Assembly (NCBI GenBank): GCA_043826135.1 | Contig: JBDRQT010000005.1 | Coordinates: 6,255-70,254, forward strand | Source: an archaeon | GTDB taxonomy: Archaea; Nanobdellota; Nanobdellia; Woesearchaeales; GW2011-AR15 | Reading direction: 5' to 3' | DNA: 64,000 bases | Shown: positions 1-64,000 of the stretch, piece after piece | Numbering within the stretch: position 1 is the first letter of the stretch | Layout of the letters: the number at the start of each line of letters is the position of its first letter | Notes under the pieces: model-generated | What the model was told of the DNA's origin: nothing | What the model saw: only the letters and a program-made list of their open reading frames with translations | Databases searched by the model: none | Program-made: the position numbers and the translations under genes

Positions 1-120
1 TTCTTAAGTAAAATCATCGGCACCTATATTAAGGATGAAAAGGGGAAAAAGCATGTTGTATGCTTTGAATGTCAGAAGAAATTCAAGAATAAAGAAGAAT
101 TGCTCAAAAATAAGAAATAA
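1..120 (+). CDS. 3' end of an ORF entering from upstream (partial), unknown function
   Basis: Frame 1 is open from base 1 to TAA at 118-120 (...VVCFECQKKFKNKEELLKNKK*). No family recognised. The start lies outside the window. Confidence 0.3.
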   Translation, partial: FLSKIIGTYIKDEKGKKHVVCFECQKKFKNKEELLKNKK

Positions 121-155
121 TTATTTATATAGTTTCTTGATTTACCATTAACTAC

Positions 156-174
156 CGCCCTCATAGCTCAGTTG
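156..174 (+). repeat. 19-nt duplicate of the 5' end of the downstream tRNA-Thr (tRNA fragment)
   Basis: cgccctcatagctcagttg is identical to 245-263 (5' acceptor strand, D-stem, start of D-loop). Two hairpins follow (183-188/196-201 with a 7-nt loop; 215-223/229-237). There is no T-arm or 3' acceptor strand. Confidence 0.8.
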
Positions 175-245
175 ATAACGCGCAACTGCCGCTGTCAGTT
201 GACACCAGGGCTAAGCACTATTGCTTCGCAACAGTGCGAACATTC

Positions 246-318
246 GCCCTCATAGCTCAGTTGGTAGAGCGACGGTTTCGTAAACCGTAGGTCGGGGGTT
301 CGACTCCCCTTGAGGGCT
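246..318 (+). tRNA. tRNA-Thr: tRNA-Thr, anticodon CGU
   Basis: Hand-folded cloverleaf: acceptor GCCCTCA/TGAGGGC; D-arm GCTC-AGTTGGTA-GAGC; anticodon arm ACGGT-TTCGTAA-ACCGT (anticodon CGT); variable loop AGGTC; T-arm GGGGG-TTCGACT-CCCCT; discriminator T. No intron. CCA is not encoded. Confidence 0.9.
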
Positions 319-378
319 TAACATTCTTTGAAATATTTGTTAATATAATAACATAGAGTTAACCAATTAATAAATAGA

Positions 379-389
379 TTTTTATATTT
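379..389 (+). promoter_or_regulatory. box A / TATA-like element for the 409 gene
   Basis: TTTTTATATTT is centred about 25 nt upstream of ATG 409. The same motif and spacing recur at 1096-1106, 1681-1690, 7215-7228, 14088-14098, 25565-25577 and 45977-45984 (minus strand). Confidence 0.5.
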
Positions 390-408
390 CTACTGCATAA
401 CATGCAGG

Positions 409-984
409 ATGCTAGTTAGAAAAATCCCGATGATTAGGATCAGGGAGCAGTACAAGAAACTAAGAATTGACCGAAAGTGGATTGTGCTTGGTTTAATTCT
501 GGCACTACTGTCTTTCTTCGTTAAAATCTGGCCAATAATATTCCTGTCAGCATTTTGCGTGGTTAATGCGATTCTATTGTCAATTGACAGGTATATCAAT
601 GCGCCGCTTGATTTAGAGTTCTCAACATTTTCAGCGGTCCTTATGACAAAAGCATTTGGCCTGAACTGGGGAATACTTGTTGCAGTGATGACTAAAATTG
701 CAGCAATCTTATATAATAAAAATGTAAGAGTTGATCATTTTTTTATGATTGGAGGATACGTGATAGCTGCTCTTATTGCAAATATTCTTCCAGGAAGTGT
801 TGTGGTTATAGGAGTTCTTGCGACAATTGTTGTGAATATATACACAGTGTTCATATCAAGGTATGTTACCGGCCTCTCAAACTATGAGATCATGACGTAT
901 GGTGCATCCAATACTATCTTTAATATCGTATTGTTTATTGGCTTTTCAGAATTCTTTTATGCAGTCATGATTATTCTTAGATAG
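409..984 (+). CDS. multi-pass membrane protein, unknown family (tandem paralog 1)
   Basis: 191-aa ORF with about 5 hydrophobic helices. Clearly homologous along its whole length to the next ORF (shared KKLxxxxKW, WPIxF, PxDxExST, NIY, NxIFNIVLFIGFSE). TATA at the leaderless distance. Confidence 0.75.
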   Translation: MLVRKIPMIRIREQYKKLRIDRKWIVLGLILALLSFFVKIWPIIFLSAFCVVNAILLSIDRYINAPLDLEFSTFSAVLMTKAFGLNWGILVAVMTKIAAILYNKNVRVDHFFMIGGYVIAALIANILPGSVVVIGVLATIVVNIYTVFISRYVTGLSNYEIMTYGASNTIFNIVLFIGFSEFFYAVMIILR

Positions 985-1125
985 ACTTCTTTGATTTATT
1001 TAATTCAAATTTCTAAGACTATCAAGTTAAATGGATAATTTCCAAGGATTGATTCTTGGTCAAATACTATAATTTCAGCGAAAGCAAGTAAATAATTTTT
1101 TATATTGATAATTAATAACAATGGT

Positions 1126-1680
1126 GTGGATAAGGATAAGAACAAAACAAGGTATGAAAAACTTAAATTAAGCAAGAAATGGATATTCATCGGGCTGAGC
1201 ATATGGATAGTTTCTTTTTTTGTAGACATCTGGCCGATTGTATTCATAACTATCTTTACAGTTGCAAATACTGCTATGCTTTCATTCAAGAAGTATTTTG
1301 ATCCACCTATAGATATTGAGCTATCTACTATGGCAGCTGTATTAATAACAATAAAATACGGGCTTGTCTACGGGCTGATAGCCGCATTCTTCACAAAATT
1401 TATCCAGATGATGTACATAAAAAAAATCAAGATGGCCTATTTTTTTATGATGTCTTCCTACATGGTCGCAGCACTGTTCGCTAATTTTTTTTCAGGCTTT
1501 GGAGTTGTCAACCTGGGAATAATTGTTAGTGTGATATCAAATATTTATTTGGCATTTGTCAGGAAATTCCTTCTCGGATATTCTCCTATAGAAATAATGG
1601 GTTATGGGATAACAAATATAATATTCAACATCGTGCTTTTCATAGGATTCTCAGAGATGTTTCTTTTTATTATGATATGA
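1126..1680 (+). CDS. multi-pass membrane protein, unknown family (tandem paralog 2)
   Basis: Paralog of 409..984. The ORF-track TTG start at 1105 lies inside the TATA element (1096-1106). The in-frame GTG at 1126 sits about 24 nt downstream of the TATA, so it is preferred. Confidence 0.7.
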   Translation: MDKDKNKTRYEKLKLSKKWIFIGLSIWIVSFFVDIWPIVFITIFTVANTAMLSFKKYFDPPIDIELSTMAAVLITIKYGLVYGLIAAFFTKFIQMMYIKKIKMAYFFMMSSYMVAALFANFFSGFGVVNLGIIVSVISNIYLAFVRKFLLGYSPIEIMGYGITNIIFNIVLFIGFSEMFLFIMI

Positions 1681-1710
1681 TTTTTATATACATATTAGAA
1701 TCCAGTGTAT

Positions 1711-2295
1711 ATGAGCCATTATTTTTCTGAAAAACAGGACTCTCGGTTGAAGATAGATAAGATTACTGTAAAAATAAAGTATATCTCATTTGAACTTTTT
1801 TCATCAGGAGGAGTATTTTCTAAAGATGCCCTTGACACAGGTAGCAGGCTTCTTATTGAAAACTGTGAGATCGGAAAAAAAGTCCTGGACATGGGCTGCG
1901 GCATCGGGGTAGTCGGAATTGCAATAAAAAAACTTAATCCGGAAATCACACTCACAATGGCAGATATAAATGAAAGGGCAGTGATGCTCACAAAAAAGAA
2001 TTGCAGGCTTCATAATATTGATGCAAATGTCGTCAAGAGCGATGCATATTCAGGAATCAAAGAGAATTTTGATACAATCCTTTCAAATCCTCCGCAGGCT
2101 GCGGGAAAAGAAGTCTGCTTCAAGATTATAGAAGGATCGTTGCTTCATCTAGAGAAAGGGGGGACCCTGCAGATAGTCGCCAGGCACAATAAAGGAGGAG
2201 CATCGCTTGAGAAAAAAATGATGGAAGTGTTTGGCAATGTTTCCCAGATTAAGAAAGGATCAGGGTTTAGGATTTATCTTTCTAGAGCTCTTTGA
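1711..2295 (+). CDS. class I SAM-dependent methyltransferase, RsmC/RsmD-like small-MTase domain
   Basis: Motif I VLDMGCGIGVVG and motif IV ILSNPPQAAG (NPPxxxG), typical of the m2G rRNA/N-methylase 'MTS' domain. TATA at 1681-1690 favours ATG 1711 over GTG 1705. Confidence 0.8.
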   Translation: MSHYFSEKQDSRLKIDKITVKIKYISFELFSSGGVFSKDALDTGSRLLIENCEIGKKVLDMGCGIGVVGIAIKKLNPEITLTMADINERAVMLTKKNCRLHNIDANVVKSDAYSGIKENFDTILSNPPQAAGKEVCFKIIEGSLLHLEKGGTLQIVARHNKGGASLEKKMMEVFGNVSQIKKGSGFRIYLSRAL

Positions 2296-2638
2296 CTGCA
2301 TCATTTGCAATTGTTATCAGTCTTATCCCAAGCCCGAGTTTGAGCAGTGCTGAAAGAGTAGCCATATGCTCTTTTCCTGTTCCGGAAGACATGTTCAGAG
2401 CCACTTCAGTATCCATAATCTTTTGCGTGAGGCCTTTTTTAATTGAATCAATTATCTCTTCTACAGATGAGTCTGGGTTGATGACAATGAATTCCGTATT
2501 CTCAAGTTTTGTAAATGTTCCTGCACCAAATTCATTTGTTATAAGATATACCTTTTCCCAGTCATGGGCTCTGATTATCTTTGCCACTTCTGCCCAGGTG
2601 CCTTTGCCGGTTGATAGAAGCGCCACTAGTGTTGCCAT
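2282..2638 (-). CDS. small alpha/beta (Rossmann-like) protein, unknown function
   Basis: 118-aa ORF with ordinary K/E-rich composition, whereas the antisense ORF is Ser-rich low complexity. The pattern LVALLSTGKG...VYLI...SSGTGKEHMA is faintly reminiscent of CARF/DUF1887-type GGTKxM domains. This is not established. Confidence 0.5.
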   Translation of the reverse strand: MATLVALLSTGKGTWAEVAKIIRAHDWEKVYLITNEFGAGTFTKLENTEFIVINPDSSVEEIIDSIKKGLTQKIMDTEVALNMSSGTGKEHMATLSALLKLGLGIRLITIANDAVKEL

Positions 2639-2664
2639 ATTATCCTAAGAAAATCCTTTGGTTT

Positions 2665-3138
2665 TTAAAGCTTACATATGTCCAGCGTAACAACTATTGT
2701 TCCTGTTGTTGTCGGAATGAAAAATAGTCCTGATGAAACTTTTTCATCAAACCTGGAGCAGTTCTGGGACAGATCAAGAAGCCTGACATCGGCGCTGTCA
2801 GCATATATCCTATATGGCCTTCCCCATTTTTCCAGAGTCCCTTTTAGTATATCTTTTATCTTATCAGCGGCATGCACACATGAATCAGTCTCGCATATGT
2901 CATTTCTGCCATAGCAGTCTTCTATCACTCTGTACATCTCTGTATTGCAGTCGGTCGTTGACTCCATTATTGAATTAAGAAGACTTTGTGAAAGGTGAGA
3001 GTCTATCAGATCCTGCTTATTGTTAACAGTATTATCTTTTTGCTGCATCGCGACATATAGCATGGCGATTGCAAGTATTATTACAATAAATACTATTCCA
3101 ATTGCATCCCACTGCGCTTTAGTTGTAGATTTCAACAT
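2665..3138 (-). CDS. prepilin-like secreted Cys-containing protein (cassette copy A, member 3)
   Basis: N-terminus TTKAQ/WDAIGIVFIVIILAIAML (basic-Ala-Gln followed by a hydrophobic helix). Paralog of 46207..46680 (shared SQSxLNSxM, DCxxxRNDxCxxTxxC, KWxxPYR, LDxCK). Confidence 0.7.
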   Translation of the reverse strand: MLKSTTKAQWDAIGIVFIVIILAIAMLYVAMQQKDNTVNNKQDLIDSHLSQSLLNSIMESTTDCNTEMYRVIEDCYGRNDICETDSCVHAADKIKDILKGTLEKWGRPYRIYADSADVRLLDLSQNCSRFDEKVSSGLFFIPTTTGTIVVTLDICKL

Positions 3139-3646
3139 AAATTATCCCCACAGTTTTTATATAAGTGTCAGGCTCGGTGAGTGCTACAGGTATCTGGAAT
3201 TCTCTCTTTGCGACATAATCTTCTGGTGAATAATCAAGGATAGTCGTATCTGTCCAGCCATTAAAATAATCATATTCACTCAGCACTATTTTAGTGTTTT
3301 GCAAGAGCGAACTGTAAGTTAGAGTGTTATCATCAATTATTTTCTTGAAAGACATCAGCGCAAGCTTGTCATAATGGTCAGCAACTATAACATTATCAGC
3401 GCTGAACTGGACTTCCGGCAGGAGCGCAATATTTTTTGACTTCTTCATCTGCGAAATGATAAGTATCTGATCCAGTTTTTTTTGTGAGGATGATTTCTGC
3501 TGAGCGATGAAAAATATTGCTCCGACAGAAAACAGGAACAAAACAATCATTAGGACGATTGCCGACTGCATTATCTCAAGCTGTGATTTTTTTTGAAATC
3601 TTCGGGTTCTAAAGTGCTCAAAAATTTTTATTTTTTGACATTTCAT
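3119..3646 (-). CDS. prepilin-like protein with long conserved leader (cassette copy A, member 2)
   Basis: MKCQKIKIFEHFRTRRFQKKSQ/LEIMQSAIVLMIVLF. Paralog of 46677..47222, which has a nearly identical leader. Its start is 1 nt after the stop of the upstream gene. Confidence 0.7.
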   Translation of the reverse strand: MKCQKIKIFEHFRTRRFQKKSQLEIMQSAIVLMIVLFLFSVGAIFFIAQQKSSSQKKLDQILIISQMKKSKNIALLPEVQFSADNVIVADHYDKLALMSFKKIIDDNTLTYSSLLQNTKIVLSEYDYFNGWTDTTILDYSPEDYVAKREFQIPVALTEPDTYIKTVGIIYVEIYN

Positions 3647-3647
3647 T

Positions 3648-4667
3648 TTAGTAGATTAGTGGGCATGAGAGCCTCTGCAATAATATATTTTCGTTTTTGA
3701 TAAGTTTTGACTGGTCATACACAGCTTTCAGTGTATTCTGGTCAACCTCAGCTTTTCCTGCAAGTGTTGCAAGGTCATTTAAAACAACCATTGATCTTTC
3801 ATAAGGGCAATTCTTATACCTGTCATCATTTGAAAATACACGTATCTTGTCTTTTTTCAGGGTTGCCATGATGCCAAGCTTTGCAAGCGCTTTTTTCAGG
3901 TTGCATTCATATCTTGCGTTGTCTTCTGAATAAATAACACCTAGAAGTGTTGCCTTGTCAAAATAATAAACCTGTCCATCTGCAACGAAATTGTTTCCTT
4001 TTTTGTAGTGGAACGTCACTCTGCCGAAACTGTTCGGAAAACTTTCAGCATCATCAATAACTTCAATCTTTATGGCAGATACATCCTTGTCTGACACATG
4101 CGGGAATTCACCAAGTATATTTATAGCAGGCAAGTAATCAAAAGTTATATACCTTATCTTATATACTTTTTCATCACTATAATCAGTCGGATGGTTTGTT
4201 ATCTCCTTATTGAGATTGTCCGGCACATTTTCATATAATTTTTGTGATAGTGGAGATTCAAGGAATGTATATTTTACCCTAGGGCTGGTGATATATGAAA
4301 AGAATTCAGCATCAAACGGCATATACCAATATAGGCTGTAACCGAGAATGTTATTCTTGATTTTATCAGGAGAGAACAGGACATTGTCAGTGAGCGGAAT
4401 TGAGGAGGATTCAGTGCTCCTAACTGTCAGTGTGTCGCATTCAAATAGGACATCAACATTAGGTAGATTCACTTCAGATTCTGCATCGTTGTTCATCTGA
4501 ATATTTTTTAAGATGTTATCAACATATGCTTTTACATCTGTAAGAAGATCGAATTCAGCGCTCCTTTTTATGCTGCTTATGAGCCCACCCGCAGAAATTA
4601 TGATAACAATACCTATCAATGTCACATATATCCAATTAAGATGAAACCCAAATTCCCCTTTTTTCAC
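3648..4667 (-). CDS. prepilin-like protein (cassette copy A, member 1)
   Basis: KKGEFGFHLNWIYVTLIGIVIII. Paralog of 47224..48234 (shared NWIY, SYSLxWxMPF, RYECNxKK, SCPxxY). GTG 4667 lies about 25-35 nt downstream of a TATA-like AAAATTAATATA; the ORF-track TTG at 4679 is the alternative start. Confidence 0.7.
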   Translation of the reverse strand: MKKGEFGFHLNWIYVTLIGIVIIISAGGLISSIKRSAEFDLLTDVKAYVDNILKNIQMNNDAESEVNLPNVDVLFECDTLTVRSTESSSIPLTDNVLFSPDKIKNNILGYSLYWYMPFDAEFFSYITSPRVKYTFLESPLSQKLYENVPDNLNKEITNHPTDYSDEKVYKIRYITFDYLPAINILGEFPHVSDKDVSAIKIEVIDDAESFPNSFGRVTFHYKKGNNFVADGQVYYFDKATLLGVIYSEDNARYECNLKKALAKLGIMATLKKDKIRVFSNDDRYKNCPYERSMVVLNDLATLAGKAEVDQNTLKAVYDQSKLIKNENILLQRLSCPLIY

Positions 4668-4908
4668 ATTAATATTCAATGCTAAGCAGTATATTAATTT
4701 TTCTTAGTTGAGTGATTTGAGTAATGTTGATTTATGAAATAATACTTGATAATATTCCAAAGAGAAGTCTGAAGAAGTACTCAACTTTTTTAATTTCTAA
4801 AATAAACAATCGCTTCTGTTTATAGATTCTGTAATTATCGCTTAAAAGAATCCTGCCGTAAGGATAACTCTAGTAAATTTAATAAACCTTAAACAGATAT
4901 CTGTTTGC

Positions 4909-6744
4909 ATGAAGTCACAGGTCACTGTATTTATCATACTTGCTATGACAATAATTGTCGTATCTACAATATTTATTACGTCCTCAAACAAGAAGCAGCT
5001 TGATATTCTTAAGCAATCAGATGATGTCAACCTTAAGCAAATCACACCTGTAAAGATTTATATTGAGGCGGCAATGCAGAACCTTCTTCTCGAAGGATAT
5101 TTCCTCATTGGTGAGCAGGGAGGAAAAATATATACATCCACTTGGCCGGACTGTCTGGAGATTAATGACACATGGAGACAGGAATATCGGATGTGCAACC
5201 AAAACGGGACCTTCCTTTACGGTTATCCTGACAATTATCCAAAATACCTGAAACAATCGCCTTATATATTTAAGAGGATAAATGTGGGCATTAATTCTTC
5301 AAGAGGGGACCCAGGCTTCGGAAGAATAACGACGTCAAGTTTTGAGCAACTGGAGCAGCCATTTGCTTATCCCCATATCGGAAAAACCAGGGGAAAGGAT
5401 TACATATATGGGTTCCAGCAGCCGCTTCCGCCGATCACATCAACTGCAGGAGAGATATCTATTGAGTCGCAGCTTGCGCTATGGATGGAAAACCATATGA
5501 TTGAGATGCTCAATTTCACAGAATTCGAGAAAAGAGGGTTTGATATTATTATGCAGTCAGGTAAGCCGAGTGTGGATGTTGAAATAAATGAAAAATTCAT
5601 GACAGCCCACATGAATTACACTGTCAGAGTAAAGAAAGCTGACATTGATTACACAATCAAGGAATTCTATACGCAGATACATTCTGATTTCAGGAGGACA
5701 TATAATTATATCAACTGGGTGATAAGAGAGGATATCTCGACAAAATCGCATATATTGAGGCAGAAGCTCTTCAACGAGACAGGCCAGAGGATTGGTGGGA
5801 TTGGTGTAATTGAATCAAACCCAAAAAATTTCCAGTATGATGTTGTCAATGTCACGATTTGGAGCATCGATTACAGGAAAACATACAATATGGAAGACCC
5901 GAATTACCATTTCTATTTCATCAGGGAGAACAGGGCATCGGATGCAGGGACAGTGAAGATTGTGCCTGCATATTTTTATCCAGGAGATACAGCAACATGG
6001 TTCTGTTTCAATATGAAGACGGCTGAATCTCCATTTGATCCTGATGAAGATGATGACTGGTCACAGGACCCTTTCCCATGGACAAACCCGCCATGGTATG
6101 TGTGGTATAGCAGGGGGGATCAACTAGTTACGAAACATATACCAACTGAGGAATGTAATGGAATATCAGGTGGACCAGTGACAACCAATAAAGTACTTGT
6201 TCCCATTAGAGATTATCATATTGATCCACATAGCACAAGATGGGGAGCTTCCTTCATGGATATTTTGCCAAATTGTGGTAATGCAGATGATGATGTTAGC
6301 ACTACTGCTACTAATGATGATGTCGGAGATTTGATTATTTTGATAACACAAGATCAGCAGACTTTTTCTCCAGGTGGTGAGGTATTGGCACCTTCAAGAT
6401 ATCCAGATCCACCAATATTAGAGGACGGAAGAGGTAGATTGAATGATGCGATAAGCTATAGACCTGTAAAATGCAATCCAGGTGATGGAGATCCAGGATG
6501 TTGTGTTGGAGGTTATTGGAATTTTGATAAGAGACCAGTACCTGAGTCTTTAGGTCTAATTGGTGAATTATGCACTAGCGCGTGTACATGGGAAGATGGA
6601 CCTAGATGTAAAAAAAATTGCAAATGCAGCCATTATGAAACATTTTACTATTTATGTGATCATACAGGACACTACACATGGGATGATAAAACAGAAAATC
6701 CTCGAGATGATCCATGTCCTACAGCTCCTTGTTATCCTCCTTAA
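4909..6744 (+). CDS. membrane-anchored/prepilin-like large surface protein with Cys-rich C-terminus
   Basis: N-terminus MKSQ/VTVFIILAMTIIVV. The N-terminal roughly 250 aa resemble the N-terminus of the 1372-aa protein at 41833..45951 (VKIYIEA.. vs LKIYVEGC..; a later FxxFxxxGxxI...VxIxE block). The last roughly 130 aa contain many Cys. Confidence 0.75.
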   Translation: MKSQVTVFIILAMTIIVVSTIFITSSNKKQLDILKQSDDVNLKQITPVKIYIEAAMQNLLLEGYFLIGEQGGKIYTSTWPDCLEINDTWRQEYRMCNQNGTFLYGYPDNYPKYLKQSPYIFKRINVGINSSRGDPGFGRITTSSFEQLEQPFAYPHIGKTRGKDYIYGFQQPLPPITSTAGEISIESQLALWMENHMIEMLNFTEFEKRGFDIIMQSGKPSVDVEINEKFMTAHMNYTVRVKKADIDYTIKEFYTQIHSDFRRTYNYINWVIREDISTKSHILRQKLFNETGQRIGGIGVIESNPKNFQYDVVNVTIWSIDYRKTYNMEDPNYHFYFIRENRASDAGTVKIVPAYFYPGDTATWFCFNMKTAESPFDPDEDDDWSQDPFPWTNPPWYVWYSRGDQLVTKHIPTEECNGISGGPVTTNKVLVPIRDYHIDPHSTRWGASFMDILPNCGNADDDVSTTATNDDVGDLIILITQDQQTFSPGGEVLAPSRYPDPPILEDGRGRLNDAISYRPVKCNPGDGDPGCCVGGYWNFDKRPVPESLGLIGELCTSACTWEDGPRCKKNCKCSHYETFYYLCDHTGHYTWDDKTENPRDDPCPTAPCYPP

Positions 6745-6748
6745 AAAA

Positions 6749-7141
6749 ATGAAAAAAACTATCCTCTTCATCACATCGGCAATTCTTCTAGCTTCAGTCA
6801 TATTCATTTTTGCGGGAAATCAAGATATTATTGGACCTGTCCAGCCTGCTTGCTGCGCATCCGAAGACGGTTTTTGCAGGGATATAGGAAAACCAGTTGG
6901 TCAGGCAGGTTGCGGATTGGAGCATGAAAAATGGACTTTTATTTCGGATGAGGATTTCTGCAACCAGTTTGATGAGTGCTATGCAGGAGAATGCAGCATC
7001 AGGGGCCACGCACTTCCTGGAGATAGGGAGTATTATGAATGTGTTGCAACCTGCAAGGATACAGGCGAATGCAAGTGCACAGGAGATCTCAAGACTTGTT
7101 TGGGTGAATTTTCCTGGATTGTGCTTCCAAGGACTTATTAG
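6749..7141 (+). CDS. small secreted Cys-rich protein
   Basis: MKKTILFITSAILLASVIFIFAG signal/anchor followed by a domain with about 14 Cys. The ORF-track start at 6560 overlaps the previous gene and was trimmed to ATG 6749. Confidence 0.6.
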   Translation: MKKTILFITSAILLASVIFIFAGNQDIIGPVQPACCASEDGFCRDIGKPVGQAGCGLEHEKWTFISDEDFCNQFDECYAGECSIRGHALPGDREYYECVATCKDTGECKCTGDLKTCLGEFSWIVLPRTY

Positions 7142-7167
7142 ATCCTGCCTGATCTATTGTATTCATC
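7142..7167. repeat. left copy of a 26-nt direct repeat flanking the Bro-N cassette (degenerate duplicate of the rhomboid 3' end)
   Basis: ATCCTGCCTGATCTatTGTATTCATC matches 8104-8129 at 24/26 positions. On the minus strand it reads ...SHSESNNMDEYNRSGRI*, mirroring the real rhomboid C-terminus ...SHLSPDDADEYMRSGRI*. Confidence 0.85.
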
Positions 7168-7246
7168 CATATTGTTTGATTCCGAATGTGAGCCACTGGA
7201 CAATCTAGCGTGAGATATTTAAATAAAAGCACCTTATTATCTTTTT

Positions 7247-8098
7247 ATGACAGAAAATAAAGGTCTTGTTGTATTTCAAGATAAGCGTATAAGAAGACAA
7301 TGGTATAATGAGAGGTGGTATTTTTCTATTGTTGATATTATTGGAGTACTGACCGATAGTTCTGTCCCAAAAAGATATTGGTCTGATTTGAAATCTAAAC
7401 TTGAAGACGAAGGATTTGAAGCGTACGATAAAATCGTACCTTTGAAATTGTTTGCAGAAGACGAAAAATTAAGATTTACCGATTGCACAGATACAAAAAC
7501 AATCTTTCGACTGATTCAAACCATCCCCTCACCAAAGGCAGAACCATTCAAGCTGTGGCTAGCGCAGGTTGGATATGAGCGTGTCCAGGAGATTGAAAAC
7601 CCGGAGCTTGCACAGGATAGGGTCAAAAGCTATTACGAGCAAAAAGGATATCCCAAAGACTGGATAGACAAAAGGCTGCGTGGCATCGCAATAAGGCAGG
7701 AACTGACAGATGAGTGGAAACAAAGAGATGTAAATGAAGACAAAGAATTCGCAATCCTCACAAACGAGATAAGCAAAGCCACTTTCGGAAAGACAGTACA
7801 GGAGTATAAGCGTTTCAAGAATTTGGATATAAAAAATCAGAATTTGAGAGACCACATGACTGACTGGGAATTGATCTTTAATATGCTCTGAGAAAAAGCA
7901 ACGACAGATATTACAAAGGCAAGAGATTCCAAAGGTTTCGATGAATGCAAGTCTTCAGCAAAGCGAGGAGGAGAGATTGCTTTTAATGCAAGAAATGAGC
8001 TTGAAAAAGAGACTGGAAAATCGATTGTAACAGGTAAAAATTTTCTAGGGCACTTAGGTAAGAAAAAGATAGGTAAAAAGCCAAAATCAGATGATTAG
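7247..8098 (+). pseudogene. Bro-N / DinD-like (phage antirepressor-type) gene interrupted by an in-frame TGA at 7889-7891
   Basis: The N-terminal Bro-N-like block (FQDKRIRRQWYNERWYFSIVDIIGVL) and the conserved middle (PFKLWLAQVGYERVQEIENPELA, KDWIDKRLRG) are present. After ...LIFNML* the same frame stays open for 68 more codons (EKATTDITKARDSKGFDECKSSAKRGGEIAFNARNELEKETGKSIV...), as expected for full-length family members. TATA at 7215-7228. Confidence 0.65.
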
Positions 8099-8099
8099 T

Positions 8100-8744
8100 C
8101 TATATCCTGCCTGATCTCATGTATTCATCAGCATCGTCCGGCGAAAGATGCGATTTTCTTTCGAATCTTGATATGAAGACAATCTTCTCTTTTTTCAGTT
8201 TCAAGCCGAACAAGAGTCCAGTTGCCATTCCTATAAGATGAGCAATATTACCTATTCCAGTCGGGAAAAATATCCCGAACGCATCAGTCAGTGCCCAAAG
8301 AATACCGGCAGTCCTCAAATTCATAGGTATAAAAAAGAATAACAGAAGACGCAGGTCAGGCATTAAGATAATCAAGGTTCCTATCATTCCCATTATAGCT
8401 CCTGATGCGCCAAGCGCAGGTGGGATTGTTCCGTATATGACCTGGCTAAGGAGAACATGACCCAGGCCAGCAAACAAGCCTGACAGGAAATATATGATAG
8501 CAAATCTTTTCCAGCCGATCCTCTGCTCTAGTAATGGTCCGAAAATCATCAGGCCGTACATGTTAAAGAAAATATGATTGATGTCTCCATGCAGAAACAT
8601 GGAAGTCAGCAGCTGGTAAGGCTTTGAGAATACACTGCTTGTAAGCATAAGCGAGTTTGTGAAACCATTGCCCAGCACCATCTGAAGGACGAACATCACG
8701 ACATTAGCTATGATTATGGGCATGATGACTGATCTTATTTTCAT
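8100..8744 (-). CDS. rhomboid family intramembrane serine protease
   Basis: Six to seven TM helices. HxxxN motif (FLHGDINHIFFNM), catalytic GxSG (GASGAIMGMIG) and the downstream His (IAHLIGMATG). Confidence 0.9.
   Translation of the reverse strand: MKIRSVIMPIIIANVVMFVLQMVLGNGFTNSLMLTSSVFSKPYQLLTSMFLHGDINHIFFNMYGLMIFGPLLEQRIGWKRFAIIYFLSGLFAGLGHVLLSQVIYGTIPPALGASGAIMGMIGTLIILMPDLRLLLFFFIPMNLRTAGILWALTDAFGIFFPTGIGNIAHLIGMATGLLFGLKLKKEKIVFISRFERKSHLSPDDADEYMRSGRI
8104..8129. repeat. right copy of the 26-nt direct repeat (true 3' end of the rhomboid gene)
   Basis: ATCCTGCCTGATCTcaTGTATTCATC. See 7142-7167. Confidence 0.85.
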
Positions 8745-8908
8745 AGGATTAGCGAATTAGAGAGCGTATTAAAACATTTGGTTTTAACTCTTCCTGGCAA
8801 AGCCCTATTATCCAAAATATAAATTTTTATAAACAGTCTCTTTCTTTACTATATAATGCAGCATATTGTTTCTTTTGAGATTGCATATTTTGTGAGGTGT
8901 TGTTATCT

Positions 8909-10612
8909 ATGTCAGAACTACTAAATTCTGTATCAAAAAAATCAATTGACCATGAATTCTACAGCCCGTATCCGAAAGGATATCAAAAAGGCCAGGTGAA
9001 ATATGTTTTTGTGTTTGGGACAGTGATGTCAGGACTAGGGAAGGGAATATTCGCAAGCTCTCTTGGTAAACTGCTCCAGTTCAGGGGGCTAAAGGTTGCG
9101 CCTATCAAGTTTGACGGCTATCTTAACCAGGATGCAGGAACACTTAATCCTTTTAGGCACGGTGAAGTCTTTGTCCTAGACGACGGCACAGAATCTGATA
9201 TGGATCTGGGTACATATGAAAGGATGCTGAATCTAAATATTACAAAGGATAATTATATGACAAATGGCAAGCTTTTCCAGCAGATCCTCAATAAAGAAAG
9301 AAAGGGAGATTATCTCGGAAGGGATGTCCAGGTCATTCCTCATGTGACTGGAGAGATAAAGCTGTTCTTGAGAGAGCTTGCAATGAAATCCAAGGCAGAA
9401 GTGATATTGTTCGAAGTAGGTGGGACTGTAGGTGATTTAGAGAATATGTTCTGTATCGAGGCAGCTAGGGAACTTATGTACGAAGAAGGAAAAGAGAATG
9501 TGTGTTTTATCGCGCTGACTTATATCCTTGAGCCTGATTTCCTTGGAGAGCAAAAAAGCAAGGCAGCCCAACTTGGTATTAAAGGTCTTTTATCACTTGG
9601 GATCCAGCCAGACATCATCGGATGCAGGGCAAGCCGTCCAGTCACAGAAAAAGTAAGGGAGAAAATAAGCGCGTATTCAAATGTAAAGATGGAAAATGTA
9701 GTGAGCGTCCATGACGTGAAAAGCATTTATCTTCTTCCGGAACTCTTAGAGACTGCAAAGATAGCTGATAATGTACTAAATCAACTAAATCTCAAGCAAA
9801 AAAAATCACCAGAGGCTGATCTTAAATCATGGAAAGAATACACTGAAAAGATAAGGAAACCAAAACATAAGGTTATAATCGGGATTACAGGAAAATATAC
9901 TTCGCTGAGAGATTCATATGCAAGTGTCATCAAGGCTCTTGAGCATGCTGGAAATCAGCTTGAAAGTGAAGTTGAGATTAAATGGATTGAGACAACTGAC
10001 ATTGAAAACGGAAAAGTCTCTGTCAAAGATGCACTATCAGGCGTTGATGGTGTCCTTGTTCCAGGTGGATGGGGAAAAAGAGGGACAGAAGGGAAGATAA
10101 TGTGCCTGAAATATATAAGGGAAAATGACGTGCCATATCTTGGTGTATGCTACGGAATGCAGATGGCAGTGATTGAATTTGCAAGGAATGTCTGCGGTAT
10201 CAAGGATGCAAATTCAACAGAGATGGATCCTGAGACAAAAGAGCCTGTGATAGATATTCTTCCAGAGCAAAAAAAGATAGAAAATCTAGGAGGAACAATC
10301 AGGCTTGGTGGCAAGGATGTTGAAGTCAAGAAAGGCACACTTGCTTACGAGCTATACGTGGAAAAGACACTTATCAGAGAAAGGTTCAGGCACAGGTATG
10401 AGGTCAACCCAAAGTATATACCTCTATTAGAGAAACACGGGATGGTGTTTTCAGGAAAGCATCCGAAATATGATATAATGCAGATAATGGAACTTCCTGG
10501 AATGAATTATTATCTAGGTACTCAGTATCACGGCGAATTTACCTCAAGACCTTTGAAACCCAATCCAACTTATTTTGGATTAGTTGAAGCTGCCCTGAAA
10601 AGCAAAATATAA
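8909..10612 (+). CDS. pyrG: CTP synthase
   Basis: Synthase domain KYVFVFGTVMSGLGKG...KFDGYLNQDAGTLNPFRHGEVFVLDDGTESDMDLGTYER. GATase domain with GVCYGMQ (Cys nucleophile) and HRYEVN. ATG 8909 is preceded by GAGGTG; the ORF-track GTG at 8897 is the alternative start. Confidence 0.95.
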   Translation: MSELLNSVSKKSIDHEFYSPYPKGYQKGQVKYVFVFGTVMSGLGKGIFASSLGKLLQFRGLKVAPIKFDGYLNQDAGTLNPFRHGEVFVLDDGTESDMDLGTYERMLNLNITKDNYMTNGKLFQQILNKERKGDYLGRDVQVIPHVTGEIKLFLRELAMKSKAEVILFEVGGTVGDLENMFCIEAARELMYEEGKENVCFIALTYILEPDFLGEQKSKAAQLGIKGLLSLGIQPDIIGCRASRPVTEKVREKISAYSNVKMENVVSVHDVKSIYLLPELLETAKIADNVLNQLNLKQKKSPEADLKSWKEYTEKIRKPKHKVIIGITGKYTSLRDSYASVIKALEHAGNQLESEVEIKWIETTDIENGKVSVKDALSGVDGVLVPGGWGKRGTEGKIMCLKYIRENDVPYLGVCYGMQMAVIEFARNVCGIKDANSTEMDPETKEPVIDILPEQKKIENLGGTIRLGGKDVEVKKGTLAYELYVEKTLIRERFRHRYEVNPKYIPLLEKHGMVFSGKHPKYDIMQIMELPGMNYYLGTQYHGEFTSRPLKPNPTYFGLVEAALKSKI

Positions 10613-10639
10613 AATAGGCAAACTAATATCAAAAGTCTC

Positions 10640-13600
10640 ATGGGGTGTAAGTTTTGTTTTATTGTACTTCTTATAGTGCTTTTTCCTATCATATATGCAG
10701 ATTCTGAAAAAGTGGATGTCATTGTCAAGCTTAAGGATTCCAGCGTGATGAAGGCTAGGATTAATGCAAAACTTGATTCTTATGAGAGACTGAACACAAA
10801 AAAAGAAGAGATCTCGAAAATTAGAAAACTAGTGATGAACAGATATGAAAAAGAGTTTTCAGTAAAAAGGCAGTTCAATTTTACAAATGCTCTCTCCATC
10901 AGCATCTCGAAGTCAGCGCTTGCCAGGCTAAAAAAAGATCCCAATATTGAGTTTATTGTTGAAGATCTACCTCTTCATACATATCTAAATGATGCATCTC
11001 CAATTATTGGGGCACCTACCCTTTGGAACCTAGATATTTACCCAGTTAATGGAACAGGTGAAACTGCATGTGTCATTGATACAGGAATTGACCTTAGTCA
11101 CAGTGCATTCGGCTCATGCAATATAATCTCTAATACATATTTTGGCAATGAACTGAATTATTCTGCTGAGTCAAGCCATCCTTACAGCACAAACCAGAAT
11201 CTAGTCTACAGAATTAACCAGTCTGGTTTCTTTTTCATCTCTGTGCATTTCTTAAACATAAGCCTGGAGCCTGAATGGGATTATCTGAAAGTCCTAGATG
11301 CAAATAACAATACAATTGCAGTCTATACAGGACATCATAATAATACATGGAGCCCTTCTGTGGTTGGAGATACATTATATCTTAAGTTCGAGTCAGATGA
11401 ATCAATCACTGATTGGGGGTTTGCAGTTGACAGGATTCTGAACGGGTCATCTGACACAGTCATGAATTATTCGTCGTGTGAAAAAATTCCTGCTGGCTGG
11501 GATCTCTCAGGAAGCATAACAACTCTTGATGATGATAATCCAATGGATGATCACGGTCATGGGACACATGTTTCAGGAATCATTGGGTCAATTGATCCGA
11601 CCTACAGAGGAGTGAGCCCAGGTGCAAGGATAGTGCCAGTCAAGGCAATGGATTCTAGTGGAGATGGAAACACTACAGATGTGATGGCAGCAATAGAGTT
11701 CTGCATAGAGAATAAGGAGAGGTTCAACATATCTGTAATAACACTTAGCCTAGGCGGCGGGACATATTCAGGATACTGCGATTCTACCCCGGGGATATAT
11801 ACCTTATTTTCAGAGCTTGTGAATGAGGCTGTAAATCAGGGAATCATGGTGGTTGCTGCATCAGGAAATGTCGGATCATCCACCGGCATTGCATTTCCAG
11901 CATGCCTTGAAAATGTAACATCGGTCGGAGCAACAACAAAAGCAGATGCAGTTGATGTCTCGTATTCCAATTCAGGAAATAACCTTGATTTGCTGGCTCC
12001 AGGATCGGACATAACTTCAGCGTTATTAGGAGGAGGATTCATATCAGACTCAGGAACATCGATGTCCGCTCCGTTTGTTTCTGGGGCAGCAATTCTGCTT
12101 AGGAATTTCAAAAAACTTGAAAATGGCTCGATCCTCTCTCCAAGGCAAATTGAAGAAGCTCTCAGACATGGCGATAATATCACGGACCCTAGAAATTCAC
12201 AGGTTTACCCAAGAATAAATATCACAAAAGCCCTTACTTATATTGATGATATGCCACGGATAAGTTTCATCTCAGGAAACACATCATGCAACTGCTCAGA
12301 CAGTTTTGTGAGTATCACAACGTCGGAGAGAGTTCTAGCATTGATTGAATTTGATGGGATTAATCTATCAATGAATGGGAGCATGAATTCATTTTATTAC
12401 AATATTAGTATAGCCAACAATTCTCATAATTACAGCATCCATGTTGAAGATTCAACAGGGAATATCATCTCGTCAGAATTATTTATTATGAGCTACCCAA
12501 GACCCTCACCATCCATGAACCTTACACTAAACCTGGTAAACCAGAATTTGACGATCGAAAAAAATTCAAGTGTAGAAATTGGAATCACTTCTCATGGTGA
12601 TATTATACCTATAAGATTATATATTGATTCACAGCTGGTGTACGAAAATTATTCAATAAACTATTCGTATCAGGTTCCAGGAGTCGGAAGAGTAAATATT
12701 TCGGCAGTGTATCCAGGCTCGCAAAATTATAGCGAAACATCACTTAGTCTTTATATTGACTCAGTCGATACAACTCCACCTGGATTTGATCTTATATCTC
12801 CTTTAAATGGCTCGCAGATAAATTCAAGTTATAATATCCTTTTTAGTGTTTTAACATCTGAAAATGCAACCTGCATACTAAATAGTACTATGGATTTTTC
12901 TGGAATAATAGAACATACTATAGCATATTCGCACTACGCAAATGATGAGATCAAGCTGCTGATTAACTGCACTGATTTTTACAATAATTCTAATCTCAAG
13001 TTGTATAATTTTACAGTCAATGATTTAACCTCTCCTCTTAGATCAAGCACAGTAACATCAACTACTTCCGCCGTAGCGTTTGCAGAAACCTTTGATGAGC
13101 CAGGAAACCTCACAACTATTCTAAATAGTGTGACCCAGAATTCAGATTATGGCCTATCACACTCACTTACATTTAGCAGTCTCGATAGTGGGACGGCTTT
13201 TGCTTACAGTATAATTTATTGTGATAGGCTTGGCAATTGTGCGCAATCCCAAGGCACAAAATCCACAGAGACAGTTACAGTCGCAAAGAGTGGAAGCGGA
13301 GGTGGCGGAGGCGGCCACTCTATTTCAGTCGCCTCAGTTGCAGTGGATGAACACACCCAAATTATTGCAAACCCATCTGAGGGCACTCATATAGTGGACT
13401 TTACTTTGGATGATATCAACAGTGTAATTTTTGTCCTGCAAAAACAAGAGGGAAGTGTTGCAATCTCAGTCAGGAAAACCGAAAATGTAATGCATCCTTT
13501 AGATTCTGTTTTTGAGTACTATGAGATCAATAAAACAGATTCAGACATTGAGGATATACGCATAAGGTTTTCAGTGCCAGCCACATGGCTGGAGGGAAAA

Positions 13601-13942
13601 AATCCAGATAATATAGTTATGCAAAGGTATTCAGGTGTTTGGGAGAAACTGAATACCAGAAGAATCGGGCAGAATTCAGACTTATACCAATACGAGGCAG
13701 ACTCTCCTGGAATGAGCCTCTTTGCGATCACTTATGAGGATAGTGCGATCTTAGAAATTGAAGAAAAAAAAGGTATTGATATATTAGATATTGCTAAGCA
13801 ATCTCAAAATACAACATTAGAGAATCCAAATACAACTTCTGCAGATAAGCACGCAGCGTATCTGCTCTCGTTTGTGTTATTGTCCTTAGGAGGAATTTCT
13901 TCTTTCATCTTCTATTATATGAATCGAAAGCATAGGAATTGA
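10640..13942 (+). CDS. secreted, membrane-anchored subtilisin-like serine protease (S8) with inserted CUB-like domain and surface-anchoring C-terminal module
   Basis: Signal peptide and an I9-like propeptide (VDVIVKLKD..). Catalytic Asp (ACVIDTGID), His (HGHGTHVSG) and Ser (GTSMSAPFVSGAA). About 95 aa are inserted between Asp and His. A PGF-pre-PGF-like domain (..YEADSPGMSLFAITYE) is followed by a C-terminal TM helix and a basic tail. Very many N-x-S/T sequons. Confidence 0.9.
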   Translation: MGCKFCFIVLLIVLFPIIYADSEKVDVIVKLKDSSVMKARINAKLDSYERLNTKKEEISKIRKLVMNRYEKEFSVKRQFNFTNALSISISKSALARLKKDPNIEFIVEDLPLHTYLNDASPIIGAPTLWNLDIYPVNGTGETACVIDTGIDLSHSAFGSCNIISNTYFGNELNYSAESSHPYSTNQNLVYRINQSGFFFISVHFLNISLEPEWDYLKVLDANNNTIAVYTGHHNNTWSPSVVGDTLYLKFESDESITDWGFAVDRILNGSSDTVMNYSSCEKIPAGWDLSGSITTLDDDNPMDDHGHGTHVSGIIGSIDPTYRGVSPGARIVPVKAMDSSGDGNTTDVMAAIEFCIENKERFNISVITLSLGGGTYSGYCDSTPGIYTLFSELVNEAVNQGIMVVAASGNVGSSTGIAFPACLENVTSVGATTKADAVDVSYSNSGNNLDLLAPGSDITSALLGGGFISDSGTSMSAPFVSGAAILLRNFKKLENGSILSPRQIEEALRHGDNITDPRNSQVYPRINITKALTYIDDMPRISFISGNTSCNCSDSFVSITTSERVLALIEFDGINLSMNGSMNSFYYNISIANNSHNYSIHVEDSTGNIISSELFIMSYPRPSPSMNLTLNLVNQNLTIEKNSSVEIGITSHGDIIPIRLYIDSQLVYENYSINYSYQVPGVGRVNISAVYPGSQNYSETSLSLYIDSVDTTPPGFDLISPLNGSQINSSYNILFSVLTSENATCILNSTMDFSGIIEHTIAYSHYANDEIKLLINCTDFYNNSNLKLYNFTVNDLTSPLRSSTVTSTTSAVAFAETFDEPGNLTTILNSVTQNSDYGLSHSLTFSSLDSGTAFAYSIIYCDRLGNCAQSQGTKSTETVTVAKSGSGGGGGGHSISVASVAVDEHTQIIANPSEGTHIVDFTLDDINSVIFVLQKQEGSVAISVRKTENVMHPLDSVFEYYEINKTDSDIEDIRIRFSVPATWLEGKNPDNIVMQRYSGVWEKLNTRRIGQNSDLYQYEADSPGMSLFAITYEDSAILEIEEKKGIDILDIAKQSQNTTLENPNTTSADKHAAYLLSFVLLSLGGISSFIFYYMNRKHRN

Positions 13943-13945
13943 ATA

Positions 13946-13964
13946 AAGTTACTAATAGTAACTT
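13946..13964. repeat. perfect 9-bp inverted repeat AAGTTACTA-a-TAGTAACTT just after the subtilase stop
   Basis: Read directly from the sequence. The half-site AAGTTACTA recurs at 14106-14114, between the TATA and the start of the RHH-like ORF. It could be a terminator hairpin and/or an operator. Confidence 0.6.
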
Positions 13965-14087
13965 ATTATATATTTTGACTCATTTATAATATGTTTAAAA
14001 ACTACTTTTTCATTACTTATTATATTCATATTTTCTCAATTTGCTTAGTTAAAATCTATTTATAATTAACTTTTAATGCAACAGAAA

Positions 14088-14098
14088 AGTATTTAAAG
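14088..14098 (+). promoter_or_regulatory. box A / TATA-like element upstream of the RHH-like ORF and giant gene
   Basis: AGTATTTAAAG lies 24-34 nt upstream of ATG 14122. Confidence 0.45.
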
Positions 14099-14121
14099 TA
14101 CCGAAAAGTTACTATGCACGG

Positions 14122-14280
14122 ATGTCCGATGCACCGGTTAAGCTTGATTCTGAGCTGAAAAAAGAGGTAGAAGAGTATATTTCTAAAGGAAAGAATAGGA
14201 TTGAATATCCCTCAGTGAAAAATTTTGTTGACAAAGCTGTGCTTAAACTACTTAAGGAGGCTAAAGATGAAAAAAAATGA
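14122..14280 (+). CDS. 52-aa ribbon-helix-helix (CopG/Arc-like) candidate DNA-binding protein
   Basis: MSDAPVKLDSELKKEVEEYISKGKNRIEYPSVKNFVDKAVLKLLKEAKDEKK has a strand-helix-helix pattern. It is below the ORF-track size cutoff. TATA sits at the leaderless distance. Its 3' end overlaps the giant gene start by 14 nt and contains that gene's AAGGAGG. Confidence 0.5.
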   Translation: MSDAPVKLDSELKKEVEEYISKGKNRIEYPSVKNFVDKAVLKLLKEAKDEKK

Positions 14281-17200
14281 TGCTTCCTTAGTTGTAACCT
14301 TAGTACTGCTTCTTGCACTGGTTTTTACATCTCTTGGGAATGAAAATCTCACAAATAGTACTATTGACAATCTAACTGATCCAAATTATACAGTCGCACC
14401 GGAAATTACCATGGGGTTACCCCTTGAATTGTTGGAAAATGTTTCCGAAAATGTTTCTTTGAATGATAATGTAACTCTTATTTCAGATATAAATGATACA
14501 GATACTAAGCCAATTGAAATAATATCAGATGAACTACAACCTGAGCTAAATGAGACAATTCAGGAAGAGAATGTAACTGGACCAAAACTACCGACTGAGG
14601 ATATTTCTTCAGAGATTATTCCATCTGAATTGATTGATAATACTACAAAAGAGGAAAATAATCTAATGGTGCAGGATAAGATATCAGGAGATATTGGTAT
14701 ACTCACTGTTTTTGTTCCTGTAATCAATACAGTTGAAACAATTCCGCCAAATGTCTGGCATAATCTCCATCACAACACTTCATTTGTATTAAAGGTAAAT
14801 GCGACAGATGCTGATCAGAATCTAGTGGCAGTTAATTTCACTGTGACTGCTCCTAATGGCAGCTATGTAATCTATAATGAAAACGCATCATCTTATTCAG
14901 GTGATTTTTTTAATTCAGCTACCATCAACGTAAGCCATTACGGATATTGGAATTACACAATCTATGCGATTGACGCAGATGGAGTATTTAGTATATACTC
15001 AAGCAGGGTAAATGTACTGAATATTACTATTAGCCTAAACAAGACTATATCAGATTTGGGTGAAGTGATTAATGTTAAAGGACATATCAATGGAGGAGCA
15101 GGTAACCAAAAGAACCTGAGCCTTACAATTTCAATCAATAATATTAGCATTACACCTTATATCTCGAACGAAAGCCTGATAGGATACTGGAAATTCGATG
15201 ATGCCCTCGGAACGACAGTTGCTGATATATCTGGTAATGGAAATAATGGGTTCTGCACAAAATGTCCGCTTGTCAGTGATGGTAAATTCAATACGTCGTT
15301 TAGGTTTAATGACACTACTTCAATCGAATTCAATAAGATAAATTCACTCAATACTCTACAGAATTTCTCAATTGCACTTTATGCATACATGACCGGAAAC
15401 AGCAGCTATGCTGAAATAGGAACCTATAATCAGATACTTGCACACAAAGAGACATTTGATTTGGGAATCAGTCCGCAGGGAAATATCTATCTTAATATCC
15501 AAAACGTATCCCTCATTAATAATTGGGTCAAATATTCCAGCAATCCTGTGCTTACTGCCGGAGCAAACAATCAATGGGATGATACAAATGTTTCTGCGCC
15601 ATCAATTATCAAAGCTGAAAACGGGACATATCAGATGTGGTATACAGGAAGAGATGATTTAGCAAATCAGTTTAGGATAGGGTACGCAACTTCATCTGAT
15701 GGGAAAAGCTGGACAAAATATCCTACTTACGTTCTGAATAAGAGCACAGGAGCAGGATTTGATTCAGATGGAGTCATGTGGCCATCAGTAATAAAGCGCA
15801 ATGGCACCTATATGATGTGGTATACAGGCTACGACGTCAGTGCAACGGATGATTACAAGATCGGATTTGCTGTTTCAAGAGATGGAATAAACTGGTCAAG
15901 GGAAGCTACTTATGTTTTGAATACTGGCGCAACCTGGGAGACTGATTCAGTGATGTATCCTACTGTTATTTTTGAGAATAACACTTACAAGATGTGGTAT
16001 GCAGGAAGAAATGTAACTTCACTTAGATACAAATTAGGATATGCTACGTCTACAAACGGAATAACTTGGGCCAAGTCATCAAGCAATCCAATACTAGCCA
16101 ATGGAGTGTCTCAAACATGGGAAGACACAAGTGTAATGGCTCCGCATGTCATCAAAGATGGTAACACCTATGAGATGTGGTATATAGGTACGAACAACAC
16201 ATATTACAATGTGGGTTATGCATACTCCTATGATGGAATAAATTGGGTGAAGGCAACATCTAACCCAATATTCAACGGTACAGCAGGAGACTGGGATTCA
16301 AGACTCGGTAGAGTATCTGTGATAAAAGATGCAAATAAATACAAGATGTGGTATACTGGAACTAATTCACGTGACCAAATCGGATACGCTGAAGCAACAG
16401 TAGGAATAGCCTCAAACCCAGTATTTACGCCAAATGAATGGTCTTCAATTGTCGCGACAAAGGATGGTAGCGTAATAAAACTCTATAAAGATGGAGTGAT
16501 GATGGCTTCCGGCATATCAACACTGATTACTTTTACGTCAAATTCAAATCTTACGCTTGGAAAGTATTTCAATGGCAGCATTGATGATGTAAGAATTTAT
16601 GGAAGGGCACTCAACCAATTTGAAATAAGTAACCTTGCCCTAAAAACAAATAGTACTGGAGATTATTCAGTGTTCATACAATCTCCACTAGAAGCAGGTA
16701 GCTATGAAATCAAAATCAATGCGACTGTTGCGGCAGACTATGGAGAAGCCAATATCACTCTGTTGGTTGATGATATTTCAGATATAAACTCATTTTATAC
16801 AGTTCCGATTAACCCGTATTATACAGGTGATTACGGCTCTGTATTTTATATTGAGGTGAATGTGACTGACGGGGATGATCCACATCCTTTAAATGTCAAC
16901 TTTACACTTTATTCCTCAAACGGAAGCATTGTCATGAATAATGTAGGTGCTGTGTCCAGGTCAGGAGATTTGTACCAGTCAGAAACTTATAGGCTTGATA
17001 ATTTTGGGGAATGGAATTATACAATTGTGACCTTCGATGATTCAGGAGGGAATGATACTGCTATTGGTTTCATCAGGTTCCTGCAGGTTGTTCAATATCT
17101 CAATAAGACAGTCTTTGATGTGGGTGATAGCGCTAGGGTTACAGGTCATATTTATGACAGCCATTGGAATGATGTTGTGAACACATCTATCTTCCTATAT

Positions 17201-20200
17201 CTTGATGGAATGGCTCTAAATGTTACAGATGGATGGAATTTCAATAACCCATTATTATGGTGGAATACATCATATCGTTTCAGGATGAAATTCCAGGCAG
17301 ACAATATGGCTAATCTGAAACTGAACAATTCACTCATTTATGTAAATGTGTCAACATCCAGCCTCATATCGCAGGGGTGGATGAATGATGATTGCGGAGA
17401 TGTTAGATTCTCAGACTTTACAGGAAATATGCTTTCCCACACAGTTGTTGAATCGTCGTGCAATTCTGCAAATACCCTATTCTGGATATGGATGAATATG
17501 TCAGCTACTTCAAATACAAGTTTCTATATGTATTTTGGAAATGTTGGTGCACAGCTCAATATCAATTTCACGAATCCGGATAAAAACGCATACATGGTGC
17601 TCCATTTTGATAATTCAAGTGTATATGGTGAAAATGATACGTTCGTCACTGATTTCTCAGGACTAGACCATAATGGAAGTGTCAGCTCTGCAACACTTAC
17701 AAGCGATTGTCCTAACGGAAAATGCTTTGACTTTGATGCTGACGGAGAATATATCGAAGTTGCTGATTCCCAGAAACTGCAGTTTGGTAATGGATCCAGA
17801 GATTATCCATTCAGCATAACGTCCTGGGTCAAAATGAGAAATTACGGAAATTTTACAGTTCTCTTCAAGACAGCAGATATTTTAAATGCAGAATATGGAT
17901 TATATACAAACAAGACAGGGCATCTTATCTTATCTCTGCATGACAACTATCCGACAGATTTTTTCTATGAAGTCAGTAACAGCAGCCTTTCATCCTATGT
18001 AGATCAGTGGATATTCCTCGCTGCGACGTATTCCGGAACCCCTGCAAAAAACAGCATTAAACTTTATCTAAATGGAGAGCAGCTGGCATCTATAAACCAG
18101 ACAAATAGAAGTTATGTAGCAATGCATAATGATGCAAACCCCATCTTTATTGGTTTTAACCCTCTTACAGGAAAATCTGCTGATGGAATTATTGATGAGA
18201 TGAGGATATATAACAAGACTCTGGGACAAGAAGAGATAAGAGCATTCTACAACATGACGAGGATCACATTCATGCTGAATGATTCGATGCTAAAGACTGA
18301 CAAGAATGGAAATTTCAATTATACTTTCAGAATTCCATCTCTCGGGAATGGAGATTATGAATTCAAAGTCAATGCAACCTACAATAGTGAATATGGAGAA
18401 GATAATCAGACTATTTCAATCACTGATTATGGAAATCTTGCTCCAACTGTTCTTGCAGTAAATATCTCGCCGGCACAGCCGAATAAATTGATTGACTTGA
18501 AATGCAATGTAACAGCATATGATGTAGAAAACACCACTTTTACAGTTGAATGGATATGGTATAACTCATCAATGCCTTTTTCCGGAGGGAACTTAACAGT
18601 CACAAATTACTCAAGCACAACAGTTGCAACTTTAGACAACTCATTTACAGAAGTCGGAGAGAATTGGAACTGCACAGTGAGGGCATATGATGGTTATAAG
18701 AATTCAAGCTATTCCTCAAGATCAGTTACTATTCAAAATGAAGTCCCAATAATTACAAATGTAGCGATACTTCCATTATATCCAAACGGGACAACAGATC
18801 TGGGGTGCTATGCAACTGCACGAGACAGTGAAAATGCTTCAACTCTTGTATACTATCAATGGTATAACTTGACAGAGTATGACAATCTCGAAATTGTAGC
18901 AGGATCAACCTTGGTAACTAATAATACACTTACACTAATAACAACTTTAGGGGAAAATAACATATCAGGAAAAGAGACGTGGATGTGTAATGTGACCTCT
19001 TTTGATGGTATTGGTTATTCATCCAATGGCTATGCAACAACATATGTTAACAACCTGCCATATATGAGCGAGCCAGTTATTTTGCCGCTGAATGCAGGCC
19101 TCTCAAGCAGTCTGGTATGCAATATCACAGATTTAACTGAGTCAGACGGAGAATCAGTATATAATCTGACAGCATGGTATAAGAACAACGAACCGATATA
19201 TGCACTATACATGCCGTTCGAGGCCAATGGGAATGATACCACCCTGACAACGAGGGATTATTCTGGGAATGATAATCATGGAATTATTTATGGGGCAAAT
19301 TGGACATCAAGCGGAAAGGTTGGTGGTGCTTATGAGTTCAATGGTTCAAATTATATTTTAGTTCAAGATAATTCCGCCCTTGACTTTGATGCTGACATTG
19401 ATTTCACTATAGAAGGCTGGTTTAATTCAAAAGGTTCTGTCTATAGTCAAGGAATAATTGCAAAAAGAGATGGAAACGGAGGTCAGCTCGTTATATCGTT
19501 GCTGAATACTTCAGAACTAAATGTGTACTTGAAAGATATTAACAACAATATTACATTAAATTCATCAATAATTTCTCTAAATACTTGGACACATTTTGCG
19601 GTCGTCGCGGACAGAAACATGCCATTAAAAATATTCATCGATGGTCAGGCTGATTCAGAAAGTAATATATCTTCAGAAATAGATATAAGCAATACTAATC
19701 CCCTTGAGATAGGGATAGCCAATTATTCAATTCCTGCAAGTATCCATAAGCAATTTAATGGTTCGATTGATGAAATTAAAATCTATAGGCAGGCACTATC
19801 ACCAGAGCAAATCTATCAAGAATATCAAGATGGATTGGCAAATATTAACTCAGTGACAATTGTAAGCAAAGAGCTCCACTTGGGTGATGAATGGTACTGT
19901 GCAGCAACGCCAAATGACGGCTATGCAGATGGAATAAAGCTCACTTCAAATGTTACAACTATTATAAGCATGGCCGCTACTATGGATTATCCGAATGTCA
20001 CTCCACAATATCCAAATGTCACAAGCAACCTCACATGTAACTGGATAAATCTAACTTCTGTATCAGGTTATCCTGTCGTAAATATAACAACATGGTACAG
20101 AGATTATTCACCATTAAGTGTACTTTATATGCCCTTTGAAGGAAATAATAACTATGAAGATTATGAGACTAAAGATTACTCAGGATACACCAATGATGGA

Positions 20201-23200
20201 GTTGTCTACGGCGCAACATGGAACAGGACAGGAGGGAAGGTTGGCGGTGCTTATGAGTTTGATGGAGTTGACGATTATATCAATATCTCTTATTTATTTG
20301 ATCCTTCCGCTACGGACTTTAGCGCATTCGCTTGGATAAGATCTAATAATCCTGTGAGTGACCAAGCCCAAATTATACTGCAACAGGCTGATTTATCTGG
20401 AACTGGAAGATCCTGGTTATATTTCAATGCTTCTGGGAAATTCGGGACTAACCTAAATGCTTCCCAGCTCACATATCCAGAGACACTGTCAGCAGATTCA
20501 TTCTATTATGTTGGAGTCACCTATGATTCTCAAACAAAAATCATTGATCTCTATCTTAATGGAACTTTGGTTAATTCCACTCTAGGAAATGTTGAGAGTT
20601 CATTAGGTAATATCTGGATAGGATCAGGAAAGGTTGCACCAAATGCAGTTTTCAACGGCTCAATAGATGAAGTGAAGATTTACGATTATATTTTGACAGA
20701 AGAACAGATATGGTCAGATTATCAGGCAGGTCTAATGAACACAACCACAAATGTCATGGTTAGCAATGAAACTGTTGGAGGTGGTGATTTCTTCTGCAGT
20801 GTTGTCCCGAATGACGGTTATGAAGATGGAAGCGCATATGATTCTGATCCTGTGCATGTTGTCGCAACCCCCTATATCACAAGCGTAAGGATTGTGCAGA
20901 CTTCTGGCACCACAATTGCAGACATCCATTGTAATGCAACTATAATGGATTCTGACAACAGCTCGCTTTATGTTAATTATTCCTGGTATAATATTACAGC
21001 AGGCAATAATGACCTCTTTAGCACAGGGATGACTTCGGTCTCAACAGGAGGAAATTCCTATGTGGCGACACTTTCCAGTGCATATCTTGGAAGGGATGGT
21101 ATGTGGAACTGCACTATCTTCGCATACGACGGAGTATTATATTCAACAGAAAAATCCGGCACAATAATTGTTGATGTCGATATTCCACAAATAACATTAA
21201 ACCATCCCACAAATAGCCAGATGCTCACAGATAATCACTATACTTTGAACTACACTATCAGAGAAACAAATATTGATTCAGCATGGTATACTCTTGATGA
21301 GAACACAGATAAAACCAGCATTGCAAAGGTAAACGGAACGAATACAAATGCTATCATATTTAGCTATCCTGGAAAGCACAATCTGACCGTGCATGTAAAT
21401 GATACTCTTGGAAGCGAGGTCTCAGACTCTGCGATTATCTATTTAAATTATTCATTCGATCCAAATGCGTGGGCAGCCTTACTTAAGATAAATATTCCGA
21501 ATGCAACAACAGTTAGTGTGCTAAATTTCACAAGTAATCTGTTGTTCTCTTCAAATACGACAGTGAACCAGAATTTCACGATCCAGGTGAATTTCAGCAA
21601 TTCCACTCTGGAGATTATAGGCATGCCTGGCTTAGAATCAACATGGTCATTCTTCACGGCATCTGATAATTCCTCAAATTTTGTAACTGATATAATCAAT
21701 AATCAGGGCGCAATTCCGATTGACTATATTGTTGTATGGAATTTTACAAACTATCTGAGCAATGCCTCAAAATATTATGCAAAAGTCAGGATGACCCATA
21801 ACAGCAGCTATTACACAAGTATATACTATTGCAGCGACGATTCGATAACATGCAACAAAATATCGCAGTGCACTGCAACCTATTTGATATCAACAACTGA
21901 ACCCTGTTACAGCACTAATAATTATGTATTAGTACCGCACCTTAGTGCAGTGTACGCAATAAATGATTCGATACCTCCAACAATCACAATAAGTTCACCT
22001 ACAAATAATTCAGTCTCTGCAGACAGCTACAATATACTACTATCTGCCACAACAAATGAGAATGCTACCTGTAAATATTCATTCAATAATCTTGCATACT
22101 CTTCTCTGTCTGGCTCAAAAAGCTTCTCAACAACATTCAGTTATTATGTAAATTCAAGAAATAACATCACTATGAACTGCACAGATCTGTTCGGGAATTC
22201 AAGACTTTCCAGGATCTATTTCAATATTAGTGATACAACTGAACCTGATAGCAGCTTGTCATATAGTATTGGCACCGATTATATTAGGGTAACCATAACT
22301 CTTGATGAGCCTTCAAATGCTACGGCAGTGATAATAGGAAATGCATCCAGGACAAACACTTCATATGGGCTAAGCCATGTACTTGAATTTACAGGCCTTT
22401 CGGCAAGCACAACCTATCAGCTGAACTACACATTCTGTGACCAGCTGCGAAACTGCGGTTCCAAGTCTGCACAAAAAACAACAGATTCAGTAACAGTAGC
22501 CGGAGGGGGAACAACTGGAGGTTCAGGTGGAGGTGGTACAACTGGAGGAACCACTACAACTGCCAAATTCTCTGAAATTTGGCAGGGGCTAACAGCAGGC
22601 GAGCACACGATGAATATTGCGAATGCTAAAATCGCATTCACAAAACTAATCTTTATTTTGATAAGAGATGTATCAGGCGCTATCCAGCTCAGCGTTGAAA
22701 GCAAGGAACTACCTGGCAGTATCCCTCCACTTGAAGGGAGAGTATATCAATATCTGGAAGTGCAAAAGACCACGATGACAGATGCGGATATATCTGGCGC
22801 TACAATAAGGTTCAGGGTTGAGAATAATTGGATTAACAACTACAATATTGATACTGATCAGATATATCTTTACAGATATAATAGCGGCGAGTGGTGGAAA
22901 CTTACTACTGCACAGACTTCTCAGGATTCTGGCTACACATATTACGAAGCAACATCGCCAGGATTCAGCTATTTTGCAATAGTCGGATTTGAAAAACCGG
23001 AAGAGCCACCTCATGAGGTTGTAGTTGAGACTCCGCCCACAGGGGAGGTTGTAAATCCACCAGTGGAATCACCGCCAGAAGAGCCACCTTCAGACGGATC
23101 AAATCAATCAGGGATAGGTGGCATACTATTCATGTTTATTATACTCGCAGTTGTGCTCTCAGCTGTAGGTGCATTTATGCTGTATCAGAAAAAGGAGACT

Positions 23201-23629
23201 GAAAAGCAACAAAAGACTGCAGCTAAGCAAGAGCTTAGTGAGATCAAAGAATATATCGCGACCTGTAAATTACAGGGACTTGATGACAATTCAATCAGAA
23301 GCACTCTGCTGAATTCAGGTTGGAGCCAGCAGCAGATAGAGCAGGCATTCATGAGTATGTCCAGTAAACCGTTATCACAGGTTAAACCCTTACAACCATC
23401 ACAGCTGCAGCCTTCACAGCTATCACAGCCACAACAAATGCAGTTATCACAAATCACACTTGGTAAACCTGTTATTGTGCAGCCGCTCCAGGAGATGGAC
23501 AGCGAGATAACTGAAATAAAGGACTACATAAAAACTACAAGGCAGCAGGGTTTCACTGATGAACAAATTAAGGCAGCACTCGGTCAGGTAGGCTGGGAAG
23601 AGGATCAGATAAAGAAAGGTTTCATGTAG
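14267..23629 (+). CDS. giant (3120 aa) glycosylated surface protein: Ig-like repeats, 4 LamG domains, five-bladed beta-propeller, DUF2341, PGF-pre-PGF-like domain, TM anchor, cytoplasmic tail
   Basis: ATG 14267 lies 7 nt after AAGGAGG, followed by a signal peptide (MKKNDASLVVTLVLLLALVFTSLG). There are four LamG endings (GSIDDVRIYGRAL, GIIDEMRIYNKTL, GSIDEIKIYRQAL, GSIDEVKIYDYIL) and five blades ending xMWYxG. A DUF2341-like block runs WWNTSYRFRMKF...FYMYFGN. SPGFSYFAIVG is followed by the TM helix GILFMFIILAVVLSAVGAFML. Confidence 0.9.
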   Translation: MKKNDASLVVTLVLLLALVFTSLGNENLTNSTIDNLTDPNYTVAPEITMGLPLELLENVSENVSLNDNVTLISDINDTDTKPIEIISDELQPELNETIQEENVTGPKLPTEDISSEIIPSELIDNTTKEENNLMVQDKISGDIGILTVFVPVINTVETIPPNVWHNLHHNTSFVLKVNATDADQNLVAVNFTVTAPNGSYVIYNENASSYSGDFFNSATINVSHYGYWNYTIYAIDADGVFSIYSSRVNVLNITISLNKTISDLGEVINVKGHINGGAGNQKNLSLTISINNISITPYISNESLIGYWKFDDALGTTVADISGNGNNGFCTKCPLVSDGKFNTSFRFNDTTSIEFNKINSLNTLQNFSIALYAYMTGNSSYAEIGTYNQILAHKETFDLGISPQGNIYLNIQNVSLINNWVKYSSNPVLTAGANNQWDDTNVSAPSIIKAENGTYQMWYTGRDDLANQFRIGYATSSDGKSWTKYPTYVLNKSTGAGFDSDGVMWPSVIKRNGTYMMWYTGYDVSATDDYKIGFAVSRDGINWSREATYVLNTGATWETDSVMYPTVIFENNTYKMWYAGRNVTSLRYKLGYATSTNGITWAKSSSNPILANGVSQTWEDTSVMAPHVIKDGNTYEMWYIGTNNTYYNVGYAYSYDGINWVKATSNPIFNGTAGDWDSRLGRVSVIKDANKYKMWYTGTNSRDQIGYAEATVGIASNPVFTPNEWSSIVATKDGSVIKLYKDGVMMASGISTLITFTSNSNLTLGKYFNGSIDDVRIYGRALNQFEISNLALKTNSTGDYSVFIQSPLEAGSYEIKINATVAADYGEANITLLVDDISDINSFYTVPINPYYTGDYGSVFYIEVNVTDGDDPHPLNVNFTLYSSNGSIVMNNVGAVSRSGDLYQSETYRLDNFGEWNYTIVTFDDSGGNDTAIGFIRFLQVVQYLNKTVFDVGDSARVTGHIYDSHWNDVVNTSIFLYLDGMALNVTDGWNFNNPLLWWNTSYRFRMKFQADNMANLKLNNSLIYVNVSTSSLISQGWMNDDCGDVRFSDFTGNMLSHTVVESSCNSANTLFWIWMNMSATSNTSFYMYFGNVGAQLNINFTNPDKNAYMVLHFDNSSVYGENDTFVTDFSGLDHNGSVSSATLTSDCPNGKCFDFDADGEYIEVADSQKLQFGNGSRDYPFSITSWVKMRNYGNFTVLFKTADILNAEYGLYTNKTGHLILSLHDNYPTDFFYEVSNSSLSSYVDQWIFLAATYSGTPAKNSIKLYLNGEQLASINQTNRSYVAMHNDANPIFIGFNPLTGKSADGIIDEMRIYNKTLGQEEIRAFYNMTRITFMLNDSMLKTDKNGNFNYTFRIPSLGNGDYEFKVNATYNSEYGEDNQTISITDYGNLAPTVLAVNISPAQPNKLIDLKCNVTAYDVENTTFTVEWIWYNSSMPFSGGNLTVTNYSSTTVATLDNSFTEVGENWNCTVRAYDGYKNSSYSSRSVTIQNEVPIITNVAILPLYPNGTTDLGCYATARDSENASTLVYYQWYNLTEYDNLEIVAGSTLVTNNTLTLITTLGENNISGKETWMCNVTSFDGIGYSSNGYATTYVNNLPYMSEPVILPLNAGLSSSLVCNITDLTESDGESVYNLTAWYKNNEPIYALYMPFEANGNDTTLTTRDYSGNDNHGIIYGANWTSSGKVGGAYEFNGSNYILVQDNSALDFDADIDFTIEGWFNSKGSVYSQGIIAKRDGNGGQLVISLLNTSELNVYLKDINNNITLNSSIISLNTWTHFAVVADRNMPLKIFIDGQADSESNISSEIDISNTNPLEIGIANYSIPASIHKQFNGSIDEIKIYRQALSPEQIYQEYQDGLANINSVTIVSKELHLGDEWYCAATPNDGYADGIKLTSNVTTIISMAATMDYPNVTPQYPNVTSNLTCNWINLTSVSGYPVVNITTWYRDYSPLSVLYMPFEGNNNYEDYETKDYSGYTNDGVVYGATWNRTGGKVGGAYEFDGVDDYINISYLFDPSATDFSAFAWIRSNNPVSDQAQIILQQADLSGTGRSWLYFNASGKFGTNLNASQLTYPETLSADSFYYVGVTYDSQTKIIDLYLNGTLVNSTLGNVESSLGNIWIGSGKVAPNAVFNGSIDEVKIYDYILTEEQIWSDYQAGLMNTTTNVMVSNETVGGGDFFCSVVPNDGYEDGSAYDSDPVHVVATPYITSVRIVQTSGTTIADIHCNATIMDSDNSSLYVNYSWYNITAGNNDLFSTGMTSVSTGGNSYVATLSSAYLGRDGMWNCTIFAYDGVLYSTEKSGTIIVDVDIPQITLNHPTNSQMLTDNHYTLNYTIRETNIDSAWYTLDENTDKTSIAKVNGTNTNAIIFSYPGKHNLTVHVNDTLGSEVSDSAIIYLNYSFDPNAWAALLKINIPNATTVSVLNFTSNLLFSSNTTVNQNFTIQVNFSNSTLEIIGMPGLESTWSFFTASDNSSNFVTDIINNQGAIPIDYIVVWNFTNYLSNASKYYAKVRMTHNSSYYTSIYYCSDDSITCNKISQCTATYLISTTEPCYSTNNYVLVPHLSAVYAINDSIPPTITISSPTNNSVSADSYNILLSATTNENATCKYSFNNLAYSSLSGSKSFSTTFSYYVNSRNNITMNCTDLFGNSRLSRIYFNISDTTEPDSSLSYSIGTDYIRVTITLDEPSNATAVIIGNASRTNTSYGLSHVLEFTGLSASTTYQLNYTFCDQLRNCGSKSAQKTTDSVTVAGGGTTGGSGGGGTTGGTTTTAKFSEIWQGLTAGEHTMNIANAKIAFTKLIFILIRDVSGAIQLSVESKELPGSIPPLEGRVYQYLEVQKTTMTDADISGATIRFRVENNWINNYNIDTDQIYLYRYNSGEWWKLTTAQTSQDSGYTYYEATSPGFSYFAIVGFEKPEEPPHEVVVETPPTGEVVNPPVESPPEEPPSDGSNQSGIGGILFMFIILAVVLSAVGAFMLYQKKETEKQQKTAAKQELSEIKEYIATCKLQGLDDNSIRSTLLNSGWSQQQIEQAFMSMSSKPLSQVKPLQPSQLQPSQLSQPQQMQLSQITLGKPVIVQPLQEMDSEITEIKDYIKTTRQQGFTDEQIKAALGQVGWEEDQIKKGFM

Positions 23630-23910
23630 TCTTAAAAGTGGTATAATTTATTCTAAATAATACTTATTTCGAAAATCTGGGTTTTACACCAGTGTATATG
23701 ATTGAATATTAGTCAGTGGAAAACGCAGAGTCTGAAGCGAGTGACCCGAAGCGTTGCGAGCATGCTACCCATCTATGGCGACTGAATGGTACTGTGACTG
23801 ATGGTGGTTACGAGTGATTGACGAAACAATTGTTTATGAGTAATAAGCAAATCCCGATGACATCACAATTTCAATATTGTGTCAAAAACTTAAAAAATTA
23901 TCAGAAACTC

Positions 23911-24342
23911 TTACTTGATTTTGATCATGTCACCTATTGTGTAAGATGTTGCAGATGCCTTCAAGTTCTGTGGAGTGGATTCAACTTCTTCAATTAGTTT
24001 TATCCCAAGTTGTTTCTCAAGTTTCTTTGCAAGCTCTATTGAAGGAACATAGGTTCCCCCTTCCATCTTATGGATAAGGGATTCTTTTTCTGACAGGAAT
24101 TTTGCTATCTCCATTTGTTTTAGCCCCATCTTTTCCCGTTTTTCCCTTATTAAATTGGAATAATCTGAGACAATGACTTCAATCATCTCCTTCTCAGGCT
24201 GTTTTGGCCTAGGAGGAAGTTTTGCTCGTGGTCTATTTACAATTTTTCCGAAAGACAGGCAATTCTTGCATAATCTAAGCTCTACGCCTTCTACCATGGC
24301 GTGAGTAAGTGATGATTCTGTTCCGCACATTTCGCAGTTCAT
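23911..24342 (-). CDS. mbf1: archaeal multiprotein-bridging factor 1 (Zn ribbon + HTH_3)
   Basis: N-terminal CEMCG...CKNC zinc ribbon. XRE-type HTH (GLKQMEIAKFLSEKESLIHKMEGG). C-terminal YTIGDMIKIK, characteristic of archaeal MBF1. Confidence 0.85.
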   Translation of the reverse strand: MNCEMCGTESSLTHAMVEGVELRLCKNCLSFGKIVNRPRAKLPPRPKQPEKEMIEVIVSDYSNLIREKREKMGLKQMEIAKFLSEKESLIHKMEGGTYVPSIELAKKLEKQLGIKLIEEVESTPQNLKASATSYTIGDMIKIK

Positions 24343-25496
24343 TCTTTATCCCTCTCGTAAGTCATGATGCTGAAGCATTCTCTACCTTGGTAGATCAGAT
24401 TATTTTTTGTTTTTTTAAACTTGTTATTTTTTGCGCACTCATCCAGTAGTTCATACCTCATGGCAATAATCATTATTTTTCCTTTTTTCTTGAGTATGTA
24501 ATCTGCATTATTGAACAAATCTTGATATACTTTTTTAATAACCTTGGTATCCTTGTTTTTTGACTCTCTCGGAGGATCGGTTACAATCACATCAACAGAA
24601 TGCTTATCAAATTTAGTATCAAGCCACTCAATTTCTATCCTGCTAAGATTAAGGCATTTGTCAATTCCAGCGAGCTTTGCATTCTTTTGACTAGCCTTAA
24701 GAAATCTAAATTGTGAATCATATCCGAAAATACTTAATTTTGTATCTCTCAATTTATCATATTTTTTGAAAAAAGCATCCTTCTCTTTCTGAAAAAAATC
24801 ATATACAGTAAATGCCAGCTTATCTTTACTGTAATACTGCACTGGAAATTTAGCTGCATACAATGCCGCTTCGATAACAATAACGCCTGATCCCATGAAG
24901 GGATCTAGTATTATTCCTTTTTCAAAGCCGCTTTCCCTGACTAGTGCATAGCCTGTAGTCCCTTTAAGAGATTCAGGGTGGTTGAATATCTTATACTGCC
25001 TCTTTGAAAGGTCAATACCTGAGAAATCAACTCCAATATATCCTTGATTATTATAGATATATACAAAGAATATCACTTCTGGATTGTCAAAATCAGCACT
25101 TACTTCAACTTTGTAATTCTTTTTGACAATCCCTTTTAGTTCTCTGCTTAGATTTGAGGTTATGTCCACGCTCCGGAAATCATGATCACCGAGCCGTGTG
25201 CATTCAATCACATATCTCTTCAGCCAGGATTTTAGATCTGATTTTTCCAGTGCTGCATTCGCATTCTTAAGTGTAGAGTCCAAATCAGGATTTACCTTGA
25301 ATTCACCAAGAAGGAGAATGGCTCTGGAAATGGACTGTCCCATATAACTGATTACACATAGATCAGTGAGTTTCTTGAACTCAAATAAAACTACAGTCTC
25401 GTCTGTTTTTGCTTCAGTTATGGAAATGAGCTCGCCAGTCTCTTGTAGAGCTATGTCTTCACATCCCTGGTTTGTTATCACAATTCCTCTATACAT
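24339..25496 (-). CDS. THUMP-domain class I SAM-dependent RNA (tRNA m2G-type, Trm14/TrmG10-like) methyltransferase
   Basis: N-terminal ferredoxin-like/THUMP region, motif I ILDPFMGSGVIVIEAAL and motif IV VIVTDPP. ATGA overlap with mbf1. Confidence 0.8.
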   Translation of the reverse strand: MYRGIVITNQGCEDIALQETGELISITEAKTDETVVLFEFKKLTDLCVISYMGQSISRAILLLGEFKVNPDLDSTLKNANAALEKSDLKSWLKRYVIECTRLGDHDFRSVDITSNLSRELKGIVKKNYKVEVSADFDNPEVIFFVYIYNNQGYIGVDFSGIDLSKRQYKIFNHPESLKGTTGYALVRESGFEKGIILDPFMGSGVIVIEAALYAAKFPVQYYSKDKLAFTVYDFFQKEKDAFFKKYDKLRDTKLSIFGYDSQFRFLKASQKNAKLAGIDKCLNLSRIEIEWLDTKFDKHSVDVIVTDPPRESKNKDTKVIKKVYQDLFNNADYILKKKGKIMIIAMRYELLDECAKNNKFKKTKNNLIYQGRECFSIMTYERDKE

Positions 25497-25594
25497 TATA
25501 GTCAGGAATTCGGAAAGGTTTTTAAGGGTATTTGATGTGTAATTGTTACTTTTAAATAGTAAATTATTTAAATATACGGTTAAAAGTATTCAAT

Positions 25595-26434
25595 ATGGCT
25601 AATGCTTTTACTGACTCAGATGCTGCACGAATAATATTTGAATCTTTATTGAATTCAGGAAGTACCCTTGATGCAGCTCCATCGTTTATTGAGTCTGCTA
25701 TGCATGATCTTAAAAAAACTTCGATGCCGCCAGAATATCACGAGATATTGGCCAGAACTATGTTTACTGCAGCTTTTTTGACAGAATTTCCTGGAACTCG
25801 AGTAATAATAAGGCAATATAAACCAGAATCTAAACCTTTTATAGAAGGATGCGAAAGGGCTGTGGAATTAATGTGGCCAGATTTAACAAATGCCACCTAT
25901 GGACTTGATTTGTTATACATAAGACAATTGATGCCCAAAGCAATTCATCCAATTGTGTCAAACATTGATAGAGCACAATTCGAAAAGTTGGAACAGAATG
26001 GAAGAGAACTAAGAACATATCTTGACCAAAATTTACCATCTAAAATTGTACTTTATGCGGCTGACGAATATAGATTTGATAGAAGTCATGAATATTTCTC
26101 ACTTTTTCCAAAAAAAGACTCTGCACCATTTTTTTTCATTGATGGGCTCGTACAATACTATGAAAGGGTAGTAGGAAGATTATATTCAGTTTGTGATAAA
26201 CTAGCCAAACCACCCTATTCTGACTTGCCTGCTATTAGACAGTCACTTATAGATTTACCAATCAATTTGGAAGATAACCATGCTTCGCAGGTTGCAAAGT
26301 TAATTCAGATATGGAGATTGCACCCTAAAAGCACTCAGTTTGCATTGCAGTTTTTTAGTCAGCACCCAAATAATTCAAGCCTGCATTGGTATCTTAGCAA
26401 AAAGTCAATAGAATTCAAAGTTCCAGGTTACTAA
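25595..26434 (+). CDS. hypothetical cytoplasmic protein
   Basis: 279-aa ORF of normal composition. TATA (TTATTTAAATATA, 25565-25577) lies about 24 nt upstream. No family recognised. Confidence 0.6.
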
Positions 26435-28860
26435 CTAATTATCTTGGCAGCATCCGCTACCTTATCATTCTCATCAAGCTTCATAAGTCTGACACCCTGT
26501 GTGTTCCTTCCTATGACAGATATGAATTTAGTGCTTGTCCGAATCACTTGGCCACCTACACTTATAAGCATGATCTCATCTTCTTCAGTGACAGATTTTA
26601 TTGTAACGACGCCTCCGTTCCTGTCAGAGGTCTTTATGTTTATGACTCCGCTGCCGCCTCTGTTGATGAGCCTGTAATCTTCAACAGGTGTCCTTTTTCC
26701 AAAACCGTTTTCAGTGATTGTCAGAAGTGTTTTTCCATCTTCAGCAACAACCATTCCAATTACAATATCATCTCCTTTCAGCCTGATTCCTCTGACACCC
26801 TGGCTGTGCCTGCCGACTGACCTTACATCAGTCTCATTGAACCTCACAGCGTTACCGTCTTTTGTTGCGATAATTAGTTGCTGAGTTCCATTAGTTTTTA
26901 CGACATCAATGACATCATCACCATCATTCAGGGCGATTCCCCAGATTCCTCCCTGTCTTGGTCTTGAATATTCTTCAAGATTTGTTTTTTTGACCAGGCC
27001 TTGTTTAGTTGCAAAAACAAGATAATGCTGGCTGTCAAATTCTCTGACAGGGATGACTGCTGATATCTGCTCTCCTGGTTCTACACCGACTAAGTTGATG
27101 ATGGCTTTTCCCTTTGCGTATCTATTGCCTTCAGGAAGATTATAGACTTTTGTCCAGTATATCTTCCCTTTATTAGTGAAAGTCAGCAGATAACTATGTG
27201 TATTTGCGATGAACAGATGATTGAGGAAATCATCATCTTTGGTCTCAGCGCCGATGACTCCTTTTCCACCTCTGTTCTGCTGCTTGTATTCTTCAAGAGC
27301 CATCCTTTTGATGTATCCGCTGTGGCTTATAGTTACAACAACGTCCTCTTCATTTATTAAGTCTTCAATATCAATGTCTTCTTCATAGCTTATTATTTCA
27401 GTTCTTCGCTCGCCACCGTATTTTTCTATCAGCAAGTTCAGTTCATCAACAATAATTTTGAGTATCTTACTCCTGTCCGCGAGAATTTCTTCCAGGCTTT
27501 TTATAAGAATTGTAAGTTCTTCATGTTCATCTTTTATCTTTTTCTGCTCAAGTGCAGCTAGCCTCTGCAGTCTCATATCAAGGATTGCCTTTGCCTGCTC
27601 CTCGCTTAGTGCATAATCGCTGATAAGCATCATTCTTGCCTGCTCGGCATCCTGGCTTTTCTTAATTTTCTCAACAATTGCATCGATATTATTCAGCGCA
27701 ATGATTAGCCCTTCAAGTATATGGGCCCGGTCCTGGGCTTTTTTCAGGTCATATTTTGTTCTTCTTGTTATGATATCTACCCTATGCTCAATATGATGTA
27801 CAATCAAATTTTTTAGGTTGAGTGTTCTTGGCATATTATTTACTAGCGCAAGGAACCTGATGCCGGAAGTTGTCTCAAGCTTCGAATGCTTATAGAGTTG
27901 ATTAATCACAATCTCTTTGTTAGAATCTCTTTTTAGTGTAATTACTATCCGCATGCCTTCTCTGCTGCTCTCATCCCTAAGTTCAGATATTTCATTGATT
28001 GTTTTTTTCCTGACAAGATCAGCAATCTCTTCTATGAGCATAGATTTATTCACCATATAGGGGATCTCAGTTACAATCAAGCTTGTTTTTCCTTTATTTT
28101 CTTCTACTTCAATTTTTGCCCTGACCTTTATTTTTCCTCTTCCAGTTGTATATGCCTGCCTTATTCCCATTGTTCCGCATAGCTGACCGCCTGTCGGAAA
28201 ATCAGGTCCTTTGACAAGTTCACATAATTCATTGATGCTTATTTCAGGGTTTTCTATAGTCTTAATTACAGCGCCGCAGATGTCTTTCAGATTATGAGGC
28301 GGAATATTTGTAGCCATTCCAACAGCAATTCCCGATGATCCGTTTACCAGAAGATTCGGAAGTTTGCTTGGCAGAAGTTTTGGCTCTTGGAGCGAGCCGT
28401 CAAAATTATCCTGCAGATCAACAGTGTCCTTCTCAAGGTCAGCCAAAATCTCACTTGATATTTTTGAAAGTCTTGCTTCAGTATATCTCATGGCAGCAGC
28501 GCTGTCTCCATCTACGCTTCCGAAATTACCTTGGCCGTCTACAAGCGGATATCTTAAACTCCATGGCTGCGCCATCCTAACAAGAGCATCATATACAGAT
28601 GAATCACCGTGAGGATGCCATTTACCAAGACAGTCTCCTACAATACGGGCGCATTTCTTATATGGTTTTCCAAACTCAAGGCCAAGCTCGAGCATGGTAA
28701 ATAAGACTCTTCTATGTACAGGTTTTAGGCCATCTCTAACATCCGGCAAAGCTCTGGATACGATGACTGACATAGCATAATCAAGGAAACTTGATTTAAG
28801 TTCGTCCTCTATCATAGCAGGAACAATCTTATCGGAGCTCTGAGTATTTTCTTCTGTCAT
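26431..28860 (-). CDS. gyrA: DNA gyrase subunit A
   Basis: [54 protein letters not shown] and the catalytic Tyr context [11 protein letters not shown]-terminal beta-pinwheel repeats are present. Confidence 0.95.
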
Positions 28861-28975
28861 TTTTGCCTTAATTTTTAACTCAAGAATAGGCTATTTTTGC
28901 CACCTTTCTCGTCTATAAACTTAAATGATTCTGTATTTAAAAAGGTTTGGGTCACCAGTAAGAAAGGCTATATGT

Positions 28976-31900
28976 TTAAGAAGCAACTTGGTCTGAGCCA
29001 GTTAAGAAATTTTCCACTTCTTTTGCAACATCCTTTGCCTTCTTTGCAGTTACACCAAAATCATCTTCACAGTCCATTAAAAGGATAGAGTAAGCATATT
29101 TGCCGTAGCTGCCTATAATGATTCCGGAATCAGTATACACGTTGTGCGGCCAATCATTTCCTTTTGCTGGATAGGCATAGGAGCCGCCTTTGCTGTAAAG
29201 AATATCATGAGATATTGCATCTGCAATACCAAACTTAAAATCAACTGCTCTCTTTAAAGTCTCCAGGGCTTTTGCTTTTTGAGTATCTGTTATTTTTAAA
29301 CCATTATATGTCAAATCTCCATTATATAACTTTTCGTAGAACATGACCATCTCACTTGCAGTTGCAGCTTTTTCACAGTCATCAGCAATTTCAATATTTT
29401 TTTGATTTCCTTCTTTATCTACAGCACTTGTGCAGGCTCTTGGCTTTTCAAATTGCTTTGGGGTATATCCGTCAGCAGTGAAATAGAACTGGCTAACGAA
29501 TGTTTTTGAAAGGCCGTTCTCTTGCAGGAATCTGTTGAATCCTTCCATCTCAGTACTGACAGTGTGTTTTTCAATTTCACTGAATACTCTTGATGTGTCG
29601 TAGTTGTCGCTGACGTTAATCATACCAGTAATATATCTTGCTGCATCTGGCCAGTATTCTTCAGGAACACTCATATAGTAATATACTGAAAGAGGACCCT
29701 TAAACATACTCATAGAATGGAGGAGCGAATTCTCATTCACTTTTATTTCTTCTTTGTTATCCAGATTTCTGAAGCTCGCTGCGCCGTAGCAATCTTTCAT
29801 TATTTTTTTGATATTGCTCTCAACTTCACTTGTGTCTTTTGCAGGTGTAGTGATAGGCACAGTAACTTCAGGAGCATTATCTGTATTTGCATTTTGGGCA
29901 GGTGTTGATGATTTTGACGGTTCTGCAGCTCTGTCTTCAACAATATCATATGAAAACTCAGGATATCTTTTCATTGTTTCATCATTTATTGTCAAAGCAA
30001 ATCTCAGATATAAAGGAGATCCAGATAATTTTTTATAACCAGAATCAACACAAAATTTGAACATATTTGAATTGCTGATAGTATATTGTTCTCCAGGGCA
30101 GCCGTCCAAATACCATACATGCTCAGGGTTTTCAGATAGAACTTTAATAACACAATCTCTATAGCTGGCGCCTGTTTGAACGCAGGCTGAAGCATCACTT
30201 ACTAATATTTCGCTGAACCTGAGCTCGTCATCAATTTTCTTCAAATCAATTTTGCTGTGGACTGTAAATGATGGATTAAGATAATAATAGCCCATCTTAT
30301 CTCCTTTTAGAAGCTCTTCAGGAATTGAGGAATAGTCTGGCTCCGATGTTCCAGAACTTTCAATCAAATGAAGGTATGTAAAGGTAGCGTCAGGATGGCC
30401 CATGTTCCAATCAAATATTCCATTTGATGTATGTGATGCAACTTGATTATTTCCAATGTATACGGCAACATGGTCTATTACAGCATTATTATCCCAATCA
30501 TAGAATATCAGATCTCCAATATCCAATTTGCTTGATGATTCAACCTTAATGCCAATTCCTTTGCTTATCAATAGATCTTTCAATCTCTGTGCACCAGGTT
30601 CTCCATAAGGTATGCATGTGCTTGGGTTATATCTGCAGTCAATAGTTAGTCCACCTTGCTTAAGTGAATACGATGCAAAATGTGCACAATCTGATCCTGA
30701 AATGTAGTTGCTTGGTGCCGTTGCGCCTGCATTAATCATGCCTGAACTGCACTCAGGTGATTCGCTATTTGTAAAAAAGCAGCCATCGTCGACTACTTTT
30801 GTTGCAAATTCCTTTGCATATGCAGCTATTTTTTTCCTGTCAAATCCTTGCGTTTCAGGTGGGGTTACAGTAGGAACATCATCACTGCATGTACTTTTAT
30901 AGTCATCTTCAAGCGTATGGAAGTCTTCAACATAGCTTTGTATCCTCATTATTAAATCAATATATCTGGGATCTCTTGCTCCCCAAAGATTCATGTAATC
31001 ATAAGCATTGCAGCCCCATCCATTGTAACCTCTGAGTGCGATGTCCCAGCCTTTATACACAACGTTTTTTGCAGGTATCCCTGTTCCATCATTAGGGCAA
31101 TAATATTTCTTTTCGCTGTTCAAGCAGTCGAAATATCCGCATTTTTCCCAGATTTCAAGAGCGCCGCATTCAATATTATCAACAAGCTGCCAGGCATCGA
31201 GCTCTCTTCCATCAATCCTGCTTTTTCCACATGCATTGAATGGCTCACCATAAGGAACATACCCTCGGTCTATCTGCATGATACCGACACCTCCATCATA
31301 TGACACTTTCACTTTTCCTTCAGCATCATAATGTTTAATCTGGCTTTCTTTATAGGCGATTGTTAGCAGCATTGAACCAGGCAAATCATACGCTTTTGCA
31401 ACCTCGCAAATCTTTTGCATCTGCTCATCTTGGGTCGCAGCAACTCTTCCTGTAATCTTGCTTCCATTAATTGATGCGACATAGATGCCGCCCATCATTA
31501 TTATCGAAAAGATTGCAATGTGCACAAGCTTCTTTTTTCCGAGAAACAAAATCAAGAGAGCAAATACAGCAAATGCAATAACTACCCATATAGAGAGAGG
31601 CTGCTCAGTATTGCTGTCAAGTATATTCTTGTCATAGTAATCACTCCTTTGACATTTGCCTGTGCAGCATGTCTGGTTATTAAATAATGTAAGTTCATCC
31701 TTGTCGCAGAATTCATTTCCAGAGCACTCAAAAAAATCGAAGTCATTGCAGGTATTTTCCTTGACATTTAGGTTGTCTTTAAGGCATTCATTGCAGCAGG
31801 TAATATTTCCTGTGTTTTGTGGTCCGATGCAGGTCTCATCTGGCGAGCATTCCAACATATCATAAAAACTGCATCCGAGATTATCTAAAGTGTCTTCAAA

Positions 31901-32437
31901 GCAACCTTCAGGAGGAATATCATAAAAATATCCAGTGCAGTCGGGATCACAGATATTATCATCTTCAATTCTGCAGAATCCATCCAAAGAACTTGGCTCG
32001 CAGTCTCCGCAAACGATTTCATTTTCAAAAATTTCACAATTGTCATTTGTGCAGGGTTCACATAAACCATTATTGTTGCACAAAGTTATAGGTTTGCTAT
32101 ATAGTAGGGTATCATTTCTATAGATATTGACTTTTTCTATCTTTGAAAAATCAGGGGTATAGTTTATCTCAGTGAAAGGTGGATAATTGCTGTTTGATTT
32201 CAGAATCAAATTTCCGGACATATCGAGAAATTCCAGTCTGAATGGCCTGTTGTATTCTTGATTTCCACTATAAGCAAGATAATATGGGTTCTGTTCAATT
32301 ACTTGTATATTTCGCAAATCAAGCGAATCATTCTCTTCAATATTTGTGATAAGTATCTTCAGATCATATGTTGCATATACAGAGCTTAGCAAGATAAGCA
32401 GCATCAATGCAATGGTTGTTTTTTTCATTCTATTCAC
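28976..32437 (-). CDS. 1153-aa multi-domain cell-wall hydrolase: Cys-rich ectodomain, 2 TM helices, lytic transglycosylase (SLT), papain-like amidase (Amidase_6/NlpC-P60 clan), class A beta-lactamase-like serine hydrolase domain
   Basis: SLT motifs AYKESQ, GGVGIMQI and LRGYNGWG. Amidase motifs SDCAHFASYSLKQGG ... GDLIFYDW..IDHVAVYIG..ASHTSN. Beta-lactamase-like motifs SMFK (SxxK), MINVSDNYD (SDN), ATASEMVMFYEKLYNG and YSKGGS (KxG). Confidence 0.8.
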   Translation of the reverse strand: MNRMKKTTIALMLLILLSSVYATYDLKILITNIEENDSLDLRNIQVIEQNPYYLAYSGNQEYNRPFRLEFLDMSGNLILKSNSNYPPFTEINYTPDFSKIEKVNIYRNDTLLYSKPITLCNNNGLCEPCTNDNCEIFENEIVCGDCEPSSLDGFCRIEDDNICDPDCTGYFYDIPPEGCFEDTLDNLGCSFYDMLECSPDETCIGPQNTGNITCCNECLKDNLNVKENTCNDFDFFECSGNEFCDKDELTLFNNQTCCTGKCQRSDYYDKNILDSNTEQPLSIWVVIAFAVFALLILFLGKKKLVHIAIFSIIMMGGIYVASINGSKITGRVAATQDEQMQKICEVAKAYDLPGSMLLTIAYKESQIKHYDAEGKVKVSYDGGVGIMQIDRGYVPYGEPFNACGKSRIDGRELDAWQLVDNIECGALEIWEKCGYFDCLNSEKKYYCPNDGTGIPAKNVVYKGWDIALRGYNGWGCNAYDYMNLWGARDPRYIDLIMRIQSYVEDFHTLEDDYKSTCSDDVPTVTPPETQGFDRKKIAAYAKEFATKVVDDGCFFTNSESPECSSGMINAGATAPSNYISGSDCAHFASYSLKQGGLTIDCRYNPSTCIPYGEPGAQRLKDLLISKGIGIKVESSSKLDIGDLIFYDWDNNAVIDHVAVYIGNNQVASHTSNGIFDWNMGHPDATFTYLHLIESSGTSEPDYSSIPEELLKGDKMGYYYLNPSFTVHSKIDLKKIDDELRFSEILVSDASACVQTGASYRDCVIKVLSENPEHVWYLDGCPGEQYTISNSNMFKFCVDSGYKKLSGSPLYLRFALTINDETMKRYPEFSYDIVEDRAAEPSKSSTPAQNANTDNAPEVTVPITTPAKDTSEVESNIKKIMKDCYGAASFRNLDNKEEIKVNENSLLHSMSMFKGPLSVYYYMSVPEEYWPDAARYITGMINVSDNYDTSRVFSEIEKHTVSTEMEGFNRFLQENGLSKTFVSQFYFTADGYTPKQFEKPRACTSAVDKEGNQKNIEIADDCEKAATASEMVMFYEKLYNGDLTYNGLKITDTQKAKALETLKRAVDFKFGIADAISHDILYSKGGSYAYPAKGNDWPHNVYTDSGIIIGSYGKYAYSILLMDCEDDFGVTAKKAKDVAKEVENFLTGSDQVAS

Positions 32438-33608
32438 ATGCCTTTAGCCTGCAGAATTGTGTAACTTGGTTTCTGCCTTCTGCAAACAAGTCTTCATAAT
32501 ATTCATAGCATACTCCAGGAGGTCCGCCATCGCTGTTTCCGATTGAATGGATGAACACATTCCTTCCACTAGGGCTCGGACTGAAATGCTCATAACAAGT
32601 TCTTATCCCAAAATAACTTATCTCTCCGCTGAGCGTTCCGGTTCCAGCATACATCCCCGTATGTCCGATATTGTTTCCTGCCTGGAAAACATCTCCTGGC
32701 TTAAGTGTATTTACATTAGAACCAAGCATAATAACTTTATCTGAATTCGATGAGCATTTGGTGGCGCCATGGCCTGAAAAACTTGAAAAACCTAATTGCT
32801 GGGTAATAACTGATCCGACAAATGTGGCGCAGGTGAGACCAATTCTGCAATCATTTGGAGGAAAGTATTGGCAAGCGATATAGTTTGCATAGCCGCAGTT
32901 GAGGAGATAAGGGCATCCCACAAATTTATCTGCGTATTCTATTAGATACGCACATTTTCCCTCTAGAGTTGGGCTTTCAGTTGTTACATCCGGAGGAATT
33001 GGTTCTTCAGAAGACGGTTCACTAGTGGATGGCTCCTGAGCAGATGGTTCTTGAGGTATCGGCTCTTGCGGCTCTTCAACAATTGGAGGGGGTTCAACAA
33101 ATTTTACCTCTTCTGCAGCGAAGTTATAATCTTTTCCACCAATATCCATTCTCAGGCTTTTTTTCGCTTTGCCGATAAATACAGTTTCTTCACTTTCATT
33201 TATTATATAGTAATCATAACCTATTTCAGGAATCTTTTCAGGGAAATTATCAAGATAACTAATGAATCTTTCTTCAAAACCTGATTTTATCTGGGCTTTC
33301 AGATCAGGGATGCAGTTTTTTGATTCAGTGTTCAGGAGCGGATATCCTTCAAATTCACCGCAACCTGTTGAAATGGCAATCTCATCGATTGATTCCTGAT
33401 AAGCCTTGTCTGCCGATTTGTCTATGTAATAAAGTGGAACTTCTCCGTGCTCATATGTTTCCATCAGAACAGCTTGTTTTTCTCCTATTGATTTTTCAAA
33501 TTTTGCGCTTTTGGTATGCACTGCAAAATAAAGCATGGGCAGAACTGCGAATATGAAAAGGATTGTTAGCATCAATACAAAAATACTACCTTTTCTCCCG
33601 TGTATCAT
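32430..33608 (-). CDS. NlpC/P60 cysteine peptidase with prepilin-like N-terminus and Pro/Glu-rich linker
   Basis: N-terminus GRKG/SIFVLMLTILFIFAVL. Linker PPPIVEEPQEPIPQEPSAQEPSTSEPSSEEPIPP. Catalytic region FVGCPY...GLTCATFVGSV...LKPGDVFQA..GHTGMYAG...FIHS. Confidence 0.8.
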   Translation of the reverse strand: MIHGRKGSIFVLMLTILFIFAVLPMLYFAVHTKSAKFEKSIGEKQAVLMETYEHGEVPLYYIDKSADKAYQESIDEIAISTGCGEFEGYPLLNTESKNCIPDLKAQIKSGFEERFISYLDNFPEKIPEIGYDYYIINESEETVFIGKAKKSLRMDIGGKDYNFAAEEVKFVEPPPIVEEPQEPIPQEPSAQEPSTSEPSSEEPIPPDVTTESPTLEGKCAYLIEYADKFVGCPYLLNCGYANYIACQYFPPNDCRIGLTCATFVGSVITQQLGFSSFSGHGATKCSSNSDKVIMLGSNVNTLKPGDVFQAGNNIGHTGMYAGTGTLSGEISYFGIRTCYEHFSPSPSGRNVFIHSIGNSDGGPPGVCYEYYEDLFAEGRNQVTQFCRLKACE

Positions 33609-34048
33609 TTGTACCCCTTAATCACTAGCTGAAGTTTGATAGCATCAGATTCACCTGGAAGATATATTGTTGAGTCCAGTAAATTGTCTTTTCCGGCAGA
33701 AATGCAGCTTCTGTCAAAAGCCGTTTTTTCATCAATGAGTAGCTTCCAGCACACATCGCTGCCGTAATAATCCTTCAGAAGATAACTAAATTCATCTTCA
33801 AAATAATTAATGTTATTTTGTTCATATGATTGTATCAGCAGATCAGATATTTCAGTATCATTTAGCTCTGTTCTAAGAATTGTCAGGAATACTTCATCAT
33901 TTCCGAGCCGGTTTACCTTGTCTTCAACAACAGTCTTATGACTGATCCCTTCATATCGCATTATAATTATCCATATCGTCATACCTATTATTAGTATAAG
34001 CCATGAGGCTATGTCATAGAATGATATTACCTGTGCTTTTTTATTCAT
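33605..34048 (-). CDS. prepilin-like protein
   Basis: MNKKAQ/VISFYDIASWLILIIGMTIWIII. 4-nt and 8-nt overlaps with neighbouring genes. Confidence 0.65.
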   Translation of the reverse strand: MNKKAQVISFYDIASWLILIIGMTIWIIIMRYEGISHKTVVEDKVNRLGNDEVFLTILRTELNDTEISDLLIQSYEQNNINYFEDEFSYLLKDYYGSDVCWKLLIDEKTAFDRSCISAGKDNLLDSTIYLPGESDAIKLQLVIKGYK

Positions 34049-34538
34049 TTTTGCTTATCACATGTATTTTTATTATGCCCGGGAACAAAATTCCTTTATT
34101 TCTAATGAGGACGGGCCTTCTGATTATTGATTTATCATACTGGTCAAAATTTGTCAGCGGAGACCACCTTTCATACCATATTTTATTCACGTAAAGTTCT
34201 CTGATGTCATTATCAGCAAGCGTAGTTAACTCAATTTTTGCCGCAATATTATTACCCTCACCGATAAGGAATGCTTTTTCAAAAGATTCCTGGGTTGCTT
34301 TGGTTACGTCAATTATTCCAGGAAATACCCTATTTGTTTGTGGGTCTTTATAGGCTAGAGCATCTGGAGAATAAATGATTCTCTGAAGTGTTATCTGATC
34401 ATTTATCTTATGGGAATCAAGAGCTGTGTCAATAAGATTTGAGTACATATACACAAAGATGATAAAAATGAGCGCAATATAAGGAAGCCTGATAATTGTG
34501 TTCCACAATATCTCATATGCATCTCCTTTTTTATTCAT
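34041..34538 (-). CDS. prepilin-like / N-terminally anchored protein
   Basis: MNKKGD/AYEILWNTIIRLPYIALIFIIFVYMY. Translationally coupled to its neighbours. Confidence 0.6.
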   Translation of the reverse strand: MNKKGDAYEILWNTIIRLPYIALIFIIFVYMYSNLIDTALDSHKINDQITLQRIIYSPDALAYKDPQTNRVFPGIIDVTKATQESFEKAFLIGEGNNIAAKIELTTLADNDIRELYVNKIWYERWSPLTNFDQYDKSIIRRPVLIRNKGILFPGIIKIHVISKNE

Positions 34539-34996
34539 TTTAATACTTCCTCTGTATTTATTATCGCGATAGGATTTATCCGTGCAGGCGTCTTCTTGAA
34601 TCCAAGTGCAAGAAGGTAGTTTTTCTCCTTATCTTCGTCAACAAGAGACGATTTGATTTTTTTGTATCTTATCTTCAGGCCCTCATCTTCAATGAAAGGA
34701 TATGATTTTCCAGTAAGTTCACCTTCTTTCGGATTGTAAACTGTCACTTTGTTCTTTTCAAATCTGACATCAAAATCAAATTCATTTTCAGTGTAGACAA
34801 AAAAGACATTGTTCGGAGCAGAGTGAAGGTTATTCATGACAAGAGCAAGGTCTTTTGCAAGATACCTTTTCTCGAAGTTGTTGTTGTTCAGAAGGGAATT
34901 TATCACGTATAATATAGACATAAGTATCACTGCAAGAAAGAACAGATTTATCAGCCACCAGAGTACTTCGTTGGTCTGGCCTCTTTTATGCAGCAT
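34535..34996 (-). CDS. prepilin-like protein (first gene of the distal transcription unit)
   Basis: MLHKRGQ/TNEVLWWLINLFFLAVILM. ATG 34996 lies 24-37 nt downstream of AAATAATATAAAC (TATA); the ORF-track start at 35014 is the alternative. Confidence 0.6.
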   Translation of the reverse strand: MLHKRGQTNEVLWWLINLFFLAVILMSILYVINSLLNNNNFEKRYLAKDLALVMNNLHSAPNNVFFVYTENEFDFDVRFEKNKVTVYNPKEGELTGKSYPFIEDEGLKIRYKKIKSSLVDEDKEKNYLLALGFKKTPARINPIAIINTEEVLK

Positions 34997-35249
34997 AGTC
35001 CTAAAAAAGAGCATAGGGTTTATATTATTTGCTCTAACTGTAGTTGTGTATATTTATTGTTTTCTTTGAACTGAGTATTTTTCTTTCCTGACGGCAGACG
35101 CCCAAATTTGCGGATTTGTGCTATGCGACAGCCCGAAGGGCGCGACCCCAGTTGCATCTGCGTCAAGAAAAATATTGTTTATTGTAGAATCTGCACAACT
35201 CCAGTTGCTCTAAGTAGGATTCAAATATAACCTAAATATTCTTTGTAGG

Positions 35250-35507
35250 ATGGATATTGGAACCCTTCTTGAGAATTTGCCATCTTCAGAAGGATATATG
35301 CGTTCTATGAAGATGTCTGAAGCAGAGGAAAAAGGAATTGAATTTAGTGGTGAATATCTATTTAGATTATTTGAAGTTTATCCAGGTGGATACATCTTCA
35401 GGATGATTGAAATACACAAAATGATGACAAATGATAGATTGATGCATACATACATGCGGATTGGAAATTGGCTTTTATATCAGGGTTCTCAAGAACTGCA
35501 TGAATGA
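35250..35507 (+). CDS. hypothetical 85-aa cytoplasmic protein on the opposite strand inside the pilin-like locus
   Basis: ORF with CAAATATAAC about 20-28 nt upstream. No TM helix and no recognised family. Could be spurious. Confidence 0.3.
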   Translation: MDIGTLLENLPSSEGYMRSMKMSEAEEKGIEFSGEYLFRLFEVYPGGYIFRMIEIHKMMTNDRLMHTYMRIGNWLLYQGSQELHE

Positions 35508-35510
35508 TTT

Positions 35511-35999
35511 TTAACCTAAAGATACACCAGGTCTTTCAATTATTGAGACAGTATCCCCCAATAATTCTACATGAAAATTCGTGACCCTTTCTGTTGGATT
35601 AAGAACAAGGTTCTCGATATGAAGTTTCTTTGTGCTAATTGAATACTCCAAATTCACGCATTTCTCAGTACTTTTTGGAGTGCATCCGTCAAGTTTGCAA
35701 GTGCATAGACAACTTAATCCGGTTTTGCACTGGGTAGGTCTATCGCTACTGGCAATATCAAATCCTTTGATTATATGTTTGTTGTCGATAAACAAAGGGA
35801 TGACAATAGGCGCTTCCATGTATTTTATTTCCTTGGCTAGCAGTTCCATTGAGTTAATTGTTGCTGGTTTTGCTCTCCCGCCGAGTAACTCATAGAGTTT
35901 TACAACAAGAGGCAGTACAAAAAGCAATACAACAACTGCAAAAAGTGCAATTTTTATCAGAAATTCTAAAGTAATTTCTCCTTTAATCGCATGCTTCAT
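35511..35999 (-). CDS. prepilin-like Cys-containing protein
   Basis: MKHAIKGE/ITLEFLIKIALFAVVVLLFVL. Cys cluster QCKTGLSCLCTCKLDGC. Confidence 0.65.
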   Translation of the reverse strand: MKHAIKGEITLEFLIKIALFAVVVLLFVLPLVVKLYELLGGRAKPATINSMELLAKEIKYMEAPIVIPLFIDNKHIIKGFDIASSDRPTQCKTGLSCLCTCKLDGCTPKSTEKCVNLEYSISTKKLHIENLVLNPTERVTNFHVELLGDTVSIIERPGVSLG

Positions 36000-36270
36000 C
36001 TGTAGTCTTCCATTCACCTGCTTCGCAGGTCCTTTTTTGATTGCTCACAGGATTGCATTCCACTTTTCCGTCCTCGCACTTTCTTCCAAAAGCCCTAAAT
36101 AGATCATCCAAGATATTTCCGCCTTCTTTAGCTCCTTCATCACGTATCCCAAGCATGCTATTTATCGTCGGCCTAAATAATGCATAGAACACCGCAATCA
36201 CAACGACTAGTACAACTAGCGCAAGAATAACCTTTACAAGCACTTCAAATTCTAATCCTTTCTTGTTCAT
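35983..36270 (-). CDS. small prepilin-like protein (95 aa) with 4 Cys
   Basis: MNKKG/LEFEVLVKVILALVVLVVVIAVF, then CEDGKVEC...CEAGEW..EAC. Confidence 0.65.
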   Translation of the reverse strand: MNKKGLEFEVLVKVILALVVLVVVIAVFYALFRPTINSMLGIRDEGAKEGGNILDDLFRAFGRKCEDGKVECNPVSNQKRTCEAGEWKTTDEACD

Positions 36271-36271
36271 C

Positions 36272-36997
36272 CTACTGGACATATATGAACGTGGCATTTA
36301 AATCTTTCTCTGACTTTAAACCCAAATCCGTTTTGGTAATCTCACCCAGGAATATGCCTCCGTTAGTATCTTTTTTAAACCATACAGCGTCAGTTATCTT
36401 GTCATAGTAGATGCCTTTGTCAAATTTCTCAAAATCAAATGACCTGACTTTTACATTGTTTATATCTTTTAAATTGTCTCCCCACATGATATTTGTAAAT
36501 CCTATCTGATTTTTCCAGTCCTCGTCAACAAATAGGTAGAAAACAAACTCCTTATTCTCGACTTTAGCAAGGATGAACGCATTCATAATCCCGTCATTTG
36601 GGTTCATGTTCTGTGAGATCTTTATTTTAGCATTTTTATCTGCCAGCTCAAGAAGTTCTGATGGTGAACTAGCATCTTGGAGGATATCAGGATCGACATA
36701 AGCTTCTGTAAATGGAATTCCTTGATAATATCCATGAGAGAAGAAAGTGACGCGCTTTCCATAATAATAATACTCCTGCTTTTTTCCGTCAAAGATGCTT
36801 AAAGTTTTTGTTGCCCTGTTTATATCTATAGTAATATCTTTTTGATGCTCAGAATTTCTGTTGTCGGAAATCCAATCAGATGGATCTTCTGTGAAATAAA
36901 CAGGTTCTGATTGCTTTGGGGTTGTGATCTTTATAATAACTACAATTAATATGATTACTGCAATAATTCCGCTTATCGTGATTGTCTTTTTTTCCAT
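36272..36997 (-). CDS. N-terminally anchored secreted protein, unknown function
   Basis: MEKKTITISGIIAVIILIVVIIKI. The start lies 1 nt after the stop of the 981-aa gene. Confidence 0.6.
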   Translation of the reverse strand: MEKKTITISGIIAVIILIVVIIKITTPKQSEPVYFTEDPSDWISDNRNSEHQKDITIDINRATKTLSIFDGKKQEYYYYGKRVTFFSHGYYQGIPFTEAYVDPDILQDASSPSELLELADKNAKIKISQNMNPNDGIMNAFILAKVENKEFVFYLFVDEDWKNQIGFTNIMWGDNLKDINNVKVRSFDFEKFDKGIYYDKITDAVWFKKDTNGGIFLGEITKTDLGLKSEKDLNATFIYVQ

Positions 36998-36998
36998 T

Positions 36999-39944
36999 TT
37001 AGCTACAGGTAAATGATTCGCTGCCATGCGCAGGCCATTTTAAGCAGGTGTTTTCTAGAGATGAATATAATAGATTTCCTGCAACACCACAAACCGCCCA
37101 GGATACAGGGGCAACAGTAGCGACAGGCGCGCCGACAACACTTGCAACGGCACCCGCAACTGTGCCAGAAGCGCATGCAAATGGTAGACCCCAGTTAAGG
37201 GCAGCATCACTGACTCCAAGCCATGCAGGTTCAACTCCTTTATAGCAATAGTTTGGATTTTCATTGTCCATCAGAGGATCAAACTCAATACATAGCGGTG
37301 TATATGGGTCGTTTGACCATGGCAGAGAGTCTCCAAACCCTTTTGGTTTGCAGTCTTTTATTATCTGGCCTGTATCAGAATCAATACCATAGAGCATTGG
37401 ATTCTGCCCATCAAAATTTTGAATTGTTGTATCATATACTGGATTGTATTTTCCTGTTTCATAAGTTGTATCTTTAAATTTAAGCTTTACCAGAAGGTCA
37501 TTGACACCAAGTGCATTGAACTGTTCATCACTTGGATTTCCATAGCATTCACATTGCGTGACTTTAATCATTACACTGGCTCCGCATGGGCTTACCAGAT
37601 GAAACCTTGTGTTTGGCTGGTCCTTCCAATACCAAACTTTGTCTCTAGCAAGGCTTAGATAATATCTATTTGCTTCAGGTACAAGTCCTAGGTATCTTTC
37701 AGTGTAATGTTTGTTCTGATAGTCTTTAGGCGGCTGCGCGCTTTCTTTATCTACCGGTTCCCACACTCCGCCAAAATAATTGAAATAATCAAGATATTTG
37801 TCTTTGTCTTTTGGCCACTGCCAGGTCTTTGTTAGGCTGTCATCAAACCTTACAACACCTTTGTATGGAGTTTTAAGCCCGATACTGTTAGTTCCAATAA
37901 AATAGAATTTCTCAGCCATATTAGCGGTTCTGTAGGTGCTTATCACCAATTCAGATGATAAGATAAATCTGTCAACAGATATGTCCTTAAAATTCATGTC
38001 CCTGGATGTTGGCCTGGGTTCAAGGACAATCTCTTTCATAATATTCTTTGCAATATCATCCATATCTTTATTTTCAAATTTATTTTTCAGTTTAGGATTC
38101 TTTTCCTGTTCTTCGAGCATCATTCCTAGAACAATACTTTTTCTAAGTTCATAGTCTCTCTTGTCTTTGCTGCCCATAGTGGATAATATTTCAGTATTCT
38201 TTAGGAAAATTGCTTGAAGTTCCTGTTTCCTCTGGTCACTGTCTACTTTATTTACTTCGTAGAGCTCAAGCATTTTGTCGTTTGACTGCGAACTAACCTT
38301 GAACATCCATCTGGTGTCAAATAACCCTGTTTTTAGATGTTCTTCAACACTTTCTGCAAGATATTCTGAAAATTTAGCATTGTTTTCCACTTGTGTAAAC
38401 GCGTTGACTGCATCCTGCTTGAATTGTGCTGAAAAGCCTGTATCGGTCATGGGAGCTTTGTTGGAGTCAAAATAGGAATCTGTTAGTGCAAGGAACTTTT
38501 CTTCATAATTGTATCTTTGGCCATTGGCCACATTTGCTTTTTCCGTATCCTCTTTATAATAATCATCGCTGATCATTGAGAAATATTTTGATATAATATA
38601 TTCTCCTCCGTATTTGACAATTACATAATCTTGGATGCCGCTATGAATATCTTCGATTTTTGTGTCTTTTCCTATGATGAAATTAGTAGTTTTTATAGTT
38701 GCTTGAGCAAGTTCATCAATTGCAGCATTGAAGTTTTTTATATTAGTAAAGTGAAAATTCAAGAGTGATTTTTGGAGAGTTATTGCTTTGGTTATTATTT
38801 CTCCCAAGACCAGTCTACCTTGTGGGGAATTTAGTACTGAATGCAAAGGTCCACCTGCTTTTGGTATCATCCTCACAGCAAACAAAAATCCTTCAACTGA
38901 TAAAAATGTCCCGAATTCACTGAAACTATTGTATCTCCAAAGTGAATCTTCCCCATCAGGAAACTGCTCATAATATATAATATACTTCGGATCACCATGA
39001 GGGAGGAAAGCCTTCGTAAACCATGTATTGTCAACATCCTGCGGCAAACTAAAATCCTTTATCATCATGGTGAACATCAAAGCATCAGCAGGAGTCTTGC
39101 ATTTCGCAAAATCATCAGTCACATAGACCTTGTCTACGCCTTTTGCATCTCCGCATATCCTTACGACATTGTTGTTCTGCCTGTTATTCTGGTTTGTGAT
39201 TGTTCCTCCTTTGATGCTATATTCCCAGTTTGCGACATTCCAGAAATCCCACCAAGCGTTTCCAGTCAAATCTTTTAATGATTTTTGGCATAAATCATCA
39301 CATAAATTAGAATCTGCCTGGAGGAGCTCAAACCCCTTTGGCAGGTCACTCTTCGTGACTTTTGTTGTTGTTGGAATTCCTGAAAAATCCATTGCATAGC
39401 ATCTGATATTCTCTCCTCTCATCTCCCTGAACATGTCAAGGCAGTCTACAGTGTCTTTTGCCAGTTGCTTTAGCAGCAGGTCTTTATTAGGTTCATTTAT
39501 CAAGATAAGATTCGTATCCATGATTGTTGGAATGACGCTTGTGTCTCCGTATTTTCTTCCGAAGCTTTGATAGGATCCTAGCTGGTCATAGCCTGCAGGA
39601 GGATTTCCTTTTACAATGGTTCCTGATTGGGTCACATACCAGTTTGCGTCAAGTTCATCCGCAATATTTACGTTGTCATCCCATTTCCAGCTATTCCCTG
39701 TGCTGTATGTATCAAACCATGCAAGCCTATTTACTGCGTATGTGAGCGCTTTCATTGAATTAATTGCTTCTTTATCCTCTCCTTCGAGCGCAGCATACCT
39801 GTCAATAAGATCCTGATCCAGGATACTCTTATCTATCAGTGCAAGAATTGGCTTGATTCCTTCTTTATAGTGGACTGCAATCTGGAGAGCTGCAAGTATG
39901 ACTATCAAAGTAAGAATGGCTTTTACTGCATTGTTCATCTCCAT
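36999..39944 (-). CDS. 981-aa surface protein with N-terminal anchor and C-terminal Gly/Ala-rich hydrophobic segment
   Basis: N-terminus MEMNNAVKAILTLIVILAAL. C-terminus ...ACASGTVAGAVASVVGAPVATVAPVSWAVCGVAGNLLY.. plus Cys. No known domain recognised. Confidence 0.75.
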   Translation of the reverse strand: MEMNNAVKAILTLIVILAALQIAVHYKEGIKPILALIDKSILDQDLIDRYAALEGEDKEAINSMKALTYAVNRLAWFDTYSTGNSWKWDDNVNIADELDANWYVTQSGTIVKGNPPAGYDQLGSYQSFGRKYGDTSVIPTIMDTNLILINEPNKDLLLKQLAKDTVDCLDMFREMRGENIRCYAMDFSGIPTTTKVTKSDLPKGFELLQADSNLCDDLCQKSLKDLTGNAWWDFWNVANWEYSIKGGTITNQNNRQNNNVVRICGDAKGVDKVYVTDDFAKCKTPADALMFTMMIKDFSLPQDVDNTWFTKAFLPHGDPKYIIYYEQFPDGEDSLWRYNSFSEFGTFLSVEGFLFAVRMIPKAGGPLHSVLNSPQGRLVLGEIITKAITLQKSLLNFHFTNIKNFNAAIDELAQATIKTTNFIIGKDTKIEDIHSGIQDYVIVKYGGEYIISKYFSMISDDYYKEDTEKANVANGQRYNYEEKFLALTDSYFDSNKAPMTDTGFSAQFKQDAVNAFTQVENNAKFSEYLAESVEEHLKTGLFDTRWMFKVSSQSNDKMLELYEVNKVDSDQRKQELQAIFLKNTEILSTMGSKDKRDYELRKSIVLGMMLEEQEKNPKLKNKFENKDMDDIAKNIMKEIVLEPRPTSRDMNFKDISVDRFILSSELVISTYRTANMAEKFYFIGTNSIGLKTPYKGVVRFDDSLTKTWQWPKDKDKYLDYFNYFGGVWEPVDKESAQPPKDYQNKHYTERYLGLVPEANRYYLSLARDKVWYWKDQPNTRFHLVSPCGASVMIKVTQCECYGNPSDEQFNALGVNDLLVKLKFKDTTYETGKYNPVYDTTIQNFDGQNPMLYGIDSDTGQIIKDCKPKGFGDSLPWSNDPYTPLCIEFDPLMDNENPNYCYKGVEPAWLGVSDAALNWGLPFACASGTVAGAVASVVGAPVATVAPVSWAVCGVAGNLLYSSLENTCLKWPAHGSESFTCS

Positions 39945-39945
39945 T

Positions 39946-40086
39946 TTAATTCAAAAAAGGTATAAAATCGCTTATCTCATATATTTTCCCTGAAAATATT
40001 CCAATCATAAGTATTATTATGACTATTGCAATTAAGGTTATGATTATCCAGCCAGCAAAATCCCATTGTATCCCCTTATCCGACAA
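39946..40086 (-). CDS. tiny prepilin-like protein (46 aa)
   Basis: The TTG at 40086 lies 9 nt after AGGAG and gives MSDKG/IQWDFAGWIIITLIAIVIIILMIG. The ORF-track form (to 40161) would overlap the upstream gene by 86 nt. Confidence 0.45.
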   Translation of the reverse strand: MSDKGIQWDFAGWIIITLIAIVIIILMIGIFSGKIYEISDFIPFLN

Positions 40087-40930
40087 GTGTGTCACACTCC
40101 TGAGAGACCATTCCCTGGTCCATAAATTTAATTGTGTTGATAAACCTTTGTTCATAATCACCGCCGTTGCTCATAAAATTTGGAACAACAAAATCCAGAA
40201 CCTGTTTTCCCAAGGTTTTGATATATAACTCATTTGTGGCAGTGAATACAACAGCATATTTGTCATTGAAATTGTAATCATAGTAATCCTGGTTGAAATG
40301 ATCAAGCAAGTCCTGGGTATATTCATAATAGGTAATATCCCTGCCAAGAGGTCCACTAGTCCTCATGAATTCATCAAGAGTAGCAGGTTCAGGAAGTATC
40401 TCGTTTGAATACACTTCTCCGAATTTATCCTTGACTTCTCCGGAATATTCAAAGACAGTGCATATGACGCATTGCCTTTCTGTTGTATAATCACTAAATA
40501 CGCTCACTTCACCAGCTACGAACTGCTCCCAGCAGTCGAATATATGCTCAGCCATCACCTCATTTACCTGAGCAAGATATTCACAATTTTGATAGACTCC
40601 GTGATCTGACTTGCACGAATCAAAACTGACTTTCTTATTTTCTTTCTTAAAAGGGATTTCGTATTTTGATTTTCCGCTTTCTTCAGAATATCCCTCCTTT
40701 GTAAATCTGACATACCTTGTCGGGCAATCGGTTCTCCAAATATCTACATTGGAGAGGGGCATCCTAACTTTAGAATTTGCGATGACAGAAAGTTGGCATG
40801 CTGCCTTGTCATAACTCTTGGATGCAGTTGTCATATAGATGAAATAGATGACTCCAAGAACAACCAATAGCCCAATGACTGCATAAATCAAATTTCCTGT
40901 CTCATCCAAAATAACAGCTCCTTTTTTCAT
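40076..40930 (-). CDS. prepilin-like protein (284 aa)
   Basis: MKKGA/VILDETGNLIYAVIGLLVVLGVIYF. Several Cys. Confidence 0.65.
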   Translation of the reverse strand: MKKGAVILDETGNLIYAVIGLLVVLGVIYFIYMTTASKSYDKAACQLSVIANSKVRMPLSNVDIWRTDCPTRYVRFTKEGYSEESGKSKYEIPFKKENKKVSFDSCKSDHGVYQNCEYLAQVNEVMAEHIFDCWEQFVAGEVSVFSDYTTERQCVICTVFEYSGEVKDKFGEVYSNEILPEPATLDEFMRTSGPLGRDITYYEYTQDLLDHFNQDYYDYNFNDKYAVVFTATNELYIKTLGKQVLDFVVPNFMSNGGDYEQRFINTIKFMDQGMVSQECDTLVG

Positions 40931-40933
40931 GTT

Positions 40934-41050
40934 TCAGTCAATATTTAGTATAGGTAATAGATTGTTTTTCAGGGCAACCAGGAAAAGTATTACAAAAATG
41001 ACAACAACAACTATTGAGATCCACATGCTGGTAATGCCCCTCTTTTTCAT
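40934..41050 (-). CDS. 38-aa prepilin-like micro-protein
   Basis: Hand-translated: MKKRG/ITSMWISIVVVVIFVILFLVALKNNLLPILNID*. Below the ORF-track cutoff. The stop lies 3 nt before the next start. Confidence 0.4.
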   Translation of the reverse strand: MKKRGITSMWISIVVVVIFVILFLVALKNNLLPILNID

Positions 41051-41125
41051 AGGGTATTTGTTATAAATAGAGTATATAATGTTTTCTATGAGAAGATGAA
41101 TTTTGGGTTTACAAATATTTAGAAA

Positions 41126-41389
41126 TTATTCAGTTTTTGGCTTGAACAATTCAACGCAGCAGAATTTAGTTGATGTGATATCTTCGCAGTTTGTACCTGG
41201 GATGTTGACTTCAAAAGTCTCGCATGCAGAGTCGCAGTGCGCGCCTGACCCCTGGGTTGTGCAATCCCTCACATTGTTTGCAAAAATCCTGGTCCTTCCG
41301 CCAAATATTGCGATTACAACAATTAACACAATAAGAGCTATTGCTGCAACAATTACAGTGTTAATAGAGATAGACTGCGCTTTTCTCAT
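41126..41389 (-). CDS. mini-pilin candidate (87 aa, 6 Cys)
   Basis: MRKAQ/SISINTVIVAAIALIVLIVVIAIF, then a roughly 55-aa domain with 6 Cys ending in CC. Paralog of 41487..41759. Confidence 0.75.
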   Translation of the reverse strand: MRKAQSISINTVIVAAIALIVLIVVIAIFGGRTRIFANNVRDCTTQGSGAHCDSACETFEVNIPGTNCEDITSTKFCCVELFKPKTE

Positions 41390-41486
41390 TGTTAAATAGT
41401 CTTTTGCCTAGCAGGTATTTAAAAGTTTCGAATATCGTAAAGATATTTATACAGAGATATCTGTTTTGATCGAAACAATCTGGCTT

Positions 41487-41759
41487 TTAGCCAGCATTGA
41501 CGCAGCAGACTTTTGTCTTGTCGACTTCAGTTCCTTTATAGCAGCTGTAGTCCCCTCTTACTCTACCATAAGGCGCAGCGCAATTCTCCTCAACGGTATT
41601 ATCAGCAATGCATGTTCCGCCGTTGTTCTCGCAGGAATCAGTATTTCGCTTGAACCTTGACATGTTTCCTGTGAAGATCATCATGATAAGGACCATGACG
41701 ATGAGAGCGATTGCTGCTACTACTATTGTGTTTATTGAGATTGATTGTGCTTTTTTCAT
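41487..41759 (-). CDS. mini-pilin candidate (90 aa, 6 Cys)
   Basis: MKKAQ/SISINTIVVAAIALIVMVLIMMIF, then 6 Cys with the same terminal CC. Confidence 0.75.
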   Translation of the reverse strand: MKKAQSISINTIVVAAIALIVMVLIMMIFTGNMSRFKRNTDSCENNGGTCIADNTVEENCAAPYGRVRGDYSCYKGTEVDKTKVCCVNAG

Positions 41760-41832
41760 TTTGTATTCTCTTTAATTATAACATATTTAATTCTTTTGAT
41801 TCTAGATATATTTCAGGTGATAAATAAATTAA

Positions 41833-44800
41833 TTATTCCCCCACACAAACTGCTCTATTAATTCCACCAGGTAGGTTCTTACAATTTCTTCCTAGATTAC
41901 TGCAAAAATCTGTTGTCCATAAACCGTTTGCATCACATGTGTAAACTGCATCCCAATTCCTGTTTCCACAAACACTATCACCTATATTATATTCTTTATC
42001 AATATTTGGATCTGCTGAATTAAAAAACAATGGAACAGAAACACCACATATTGCTGAAGATGCGCCTGCTCCTATTGCAGCTCCCCAACCAAAACCAGCC
42101 CATGTTAGAGTCCCCAAGCTAGCAGTACCAACTCCAACTCCTCCAAGCAATGCACCTCCTAAAGTAAGAACAGCACCACAAACTCCACCCAAAGTTGTAA
42201 TAGCTTGAGCGTTCATGCTTATATCTCCTTTGCATGTTGTTTGACTATCATTATAACAATAAGAATACCCATCATCTGTCTCTTTGCAACCACTAAAGCA
42301 AGGATAGTTTTGCCATTTAGAATCTTGGCAAATATACAAAGTTCCTTCATGCCAATTCTTTTCAGGATTTCCGCATATTCTCGTTCCTTGCTTGAAAGTG
42401 TAACCATCAGGATGAGTGCTGTCAGCTGTATACCCAGGATCACTCTGCAAATCTACGCTTCCTTTACAAAAATTCTCTGCAAAATCAACACTAGTCCCTT
42501 TTAGATTTAGGCAGCTTGCTCTTTCATAATTGCATGGTATTTGAGGTAAGGATTGATCAACAATATTTACTCCATTTGGATTCAACTTTGTCTTGACACC
42601 TAAACAAAATTGACCTGCAGTTTTGTCTCCTGGAACTCCTTTGTCATCAATTTGTGAAACACAAGCATTAGGTTCTCCTGATGCGAATTTAACATCACAA
42701 CAACTAAAAGAGGAATCACACAAAGCGTTTAATTCATCTCTATTGCATTTTCCATATTTATCCGCTGATATAAATTGAAGATTTTGTGCACATTTTCCAA
42801 ATTCTGCTTTTTCACTAATACTATTTGGATCCACAAAACAGTCTTTGGCTGGATCTATACAACAACCAACAATACCTTTACAAAGATTTGCATTAGTTTG
42901 AGTACATAAAGCCTTATCTACAACTTGACCTTTGTAATCTGCTGACAGACCATATTTTGTGCAGTCAGCCGAACCACCAACAGCCTGCATTTCTTCTGTG
43001 GTAAAATATTGAACAGGACAATAATTCAAAGTACTATCCTTTGTTCCCACACAGCATAATACATTTGTACCAGTGAGAGTTGGCGATCCAGGAGGAAGAG
43101 GTTGTGAGGGGCCACCAGGTCCTCCTTGTTCCATTGTTTGACCACAACAAATTTTTCCAATCGTGCAATCTACTGAAATAGTGTTATAAGTTGCATCAAC
43201 AACATCAGTACATGAAGTACTTTCGACACAATTTCCTATTTTTTTTGGCTTTGGATCAGAGTCAGTATTAATAGTATATTCACAGACAGCAGCAGCTTTC
43301 TTTAGAGCAATTGGCGACACCTGCATATTGCATTCTTCTTTCTTGAAATAGCCATTGCAGCAGTAAATCTGATCCTCTTTACCTGTATAAGGAGTGTTGC
43401 CGCAATAACATCCATTTTCCCCGTTAACAGTTGCATCAACTCCTGGTGTAAGTTTTCCAGGGCATATTTTGCATTTTTCAGAATTTCCATTTTTTTGACC
43501 GTTCTGGCATGTTGCACAAATGCCCCCAGTTGATAATTCACTATCAACATCTAGTAAGTATTTATCGCACTTGCCTTTGTAATCAAAGTAAATTAAGTTA
43601 TTCATTTCATTAATTTGGGTACTATCAGGATTACTCTTATCTCCATTAATATCACACAATGTACCCTCCCGTGAAAATCCAAGTTTGTCCCTTAATATTG
43701 CTAAGCAAGTAACAAGATAAGAGGCATCTCCAGTTCTTGGACCTCCGCAGCCATTAAGATAATTCAGCCTATCCTGAAGATTCGTACTGCATTTCTCAAA
43801 CCCGCCTTTAATTCCAGTGCCTTTAATTTCCAGATATGCATTTGCATATGCGTCAGCCTCTTTCATATCACTTCCAATCAGCCCTTTATTATTGACGATT
43901 ACGCCGACAGCATTCTCCCCTGCTTTAAGTTTACCCTCGCTTATCTTTGCAGAAATTGATATAAGGAATCTTGTGGGATTTAGTCTCCATAAACATATAT
44001 CACCACTGCTGCACGTAATTCCATCACCAGAATCAACTTTGTAATCTTTTTCAGGGCCAAGTGGTCCTAGCAGATTTCCTCCACATAATCCATTTTTGTT
44101 ACTTATAATTGTTGCCGGGTCAAATCCAGCATTAGTATCTCCTTTAGAACATGCTGCACCTGTAGGTTTCTGGGAGTCATAAAATATTGGAGCGAGCAAA
44201 TTCACTGAAGTTTTGGCATCTTTATTAAATGTATCAATGCAACTATCTCCTTTTTCATTCAAGACAAAATTAAATGCAGAATATCCTCCAACATATTCGC
44301 TTGGAGATCCGGTACTGGAATCAAATTTTATTGTATCTGAGGTAGAGTCAAAGATAACTTTGCTGAATCCATAAGTTTTTGGAGTAGCCATAATGGACTT
44401 GATTAATGCTATGTTGGTAGGGTCATCAAACTTATCTGTAATTGCACATGGTTCGCCTGTTATGGATTCAGCAATTCCATCTCCAACAGTCTCGTCAAAA
44501 AAGAACGAGAATACTTGTTCAGGAGTTGGTGAAGTTGTTGATTCTTGACCAAAAATTAACTTATAATATTCAGGATTGGTCTTCACTACATTTGCAAGAA
44601 GATATTTTCCAATAATTGTTTTATATTGGGCATAACAATTTGGCAAAGGATTTGTTTTTGTAATGTCATCAGCGTCCCAATCTTTAATCATTGCTTTGCA
44701 CTGGTCTACTGCTTTTTTATTTGTGCCTTTGGTCTCATCAAACACAGTATGAGGAAAACCAGCTTCATATTCAATATTATATTTTCTGTCTTTAACTTCC

Positions 44801-45951
44801 GGCGTTCCGCTTTGAACAGATCCGTGAAGTGCTTCAGTGCCAACATCGGTAGTGTCAGAAGCGGATTTTTCATCAAAGAATAGGCAATGGGCATTAGCCA
44901 TGTCTTCAGGTTTTAAATATGCACACTTACCCTCGGCACAGATTGAATTAGTGCTAGATTGCCATACGAACGTAACAGGTTGAGATTCTTCACTTGCGGC
45001 GATGGGTTGAATAGGCGACTGATAAACATAGTGCAATGGGATTCTAAATAAATTTGGAGGATTGTCTATGAGTTCTCCCTCCTTCCCGCAAGCAACCACA
45101 GCAATCGCAGTAAAATGTCCGACACTTGCGCTATAATAGAAATAGTCATCCTCTACCCTGAATGGCAGCGAAGTATAAGTGAACCATATGCCTGCATCTT
45201 CATCATAGTAGCCTAGTTTAAGTTCCTCTGGATTATATCCGACAGGAATATCATTTTTGCTTATCCTGATAGTGACAGTAAGAGGTGGGTCGAATGTCGC
45301 TCCGTCGGGCAGGCCTTCATATGCGACTTCTCCTACAACAACGCCATTATGCAGGCCGTTAAATTCCTTGTCCAGTGTTTTTATAGATACAACTTCAACT
45401 GGGTTTCCGTTCTTATCAAGGACAATTGTATCCTTGTCTGCCTTCATGACAAAATCATCATCCTGTGTGAGAAGAACAGTGCCGGCTGACATTATTCCAT
45501 TAGGGGTCTCGACAATTGTAGTGCTCCTGAATTTATATACAAAATCATGCAGGTCAATCTCATCACTGCCATGCTTTACATTTATCGGAAAAGAAAGCTC
45601 CACATATAGCTGGTTTTCGTTTATCGTTACTTTAGATGCAGGAGGTTCATATTCAAGATTATATCCCTTGAATATTCCAAAATCAATGCAGTCAAAAAGT
45701 CTTGAGTCGATATATGCTTCAAGGTCTTTTTCACTGTTCTGCAGACCGAAATTCTCTATTGCCTTAAGAGTTGTCTGTTCAAGGCAGCCTTCGACATAAA
45801 TCTTTAGGTTGCTTCTCATGCCAGAGAATTCAACGCTCTGGCTTTTTTCCCTTAGAAGAGTGCCCTGATCTCCAGAGTACAGGAAAAGACCGACAGTTAA
45901 AACTAAGACTAATCCGATTATAACATAAAGAGTTATGCTCCCCTTCCCCAT
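41833..45951 (-). CDS. 1372-aa Cys-rich surface protein with prepilin-like N-terminus and C-terminal glycine-zipper hydrophobic segment
   Basis: MGKG/SITLYVIIGLVLVLTVGLF. The N-terminal module is shared with 4909..6744. More than 80 Cys by eye in the C-terminal two-thirds. GGVCGAVLTLGGALLGGVGVGTASLGTLTWAGFGWGAAIGAGASS lies near the end. Confidence 0.8.
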   Translation of the reverse strand: MGKGSITLYVIIGLVLVLTVGLFLYSGDQGTLLREKSQSVEFSGMRSNLKIYVEGCLEQTTLKAIENFGLQNSEKDLEAYIDSRLFDCIDFGIFKGYNLEYEPPASKVTINENQLYVELSFPINVKHGSDEIDLHDFVYKFRSTTIVETPNGIMSAGTVLLTQDDDFVMKADKDTIVLDKNGNPVEVVSIKTLDKEFNGLHNGVVVGEVAYEGLPDGATFDPPLTVTIRISKNDIPVGYNPEELKLGYYDEDAGIWFTYTSLPFRVEDDYFYYSASVGHFTAIAVVACGKEGELIDNPPNLFRIPLHYVYQSPIQPIAASEESQPVTFVWQSSTNSICAEGKCAYLKPEDMANAHCLFFDEKSASDTTDVGTEALHGSVQSGTPEVKDRKYNIEYEAGFPHTVFDETKGTNKKAVDQCKAMIKDWDADDITKTNPLPNCYAQYKTIIGKYLLANVVKTNPEYYKLIFGQESTTSPTPEQVFSFFFDETVGDGIAESITGEPCAITDKFDDPTNIALIKSIMATPKTYGFSKVIFDSTSDTIKFDSSTGSPSEYVGGYSAFNFVLNEKGDSCIDTFNKDAKTSVNLLAPIFYDSQKPTGAACSKGDTNAGFDPATIISNKNGLCGGNLLGPLGPEKDYKVDSGDGITCSSGDICLWRLNPTRFLISISAKISEGKLKAGENAVGVIVNNKGLIGSDMKEADAYANAYLEIKGTGIKGGFEKCSTNLQDRLNYLNGCGGPRTGDASYLVTCLAILRDKLGFSREGTLCDINGDKSNPDSTQINEMNNLIYFDYKGKCDKYLLDVDSELSTGGICATCQNGQKNGNSEKCKICPGKLTPGVDATVNGENGCYCGNTPYTGKEDQIYCCNGYFKKEECNMQVSPIALKKAAAVCEYTINTDSDPKPKKIGNCVESTSCTDVVDATYNTISVDCTIGKICCGQTMEQGGPGGPSQPLPPGSPTLTGTNVLCCVGTKDSTLNYCPVQYFTTEEMQAVGGSADCTKYGLSADYKGQVVDKALCTQTNANLCKGIVGCCIDPAKDCFVDPNSISEKAEFGKCAQNLQFISADKYGKCNRDELNALCDSSFSCCDVKFASGEPNACVSQIDDKGVPGDKTAGQFCLGVKTKLNPNGVNIVDQSLPQIPCNYERASCLNLKGTSVDFAENFCKGSVDLQSDPGYTADSTHPDGYTFKQGTRICGNPEKNWHEGTLYICQDSKWQNYPCFSGCKETDDGYSYCYNDSQTTCKGDISMNAQAITTLGGVCGAVLTLGGALLGGVGVGTASLGTLTWAGFGWGAAIGAGASSAICGVSVPLFFNSADPNIDKEYNIGDSVCGNRNWDAVYTCDANGLWTTDFCSNLGRNCKNLPGGINRAVCVGE

Positions 45952-45976
45952 TTACTATATTCTCTAATTCTATTAG

Positions 45977-45984
45977 TATATAAA
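45977..45984 (-). promoter_or_regulatory. box A / TATA element for the 1372-aa gene
   Basis: Minus-strand AAAATTTATATAC lies 26-33 nt upstream of ATG 45951. An oligo-T run (minus strand, about 46178-46185) follows the stop of the upstream gene. Confidence 0.45.
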
Positions 45985-46206
45985 TTTTATTGTCGAGGTG
46001 CGGAGAAAGGGATTAAATTTAGAGTATCTCCCATTATAATATTGTTTTTATAAGTAAGTGTGGGCAAAGCAGGTTGGATGTTTACATAGGGATATCACTA
46101 ACACTCTCACATCTTTTGGAGGCTTATGAACAGAATTTGTGCCGCAAGACTTCTGAAGACAGCAAGATAGGCGGCTCCTAAAAAAAATAATATTTTTTAT
46201 TCAAAT

Positions 46207-46680
46207 TTATTTGCACACATCAAGCCTAACAACAATAGGCGGCGATGGTGGAATATAATAGAATCCGGGCTGCTCTTTCTCGCTGAAACTGTCGCATCCT
46301 GGAGTTGCAATCGTCTGAATCTTCTGGCCTGCACCTTCTTTTGTAACAGTCAGCCTGTATGGTTTTTTCCATTTTGCAAGAGTGTTTGTCAGGGCGTTTG
46401 ACATCACGGTCTCGGCATACTGGCAGCAGTCAGATGTCTCACCGCAAAGATCGTTCCTGTTGGAAAAGCAGTCTTTGATAACGTCAGATACCAGAACACT
46501 CTTGTAAGTTTTTGTATTCATGAGCGAGTTAAGGAAACTCTGCGACAGTTTCGGGTCGATGAATGATCGTGTCTGGCTGCCGGACGCCCGCATCCTCTGG
46601 GTTATCATGAAGACTCCTCCTATTATTAGGAGTATAACAATTATCACAACGCCAATTATATCAGTCTGCGCTCTTCTCAT
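46207..46680 (-). CDS. prepilin-like Cys-containing protein (cassette copy B, member 3)
   Basis: MRRAQ/TDIIGVVIIVILLIIGGVFMI. Paralog of 2665..3138. ATGA overlap with the upstream gene. Confidence 0.7.
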   Translation of the reverse strand: MRRAQTDIIGVVIIVILLIIGGVFMITQRMRASGSQTRSFIDPKLSQSFLNSLMNTKTYKSVLVSDVIKDCFSNRNDLCGETSDCCQYAETVMSNALTNTLAKWKKPYRLTVTKEGAGQKIQTIATPGCDSFSEKEQPGFYYIPPSPPIVVRLDVCK

Positions 46681-47222
46681 TCATACACCCCAAGATAGAT
46701 AATCCCAAAATAGCTGGAAGATTCTCTTACATCCTTTAGCAGTACCGGGAACTGGACTTCCTTGTATCCCATATCTTTCTCATCAGGCTTTGGGAAATCA
46801 TAGACCTCCCATGACTGTATCTCTTTATTGACCTCAGGGCTAGGATCATATCTGACTACTTTTATCTTGACGTTTCCAAGCAGGGAATGATAATATAAAG
46901 TGTCAGTCCCTAAGTATTTTGTAAATGATTCAATCTTTAATATATCGTAGCAGTCAGGATCAAGATTATTGTTGTCAGAACATTGCATCTCTGGCAGGAA
47001 ATTTAAGACCTGGGCTTTTTTCATCATTTCCAGATCCTTGAATTCTGAAATCTTATCCCTCTGTTCTGCCTGCTGCATAACCATGACAAAAACAAATGCT
47101 ATTGCGAATATAATGAATAATATGATTAGGATGAATGTGTTTTCCATCAGCTGAAGCTGTGCTTTCTTTTGAAATCTCCGGCTTCTAAAGTGCTCAAATT
47201 TTTTTAATTTATTACATTTCAT
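46677..47222 (-). CDS. prepilin-like protein with long conserved leader (cassette copy B, member 2)
   Basis: MKCNKLKKFEHFRSRRFQKKAQ/LQLMENTFILIILFIIF. Paralog of 3119..3646. Confidence 0.7.
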   Translation of the reverse strand: MKCNKLKKFEHFRSRRFQKKAQLQLMENTFILIILFIIFAIAFVFVMVMQQAEQRDKISEFKDLEMMKKAQVLNFLPEMQCSDNNNLDPDCYDILKIESFTKYLGTDTLYYHSLLGNVKIKVVRYDPSPEVNKEIQSWEVYDFPKPDEKDMGYKEVQFPVLLKDVRESSSYFGIIYLGVYE

Positions 47223-47223
47223 C

Positions 47224-48234
47224 TTAATACACCGTAGGACACGATTTTTTATTTAGCTCTTTATTAAGTGCGGTCAGCCTTTCTTTTATCGAACTGATCT
47301 TTGAGAATGCAGCTCTTGAAATCTCAGGGGTATCAGTGGCAGATTCAAGCTCAGAGAGCATGCCTTCAGCTTCTTGGTATGCTGACGAGATGCAAAGGGG
47401 CATGAGGTTGCTGCTCTGTATTGTTTTTACTCTCTCTTTCAGGATGGCAGAGAATTTATTTAGCCTCCTGATTGATTTTTTCATATTGCATTCATATGCA
47501 CCCAAATTTTCAGTGTAGATTGCTGCAAGCATTGAGGTCTGGTCAAGATAATATGTTTCACCCAGTTCTTCGAATGATCCATCTTTTTTCTGGTAGTATT
47601 TTACAGTTTTCAGCCCTTCATTCACGTATACTGCAGAGACATCCTCATCATTGAGTTTCCTGAGGGATGCATCAACTGAGGACAGCATATCTTCATTAGT
47701 TGTGAAAAACCTGACTTTATAGTAATTCTGGTTGACAAAGTCATCTGCTCTTGCCACTTTCTCTTTTGTAAGGTGTTCAGGCAGCTCGCCAAATATGGCA
47801 TTATTTCCAATGGAAACATACGCTATTTCAGGGCTTGTGAGGAACAAGAAATAATTTACCCTGAAAGGCATATCCCAGCCGAGACTGTAAGATAATATCT
47901 TTTTTTTAATATAATTAGGGCCAAATAAAGGGACAAATTCAGTGCTTCTGCCGCCAAGATCAGAGCCTTTTATAGTATATCTATTGCAATCATCAGCATC
48001 AGATGCAACTTCAAGCTCAAGGCCTGCTAGGGTTATGGAATTTTCTGTATTTTCTGATGCTTGCACACTTGTGAAAATCTCATCGAAATAAGTGATTGCA
48101 TCTATTTCCAGTTTGGTTTTAGAGCTTTTCCTGATGCCTGATGCAATATTGATAAAGACCAGCAGAATCACAGCGCCGACTACTGCAATATAAATCCAAT
48201 TGAACTGAATCTGTTCCTGACCTTTCTTTAGCAT
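47224..48234 (-). CDS. prepilin-like protein (cassette copy B, member 1)
   Basis: MLKKGQ/EQIQFNWIYIAVVGAVILLVF. Paralog of 3648..4667. Confidence 0.7.
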   Translation of the reverse strand: MLKKGQEQIQFNWIYIAVVGAVILLVFINIASGIRKSSKTKLEIDAITYFDEIFTSVQASENTENSITLAGLELEVASDADDCNRYTIKGSDLGGRSTEFVPLFGPNYIKKKILSYSLGWDMPFRVNYFLFLTSPEIAYVSIGNNAIFGELPEHLTKEKVARADDFVNQNYYKVRFFTTNEDMLSSVDASLRKLNDEDVSAVYVNEGLKTVKYYQKKDGSFEELGETYYLDQTSMLAAIYTENLGAYECNMKKSIRRLNKFSAILKERVKTIQSSNLMPLCISSAYQEAEGMLSELESATDTPEISRAAFSKISSIKERLTALNKELNKKSCPTVY

Positions 48235-48734
48235 GTATCAGTTTTCTCCTTTTTCAGGCAAGCAAATTTTCCAGTTGCTTCAAACCATACAGATAGTTTT
48301 CCCTGATTTTTCAAACATAAATAATCTCCAAGCACATCAAGATCCTCAACATAGAAAGGAGCATCATTCTCAATAAGGCCATTATTCATCAGGAATACAT
48401 TCTCACGCACATTATCAGTTACCTTGTCACTTATCCAATCATTATCAATTGACGCAGTTATATGAAATTTCTCATCTTCGCCCATGGAATCGATGAAACA
48501 GATCTGATCAAATTTCTGTGGGATCGTGAAACTATATTTCTTGATGCTTCCATATCCTCTTGACATCTCAGCGACAGTTGATGTGAACGCAGCTTTGAAT
48601 GTATCAATAGGTGCTTTCTGTGCTTCGTTCATTATTGTGCTGATTGACCTGTATCCAACTATAAGGATAAGACCAATTACTACAGCTGCAAGGATATAGA
48701 TAAATACCTGAGCTGATATCTGTCCTCTATTCAT
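48228..48734 (-). CDS. prepilin-like protein
   Basis: MNRGQ/ISAQVFIYILAAVVIGLILIVGY. ATG 48734 overlaps the stop of the upstream gene by 8 nt. The ORF-track start at 48797 would run deep into the 977-aa gene. Confidence 0.65.
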   Translation of the reverse strand: MNRGQISAQVFIYILAAVVIGLILIVGYRSISTIMNEAQKAPIDTFKAAFTSTVAEMSRGYGSIKKYSFTIPQKFDQICFIDSMGEDEKFHITASIDNDWISDKVTDNVRENVFLMNNGLIENDAPFYVEDLDVLGDYLCLKNQGKLSVWFEATGKFACLKKEKTDTC

Positions 48735-51660
48735 CTTTTTTCCTCTTCTTGATTTTTTCAAGCTCTTCAAATGCATCATCATTTGAAATATTTTCAAGCC
48801 TATTAAATATTTTCTCTTTCTGGAATTCTTCCGGGGATCTCTCTTTGCTGACTCTCTCTACAACAGGGCTAACTTCTTCAATATGCTTTGGTTGCTCCTC
48901 CCCAAATTCATCAAACACAGTCGACATTTTTTTCATTCTCATTTCTTCCCTTTTTTTCTTTATCTGCACATCAAGAGCATCATCTGTAAGGGAATGGGTC
49001 TCGAGTTTCTGGCTGCTAAGTGTCTGTTCTTCAGATTTCATATCTTTTTTTGCTTTTCCGAAATCAATCATAGGCATTTTTATATCCCCAAAAGAAAACC
49101 CTCCCCCTTTTGAGGAAGGTTGCTTTCCAGGTGAAAATTTTCCTTGCGGTAGTTTTCCTTGCGCTGGAATTCCAGAACCAGGGTTTCCTTGCATAGCAGA
49201 CAAAGGAGATGTTTTCTTTGACAGGTTTATTCCAAGATCAGGTATACCTTCTTTTAGGAAAATGAATATACTTCCAGCAATGCTCGCAATTCCAACTACA
49301 AACAACAATATTTGGAGGACATGTGATTTCGGAAAACTGTCTTTGTTTGTCGGATCAGTCTCTTTTTCAATTTCCAGTCCGTCTGCATAGTCATCCCCGT
49401 CAGTGTCAGGATCATCTATCTTTGTGCCATATTTTATGCATTCCCTGTAATTTGATAGTCCATCATCATCATTATCCAGATTCGCATCCTTTTGGTTATT
49501 TGGATCAAGCCCACATTCTTTCTCCTTTATATCACTAATTCCATCATCATCACTGTCTTTGTTCAGATCAACAGGAAAACTGTTCTTATCAAGAGGATTT
49601 GTTCCTTGGGTGATTTCAACATTATCATCATATTCATCCCCATCAGTGTCCTTTTTATTTAAGTCAGTCTTGTAGGTGAGGCATTCATCTTTATTCTTAA
49701 TTGTGTCATTATCAAAGTCTTGGAGTGCATCATCTTTATTCTTTGGATCTAGGCCGCAATCCTTTTCCTTCAAATCAAGTATTCCGTCGCCATCGAGATC
49801 CAGATTATCAAGGATGCAGTCCAGATCTGTTATTAAACTGCAATCATCAGTGCAATAATAGCCTTGTTTATCGACGCAGCAGGATTCATTTTTTGAGCAA
49901 TCCTGATATTTAATTACAAATGAATCTTCAACTGATTTCTTTTTGTTGTCAGTTATATTATAACAGATAGTGCTTGCCTCTTTGATAAGAATATTGCTTG
50001 TTGACAGATATCTGGTATATCCGCAGCTTCCGCATTCCTTGCATGAGGAGTTGGTTGATGAATCAATTATACTATAATAAGTACTTGCGCATGACCCACC
50101 GATATCGTCGTCTTTGCATGCGAGATCCACCTTAACTCCGAAGGGTGTTAGAGTTTTTTGGACTTCGATTTTTGGAGGAGAGTTGGTCATACAGACTTCT
50201 GTATCTTCAGGGAGGATAGTAGTTCCAAGCGATTTTTTAATAGTCCCATTATTCCCTGCATTATCACGAGCAGACACTTCCCAATAATATTTTTGTGATC
50301 TCTCAAGGCTGAGGTTGAATAGTTCAATATGATTAAGATTTGTATTTGCACTATATAATACTGAATTTTTATAGTCAAGAAGCTTAACAGTGTAATTTAA
50401 GATATCAGTATCAAGGGAATAATAATCTACAGAAAGATGGTCACTGGCGCAGGTCTCTAGTATCGATGACACATTGTACATCTCAGGAGGTGACCTGTCA
50501 ACTACAAAAGAGATTGTATCTTCGAGAACGCTCGCATCTCCGAAAACACAAAGTATTGGGATGCTGTAGGTGCCTTCTGATAGATTTTCTCTAGCAATAT
50601 AATGTTCTTTTTTAGAAACTTGTGGAAACTGATACAGGAAACCTTCACCATATTTACAAGTAGAATCCTTGTTTGTAACAACTCGGAGTTCTGATTTTAT
50701 ATCCTGAAGATAACCTGATGGGAGTTTCAAGGTTATCAAATTTTTAACTGACAGATCCACATCAAAAGAAATTTGGCTGATTGCAGGCATCTCCGCTCTG
50801 TTCATGCATGCAACGACAAAAGTATATTTTTTATTGTCTTCTATCTTCGGCGACGAGTATTTAGTGAGTTTCAAAACATTGTGCGTAGTGAAATCTTCAA
50901 TTTCTGAATCAATGAAAAGGTTCTTCATATCAGATAAGTTTGTTCCAAGTATCGGGAATTTGCAGACTGTCTTATCATCGGTGTCTGCAATGAGTTCCAC
51001 TTCAAGTTTTTCAATTACTTTTTCAGGATTTGCCTTTGCAAGGAGTATCCTTGGTTCAGAACTGTCAATACTTAGCAGGAATTCCTTTGGGAATGCATCA
51101 TTCGCATAGCCCAATTTTGTCTTGCAAAAAACATAAATTGCGGTATCGAAAGAAGTAGAGAGCGGAAAGTTCAGAATCTGATGATTAAATCCATTTGTGG
51201 TTGAAAATTTCTGGCTGGCAGAGTCTATAGAGTCATAAGTATCAGTTTTGGAAGTTGAATATTTACAGTCAGACGTGTTTGATGTCTTTAATATAAGGTC
51301 AAAAGGGGCTGCAGCCGACACACCATATTTCGGATTAGTTATTGTGATATTTACCAGGCTTTTTGTCGGGTAGCTCGTGGCATCAGTTAAATTTGTTCCA
51401 TATAGATATTCAAGCGTATCTGACCAGAAATCAGAATCAGAATCATTGCTCATAGGATTGCTTCCAAGTTTGTATTCAATTATATTATACAATGTATCCC
51501 AGTCAGGGTCGCTTGTCCCTGTGAGCGTCCTGTTGCCAAAATACCTTATTTCCCAGGTGTCATCAAGACCGTCTCCATCAGTGTCTTCAGCATGGGCATT
51601 AAACACTAAAATTAATAGAACAATTGCTACGGCAAATTTATGCACTGTACTTTTCAACAT
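48727..51660 (-). CDS. 977-aa surface adhesin-like protein with thrombospondin type-3-like Ca-binding repeats and C-terminal TM anchor
   Basis: Signal peptide. DTDGDGLDDTWE, DLDGDGILD, DTDGDEYDD, DSDDDGISD and DTDGDDYADG (DxDxDG repeats). Ig-like modules resemble those in the subtilase and giant protein (..SNTSDCKYS..). TM helix ILLFVVGIASIAGSIFIFL followed by a charged cytoplasmic tail. AGGTGGG precedes the ATG. Confidence 0.8.
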   Translation of the reverse strand: MLKSTVHKFAVAIVLLILVFNAHAEDTDGDGLDDTWEIRYFGNRTLTGTSDPDWDTLYNIIEYKLGSNPMSNDSDSDFWSDTLEYLYGTNLTDATSYPTKSLVNITITNPKYGVSAAAPFDLILKTSNTSDCKYSTSKTDTYDSIDSASQKFSTTNGFNHQILNFPLSTSFDTAIYVFCKTKLGYANDAFPKEFLLSIDSSEPRILLAKANPEKVIEKLEVELIADTDDKTVCKFPILGTNLSDMKNLFIDSEIEDFTTHNVLKLTKYSSPKIEDNKKYTFVVACMNRAEMPAISQISFDVDLSVKNLITLKLPSGYLQDIKSELRVVTNKDSTCKYGEGFLYQFPQVSKKEHYIARENLSEGTYSIPILCVFGDASVLEDTISFVVDRSPPEMYNVSSILETCASDHLSVDYYSLDTDILNYTVKLLDYKNSVLYSANTNLNHIELFNLSLERSQKYYWEVSARDNAGNNGTIKKSLGTTILPEDTEVCMTNSPPKIEVQKTLTPFGVKVDLACKDDDIGGSCASTYYSIIDSSTNSSCKECGSCGYTRYLSTSNILIKEASTICYNITDNKKKSVEDSFVIKYQDCSKNESCCVDKQGYYCTDDCSLITDLDCILDNLDLDGDGILDLKEKDCGLDPKNKDDALQDFDNDTIKNKDECLTYKTDLNKKDTDGDEYDDNVEITQGTNPLDKNSFPVDLNKDSDDDGISDIKEKECGLDPNNQKDANLDNDDDGLSNYRECIKYGTKIDDPDTDGDDYADGLEIEKETDPTNKDSFPKSHVLQILLFVVGIASIAGSIFIFLKEGIPDLGINLSKKTSPLSAMQGNPGSGIPAQGKLPQGKFSPGKQPSSKGGGFSFGDIKMPMIDFGKAKKDMKSEEQTLSSQKLETHSLTDDALDVQIKKKREEMRMKKMSTVFDEFGEEQPKHIEEVSPVVERVSKERSPEEFQKEKIFNRLENISNDDAFEELEKIKKRKKDE

Positions 51661-52012
51661 CCCACCTGCTTTTTATTGAATTAATTAAGAAACTGCATTG
51701 TTTAAATAGTTTTCTTCTGGGATAGCTTTTTATAAATTTTTTTTCTTCCTATTCAAATGTTAAACCTTTTGTTTAAATTGCTCTTGGCAGTATATAAACA
51801 TGTAATAAGGAGAGGAAAAGGAATATTCAAGCTGCTTTTTGTAATAGATGATTTGATAAGACTGGTTACTATGACACTCGTGTTCGGGTTCATAGCATGG
51901 CAGTTGAACCTTCAAGATTTTTGACAAGTCTATTTGTATTATTGGGGTTCGTAGTAGATTTCCACGATTTTATCTATGATACTAAAATCGGTCAGATAGA
52001 GCTTGAGAAAGA

Positions 52013-52291
52013 TTAGTCAAGCCCGTAAGAATCAACAAAACCTTTTATCATCGAATAATCTTTCAGAAAATTGAAGCCTTTGGCTGCCAGGCGGTATGTT
52101 TTTTTCCCTTTTTTTTCGATGCATTCAATAATGAAACCTTTCTCAAGAAGTTCAGGCAAATAGTCCTTAAGCATCTGGTGCGACAAATTTGATTTATACA
52201 TTATATGTGTTGGTTTTACGCCATGTCCTTTATCCTGCAAAGCTTGAAGCATATCATGGATAACTTCAAGCCGGTCTCTTTTTTTGTTCAT
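52013..52291 (-). CDS. winged-helix transcriptional regulator (COG3432 / HTH_45-like)
   Basis: RDRLEVIHDMLQAL...THIMYKSNLSHQMLKDYLPELLEKGFI...YRLAAKGFNFL matches the small archaeal wHTH family pattern. Confidence 0.7.
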   Translation of the reverse strand: MNKKRDRLEVIHDMLQALQDKGHGVKPTHIMYKSNLSHQMLKDYLPELLEKGFIIECIEKKGKKTYRLAAKGFNFLKDYSMIKGFVDSYGLD

Positions 52292-52955
52292 GTTGTATAA
52301 TTGAAAAATTCAGCAATATGAGCGCATATGCAATAAGTTCAAATGCATGTCCGATATGGAAAAATAATGCGCTATTCTGTATGAATATGAAATGCGCCCT
52401 TCCTATTAATAGGAAGATGAACGCCAGGGCGATCACGAAAGTATTCTTCTGTTTTTTCCTGAAATAATTGACAACATAATAAATTGTAATGAATGCCAGG
52501 TATAATGAAGACAGGATGAAGAACATATAAAGCTTGTTTGTGCTAAAATACAGCGAGACCATCGATACAGCAAATAAAAGCCAAAGTGATTTTGCTGAGG
52601 TCCTGAGAGTCATCCAAAGCAGGAGGGTAAGCCCTGTTATCATCATGAATATATGGATCGATAGGCCAAGCCTGTCAAAAATCACTAGCCTAAACAATTC
52701 AAATGCATCTGTCAGGCTTTCCTTAAGCTCAAAGAGTATCAGGAAATTGAAAACAGATTGCACCAGATAACCAAGTGAGATGAAGAAGAACGAGAACGAG
52801 AAATGCTTTATCTGCTGTTTTTGAGTCAGAATGTAAACCTTCCATGAGAATAATCCGACCAGGAATGTCACAGCAGCAAAAATGAATTCTAATAGGAACT
52901 CAATCCAGTAGCCAGGAGATATGTCATATATAGTATTAATTACTTCATAAACCAT
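52266..52955 (-). CDS. 7-TM membrane protein, unknown function
   Basis: 229-aa ORF with about 7 hydrophobic helices. TATA (AAATTTTATAAAC) lies 22-35 nt upstream. 26-nt overlap with the downstream wHTH gene. Confidence 0.65.
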   Translation of the reverse strand: MVYEVINTIYDISPGYWIEFLLEFIFAAVTFLVGLFSWKVYILTQKQQIKHFSFSFFFISLGYLVQSVFNFLILFELKESLTDAFELFRLVIFDRLGLSIHIFMMITGLTLLLWMTLRTSAKSLWLLFAVSMVSLYFSTNKLYMFFILSSLYLAFITIYYVVNYFRKKQKNTFVIALAFIFLLIGRAHFIFIQNSALFFHIGHAFELIAYALILLNFSIIQHEQKKRPA

Positions 52956-53386
52956 AATAGCTTTTTTCGTCCCTTTGTTTATAAAATTTATGTAGGATTA
53001 CTCAGATTTCTCCTTGAAATCATATTTAAACAAACCGGACACAAATAAAACAAGGTGACCAAAAATGACAAATATGAAAAAATGGATTGAGCTGAAAAAG
53101 AGAAGGATAGAATATTGGGAAGAGAACAATGCGCTTCCTACTATGGAAGAACTGCTAAATGGAAAGGAGGTGGAAATATGATAAATTTGGAAAATTTTGT
53201 GGTGGGCGATTTTTTTTCATGGAGCCTGGAATACGGGCACCTCAATATCAGAAAAATAAAGGTGGTATAGAATGATGCTTCGCGACACAAGAAGTATAAC
53301 TGCCCTATGTGTGACGTACTATGGAAAAGGCCCTCCTTCTCCTTAATCAGGCAAAATCTATATAGGAAGGCGTTCTTCCTTTAACT

Positions 53387-53938
53387 ATGCTTAATAAAAT
53401 CAAACATAAATTTTTTTCCATCCCCTTCAGATATTTTCTAATTATTGTGATCATAAATGTCCTGCTGTTTATCCTATTTCAGCATATAATTGTGAGAATT
53501 GTTCTATTCCTGTTTTGCAGTTTCATCCTCTTCTATTTCGGAAAAAACCCTTTTGCAGATTTTGATCCTGTGCCGTTTTGTACAGCCCTTGTATTCATCT
53601 GGCACGGGTATAGTATTGCTTTTCAGTTTTTAGCATTTACAATCCCTGTTTCTGACCTCATCTCAGGAAGGCTGAGCCAATTTACATTTGTTAATTTAAT
53701 CTCACTTGCATTGTCGATAACGATACTATATCTAATAAAATTCCCTCTGATTTTTGCAATTTCACTTATATTAATTATATTTAATATTTCTAGAATGATA
53801 GTAAATCTTCTTACTGGAAAGGGTTTAAATGCACTTATTGCTCCGCTCACAAATACAATTATATATCTTATTTTGACGAGTTTAATCGCGCCTATTATAA
53901 GTGCAACATTTGAATTCTTTGCAGGATTTGGAGTTTAG
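53387..53938 (+). CDS. multi-pass membrane protein, possibly a distant paralog of 409..984 / 1126..1680
   Basis: 183 aa with about 5 TM helices. Similar layout (PFADFDPVPF vs APLDLEFSTF; NISRMIVNLLTGKG...TNTIIYLIL vs NIYTVFISRYVTGLS...SNTIFNIVL). Confidence 0.6.
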   Translation: MLNKIKHKFFSIPFRYFLIIVIINVLLFILFQHIIVRIVLFLFCSFILFYFGKNPFADFDPVPFCTALVFIWHGYSIAFQFLAFTIPVSDLISGRLSQFTFVNLISLALSITILYLIKFPLIFAISLILIIFNISRMIVNLLTGKGLNALIAPLTNTIIYLILTSLIAPIISATFEFFAGFGV

Positions 53939-54069
53939 ACTTCTGTTTGACTATGGCTTTGCATCTTTTTCTGGCAAATATCACAATATCCATATTTTGA
54001 TCCGCTTTGATCAACTATGTATCTACTCCTGCATACCTTACAGAATTTAATTTCCTTGTATAATCTCAT
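53935..54069 (-). CDS. 44-aa zinc-ribbon micro-protein
   Basis: Hand-translated: MRLYKEIKFCKVCRSRYIVDQSGSKYGYCDICQKKMQSHSQTEV* (CxxC...CxxC). ATGA overlap with the upstream micro-ORF. Confidence 0.4.
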   Translation of the reverse strand: MRLYKEIKFCKVCRSRYIVDQSGSKYGYCDICQKKMQSHSQTEV

Positions 54070-54227
54070 GATCTCCTTTTTCGATATTTCATTTGTTTTG
54101 CATCAACAATATCAATTTCGACTGAGTTGCATGTTTTGCAGCTTATAGGTGTACTTATAGCTTTTCCGAAGGATACATTTCTCCTGGTTTTAATTTTATA
54201 TCCATTGCATTTTCTGCAGACGTACAT
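54066..54227 (-). CDS. 53-aa zinc-ribbon micro-protein
   Basis: Hand-translated: MYVCRKCNGYKIKTRRNVSFGKAISTPISCKTCNSVEIDIVDAKQMKYRKRRS* (CxxC...CxxC). Starts 1 nt after the stop of 54229..54423. Confidence 0.4.
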   Translation of the reverse strand: MYVCRKCNGYKIKTRRNVSFGKAISTPISCKTCNSVEIDIVDAKQMKYRKRRS

Positions 54228-54228
54228 T

Positions 54229-54423
54229 TTAGTTGCCCCTTTTTCTGAAGCAGTCCCTGCAGTATACAGGCTTACCTTCTATTGGTTTGAATGGAACCTC
54301 GCATTCATTGCCACATTCAGCACATTTAGCCTTGTGCATCTCTCTTTCCACAAAACTGCTGAAATTGCTTTTGAACGCAAAATTTCCAGTCGAATTATCC
54401 CTATTTCCGCTACCTCTACCCAT
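54229..54423 (-). CDS. CxxC-x17-CxxC zinc-binding small protein (TIGR04272-like)
   Basis: KCAECGNECEVPFKPIEGKPVYCRDCF fits the CxxC-x17-CxxC domain often linked to DEAD-box helicases. Lies directly downstream of the helicase gene. Confidence 0.6.
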   Translation of the reverse strand: MGRGSGNRDNSTGNFAFKSNFSSFVEREMHKAKCAECGNECEVPFKPIEGKPVYCRDCFRKRGN

Positions 54424-54529
54424 AAAATATACCTCAGTGATTTTATCAGAATTTGTTGAGAAAAATTAGAATTTAGTCAACCTACTCTGCTATACTAACA
54501 GAATAGGCGCTCATTTTTAAAATGTTGCA

Positions 54530-55726
54530 TTACCGATGTCTGGAGTGCTGTTTCTGGCCGCCAAATCTGTTATTGCGCCCGAAATTCCTGTTCATCGGCC
54601 TGTCGAAACCAACTTTTAACTTTTCAAATTCAGGAACATGTTCTTTCACAATATTTACCTCATTGTCCCTTAAGACAAATGCGAAATTGTCATGATCTCT
54701 GCTTGAAAGAAGATTAATTGCCATTCCATGTTCACCAGCTCTTGCAGTTCTTCCAATCCTATGGATATAGGCCTTGCTCTCCATTGGTATATCATAATTA
54801 TATATGTGCGTAACACCTTTTATATCAAGACCTCTGGATGCAACATCAGTGCAGACAAGGACTGAGAAATTCTTCTTGTGGAAATCTCCCATTGTTTTTG
54901 TCCTTTTAGCTTGAGAAAATCCACCGTGGATTGCAATAGCCTCTATACCTTGCTTGTTAAGATTTTTGCTGACAAAATCAGTTGTCCTTTGGGTATTACA
55001 GAACACCATAGATAATCCATGAGTTTCTTTTTTCAGCAAATGGACAAGCAGTGAGAATTTTGCATTGTCCTGTATATCATAATATATTTGCTTAAGCAGC
55101 TTTGCATCAACATAATGCTCCACAGAGATTCTTATTGGTTTTCTCATGTAACTATGTGCAAGATCAATTATATCAGTTGATATTGTTGCTGAAAATAACA
55201 AAGTCTGCCTGTCTTTTGGGCATTCGCCTGATATCCTTTTGACATCATCAATAAAACCCATGTCAAGCATCCTGTCTGCCTCATCAAGCACAAGGACTTT
55301 GACTTTAGAAAGGTCGATTGTTCCTCTTTGAAGATGATCAAGAAGCCTTCCTGGAGTTCCTATCACAACATCGGCCCTTTGCAGAAGCGACATTTGGGGG
55401 GATATGGATACTCCGCCATAAATAGGAATTACCAATAGATTTTGATATTTTGAGAACAATCTTATCTCTTTTGCTACCTGCTCGGCAAGTTCCCTCGTTG
55501 GAGTCAGGACCAGCGCCTGTATCCCTTTGCCTTTTACAGCCTTATGCAGTATTCCTGCAGCAAAAGCAAGGGTTTTTCCGCTGCCTGTTGCAGATTCTGC
55601 AATAACATCTTTCCCTTCAAGAATAATCGGAATAGTTTTTTCCTGTATCTCGCTTGGTTCTTCAAATTTTTGGTCTTGTATTGATTTTAGCACTGTTTGT
55701 GCTAGTCCTAGTTCATTAAATTTCAT
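54530..55726 (-). CDS. DEAD-box ATP-dependent RNA helicase
   Basis: Q motif (FEEPSEIQ), motif I AESATGSGKT, motif II VLDEADRML, motif III SAT, motif VI HRIGRTARAG. Basic RG-rich tail. ATG 55726 (MKFNELGL) is preferred to the ORF-track start at 55783. Confidence 0.9.
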   Translation of the reverse strand: MKFNELGLAQTVLKSIQDQKFEEPSEIQEKTIPIILEGKDVIAESATGSGKTLAFAAGILHKAVKGKGIQALVLTPTRELAEQVAKEIRLFSKYQNLLVIPIYGGVSISPQMSLLQRADVVIGTPGRLLDHLQRGTIDLSKVKVLVLDEADRMLDMGFIDDVKRISGECPKDRQTLLFSATISTDIIDLAHSYMRKPIRISVEHYVDAKLLKQIYYDIQDNAKFSLLVHLLKKETHGLSMVFCNTQRTTDFVSKNLNKQGIEAIAIHGGFSQAKRTKTMGDFHKKNFSVLVCTDVASRGLDIKGVTHIYNYDIPMESKAYIHRIGRTARAGEHGMAINLLSSRDHDNFAFVLRDNEVNIVKEHVPEFEKLKVGFDRPMNRNFGRNNRFGGQKQHSRHR

Positions 55727-55911
55727 TCTATTACCTCTGTACATGTAATCACAAAGTGTCAAGAAAAAGTCAATTGAGAACAATGCTTTTTCTCTCGTCT
55801 GTCAATTTTATGTAATACCTTTGGGGGGTCAGAGCTTATATATAAGAGTATGGTTTTCATAAATGATCTGCAAAAGAAAAATATAAAAACTATGCAGCCA
55901 AAAATAATACT

Positions 55912-57084
55912 ATGGCCATAATAGATAATTCTTTAATTGTTCTTGCAATCATATTATTTTTTGGGCTCATCGGGCCAGAATTCTTTAAAAAACTGAGGCT
56001 GCCGTTTGTAACATCACTTATTTTGGTCGGCGGGCTTCTTGGGCCTCATGCACTTAATATGGTCCAGTCAACCGAGGCCATTGAGTTTTTTGGGCTATTA
56101 GGATCTACATTCATTATGCTTCTTGCAGGTCTTGAAGTGAAGTGGGAATATTTTAAGAATATTCAGAAGGAGGTACTTACAATAATACTGCTAAATACAA
56201 CAATTCCTTTTATCACAGGGCTTGTTTTAATAAGGATACTTGGTTATTCCTGGGCAACATCATGGCTCGTAGGGATTATTTTTCTTTCATCATCTGTTGC
56301 GATTGTCGCATCTTCAATAAAGCAGTCGCACCTTCAGAATTCAAATATTGGTAAGATTATTATCACCATTGTTGCAATAGAAGACACCATTGGTGTACTT
56401 CTCTTTACTCTATTCACACAGGCTATAAATCCATCCACTATCTTTCCACCATTAATCTATCTTGGAATCATACTCTCTCTTATTATGCTTCTTAGGATGT
56501 TCCTTCCTGAGATATCAACCTATTACTTTAAAAAATTCAAGACAGACGATGAATATGAGTCACAGCTCAGGCTGGTTGTCGCGCTCCTTCTTTTTGTGCT
56601 GACATTTTTTTCATGGTTCGGAGTGCATCCTATAGTTGGTGCATTCTTGGTCGGAGTACTCATCTCAGATGTGATTAAATCAGAAGCGCTTCAGCATAAA
56701 CTCCATACATTGGGATATGGCCTATTTGTTCCTGTATTCTTTTTTGTCATAGGGATGCAGATGGATTTTTCTCTTCTCACTACTCCAGGTGTCAATGAAT
56801 TTCTTGTAATCTCTATTGTGCTGGGGCTTATCCTTTCGAAGTTTTTCAGCGGTTATTTTGCAGCAAAATCCCAAAATTTCACTGTCAAAGAATCAACGAT
56901 TTTCGGAGTAAGTTCCACAGCAAAACTAACCACGACACTTTCTGCCACCTATGCAGCGCTTTCTTTGAATCTGCTTGATTCGACGCTCGCAACATCACTG
57001 ATTATTTTGTCGATTGTCACGACAATGCTAGCGCCCATACTTCTGAATGTTTTATCCAAGAAGTGGAGGAGCCACAATGCTTGA
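55912..57084 (+). CDS. cation:proton antiporter (CPA2-type Na+/H+ exchanger domain)
   Basis: About 11-12 TM helices. MLLAGLEV... and the general Na_H_Exchanger layout. No KTN domain. Confidence 0.75.
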   Translation: MAIIDNSLIVLAIILFFGLIGPEFFKKLRLPFVTSLILVGGLLGPHALNMVQSTEAIEFFGLLGSTFIMLLAGLEVKWEYFKNIQKEVLTIILLNTTIPFITGLVLIRILGYSWATSWLVGIIFLSSSVAIVASSIKQSHLQNSNIGKIIITIVAIEDTIGVLLFTLFTQAINPSTIFPPLIYLGIILSLIMLLRMFLPEISTYYFKKFKTDDEYESQLRLVVALLLFVLTFFSWFGVHPIVGAFLVGVLISDVIKSEALQHKLHTLGYGLFVPVFFFVIGMQMDFSLLTTPGVNEFLVISIVLGLILSKFFSGYFAAKSQNFTVKESTIFGVSSTAKLTTTLSATYAALSLNLLDSTLATSLIILSIVTTMLAPILLNVLSKKWRSHNA

Positions 57085-58135
57085 ACATATTGCAGTTTTT
57101 GTTTTGGCATTCATATTCCTTGTGAAAGGTGCTGATGTTTTCGTTGAAGCAATCGCAAAATTCGCAAAAAAGGTAGGAGTCTCAGAATTCATAATTGGGC
57201 TTACAGTTACATCCTTCGGAACTACTTTACCAGAACTGGCATCCTCTATCAGTGCCAGTTTTCAGAACTCATCAGGACTTATCATCGGAAATATTGTTGG
57301 AAGCAATATCGCAAATATTGGTCTTATTATAGGGATTTCCTCAATAATCCATTTTATCAAGACAGAAAAAAAAATGTATGAGCGGGATGGTTATATCCTT
57401 ATAGTAAGTGTTCTTGCATTTGCTTTCTTTTCGTATGACGGATTTATAACATTAGGAGAAGGAATCGTGCTGCTGCTAATATATATAATATATATACTGT
57501 TCCTTATGAATACAAAAGGAAAACATGCGACCAGGTATAAATTTCATGATTTTCTTGCATATATGCTTGATTTCAAGTATATTGCAACAATCAGAAGCTG
57601 GCTGGTCAAAGATGCACTAAAGACTCCCGCGACTAAAAGGACAGCGACTGAAAAGAAAGTTGTTGGATTGTTTGAAGAAAGCCTGCTGATGGACATTGTG
57701 ATTGCGATATCATCAATTGTCGCCATAATTTTCGGTGCCAAATATTTAGTGAATGAATCATTGTTGCTTGCAAACCTGTTTCATGTTCCGGAGGCATTAA
57801 TAGGCTTATCAATTATTGCTATCGGAACATCTTTGCCAGAACTGACTGTAGCTATTGTAGCGGCCAGGAAAGGCCATGGGCATCTTGCGATAGGGAATAT
57901 TTTCGGCGCCAACATTGCTAATCTATTGATGACTATAGGTATCTCTTCATTGATTAGGCCGGTACAGGTGTCTACAAACGCACTTATGTACACGATTCCC
58001 ATAATGGGGTTTTTCAGCCTGGCGCTTGTGTACTTCATCAAGCATAATAAAAAGATAGGCAAACGAGAGGGAATCATAGCGCTTGTCAGTTACTTTGCGT
58101 TTATGACTTTTGCATTTGTCAAAGGACTTGGATAA
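57077..58135 (+). CDS. CaCA family Ca2+/Na+ antiporter (YrbG-like)
   Basis: Two alpha-repeats, GTTLPELASSI and GTSLPELTVAI, each followed by GNI(V/F)GSNIAN. ATG 57077 lies 7 nt after GGAGGA and overlaps the upstream gene by 8 nt. Confidence 0.85.
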   Translation: MLEHIAVFVLAFIFLVKGADVFVEAIAKFAKKVGVSEFIIGLTVTSFGTTLPELASSISASFQNSSGLIIGNIVGSNIANIGLIIGISSIIHFIKTEKKMYERDGYILIVSVLAFAFFSYDGFITLGEGIVLLLIYIIYILFLMNTKGKHATRYKFHDFLAYMLDFKYIATIRSWLVKDALKTPATKRTATEKKVVGLFEESLLMDIVIAISSIVAIIFGAKYLVNESLLLANLFHVPEALIGLSIIAIGTSLPELTVAIVAARKGHGHLAIGNIFGANIANLLMTIGISSLIRPVQVSTNALMYTIPIMGFFSLALVYFIKHNKKIGKREGIIALVSYFAFMTFAFVKGLG

Positions 58136-58173
58136 TCAAAATAAATAAATATTACATACAACTTCTACCAATC

Positions 58174-59421
58174 ATGAAAAAATACATCTTATTGGTAGTT
58201 CTCATATTTATTATTTCCAATGCATCGGCGAGTGATATTTCAAAAATACAGGAGAGGACGAATGAAGCAAGCATTCTTATCGAGGATTTTTTTGATTCGG
58301 TAGATAGAAGCGATATATTGATTGTGACAGGAAGCGAGATAAGCCTAGAGGATAAGATACTTTTCAATCTTATCAAATCAAATGTGAATGGTATCCAGGG
58401 AATTGAGATTGACACAGACGATAATGTTCTTGAAAAAACCGAAAAATTGGATAAGTCACTAGTCCTGATAGGAAGCAAGAAGACCAATCTTGTGAGCAAA
58501 GAACTAAATAGTGATCTAGTTGACATGAACCAGACGAATTTCTCACCGCTCATTGTTACAACTGCCCATACTCTAGCAGGAAAAAAAATTCTGCAGATTT
58601 TCAGCGAGAAAGAGATCAACAATAATAAAAACAGCGCGGGAAGCAAATCACCTCTGGCAGGGATTATCCCTGAAAAATATGTGCCTTTAGCTGCCACTTC
58701 TATAAGTCTGCTCCTGCTTTATCTATGGAGCATTATCGGAAGAACTGTTGCAAATATTTTCAATGATTTAGTCTCTTCAAAAGTCATCGGCAGATTTTCA
58801 AAAGATAAGAAGATCACAAAAAAGAAAGTGCATGAGATAAAACCGCATGAGTTTGTAAATCATAAAGAGATGATTGCTTTCTTCGTGACCGTCGTAGCAT
58901 TTGCAATAACCTTGAGCTGGACATGGTCATCTGATTTTAGTGAATTCAAAAATATGTTTTTTTTGAACCTTGCAGTTGTTGCAGTGATATCTTTATTAAG
59001 GGAACTTGCGAGACTCGTATTCTGCTACAGAAATAAACTAAGGAGCGAATATGTATTCTGGCCGTTTGGCAGCGTTCTAACGTTTGTCAGCACATTCCTT
59101 GGAAACACATTCTCTATGGTGTCATACACTCTTCTTGACGAGGATGAGATAGACGAGAAGAGATTCGGAAAATCTGTATTTATCATATCAGTTCTTACAT
59201 ATCTTGTTGCAATCGCGACATATGTATTTAACATTATTAGCCCAAGCCTGATTTTGCAGATGATATTTGTATATTGCATCATGATACTATTCATTGAGAT
59301 GTTTCCATTGCCACCCATGGCAGGAGCAGATATCAGAAAGTGGAACCTGCCAGTTTGGATATTTTCCTATCTCTTGATAATAATATCTTATGTATATATG
59401 AACTTCACAATATACATCTAG
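58174..59421 (+). CDS. site-2 protease (peptidase M50)-like membrane protein lacking the metal ligands (pseudo-protease)
   Basis: Signal peptide plus a roughly 170-aa ectodomain, then TM helices. ISLLRELARLVFCYRNKLRSEYVFWPFGSVL aligns to the M50 pattern ..LHELGHAL....G......LLPFGG.. with HExxH replaced by RExxR. EMFPLPPMAGADI aligns to NLLPxxPLDGG with Asp replaced by Ala. Confidence 0.6.
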   Translation: MKKYILLVVLIFIISNASASDISKIQERTNEASILIEDFFDSVDRSDILIVTGSEISLEDKILFNLIKSNVNGIQGIEIDTDDNVLEKTEKLDKSLVLIGSKKTNLVSKELNSDLVDMNQTNFSPLIVTTAHTLAGKKILQIFSEKEINNNKNSAGSKSPLAGIIPEKYVPLAATSISLLLLYLWSIIGRTVANIFNDLVSSKVIGRFSKDKKITKKKVHEIKPHEFVNHKEMIAFFVTVVAFAITLSWTWSSDFSEFKNMFFLNLAVVAVISLLRELARLVFCYRNKLRSEYVFWPFGSVLTFVSTFLGNTFSMVSYTLLDEDEIDEKRFGKSVFIISVLTYLVAIATYVFNIISPSLILQMIFVYCIMILFIEMFPLPPMAGADIRKWNLPVWIFSYLLIIISYVYMNFTIYI

Positions 59422-60950
59422 TGTCTATCCAATTCAGAATCAACCTCAAAGACAAGTTTATGTAGGTTATCTTCATCAAGGCCGCCGTCATTTGCCAGTT
59501 CCATATAGATGTTTTTCTTTAGCATCAATAGCTCTTCTTTTATCTCTTTATACCTATCTTTAAATATATGTTTGCCATCATCAATCTTGTCTATATTCGC
59601 ATTTATTTTTTTCAAATCAGAAGATATCTCTTTATCGAGTTTAGCTAGCTTCTCATCAGATATGCGGCCTTCTCTATGCATTCTCCTGATTTCGTCCAGT
59701 GTCTGGTTCAAAGCTACCCTTTTGGCATAGAGATACTGATATTTTGTCTTTTTTTCTGATTTTTTTATGATGCCAAGACTATTAATTATGGGTGCCATTG
59801 TAAACCCTTGCACAACAAGAGAAAATAAGACTCCGCCATAGACCATCGCGGAAATTTCTTCTTTATAGAGTATTGCAGGAAGTCCAAGTATCAAGGCCAC
59901 AGGGACGCTTCCATGTATCCCGCCCCAATTAATTATGTGAAACCATTTTTTATCAAGCTTGGATTTTGACAGATTCAGGATAAAAAGTATCCCATATACT
60001 GCTACGCTTCTTGCAGCAATTACAGCAAGTATACCTATTAATATATAATACCAATAATTTACCAGAGTGACAATCGGTATCTGAAGTCCTATCAATATAA
60101 ATATCAAAGAATTAATTATGAATGCGACGATTTCCCAGAAAGAATTGATTGCAATCCTCACACTTGGCCCCATTGCAAGTCTTTTTCCTGTATTGCCCAT
60201 CAGCATTCCTCCGGCAACAACTGCCATCACACCAGAGACATGGAAGAAATGTTCCGCTATTATAAACGAGGCATATGCAAGTATTAATGTTATCAAGACT
60301 TCAATTGTATTATCTTCGATTGATCTGCAGAATTGATAAGCAAAATATCCTATGATTAGGCCGACAGCAAGGCCACCCAGGCTTACGACAATAAATTCTT
60401 GTATTGTTCCGGTGAGGCTAAAAGTTCCTGTCTCGATTAATCCCAATATGATAATGAACATAACAATGCCAGTTCCGTCATTGAAGATGCTTTCTCCCTC
60501 AACAATAACTGAGAGCTTCTTATCAACACCAAGCTTTTTGAATAGTGCAAGAACAGATATCGGATCAGTAGGAGCGATGATCGCGCCGAAAAGCAGCGCA
60601 TATAGGAGAGGGATGCCCAGGAAATGATTAACAATAAGACCAATAACTGCTGTAGTTATTATGATCCCGAAAAAGGCAAGGCTTCCTATCACCTTCAGAT
60701 TTTCTTTCAGGTGATTTGCGTCAAAATGAATCGCGCCTTCAAACAATAATGGAGGCAGGAAAAAGAAGAAGATCATCTCTTTTGTGAGTTCGATGTGGGT
60801 GATATTGAAAAAGCTGATTATTATTCCAAACAGGACAAGGGCAATAGTGTAGGGGACCTTGATATATTTCTTGACTGCAATCGCAATCACAACAGACAAT
60901 GTAAGCAGAATAACAAAATCAAGCTCTGAACCAACAATCCCGGCACTCAT
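59418..60950 (-). CDS. NhaP-type (CPA1) Na+/H+ antiporter with C-terminal coiled-coil tail
   Basis: PPLLFEGAIHFD, APTDPISVLALFKKLG, GESIFNDGTGIVMF. About 12 TM helices plus a charged C-terminal roughly 110 aa. Confidence 0.85.
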   Translation of the reverse strand: MSAGIVGSELDFVILLTLSVVIAIAVKKYIKVPYTIALVLFGIIISFFNITHIELTKEMIFFFFLPPLLFEGAIHFDANHLKENLKVIGSLAFFGIIITTAVIGLIVNHFLGIPLLYALLFGAIIAPTDPISVLALFKKLGVDKKLSVIVEGESIFNDGTGIVMFIIILGLIETGTFSLTGTIQEFIVVSLGGLAVGLIIGYFAYQFCRSIEDNTIEVLITLILAYASFIIAEHFFHVSGVMAVVAGGMLMGNTGKRLAMGPSVRIAINSFWEIVAFIINSLIFILIGLQIPIVTLVNYWYYILIGILAVIAARSVAVYGILFILNLSKSKLDKKWFHIINWGGIHGSVPVALILGLPAILYKEEISAMVYGGVLFSLVVQGFTMAPIINSLGIIKKSEKKTKYQYLYAKRVALNQTLDEIRRMHREGRISDEKLAKLDKEISSDLKKINANIDKIDDGKHIFKDRYKEIKEELLMLKKNIYMELANDGGLDEDNLHKLVFEVDSELDRH

Positions 60951-61044
60951 ATCGATTGGTTTAGGATAAGTAATATAAAAAAGTTTCCAGTAGATATTTC
61001 CTAAACAATAAACTTATTAAATCAATCCATCAACTTTCTGTGTA

Positions 61045-61740
61045 ATGGCTCAAAGAAAGAAAATCATATGCGAGATTTGCAGGACAAAACACAGGAAGAT
61101 AAGGATGATCCCTTTATCGCGACTTAATAAATCCTTTCTTGACACGCTTTCAGAATCACATCCGGAAATAAAAGACGGTTACATCTGTCTATCAGACTTC
61201 AACAAGCTATCTTTTGAAACAATGAAAGACAGCCTGGAAGAAGAAAAAGGAGACCTTTCAGATATTGAAGAAGAAGTAGTAGACAGCCTCGAGGACAATG
61301 AAGTCATCTCTGAAAACATTAACGAGCTGTATCAAAAACAATTGTCTTTCGGCGAAAAATTTGCTGACAGGATAGCTGAATTTGGAGGGAGCTGGACATT
61401 CATCTTCATCTTCTTTATCATAATGCTTATGTGGATAACCTATAATACAATTAATTTTTTTCATCCTTTTGATAAATATCCTTTCATCTTGCTCAACCTT
61501 TGTTTGTCAACTGTCGCTGCTATCCAGGCACCTGTAATTCTTATGAGCCAGAACAGGCAGGCTGAAAGGGACAGGTTCGCGGCTGAAGAAGATTACAAGA
61601 TTAATTTAAAGGCGGAACTTCAGATTCAGCAGATTGGGCATAAGCTGAGCAATCTTGTCGATAATCAAATCACACCTATCCTTGAGAATCAGGATATTAT
61701 GCTCAGAGAGATTGAAGAGCTTAGGGAAAAATTGAAGTGA
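61045..61740 (+). CDS. DUF1003 family membrane protein
   Basis: GGSWTFIFIF...FDKYPFILLNLCLSTVAAIQAPVILMSQNRQAERDR..AEEDYKINLKAELQI matches the DUF1003 signature. Confidence 0.8.
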   Translation: MAQRKKIICEICRTKHRKIRMIPLSRLNKSFLDTLSESHPEIKDGYICLSDFNKLSFETMKDSLEEEKGDLSDIEEEVVDSLEDNEVISENINELYQKQLSFGEKFADRIAEFGGSWTFIFIFFIIMLMWITYNTINFFHPFDKYPFILLNLCLSTVAAIQAPVILMSQNRQAERDRFAAEEDYKINLKAELQIQQIGHKLSNLVDNQITPILENQDIMLREIEELREKLK

Positions 61741-61863
61741 ATATCATCACCAGAATAATTATTTTCTGTGTCTTCTAATCTAATAAAGCAAGAAAATAAA
61801 GCAAGAAGAAACAATTTTATATTAGTTTGATTAACTTCCTTTAATTTGATTGGGGTGAGGGAA

Positions 61864-64000
61864 TTGAATAAAAAGATTTCTATTGTATTGATAGCATTAA
61901 TCTTGCTTGCATCATCGGCTGCTTATGATATAGTTGAAGGAGACGCCAAGTCAACTAAAGATCCTTTATTTCTTGAATTTGTGGGTGATGTCCATCATTA
62001 TATGCCGACTACAGTCAAATTGCACATCAATGACCCAATCATAAAAAAAGAAGCCCAGTATGCTGAGATTTCAACATCAGAATATGCATATTCCCTAGAC
62101 GGAAATAAGATTGTCGATACTTCCGGAGGCACTTTCAGGCAGACCATGAAATATGACGGCCAGGATAACTTGCAGTTCGGATTCAGGACTCAAACGTATC
62201 CCAAACAGAAAACAAGCATCTCAGTGGACTTCTATAAAGTGAAATTCAGCGATGAAGAATATCCTGATACATCAGCAGGAACTGAATTTGAAGGATATAA
62301 TTGCGGCAGGGAGTACAGCAAATTGTTCTGCCAGGCGGATAGTTGCACAGTTTGCGCTTATTATTTGGGCTCAATCATCAGAGAGTATGTGGTTTCAGAG
62401 ACAACAGAAACCATATCAACACCAGGAAGGTTTGATTTTGTGGATGAAAAAAAGGCTGATAAAAGCATAAATGAATTTACAGTTAACTTTGAAAAATTTT
62501 CCCACAATGCTGAAGTGAATGTAATTAATAATCTCGGAAAGCCATACACAGGTCCTGAAAATTATTACTTGCGATTAACAAGCAGTCCTGGTTTCAAGGA
62601 TCTATCTGAGCAAAAAGAATTCCAGATGAGGTTTGCAAAGCAGGGGTATCAGGAAGTCAAAGAAACAACTCCTCCTGGTGGAATGACTGGCGGATTTGCA
62701 TTTGAAGCACTAACCTATACTCCACCAAAGGATATGGGTGAAAAAGCAAACTTTGAATGGGCTGATATTAAATATAAACTTATGACTGAGCTCCTGCCAA
62801 AAGGATCAGGATACTTGACTGTTGAAGCATCTAGGTATGGGCCTGTCGGCAAAGGCCAGGCTGCTGCTGAAAGAGACAGAGTCATATCAGAAGTCAAAAG
62901 TTTTGTTGCCAGCTATACTCTAACTCCTGGACCAGTATACAAGCCCAGCGAAGAGCTGAGGCACACGTATTATGTAAGGGATCTGGGGCAAAAAGTAGAA
63001 GAGACAACAGACCTTTATGTTTATGGAACTGTTGCGGATACAGACTCAAATCCGATGCCGTATGTTATGCTTGAAGTCCAGCTAAACAAAGAGGCATATC
63101 AAGGAAGGACTGATGAGAACGGGGATTTCTCGATCAAGATAGATGGGATTAAACTGAAGCAAGGAGAGGAAGCAAATGCCAAGATCCTTGTTGGTTTTAA
63201 TTACGAAAGGGACGGAAAACAATATTTTTTTATGCGAAACCTTGCCGGAAATATCTACAAAGACATAATTGTGGCAAAAGAGTTCACTGTCAAGGAAGGT
63301 GAGAATTCAGAATTGCACCTCAAGCTTGACGGGGCAAACGACCCGAAAATCACTTCGACAGTCCACCCTTATTCTGATGTAAAATCATTGTCAGTAATGT
63401 ACTATCATTTTCATGAGGCGGTTGATTTTGCTCTGACAAAACTGAAGGCAAATATAGAGCTTGGGATTCCAGTAGACATTTCAGTCGGAAATGCACAGGG
63501 CAATACATGGTATGATTACGGGCCTCATCAGATTCTGATTTCTGCAAATACTGCATCTTACACAAGCAAAGACAAACCAAAAAACAGGGAATACCATGAA
63601 TTTAGCCATCATCTATTATATAGTCAATATGGCGGTGATTTGCCTACAGGAAGAAGAGCAGCCGGCACAGTTGCACATGGCGGGTTCACCAATCCAAACA
63701 CTGCAGATTCATTCATCGAAGGTTTTGCTGAATTTAACGCACTTGCAATATCTAAGGATAGAGGCGATAAGAATCCTGAACTATATGCATCCTGGGGAAG
63801 TCTCGAGCAAAATTTAAAGCCATATGATGGAGGAGTTGTCGGGGAGGAAATGTCTATTGCCGGAATCCTTTGGGATCTGTACGATACTAATAATGATAAA
63901 GGAGACAGCATGTCCCTTTCGCTTGATGAAATATGGGATATTCTCAAGGTAAAGAGAGCTGATTTCTATGAATATTACAAAGCTTTCAAAGCAGCGTATC
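61864..64000 (+). CDS. secreted zinc metalloprotease-like protein with CarboxypepD_reg-like domain (3' partial; not in ORF track because it has no stop in the window)
   Basis: The frame is open from 61855/61864 to the window end. Signal peptide NKKISIVLIALILLASSAAYD. YGTVADTDSNPMPYVMLEVQLNKEAYQGRTDENGDFSI. HExxH in NREYHEFSHHLLY. TATA-like TTTTATATT at 61815-61823. The start (GTG 61855 or TTG 61864) is uncertain. Confidence 0.7.
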   Translation, partial: MNKKISIVLIALILLASSAAYDIVEGDAKSTKDPLFLEFVGDVHHYMPTTVKLHINDPIIKKEAQYAEISTSEYAYSLDGNKIVDTSGGTFRQTMKYDGQDNLQFGFRTQTYPKQKTSISVDFYKVKFSDEEYPDTSAGTEFEGYNCGREYSKLFCQADSCTVCAYYLGSIIREYVVSETTETISTPGRFDFVDEKKADKSINEFTVNFEKFSHNAEVNVINNLGKPYTGPENYYLRLTSSPGFKDLSEQKEFQMRFAKQGYQEVKETTPPGGMTGGFAFEALTYTPPKDMGEKANFEWADIKYKLMTELLPKGSGYLTVEASRYGPVGKGQAAAERDRVISEVKSFVASYTLTPGPVYKPSEELRHTYYVRDLGQKVEETTDLYVYGTVADTDSNPMPYVMLEVQLNKEAYQGRTDENGDFSIKIDGIKLKQGEEANAKILVGFNYERDGKQYFFMRNLAGNIYKDIIVAKEFTVKEGENSELHLKLDGANDPKITSTVHPYSDVKSLSVMYYHFHEAVDFALTKLKANIELGIPVDISVGNAQGNTWYDYGPHQILISANTASYTSKDKPKNREYHEFSHHLLYSQYGGDLPTGRRAAGTVAHGGFTNPNTADSFIEGFAEFNALAISKDRGDKNPELYASWGSLEQNLKPYDGGVVGEEMSIAGILWDLYDTNNDKGDSMSLSLDEIWDILKVKRADFYEYYKAFKAAY

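What the first reader, a model, noticed from the sequence alone, without database searches (positions are those of the whole stretch)
28976..51660. 22.7-kb minus-strand super-locus: many prepilin-like ORFs, giant Cys-rich proteins and murein hydrolases - candidate undescribed surface apparatus
Seen directly in the sequence:
- Every long ORF from 51660 down to 28976 is on the minus strand, except one doubtful 85-aa ORF. Most genes are coupled by 1-8 nt overlaps.
- The locus falls into three transcription units: 51660-46207, 45951-35511 and 34996-28976.
- At least 14 ORFs here, plus 3 more in the duplicated cassette at 2665-4679, begin with [KR][KR]-[GA]-[Q/L/E/S..] followed by a roughly 20-residue hydrophobic helix (KKAQS, RKAQS, RRAQT, KKAQL, NRGQI, KRGQT, KKGLE, IKGEI, KKGAV, KRGIT...). 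This is the archaeal class III (type IV prepilin-like) signal pattern.
- Interleaved with these are a 977-aa Ca-repeat adhesin and 1372-aa and 981-aa proteins with no recognisable domains.
- At the 3' end sit two peptidoglycan-hydrolase proteins.

Inference: a filament- or pilus-like structure whose subunits or tip components include giant adhesins and wall-degrading enzymes. One possible role is host attachment or penetration by an episymbiotic archaeon.

No assembly ATPase (PilB/ArlI-like Walker protein), polytopic platform protein or prepilin peptidase is encoded in the 64 kb. The machinery is therefore either elsewhere in the genome or unconventional.
Basis: partly seen in the sequence, partly recalled or inferred. 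Interest (0 to 1): 0.85.

Follow-up and report, generated by a model that had tools for sequence, protein, structure and literature searches.

The report
Conserved prepilin-like surface gene cluster in Woesearchaeota
This is a real gene cluster, conserved in about 50 species of tiny DPANN archaea (Woesearchaeota). It encodes about 16 pilin-like surface proteins, giant adhesins and bacterial-wall-cutting enzymes. It is most likely the structural kit of a pilus-type organelle for attaching to and opening other cells, but its assembly motor was not found nearby.

Summary
Positions 28976-51660 carry 21 co-directional, mostly overlapping minus-strand genes. Sixteen begin with a short basic leader ending in Gly/Ala, often followed by Gln, and then a roughly 20-residue hydrophobic helix.

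The order is conserved. Most of ~50 Woesearchaeota/Nanoarchaeota species genomes, including the complete genome GW2011_AR15, share this layout:
- a c611-family protein, then a giant adhesin;
- four pilin-like genes, then small Cys-rich pilins and two headless mini-pilins;
- further pilin-like genes, then an enzyme-bearing pilin-like protein.

AlphaFold models of two members show a 55-80 residue N-terminal helix followed by a beta-sheet module.

In relatives the same pilin-like modules are fused to Peptidase_M23, NlpC/P60, Amidase_2 and NAGPA domains. In the window the terminal 1153-aa protein carries NlpC/P60, a beta-lactamase-like domain and a weak SLT-like domain. The "domain-less" 1372-aa protein is a paralogue of the 611-aa gene beside the duplicated cassette.

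No PilB/FlaI-type ATPase motif and no recurrent polytopic protein (platform or peptidase candidate) lies within 10 kb in any locus. Genome-wide presence could not be tested.

Best reading: an unusually large, enzyme-armed variant of an archaeal type IV filament (Epd-like) pilin locus. Public records call nearly all its proteins hypothetical.

The parts
48727..51660 (-). g977: 977-aa surface adhesin or S-layer-like protein. It has a Sec signal (AHA|E), TSP3-type Ca-binding repeats, 24 Cys, a C-terminal TM anchor and a charged tail.
   Evidence: Pfam TSP3_bac E 1.3e-8. TM segments. Orthologues head the cluster in 51 loci; in most species they are about 2100 aa with CarboxypepD_reg/Ig-like domains.
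48228..48734 (-). g189 (168 aa from MNRG|Q): first gene of the conserved four-gene pilin-like block.
   Evidence: Start and 8-nt overlap. [KR][GA] motif in 39 of 43 orthologues.
47224..48234 (-). g336: large pilin-like protein (KKG|QEQIQFNWIY). It is the core marker of the cluster.
   Evidence: 43 homologues, all from DPANN. Invariant Cys and the QFNWIY motif. AlphaFold pLDDT 88.6, helix 3-57 plus a beta domain plus a helical bundle. No PDB or BFVD fold match.
46677..47222 (-). g181: pilin-like protein (QKKA|QLQLMEN), third gene of the block.
   Evidence: Gln at +1 in 32 of 32 orthologues. Paralogue c175.
46207..46680 (-). g157: pilin-like protein (MRRA|QTDIIG) with 6 Cys, fourth gene of the block.
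   Evidence: The Q-x-E/D motif is conserved and Gln at +1 occurs in 23 of 24 orthologues. Paralogue c157.
41833..45951 (-). g1372: giant Cys-rich (66 Cys) protein with a class III-like start (MGKG|S). It is a c611-family paralogue with a long variable C-terminal extension and Gly-rich hydrophobic segments at about residues 1250-1310.
   Evidence: hhalign versus the c611 family: probability 99.1%, E 1.4e-18. phmmer versus the L011 840-aa protein: E 8e-46. No Pfam hit. Hydrophobic segments.
41487..41759 (-). g90: small Cys-rich pilin-like protein (MKKA|QSISINTIVVAAIALIV). It is a candidate filament subunit.
   Evidence: The N-terminal helix is highly conserved across species. It has its own upstream A+T-rich promoter-like gap.
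41126..41389 (-). g87: tandem paralogue of g90 (MRKA|QSISINTVIV).
   Evidence: 47% identical to g90. [KR][GA] motif in 39 of 39 family members.
40934..41050 (-). g38: headless mini class III protein (MKKRG|ITSMWISIVVVVIFVILFLVAL...).
   Evidence: Called on the Logan contig. An equivalent 37-43 aa ORF sits at the same position in most loci.
40076..40930 (-). g284: pilin-like protein (MKKG|AVIL) with 8 Cys.
   Evidence: Orthologues in 30 loci; motif in 23 of 26.
39946..40086 (-). g46: second headless mini class III protein (..DKG|IQWDF plus a TM helix). The gene caller's start is at 40095.
   Evidence: Orthologues KKGLEFDM / KKGMEMWQLV are conserved in most loci.
36999..39944 (-). g981: 981-aa conserved protein of unknown fold. 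It has an N-terminal hydrophobic anchor (ambiguous VKA|I) and a conserved C-terminal NYCY...LNW.LP...WP region with a Gly/Ala-rich hydrophobic segment.
   Evidence: No Pfam hit. 296 representatives at E<=1e-3; six distant ones also lack Pfam domains. Present in only 10 loci. C-terminal sequences.
36272..36997 (-). g251: 241-251 aa protein with an N-terminal signal anchor and no [KR][GA] motif.
35983..36270 (-). g104: small pilin-like protein (MNKKG|LEFEVLVK) with 4 Cys.
35511..35999 (-). g168: pilin-like protein (IKG|EITLEFLIK) with 6 Cys.
34997..35510 (.). 514-nt gap specific to this genome. It holds the doubtful antisense 85-aa ORF and a ~95-nt G+C-rich structured element at about 35070-35170.
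   Evidence: The gap is absent or shorter in L002, L005 and L006. RNAfold z = -3.26. No Rfam hit.
34535..34996 (-). g159: pilin-like protein (MLHKRG|QTNE). Its orthologues carry enzyme modules in other species.
   Evidence: The L006 orthologue is fused to NAGPA (E 4.8e-13) and the L023 orthologue to Amidase_2 (E 4.1e-14).
34041..34538 (-). g165: pilin-like protein (MNKKG|DAYEILW).
33605..34048 (-). g147: pilin-like protein (MNKKA|QVISFYD).
   Evidence: Motif in 10 of 12 orthologues.
32430..33608 (-). g392: modular pilin-like protein. It consists of a class III-like start (RKG|S), a helix plus 4-strand beta module, a Pro/Glu-rich linker, and a Cys-rich C-terminal domain with invariant Cys260/His316/His354. 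It is a possible divergent papain-like hydrolase.
   Evidence: Alignment. AlphaFold pLDDT 71.6. Foldseek negative. Weak NlpC/P60 hits in 2 of 12 homologues. The N-module is fused to M23 plus NlpC/P60 in L006. The protein at the same position in AR15 is named M23 metallopeptidase.
28976..32437 (-). g1153: multidomain wall hydrolase. It has a Sec signal, a Cys-rich N-domain, two TM helices, an SLT-like segment (ES...GIMQI...GYNGWG), NlpC/P60, and a class A beta-lactamase-like domain.
   Evidence: Pfam NLPC_P60 6e-8, Beta-lactamase2 4.8e-10, SLT 0.039. Weak EtgA alignment. TM segments.
2665..4679 (-). Second cassette of three genes: c343 (3648-4679), c175 (3119-3646) and c157 (2665-3138). These are paralogues of g336, g181 and g157.
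   Evidence: BLASTP 26-37% identity, E 1e-22 to 1e-47. The same second cassette occurs in L002 and L015.
4909..6744 (+). c611: 611-aa class III-like protein (MKS|QVTVF) with a Cys-rich C-terminus. It is divergent from the second cassette and is the family prototype for g1372.
   Evidence: Gln at +1 in 12 of 12 scored family members; leaders KK[SA]|Q in the examples shown. Orthologues sit immediately upstream of the giant adhesin in many species. hhalign link to g1372.

Best explanation
The locus is the structural (extracellular) gene set of a type IV filament-like surface organelle of a Woesearchaeota-type DPANN archaeon.

**Proposed working (all steps inferred)**
1. About 16 proteins are made with class III (prepilin-type) leaders.
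2. An unlinked A24-family signal peptidase cleaves them after Gly/Ala, exposing Gln at +1.
3. An unlinked ATPase and platform extract them from the membrane by their N-terminal helix.
4. The invariably ordered block g189-g336-g181-g157 forms a priming or tip complex of minor pilins.
5. Next to that complex sit the Sec-exported giant adhesin (g977) and the big Cys-rich class III proteins of the c611/g1372 family.
6. The small Cys-rich pilins (g90, g87) and/or the headless mini-pilins (g38, g46) form the shaft.
7. Further minor pilins are 'modular pilins'. Their C-terminal modules are interchangeable cell-wall hydrolases (g392 here; M23, NlpC/P60, Amidase_2 and NAGPA in relatives). In this subclade they are helped by the membrane-anchored multi-enzyme g1153.
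8. The organelle would bind another cell and locally cut its peptidoglycan. The producer is an archaeon, and archaea are not known to make peptidoglycan (established knowledge). The target would therefore be a bacterium.

**Shown directly**
- gene order and its conservation;
- the N-terminal motif and its conservation;
- the helix plus beta-module architecture of two members;
- the enzyme fusions.

**Inferred**
- cleavage of the leaders;
- polymerisation into a filament;
- tip location of the block and adhesins;
- the target.
For: **Gene structure and motif**
- Co-directional, overlapping genes.
- 16 of 21 genes have [KR][GA] followed by a hydrophobic helix. Of 16 stringent six-frame regex hits in the whole window, 15 fall in the locus or its paralogous cassette.
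- The motif is kept in orthologues of about 50 species. Counts: g87 39/39, g189 39/43, g336 35/43, g181 31/34 with Gln at +1 in 32/32, g157 with Gln at +1 in 23/24.
- The pattern equals that of EppA substrates in M. maripaludis: a 5-13 aa leader ending in Gly, Gln at +1 and Glu at +5 (PMC3875500).
- A canonical MKKRG|QIAVEYILI protein with a weak Class_IIIsignal Pfam hit lies next to the cluster in a relative.

**Conservation**
- Synteny across 51 species-representative genomes, including the complete AR15 genome.

**Structure**
- AlphaFold g336: pLDDT 88.6, helix 3-57, then a beta domain.
- AlphaFold g392: helix 5-80, a four-strand sheet, a disordered linker, then a C-terminal domain.
- Conserved Cys pairs imply an extracellular location.

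**Enzyme modules and small subunits**
- Pilin-module fusions to M23 plus NlpC/P60, NAGPA and Amidase_2. The AR15 protein at the g392 position is named M23 peptidase.
- g1153 has NlpC/P60 and Beta-lactamase2 domains.
- Two conserved headless mini-pilin families resemble head-less Epd/Flp-type major pilins (preprint 10.64898/2026.04.22.720090).

**Precedents in the literature**
- Archaeal T4P loci are known to combine minor pilins, S-layer-like proteins and large adhesins. Pilin genes are often encoded away from the ATPase/TadC genes (PMC4858521).
- The window also encodes a 3134-aa DUF2341 plus LamG protein. This is the adhesin type linked to clade-1 archaeal T4P.
Against: - No T2SSE-type ATPase motif and no recurrent polytopic protein (platform or peptidase candidate) lies within 10 kb of the cluster in any of 51 species. 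Pfam shows no T2SSE, T2SSF or Peptidase_A24 family in the window or the ~20 kb of adjoining contig sequence.
- One groundwater study states that type IV pilus components are missing in DPANN genomes (10.1101/2020.05.14.094862).
- No member reaches any Pfam or NCBIfam pilin or Class_IIIsignal model.
- Foldseek finds no solved pilin similar to g336 or g392.
- A PDB profile search with the small pilins finds nothing.
- The head domains of the families are unrelated to each other.
- [KR][GA] followed by a TM helix is also compatible with an uncleaved signal anchor.
- Only two of about 16 proteins were modelled.
Confidence: 0.55

Rival explanations
1. Pseudopilus or bindosome-like envelope structure rather than a long pilus. 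The class III proteins are processed and assembled into a short, cell-envelope-spanning stack, as in type II secretion pseudopili or the Sulfolobus bindosome. Its job would be to hold adhesins and hydrolases in or just beyond the S-layer, or to push them out.
For: - The number of different pilin-like families (about 16) with unrelated heads is very high, and no family is clearly dominant as a 'major' subunit.
- Several members carry enzymes.
- An S-layer-like giant protein is always the neighbour.
- Class III signals on non-filament surface proteins are known from Sulfolobus (cited in PMC3875500, refs 33-34).
Against: - The known bindosome and T2SS loci keep their ATPase and platform genes close by. 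Here none is linked.
- The small g87/g90 proteins and the mini-pilins have extremely conserved N-terminal helices. These are typical of polymerising major subunits.
Confidence: 0.2
2. Not a type IV filament at all. The N-termini are uncleaved signal anchors. The proteins form a membrane-anchored multi-protein attachment or feeding complex on the archaeal surface, and no TFF machinery is involved (an 'unconventional' apparatus).
For: - No assembly genes lie near the cluster in any species.
- There is a literature statement that T4P components are missing in DPANN.
- No profile or fold match to any known pilin.
Against: - Across about 15 unrelated families, a small residue at -1, a basic residue at -2 and Gln at +1 are near-invariant. 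An acidic residue at +3 to +6 is frequent. A mere anchor would not need this.
- The 38-50 aa proteins consist of only leader plus helix. They make little sense as anchors with nothing to anchor.
- Other DPANN are reported to have TFF system 1/4A machinery.
Confidence: 0.2
3. Integrated virus or mobile element encoding entry or lysis proteins (adhesins plus lysins).
For: - Lysin-type domains (NlpC/P60, SLT-like, M23, Amidase_2) and giant receptor-binding-like proteins are present.
- A Bro-N domain gene lies at 7247-7891, near the second cassette.
Against: - The order is the same in about 50 species at 25-65% protein identity, which is the pattern expected of vertical inheritance.
- The locus is flanked by housekeeping genes: gyrA here, RPA or PCNA in relatives.
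- There is no capsid, terminase or integrase gene.
- No relative occurs on 2.9 million IMG/VR viral contigs.
- GC content is like the rest of the window.
Confidence: 0.02

Closest known systems
Epd pili / archaeal type IV filament 'system 1' (clade 1) of Methanococcus maripaludis and relatives
   Same: - Short class III leaders ending in Gly, Gln at +1 and an acidic residue near +5.
- Several (5 or more) minor pilins with unrelated heads.
- Very small major pilins lacking a globular head.
- Association with large adhesins and S-layer-like proteins, with pilin genes partly away from the motor genes (PMC3875500; PMC4858521; preprint 10.64898/2026.04.22.720090).
- A DUF2341 giant protein is present in the window.
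   Different: - No member matches Pfam Class_IIIsignal (DUF361) or any pilin model.
- There are about three times more pilin-like families.
- The mini-pilins are shorter (about 33-45 residues when mature).
- Enzyme-bearing members are present.
- EppA, the ATPase and the two TadC genes that define the system are not linked, and their presence in the genome is untested.
Bacterial minor-pilin tip complex with PilY1/PilC adhesin (FimU-PilVWX-PilY1; GspH-I-J-K of type II secretion)
   Same: Four pilin-like genes lie in a fixed order next to a very large Ca-binding adhesin. One of the four is about 330 aa with an extra helical domain, which is the size class of GspK/PilX. Such complexes prime assembly and sit at the tip (PMC8179133 discussion).
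   Different: - No sequence or fold similarity was detected.
- The adhesin here is a C-terminally anchored Sec protein with TSP3/Ig-like repeats, not a PilY1 beta-propeller.
- The signal type is archaeal.
- The analogy rests on gene order and sizes only.
Modular type IV pilins (e.g. Streptococcus sanguinis PilB/PilC)
   Same: An N-terminal pilin module is joined by a linker to a functional module that the filament presents. The g392 model shows exactly this layout. Relatives carry M23, NlpC/P60, Amidase_2 or NAGPA as the grafted module. A peptidase module is among the known bacterial architectures (PMC8179133).
   Different: - This is an archaeal class III type, not IPR012902.
- The modules are peptidoglycan hydrolases in an archaeon, which is not expected to have peptidoglycan of its own (established knowledge).
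- Several such proteins occur in one cluster.
Sulfolobus bindosome (Bas system)
   Same: Class III signal peptides on surface proteins that are not classical pilins; a proposed pseudopilus-like envelope assembly.
   Different: The Bas substrates are sugar-binding proteins, and the system has its own linked ATPase and platform (BasEF). Neither is present here.
Specialised peptidoglycan lytic enzymes attached to trans-envelope machines (e.g. EtgA of T3SS)
   Same: g1153 has an ES...GIMQI...YNGWG segment that aligns weakly with EtgA and with Pfam SLT. It is encoded at the end of an appendage gene cluster.
   Different: - The matches are below significance.
- The bacterial enzymes open the producer's own wall, whereas here the wall must belong to another organism.
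- g1153 additionally carries NlpC/P60 and a beta-lactamase-like domain.
Type IV pili of episymbiotic CPR bacteria (Saccharibacteria)
   Same: An ultrasmall episymbiont uses pili for host recognition and attachment (PMC9894109, PMC11623550 abstracts).
   Different: The CPR system is bacterial, with linked PilB/PilC/PilD. The present system is archaeal, its motor is unknown, and it is enzyme-armed.

Membership tests
Type IV filament (TFF) superfamily: pilin component | N-terminal class III signal: a short charged leader ending in Gly/Ala, followed by about 20 hydrophobic residues | tested here: met
   Found in 16 of 21 genes and conserved in orthologues of about 50 species. This is a sequence pattern only; cleavage is not shown.
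Type IV filament (TFF) superfamily: pilin component | Pilin fold: a long N-terminal alpha-helix (about 50 aa) followed by a beta-sheet head | tested here: inconclusive
   AlphaFold: g336 has helix 3-57 plus a beta domain (pLDDT 88.6). g392 has helix 5-80 plus a 4-strand sheet. Foldseek finds no solved pilin.
Type IV filament (TFF) superfamily: system | PilB/FlaI/TadA-family assembly ATPase | tested here: not met
   No GxxxxGK[ST] ORF in the window. No T2SSE Pfam hit in the window or the adjoining ~20 kb. No T2SSE-like Walker motif within 10 kb in 51 loci. Presence elsewhere in the genome could not be tested.
Type IV filament (TFF) superfamily: system | Polytopic platform protein (PilC/TadC/FlaJ) | tested here: not met
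   No recurrent polytopic protein near the cluster. No T2SSF Pfam hit in the window. Genome-wide presence is not testable.
Type IV filament (TFF) superfamily: system | A24-family class III signal peptidase (PibD/FlaK/EppA) | not testable with these tools
   None in the ~84 kb that could be read. The only membrane protease there is a rhomboid (8100-8744). The rest of the genome and the complete AR15 genome could not be scanned.
Epd-type pilins (Pfam PF04021 Class_IIIsignal / DUF361) | Match to the DUF361 profile (Q-x-S-x-E-x-x-x-L after the cleavage site) | tested here: not met
   No hit for any locus protein or for 41 + 17 + 12 homologues, even at permissive E-values. Gln at +1 and a nearby acidic residue are nevertheless frequent.
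Archaeal TFF system 1 (clade 1) | Large DUF2341-containing (PilY-like) adhesins associated with the system | tested here: inconclusive
   A 3134-aa DUF2341 plus Laminin_G_3 protein is encoded at 14225-23629. It lies outside the cluster and was not seen within 10 kb of the cluster in relatives.
Modular pilins | Pilin module plus linker plus a functional domain not specific to pili | tested here: met
   g392 model. L006 g392-module plus M23 plus NlpC/P60; L006 g159-family plus NAGPA; L023 g159-family plus Amidase_2. AR15 M23 protein at the g392 position. This is conditional on the N-module being a true pilin module.
NlpC/P60 peptidoglycan endopeptidases | Profile match including the Cys-His-His/polar catalytic residues | tested here: met
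   g1153 residues about 580-674: PF00877 E 6e-8, 33 bits versus cut-off 23.
NlpC/P60 peptidoglycan endopeptidases (g392 C-domain) | Profile or fold match | tested here: inconclusive
   No Pfam hit for g392. Two of 12 homologues hit weakly (best E 0.017). Cys260 is invariant at the N-terminal end of a helix, and His316 and His354 lie on strands. Foldseek is negative.
Lytic transglycosylase (SLT, family 1) | Profile match with the ES / GLMQ / AYNxG motifs | tested here: inconclusive
   Pfam SLT E 0.039, below cut-off. EtgA alignment E 0.62. The motifs ES, GIMQI and GYNGWG are visible in the sequence.
Prophage / mobile element | Viral hallmark genes, or occurrence on viral contigs | tested here: not met
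   No hallmark domains. No relative on IMG/VR contigs. The same gene order is kept in about 50 species.

The most novel reading that the evidence does not exclude
Woesearchaeota share a dedicated, lineage-wide 'attack' organelle built from prepilin-like subunits, in which interchangeable peptidoglycan hydrolase modules are grafted onto the subunits themselves. On this reading these archaea attach to and breach bacterial cells, a cross-domain parasitism or predation. The organelle might be assembled by machinery that is not the canonical TFF ATPase, platform and peptidase set. Two observations fit this: the reported lack of type IV pilus genes in DPANN, and the absence of any linked motor in 51 species.
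Probability: 0.15. Interest if true: 0.85.

Novelty: new variant of a known kind. Interest (0 to 1): 0.62.

Why it matters
No cultured Woesearchaeota appeared in the papers I read, and their partners remain a matter of prediction (my own background knowledge, not tested here). How DPANN cells grip and tap other cells is a central open question.

This cluster gives a concrete, conserved and easily recognisable set of about 20 candidate genes for that interface. It is a marker (QFNWIY protein plus neighbours) found in about 50 species.

The peptidoglycan-specific modules (M23, NlpC/P60, Amidase_2, SLT-like) are attached to pilin-like carriers in organisms not expected to have peptidoglycan. This points to bacteria as targets, which is a testable prediction about host range.

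The cluster also shows that catalogues of archaeal type IV filaments anchored on ATPase/platform co-localisation may miss large stand-alone pilin clusters. It would extend the 'modular pilin' principle to archaea and to lytic enzymes.

If the motor genes prove absent from complete genomes, the system would be something new.

Tried and rejected
- **Family libraries.** Pfam and NCBIfam scans of all locus proteins found no pilin or Class_IIIsignal model, even when 70 homologues were scanned at permissive thresholds.
- **g336 fold.** Foldseek of the g336 model against PDB and BFVD found nothing at E<=0.001.
- **g392 fold.** Foldseek of the g392 model against PDB found no NlpC/P60 or other fold. 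PDB sequence searches of g392, g1153 and its segments gave only sub-threshold hits. A profile of the small pilins against PDB gave nothing.
- **Relations between head domains.** hhalign of head domains between 15 families showed no relationship, so the families did not arise by recent duplication of one pilin.
- **g392 versus g1153.** BLASTP and phmmer of the g392 C-domain against the g1153 NlpC/P60 domain were not significant.
- **g981.** The word-indexed search found only 5 homologues. The exhaustive profile search found 296 representatives, but six distant ones carry no Pfam domain, so there is no functional clue.
- **Motor genes.** I searched near the cluster with a Walker-motif regex, TM counting, and extension of the window through Logan contigs. 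None was found.
- **Virus or mobile-element idea.** Rejected.
- **The 514-nt gap.** Rfam search found nothing.
- **Literature.** The Castelle 2015 paper on AR15 and the supplements of the 2026 TFF preprint were not available.
- **GspK analogy.** I considered that g336 is a GspK homologue. There is no evidence beyond size and gene order, so it is kept only as an analogy.

Full report
**1. What is in the sequence**

The window has about 38% G+C and archaeal housekeeping genes: an MBF1-like HTH protein, a THUMP methyltransferase, gyrA, and CTP synthase.

Homologues of the locus proteins come only from Woesearchaeota/Nanoarchaeota-type DPANN metagenome genomes.

From 51660 down to 28976 I find 21 minus-strand genes. 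Plus-strand ORFs in the interval are antisense ORFs inside longer genes. The one exception is an 85-aa ORF in a 514-nt gap that orthologous loci lack.

With starts refined by comparison with orthologues, 13 of 19 junctions are overlaps of 4-17 nt or spacers of 1-3 nt. The larger gaps (255, 73, 97, 75 and 514 nt) each contain A+T-rich TATA-like sequences about 25-35 nt upstream of the next start.

**2. The prepilin-like N-termini are real and conserved**

Sixteen genes start with 3-20 mostly basic residues ending in [KR][GA], followed by about 20 hydrophobic residues. They are g189, g336, g181, g157, g1372, g90, g87, g38, g284, g46, g104, g168, g159, g165, g147 and g392.
- g981 is ambiguous (VKA|I, not conserved).
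- g251 is a plain signal anchor.
- g977 and g1153 have ordinary Sec signals.

A stringent pattern applied to every possible start in all six frames of the 64 kb finds 16 sites. Thirteen are in the locus, 2 in the paralogous cassette at 2665-4679, and 1 is a false internal start.

Across orthologues from about 50 species the motif is kept even where the leader length changes:

| Family | [KR][GA] motif | Gln at +1 |
|---|---|---|
| g87 | 39/39 | - |
| g189 | 39/43 | - |
| g336 | 35/43 | - |
| g181 | 31/34 | 32/32 |
| g157 | 22/25 | 23/24 (Q-T-E-I) |
| c611 | - | 12/12 of those scored (leaders KK[SA]\|Q in the examples shown) |

The combination of a short leader ending in Gly, Gln at +1 and an acidic residue at +3 to +6 is what has been described for the EppA-processed pilins of Methanococcus maripaludis (PMC3875500). 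A relative also encodes, next to the cluster, a canonical MKKRG|QIAVEYILI protein with a weak Pfam Class_IIIsignal hit.

None of the locus families themselves reaches any pilin or Class_IIIsignal profile.

**3. Conservation of the cluster**

Contigs carrying homologues of g336 and g981 show the same gene order. Every locus gene has a syntenic orthologue at 25-60% identity.

A scan of one genome per species found 51 loci. Iterated profile assignment gives a common map:
1. a c611-family protein;
2. a giant adhesin;
3. g189, g336, g181, g157;
4. one or two small g87/g90 pilins;
5. a ~40-aa and a ~48-aa mini class III protein;
6. a ~270-aa protein;
7. g284;
8. a g90-like protein;
9. a ~220-aa protein (in the position g251 occupies in this window);
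10. g159, g165, g147;
11. g392;
12. then a housekeeping RPA gene.

The complete genome GW2011_AR15 has the cluster. Seven of the eight AR15 cluster proteins I looked up are named 'hypothetical protein'. The eighth, at the g392 position, is named M23 metallopeptidase.

g981 and the extra terminal enzyme gene occur only in the subclade that includes this window.

The second cassette (c343-c175-c157 with divergent c611) is also found in relatives.

**4. The giants**

- **g977.** It has bacterial TSP3 repeats, a Sec signal, 24 Cys and a C-terminal anchor. In most species its counterpart is about 2100 aa with CarboxypepD_reg/Ig-like domains. This is the S-layer-like or adhesin type that accompanies many archaeal type IV pilus loci (PMC4858521; preprint).
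- **g1372.** It is not an orphan. Its first ~150-290 residues are homologous to the c611 family (hhalign probability 99.1%, E 1.4e-18; phmmer E 8e-46 to an 840-aa protein that sits upstream of the adhesin in another genome). Each of the two cassettes in this window therefore has one c611-family partner. That partner has a class III-like start, a conserved N-domain and a variable Cys-rich C-terminal extension.
- **g981.** It belongs to a family with 296 representatives and no Pfam domain, even in distant members. Its function remains unknown.

**5. Structure**

- **g336** (41-sequence alignment): pLDDT 88.6, pTM 0.82. It has a single helix at residues 3-57, then a beta-rich domain and a C-terminal helical bundle. 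Nothing similar was found in PDB or BFVD.
- **g392** (12 sequences): pLDDT 71.6. Its parts are:
  - helix 5-80 and helix 103-119;
  - a four-strand sheet at 131-167;
  - a disordered Pro/Glu-rich linker at 169-214;
  - a better-modelled C-terminal domain (block-mean pLDDT mostly 74-93).

  This is the layout called a 'modular pilin' in bacteria (PMC8179133).
- **Head domains.** The head domains of the families are unrelated by profile comparison.

**6. Enzymes**

g1153 has, in order:
- a Sec signal;
- a Cys-rich N-domain;
- two TM helices;
- an SLT-like segment (Pfam E 0.039; weak alignment to the T3SS lytic enzyme EtgA; ES, GIMQI and GYNGWG motifs);
- NlpC/P60 (E 6e-8);
- a Beta-lactamase2 domain (E 4.8e-10).

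The g392 C-domain has invariant Cys260, His316 and His354 in a papain-like arrangement. Only 2 of 12 homologues touch NlpC/P60 weakly. I leave its activity open.

The decisive point comes from relatives:
- The g392 N-module (residues 1-156) is fused to Peptidase_M23 (2.8e-28) plus NlpC/P60 (4e-10). The C-terminus of that fusion protein matches g1153.
- A g159-family protein is fused to NAGPA (4.8e-13).
- Another g159-family protein is fused to N-acetylmuramoyl-L-alanine amidase (Amidase_2, 4.1e-14).

The AR15 protein at the g392 position is annotated M23.

Peptidoglycan hydrolase modules have thus been grafted repeatedly onto the pilin-like carriers of this cluster. In one relative the terminal gene instead carries a GDSL lipase domain.

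**7. What is missing**

- No ORF of 100 aa or more in the window has a GxxxxGK[ST] motif.
- No T2SSE, T2SSF or A24 domain appears in the window or in about 20 kb of adjoining contig.
- None of the 51 loci has a T2SSE-like Walker protein or a recurrent polytopic protein within 10 kb.

Whole genomes could not be scanned with the tools at hand.

The literature is divided. One study says type IV pilus components are missing in DPANN. A 2026 survey finds TFF system 1 and 4A in some DPANN. In archaea, pilin genes are often separate from the motor genes (PMC4858521).

**8. Interpretation**

*Best explanation (confidence about 0.55).* This is the structural gene set of a type IV filament-like organelle.
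- It has a four-protein priming or tip block, associated giant adhesins, and small or headless shaft subunits.
- It has enzyme-bearing modular minor pilins that, together with g1153, cut the peptidoglycan of a bacterial partner.
- Gene order, motif conservation, two architectures and the fusions are shown.
- Cleavage, polymerisation, placement and target are inferred.

*Rivals.*
- A short pseudopilus or bindosome-like envelope assembly (0.2).
- An uncleaved, membrane-anchored complex independent of TFF machinery (0.2).
- A mobile element (0.02). This is rejected by the shared gene order across about 50 species, housekeeping flanks and absence from viral contigs.

**9. Comparison and novelty**

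The closest system is the Epd/system-1 pilus of methanococci. The best functional analogies are the bacterial minor-pilin/PilY1 tip complex and modular pilins.

The cluster fails the profile-based membership tests, and the motor-gene tests fail locally. I therefore file it as 'works like' an archaeal type IV filament locus, not as a proven member.

Full-text searches found only 8 papers mentioning both Woesearchae* and pilin, and 20 mentioning Woesearchae* and type IV pil*. None of the listed titles or abstract openings, nor the passages of the three I opened, describes this cluster.

I rate it a new variant of a known kind, for four reasons: its size (about 16 class III families), its lineage-wide conservation, its lytic modules on pilin-like carriers, and its unlinked or unknown motor.

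**10. Limits**

- Only two proteins were modelled.
- Model coordinates could not be inspected.
- Start codons of several small genes are inferred from orthologues.
- Family assignment of short hydrophobic proteins by iterated HMMs may over-merge families (g104, c157).
- Many GenBank records of the related contigs are labelled 'uncultured Methanosarcinales', which I could not evaluate.

Noticed in passing
window 35070-35170 (minus strand), in the 514-nt gap 34997-35510: A ~95-nt G+C-rich element with a ~19-bp stem (UUUUUCUUGACGCAGAUGC...GCGUCUGCCGUCAGGAAAGAAAAA). RNAfold z = -3.26. It has no Rfam match, is unique in the window, and is absent from orthologous loci. It may be a small RNA or the remnant of an insertion. 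The doubtful 85-aa ORF (35250-35507, +) lies beside it.
   Followed up: partly
window 14225-23629 (+) and 10640-13942 (+): A 3134-aa protein with DUF2341, four Laminin_G_3, sialidase-N and GH130-like segments. This is the 'PilY-like' adhesin type that Makarova et al. link to clade-1 archaeal type IV pili. It is preceded by a 1100-aa subtilase with a CUB domain. Both may belong to the same surface tool kit but are not part of the conserved cluster.
   Followed up: partly
window 7247-7891 (+): A 214-aa protein with a BRO-N domain (E 3.3e-7), a family typical of viruses and phages. It lies just downstream of the second cassette and the c611 gene.
   Followed up: no
window 8100-8744 (-): A rhomboid intramembrane protease (E 1.6e-34). 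It is the only membrane protease in the window and is not an A24 prepilin peptidase.
   Followed up: no
window 40934-41050 (-) and 39946-40095 (-); equivalents in most of L002-L057: Two families of 37-52 aa proteins consisting only of a class III-like leader, one hydrophobic helix and a ~15-residue tail (e.g. MNKKGMEMWQLVLIILALLLL...). They are conserved in position across Woesearchaeota. They are easily missed by gene callers.
   Followed up: yes
L004 541-1074 (-) (contig CAZHYZ010000001.1): A 177-aa protein starting MKKRGQIAVEYILIITVAL. This is a textbook DUF361-type class III signal and a weak Pfam Class_IIIsignal hit. It is encoded about 6 kb upstream of the cluster in a relative, next to another protein with a similar start. 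This suggests these genomes do process class III signals.
   Followed up: partly
L007, L008, L010, L013-L015 and about 15 other loci: Many GenBank 'MAG TPA_asm' records that carry this Woesearchaeota-type cluster are titled 'uncultured Methanosarcinales archaeon'. This is either a placeholder or wrong taxonomy, or a binning issue.
   Followed up: no
window g1372 residues ~1250-1310 and g981 residues ~915-960: Both giant proteins have Gly/Ala-rich hydrophobic stretches near the C-terminus (e.g. GGVCGAVLTLGGALLGGVGVGTASLG), reminiscent of glycine-zipper membrane-inserting segments. In g981 the stretch is flanked by the conserved motifs NYCY...LNW.LP...WP.
   Followed up: no
L002 20910 onward (contig k141_339967): In this relative the gene after the g392 orthologue encodes a 910-aa protein with GDSL lipase domains instead of peptidoglycan hydrolases. 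The terminal 'effector' of the cluster therefore varies between lineages.
   Followed up: no

Follow-up and report, generated by a model that had tools for sequence, protein, structure and literature searches.

The window, which is the whole 64-kb stretch of archaeal DNA analyzed here, contains an open reading frame at 32430-33608(-) that encodes a protein of 392 amino acids (aa) and whose ATG overlaps the stop codon of the upstream gene as ATGA. An earlier note on this DNA had described the product as an NlpC/P60 peptidase that bears a prepilin-like N-terminus, as do proteins of 1372 and 611 aa from the same window. The ORF is real, at these coordinates and of this length, and the N-termini quoted in that note for all three proteins were correct.

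Genes with class III-like leaders in the window

The gene for the 392-aa protein is situated among genes whose products have class III-like leaders. Three small ones, encoding 147, 165, and 159 aa with the leaders KKA/Q, KKG/D, and KRG/Q, respectively, are at 33605..35014(-), and are orthologous to and colinear with genes in an ATPase-linked operon of relatives (see below). Within 35511..41759(-) the cluster continues with more class III-like genes (168, 104, 251, 981, and 284 aa), along with two genes for Cys-rich, mini-pilin-like proteins of 87 and 90 aa (KA/QSISINT). The 1372-aa giant, encoded at 41833..45951(-), has the leader MGKG/SITLYVIIG and a Cys-rich C-terminus. At the head of the cluster, within 46207..51660(-), is a gene for a 977-aa Sec-type protein with TSP3 repeats, followed by class III-like genes encoding 189, 336, 181, and 157 aa; a second copy of the 336/181/157-aa trio (343, 175, and 157 aa) is found at 2665..4679(-). 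The gene that follows the 392-aa ORF, at 28976..32437(-), encodes a protein of 1153 aa with a Sec-type signal, a Cys-rich region, two TM segments, SLT-like motifs, an NlpC/P60 domain (580-674) and a beta-lactamase-like domain (936-1119). The Sec-type signals of the neighboring 1153-aa and 977-aa proteins read VYA/TY and AHA/ED, respectively.

The expectation that the small ORFs around the 392-aa gene share a design of basic residues, Gly or Ala, and a hydrophobic helix was borne out, as in 18 of the 22 window ORFs whose products have a hydrophobic N-terminal segment the last K/R is followed by G, A or S, versus 55 of 243 outside contig C5 (Fisher p = 4e-8). This places the motif at 23% of comparable N-termini elsewhere in the genome. 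The 1372-aa and 611-aa proteins are among six paralogs on contig C5 which have in common the leader and a domain behind it, and a leader of this kind is also present in a seventh large protein, on contig C67. In homologs of the 1372-aa protein the leaders read KRG/S, KKG/K, KKG/K, and KKA/Q. The prepilin-like leaders that had been attributed to these two proteins are supported by a paralogous family; however, the cut site proposed for the 611-aa protein (4909..6744(+)), MKSQ/V, is not, since alignment with its paralogs places the predicted cut at MKS/Q (leader MKS/QVTVFIIL). Pfam pilin models matched neither the small ORFs of the window nor the pilin-like genes beside the genome's own ATPase loci and, because the latter are also missed, we consider these models uninformative here.

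The leader, carrier module and cargoes of the 392-aa protein

The N-terminus of the 392-aa protein is MIHGRKG/SIFVLMLTILFIFAVLPMLYFAV. Its first seven residues (33588..33608(-)) are a predicted class III leader with a putative cut after Gly7, based on conservation in the family alignment, and the next 23 (aa 8-30; 33519..33587(-)) form a hydrophobic helix, the sole TM-like segment, which is inside a helix modeled by AF2 at residues 5-80. We aligned the leaders of 152 full-length family representatives that are pairwise ≤50% identical. The column of Gly7 holds G in 62, A in 52, S in 23, and K in 4 of these representatives, so that it is G/A/S in 97% of the non-gap sequences, and each of the two columns before it is K/R in 141 of 143 sequences. 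Judged by sequence, this leader is of the archaeal class III form, K-K-[G/A/S], and is extremely conserved; archaeal class III signals are defined by a short basic stretch that ends with K/R-[G/A/(S)] and runs directly into ~20 hydrophobic residues, and the protein has both. Among 12 homologs, 11 have K/R-[GAS] ahead of the helix or a truncated N-terminus. In the twelfth, P0005, the parser picked a later K, and by eye KRA/K fits too.

The bacterial N-methylation motif (IPR012902), G/(F,M)xxxE with Glu at +5, is absent from the 392-aa protein. Its residues +1 to +5 are SIFVL, without the Q/E of many of the small neighbor proteins, and no Pfam model matched the protein at E ≤ 10.

The leader and helix are part of a conserved N-terminal carrier module (aa 1-170; 33099..33608(-)), which comprises the leader, the long helix, a Cys83/Cys99 pair, a helix at 103-119, and beta strands at 131-167. 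It is followed by a Pro/Glu-rich linker (aa 171-214; 32967..33098(-)) that is predicted to be disordered (pLDDT < 50 over 169-214). In the AF2 models, which are moderate (pLDDT ~72), the module consists of two helices (5-80 and 103-119) and 3-4 strands. Foldseek searches had no match at E ≤ 0.001, either with the N-domain model against PDB, where a pseudopilus chain came up only at E = 3.9, or with the full model against PDB and BFVD; with models of this quality, the three runs recovered neither a pilin nor a papain-like fold.

The carrier module has no Pfam model, and neither Pfam nor NCBIfam provided a significant match for the 392-aa protein. The module matched 1597 representative proteins (E ≤ 1e-3), and was located N-terminally, or nearly so, in every match listed. 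Of the 301 genomes sampled from the phylum, 192 (about two thirds) encode it, almost always in one copy per genome. No second copy was found in the source genome. Scanning of 93 members for cargo domains identified M23 in 17, SLT in 11, VanY/M15 in 10, NlpC/P60 in 5, and Amidase_2 and Amidase_3 in 2 each, with the catalytic domain beginning near residue 200-225. The SLT and NlpC/P60 protein L010 has an N-terminus that matches the carrier module (hhalign, 97% probability), and P0011 combines a C-terminal domain of the type in the 392-aa protein with an independent N-terminus of class III-like form.

The NlpC/P60-like domain

Residues 215-392 (32433..32966(-)) form a divergent NlpC/P60-like Cys peptidase domain with many conserved cysteines. 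The earlier assignment of the 392-aa protein to the NlpC/P60 peptidases held as a matter of family kinship, through transitive homology and a C-H-H triad, but not as a direct Pfam match, of which there is none at E ≤ 10; the PF00877 match at 6e-7 belongs to the next gene (28976-32437). Our label is thus based on remote and transitive homology together with the conserved Cys-His-His triad. The putative catalytic residues, Cys260 (codon 32829-32831(-)), His316 (32661-32663(-)), and His354 (32547-32549(-)), are invariant in 12 homologs. A homologous domain in the protein L011 matches PF00877 above the Pfam cut-off (6.9e-7, 29.6 bits), has the identical GLTCATFVGS motif, and has 12 residues from His to His, which is the canonical NlpC/P60 spacing. 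In addition, the homolog L010 matches CHAP at 1e-4, and hhalign of the family profile with canonical NlpC/P60 domains had a probability of 95.7% (E = 8.8e-9) over a span of only 33 columns. The match of the 392-aa protein to the NCBIfam MepS model was weak (E = 0.076), and a PDB sequence search with it returned nothing significant. The family and the NlpC/P60 domain of the 1153-aa neighbor are not close paralogs, as hhalign assigned them a probability of 5%.

As in NlpC/P60 proteins (PF00877; Escherichia coli MepS/Spr), the Cys starts a helix (GLTCATFV), one His is in GHTGMY downstream of an LxPGD motif, and the third catalytic residue is the His of FIHS. In the AF2 model Cys260 begins helix 260-272, and a strand begins with His316. 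The domain differs from that family in its many additional cysteines and in a 26-residue insertion between the second catalytic residue and the third.

T4F machinery and the proposed role of the carrier

We expected a type IV filament (T4F) ATPase beside the window cluster and did not find one; no ATPase, platform or peptidase gene is present within the 64 kb, and the linkage is visible only in compact genomes. The source genome encodes several secretion ATPase/platform sets and one A24 prepilin peptidase (C7:2535-3407(-); PF01478 at 1e-10, with both Asp motifs, D20 and GGGD79-82). In two compact relatives, G184 and G231, a contiguous and colinear operon runs from a T2SSE ATPase gene to that for a ~710-aa multi-pass membrane protein, then through 7-8 genes, most of which have class III-like leaders, to the gene with the N-terminal carrier module; in G231 an A24 peptidase is 3.3 kb from this operon. 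The ~710-aa partner is not called T2SSF by Pfam and has weak T2SSF similarity only (phmmer, 8.6e-6), but is probably the platform protein. Orthologs of the operon ATPase (~770 aa; 932 bits) and of the membrane partner (~730 aa; 606 bits, 7 hydrophobic segments) are encoded by the source genome, where their genes are dispersed (C67, C52). Based on distances read by hand from neighborhood tables, a T2SSE gene is ≤10 kb from the carrier-module gene in only 2 of 40 relatives with large contigs.

The explanation we favor, to which we give about an even chance, makes the 392-aa protein a modular, pilin-like carrier in a T4F system of a Woesearchaeota-type DPANN archaeon, with class III processing and a murein peptidase as the domain that it presents. 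We infer that, after membrane insertion of the protein, the single A24 prepilin peptidase would remove the 7-residue basic leader after Gly7, and that the N-terminal hydrophobic helix would then join a filament made by the conserved secretion ATPase (~770 aa) and its membrane partner (~730 aa). Since the protein is bulky and has no acidic residue near +5, it may be a minor or tip subunit. The ~45-residue Pro/Glu linker would space the disulfide-rich NlpC/P60-like Cys-His-His peptidase from the carrier, and we infer that this peptidase would be active on bacterial walls, since the producer makes no murein. Probable partners would be the adjacent SLT, NlpC/P60 and beta-lactamase-like protein and the giant adhesin-like paralogs. 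The processing like a pilin that the earlier note envisaged is supported by the form of the leader, the A24 peptidase and the operon of relatives, but not by a pilin fold, for which Foldseek had no match at E ≤ 0.001.

Such delivery of a wall hydrolase, which that note had called unusual, is less so in principle given two known systems. Streptococcus sanguinis PilB and PilC, with vWA and lectin modules, respectively, are modular type IV pilins; such pilins are widespread in bacteria with many architectures, one of them including a peptidase, and placement at the filament tip has been proposed (Raynaud et al., 2021; PMC8179133). The 392-aa protein has in common with them a class III leader, a small N-terminal module that is putatively of pilin type, a linker, and a grafted functional module. 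However, its leader is of the archaeal type (KK[GAS]) with no Glu5 and no N-methylation motif match, its carrier is a separate family without a Pfam model, and its family's cargo is almost entirely murein hydrolases in an archaeal host without murein. The second system is the archaeal bindosome, in which sugar-binding, non-pilin proteins (GlcS and AraS of Saccharolobus) have established class III signal peptides (PMC13705601). Here, too, a functional non-pilin archaeal protein has a class III leader (cut by PibD in the bindosome) and would depend on a T4F core that may be encoded at another place in the genome. The 392-aa protein differs from those of the bindosome in having as its cargo a hydrolase and not a solute-binding protein, in its conserved carrier domain of 140 residues, and in the position of its gene, within a pilin cluster instead of beside an ABC transporter; neither an SBP domain in the 392-aa protein nor a transporter beside its gene was found.

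Four other readings were weighed against that of a pilin-like carrier. The hydrophobic segment could be an uncleaved signal anchor, making the protein a type II membrane protein or an accessory of the machine, with KK[GAS] reflecting topology and not processing. We regard this as unlikely, although a serious contender: it can be likened to FlaF and FlaG of the archaellum, which are archaellin-like and yet are not known to be filament subunits, and it is consistent with the length of the segment (23 residues), the lack of Q/E at +1 to +5, the failure to recover a pilin fold, and the silence of the Pfam pilin models. That silence says little, however, as the same models miss the pilin-like genes at the genome's own ATPase loci. 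Moreover, the positive-inside rule covers the K/R columns, yet does not account for a single fixed column being 97% G/A/S among sequences ≤50% identical, and only 23% of comparable N-termini elsewhere in the genome have the motif.

It also seems unlikely that the helix keeps the protein in the membrane, or in a short pseudopilus- or bindosome-like surface assembly, so that the hydrolase is held at the cell surface. The Sulfolobales bindosome is a precedent, as its class III sugar-binding proteins need a T4F core and no long pilus (PMC13705601), and both the 45-residue flexible linker, suited to a tethered enzyme, and the frequent distance of the pilin cluster from the ATPase fit. Against this, in compact relatives the gene has a fixed place at the end of an operon that also encodes the ATPase and many small pilin-like proteins, and it is single copy per genome, as expected for a dedicated structural subunit.

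Far less probable is a Cys peptidase that serves its producer, either by remodeling the envelope for filament passage or by trimming pilins. Bacterial pilus and secretion operons often encode their own lytic transglycosylase. A role in the service of the producer was suggested for transglutaminase-like peptidases linked to euryarchaeal pili (Makarova et al., 2016; PMC4858521). We rejected own-wall remodeling because murein-synthesis genes are absent, with no SEDS, PBP transpeptidase or Mur ligase gene found in the source genome, and the carrier also bears the murein-specific domains M23, SLT, VanY, Amidase_2, and Amidase_3. Finally, an ordinary Sec signal that is cut by signal peptidase I to release a soluble enzyme, as the Sec-type signals of the adjacent 1153-aa and 977-aa proteins might suggest, was rejected as highly improbable, given a hydrophobic core that, at ~23 residues, is longer than is usual in Sec signals, the lack in homologs of a conserved small-x-small site after it, and the conserved 140-residue module that runs straight on from the helix.

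Large extracellular murein lytic transglycosylase proteins have been reported in Woesearchaeota and Pacearchaeota (Castelle et al., 2021, PMC8204110; Vigneron et al., 2022, PMC9723730), and a recent survey of archaeal peptidoglycan hydrolases recognized a Sec or Tat signal in only 32% (PMC12352652). These studies involve the same lineages, the same enzyme classes and the same inference of a bacterial-wall target as ours. In a term search, "pili" and "pilin" were absent from all three papers and "class III" from PMC12352652. The connection of murein hydrolases with a T4F operon and with a carrier that is pilin-like is what is new here.

The prevalence of the carrier and the pilus operon in two small-genome relatives suggest a surface device against bacteria. 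More tentatively, and with somewhat less than even expectation, we propose that across much of the phylum one T4F operon ends in a single-copy carrier-pilin gene with swappable murein-hydrolase cargo, the filament being a wall-breaching organelle. This reading would cover Woesearchaeota-type and probably also Pacearchaeota-type lineages, with M23, SLT, VanY/M15, NlpC/P60, and amidase cargoes. The murein hydrolases of these archaea have been read as hints of contact with bacteria, and a class III-type carrier offers a delivery route for them as well as a searchable marker. If correct, the idea of functionalized T4F in archaea would widen from nutrient-binding proteins to lytic enzymes, and ultrasmall archaea would use a filament for attaching to, feeding on or killing bacteria, providing a molecular handle on the long-suspected episymbiosis or predation of archaea on bacteria.

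Leader and carrier module of P0001

P0001, a protein of 392 residues, is encoded by ORF 32430-33608 on the minus strand, and its start is well defined because the start codon and the stop codon of the preceding gene share bases within the sequence ATGA. The gene lies within a 23-kb co-directional run (window 51660 down to 28976), the majority of whose products start with a short basic leader that terminates in G, A or S and leads into a hydrophobic helix. The prepilin-like N-terminal pattern described in the earlier note is borne out both by its enrichment in the window and by conservation among relatives of P0001. Among ORFs that have a hydrophobic stretch at the N-terminus and no more than two such stretches in all, G, A or S follows the last K/R in 18 of 22 in the window versus 55 of 243 outside its contig, C5 (Fisher p = 4e-8). 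A profile of P0001 residues 1-170 (alignment A2), hereafter the carrier, was run against 1.84 billion representative proteins and matched 1,597 at E <= 1e-3, of which 866 reached E <= 1e-10; among the 150 best matches listed, which are between 127 and 1782 aa long, it lay at or near the N-terminus. In 152 full-length members aligned to the profile (family sequences at most 50% identical), the column of Gly7, the residue preceding the predicted cut, holds G 62, A 52, S 23 and K 4, each of the two columns before it is K/R in 141 of 143, and position +1 varies (Q 28, S 22, M 22, A 16).

A positive-inside membrane anchor would account for the lysines, but not for the fixation of a small residue at a single column; in form, the leader thus fits the published definition of archaeal class III signal peptides (PMC4858521; PMC13705601). 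Such leaders are established on archaeal substrate-binding proteins, as are modular pilins in bacteria. The earlier reading is thus supported in part. Comparative evidence gives good support to the class III nature of the P0001 leader and to membership of a type IV filament system, whereas cleavage of the leader, display on the filament and the enzymatic target (considered below) are inferred.

An AlphaFold2 model of P0001 (pLDDT ~72) has a helix at residues 5-80, a loop with the invariant Cys83 and Cys99, a second helix (103-119), a beta meander (131-167) and a disordered Pro/Glu linker (169-214) leading to the C-terminal domain. This predicted order would suit a pilin "lollipop" bearing a grafted module, but three Foldseek searches with the P0001 models returned no significant match that would confirm either a pilin fold or that of the enzyme domain.

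C-terminal enzyme domain and cargo of related carriers

The NlpC/P60 label given earlier to this ORF holds only as remote homology. Pfam gave no match in P0001 even at E <= 10, and the PF00877 match in this locus belongs to residues 580-674 of P0013, the product of the next gene. Nevertheless, residues 215-392 are probably NlpC/P60-like, judging from a Cys-His-His triad in motifs that are invariant in 12 homologues: GLTCATFVGS (C260), GHTGMY (H316) and FIHS (H354). The same GLTCATFVGS motif, with a His-to-His spacing of 12 residues, occurs in a 3374-aa Iainarchaeum protein whose domain is above the PF00877 cut-off (6.9e-7) and is followed by Amidase_3 and glucosaminidase domains. In addition, a Woesearchaeota homologue has a CHAP match at 1e-4, NCBIfam gave a weak MepS match to P0001 residues 240-323, and the domain profile matched canonical NlpC/P60 domains at 95.7% probability over only 33 columns. 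A 26-residue insertion separates the second and third catalytic residues of P0001. Eight further conserved cysteines fit an extracellular location. P0011 (502 aa, "archaeon" HOD20_00360) has the same Cys-His-His domain at its C-terminus, preceded by a Cys-rich insert and by another class III-like N-terminus (MINSKRG/VESVEVW), apparently through a separate fusion event.

Hydrolases are the usual cargo of the carrier. A Pfam scan of 93 longer members identified Peptidase_M23 in 17, SLT in 11, VanY and Peptidase_M15 in 10 each, NlpC/P60 and Peptidase_C39_2 in five each, and Amidase_2 and Amidase_3 in two each; lysozyme-like, glucosaminidase, 3D or CHAP domains were present in others, and the non-catalytic fn3 in seven members. 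Catalytic domains begin near residue 200-225. A 1543-aa protein (locus L009, 6743-11374) combines the carrier, canonical NlpC/P60, SLT and the P0001-type domain in one chain; its contig is labeled a Methanosarcinales MAG, which looks doubtful as every other relative is DPANN. In L010, a 1111-aa protein with SLT and NlpC/P60 domains, the N-terminus gave a match of 97% probability to the carrier profile. The syntenic cluster on the contig of the homologue P0005 (JGI 3300072015) encodes a 382-aa Amidase_2 protein at roughly the position of the window's 159-aa class III-like protein, suggesting a second cargo slot.

Genomic setting and filament genes

The genome of the window is archaeal: genes for an MBF1-like protein and gyrase A are among those in the surrounding DNA, and all homologues that bear a name come from MAGs labeled Woesearchaeota, Nanoarchaeota, Iainarchaeum or "archaeon". 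Of 301 genomes sampled in the phylum, 192 (146 of 225 genera) encode the carrier, almost always as a single copy, with frame lengths between 192 and 1860 aa; the genome of the window (1.88 Mb, 69 contigs, ~95% complete) has one copy. The neighborhood of small class III-like genes is conserved in SI047_bin43 (L006), on the P0005 contig and on a distant Woesearchaeota contig (L013). The last also encodes, amid class III-like genes (4913-6310), an AAA ATPase (PF00004) and a prenyltransferase/terpene-cyclase-like protein.

Two compact genomes (L046 and L047, 0.6-0.8 Mb) have a contiguous operon that starts with the genes for a T2SSE ATPase (770-782 aa) and a membrane protein (about 710 aa), continues with seven or eight genes mostly with class III-like leaders and ends with a carrier protein of 240-262 aa without an enzyme. 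An A24 peptidase lies 3.3 kb away in one of them, and five small proteins of the operon have colinear orthologues among those of the window. The operon orthologues are dispersed in the genome to which the window belongs: the T2SSE ATPase adjoins a giant paralogue (C67:11973-14285), the membrane partner has seven hydrophobic segments (C52:19180-21381), and the A24 prepilin peptidase has D20 and GGGD (C7:2535-3407). Linkage of carrier and ATPase is loose, since a T2SSE gene lies within 10 kb of the carrier gene in only two of 40 relatives, and in relative G191 the ATPase adjoins its partner with both 30 kb from the pilin cluster. Judged by ORF length, most of the 40 relatives have a T2SSE ATPase of roughly 740-790 aa; in the three relatives examined it is followed by a multi-pass membrane protein of ~710-730 aa (ATPase and partner at L046 5806-10352 and L047 11799-16239). 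This partner was not recognized by Pfam as T2SSF, its sole link being a phmmer match (8.6e-6) to a T2SSF protein, and it may represent a divergent platform family.

Six paralogues on C5, among them the 1372-aa and 611-aa proteins, form a family with a common leader (KA/Q, KG/S, KS/Q) and a common stretch of roughly 250 residues after it; C67 encodes a seventh large protein (1423 aa) with a leader of the same kind. Homologues of the 1372-aa protein elsewhere retain KRG/S, KKG/K, KKG/K and KKA/Q. Paralogue alignment would place the cut in the 611-aa protein at MKS/Q. The 611-aa gene lies in a second, shorter partial copy (2665-6744) of the cluster at 41833-48234, together with a 343/175/157-aa trio and the conserved long leader MKC.K.K.FEHFR.RRFQKK[AS]/QL. 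Two mini-pilin-like proteins encoded in tandem (87 and 90 aa; 41126-41389 and 41487-41759, minus strand) have a common leader and helix (KA/QSISINT.VVAAIALIV), and each has a Cys-rich head of ~55 residues with CC as its last residues; a weak Pfam match to AtDEF-like (defensin-like) was obtained for the 90-aa protein; both are candidates for the major filament subunit. Beyond the window (window-based 74733-135341), C5 encodes more class III-like proteins, including giants of 1379, 1615, 755 and 467 aa and a run of small genes at 115296-118638. Overall, this 150-kb contig holds 28 of the genome's 98 class III-like N-termini.

Murein as the putative target

Large SLT proteins are already known in these lineages (PMC8204110; PMC9723730), as are archaeal peptidoglycan hydrolases that kill bacteria, whose secretion signals were reported only as Sec or Tat, in 32% of cases (PMC12352652). 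The last of these papers nowhere uses the words "class III", "pili" and "pilin" are absent from all three, and no paper in the literature searched combines Woesearchae*, pilin and peptidoglycan.

P0013 (28976-32437, minus strand; 1153 aa) has a Sec-type signal, a Cys-rich ectodomain, two TM segments, SLT-like motifs, and matches to NlpC/P60 (PF00877, 6e-7) and beta-lactamase-like (PF13354, 5e-8) domains, that is, three murein-related modules in one archaeal protein. Service to an endogenous murein wall is ruled out for these hydrolases, because no SEDS glycosyltransferase, PBP transpeptidase or Mur ligase was found in the window's genome by the same searches that gave matches in control genomes. 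As the producer lacks a murein wall of its own, bacterial murein is the likely substrate.
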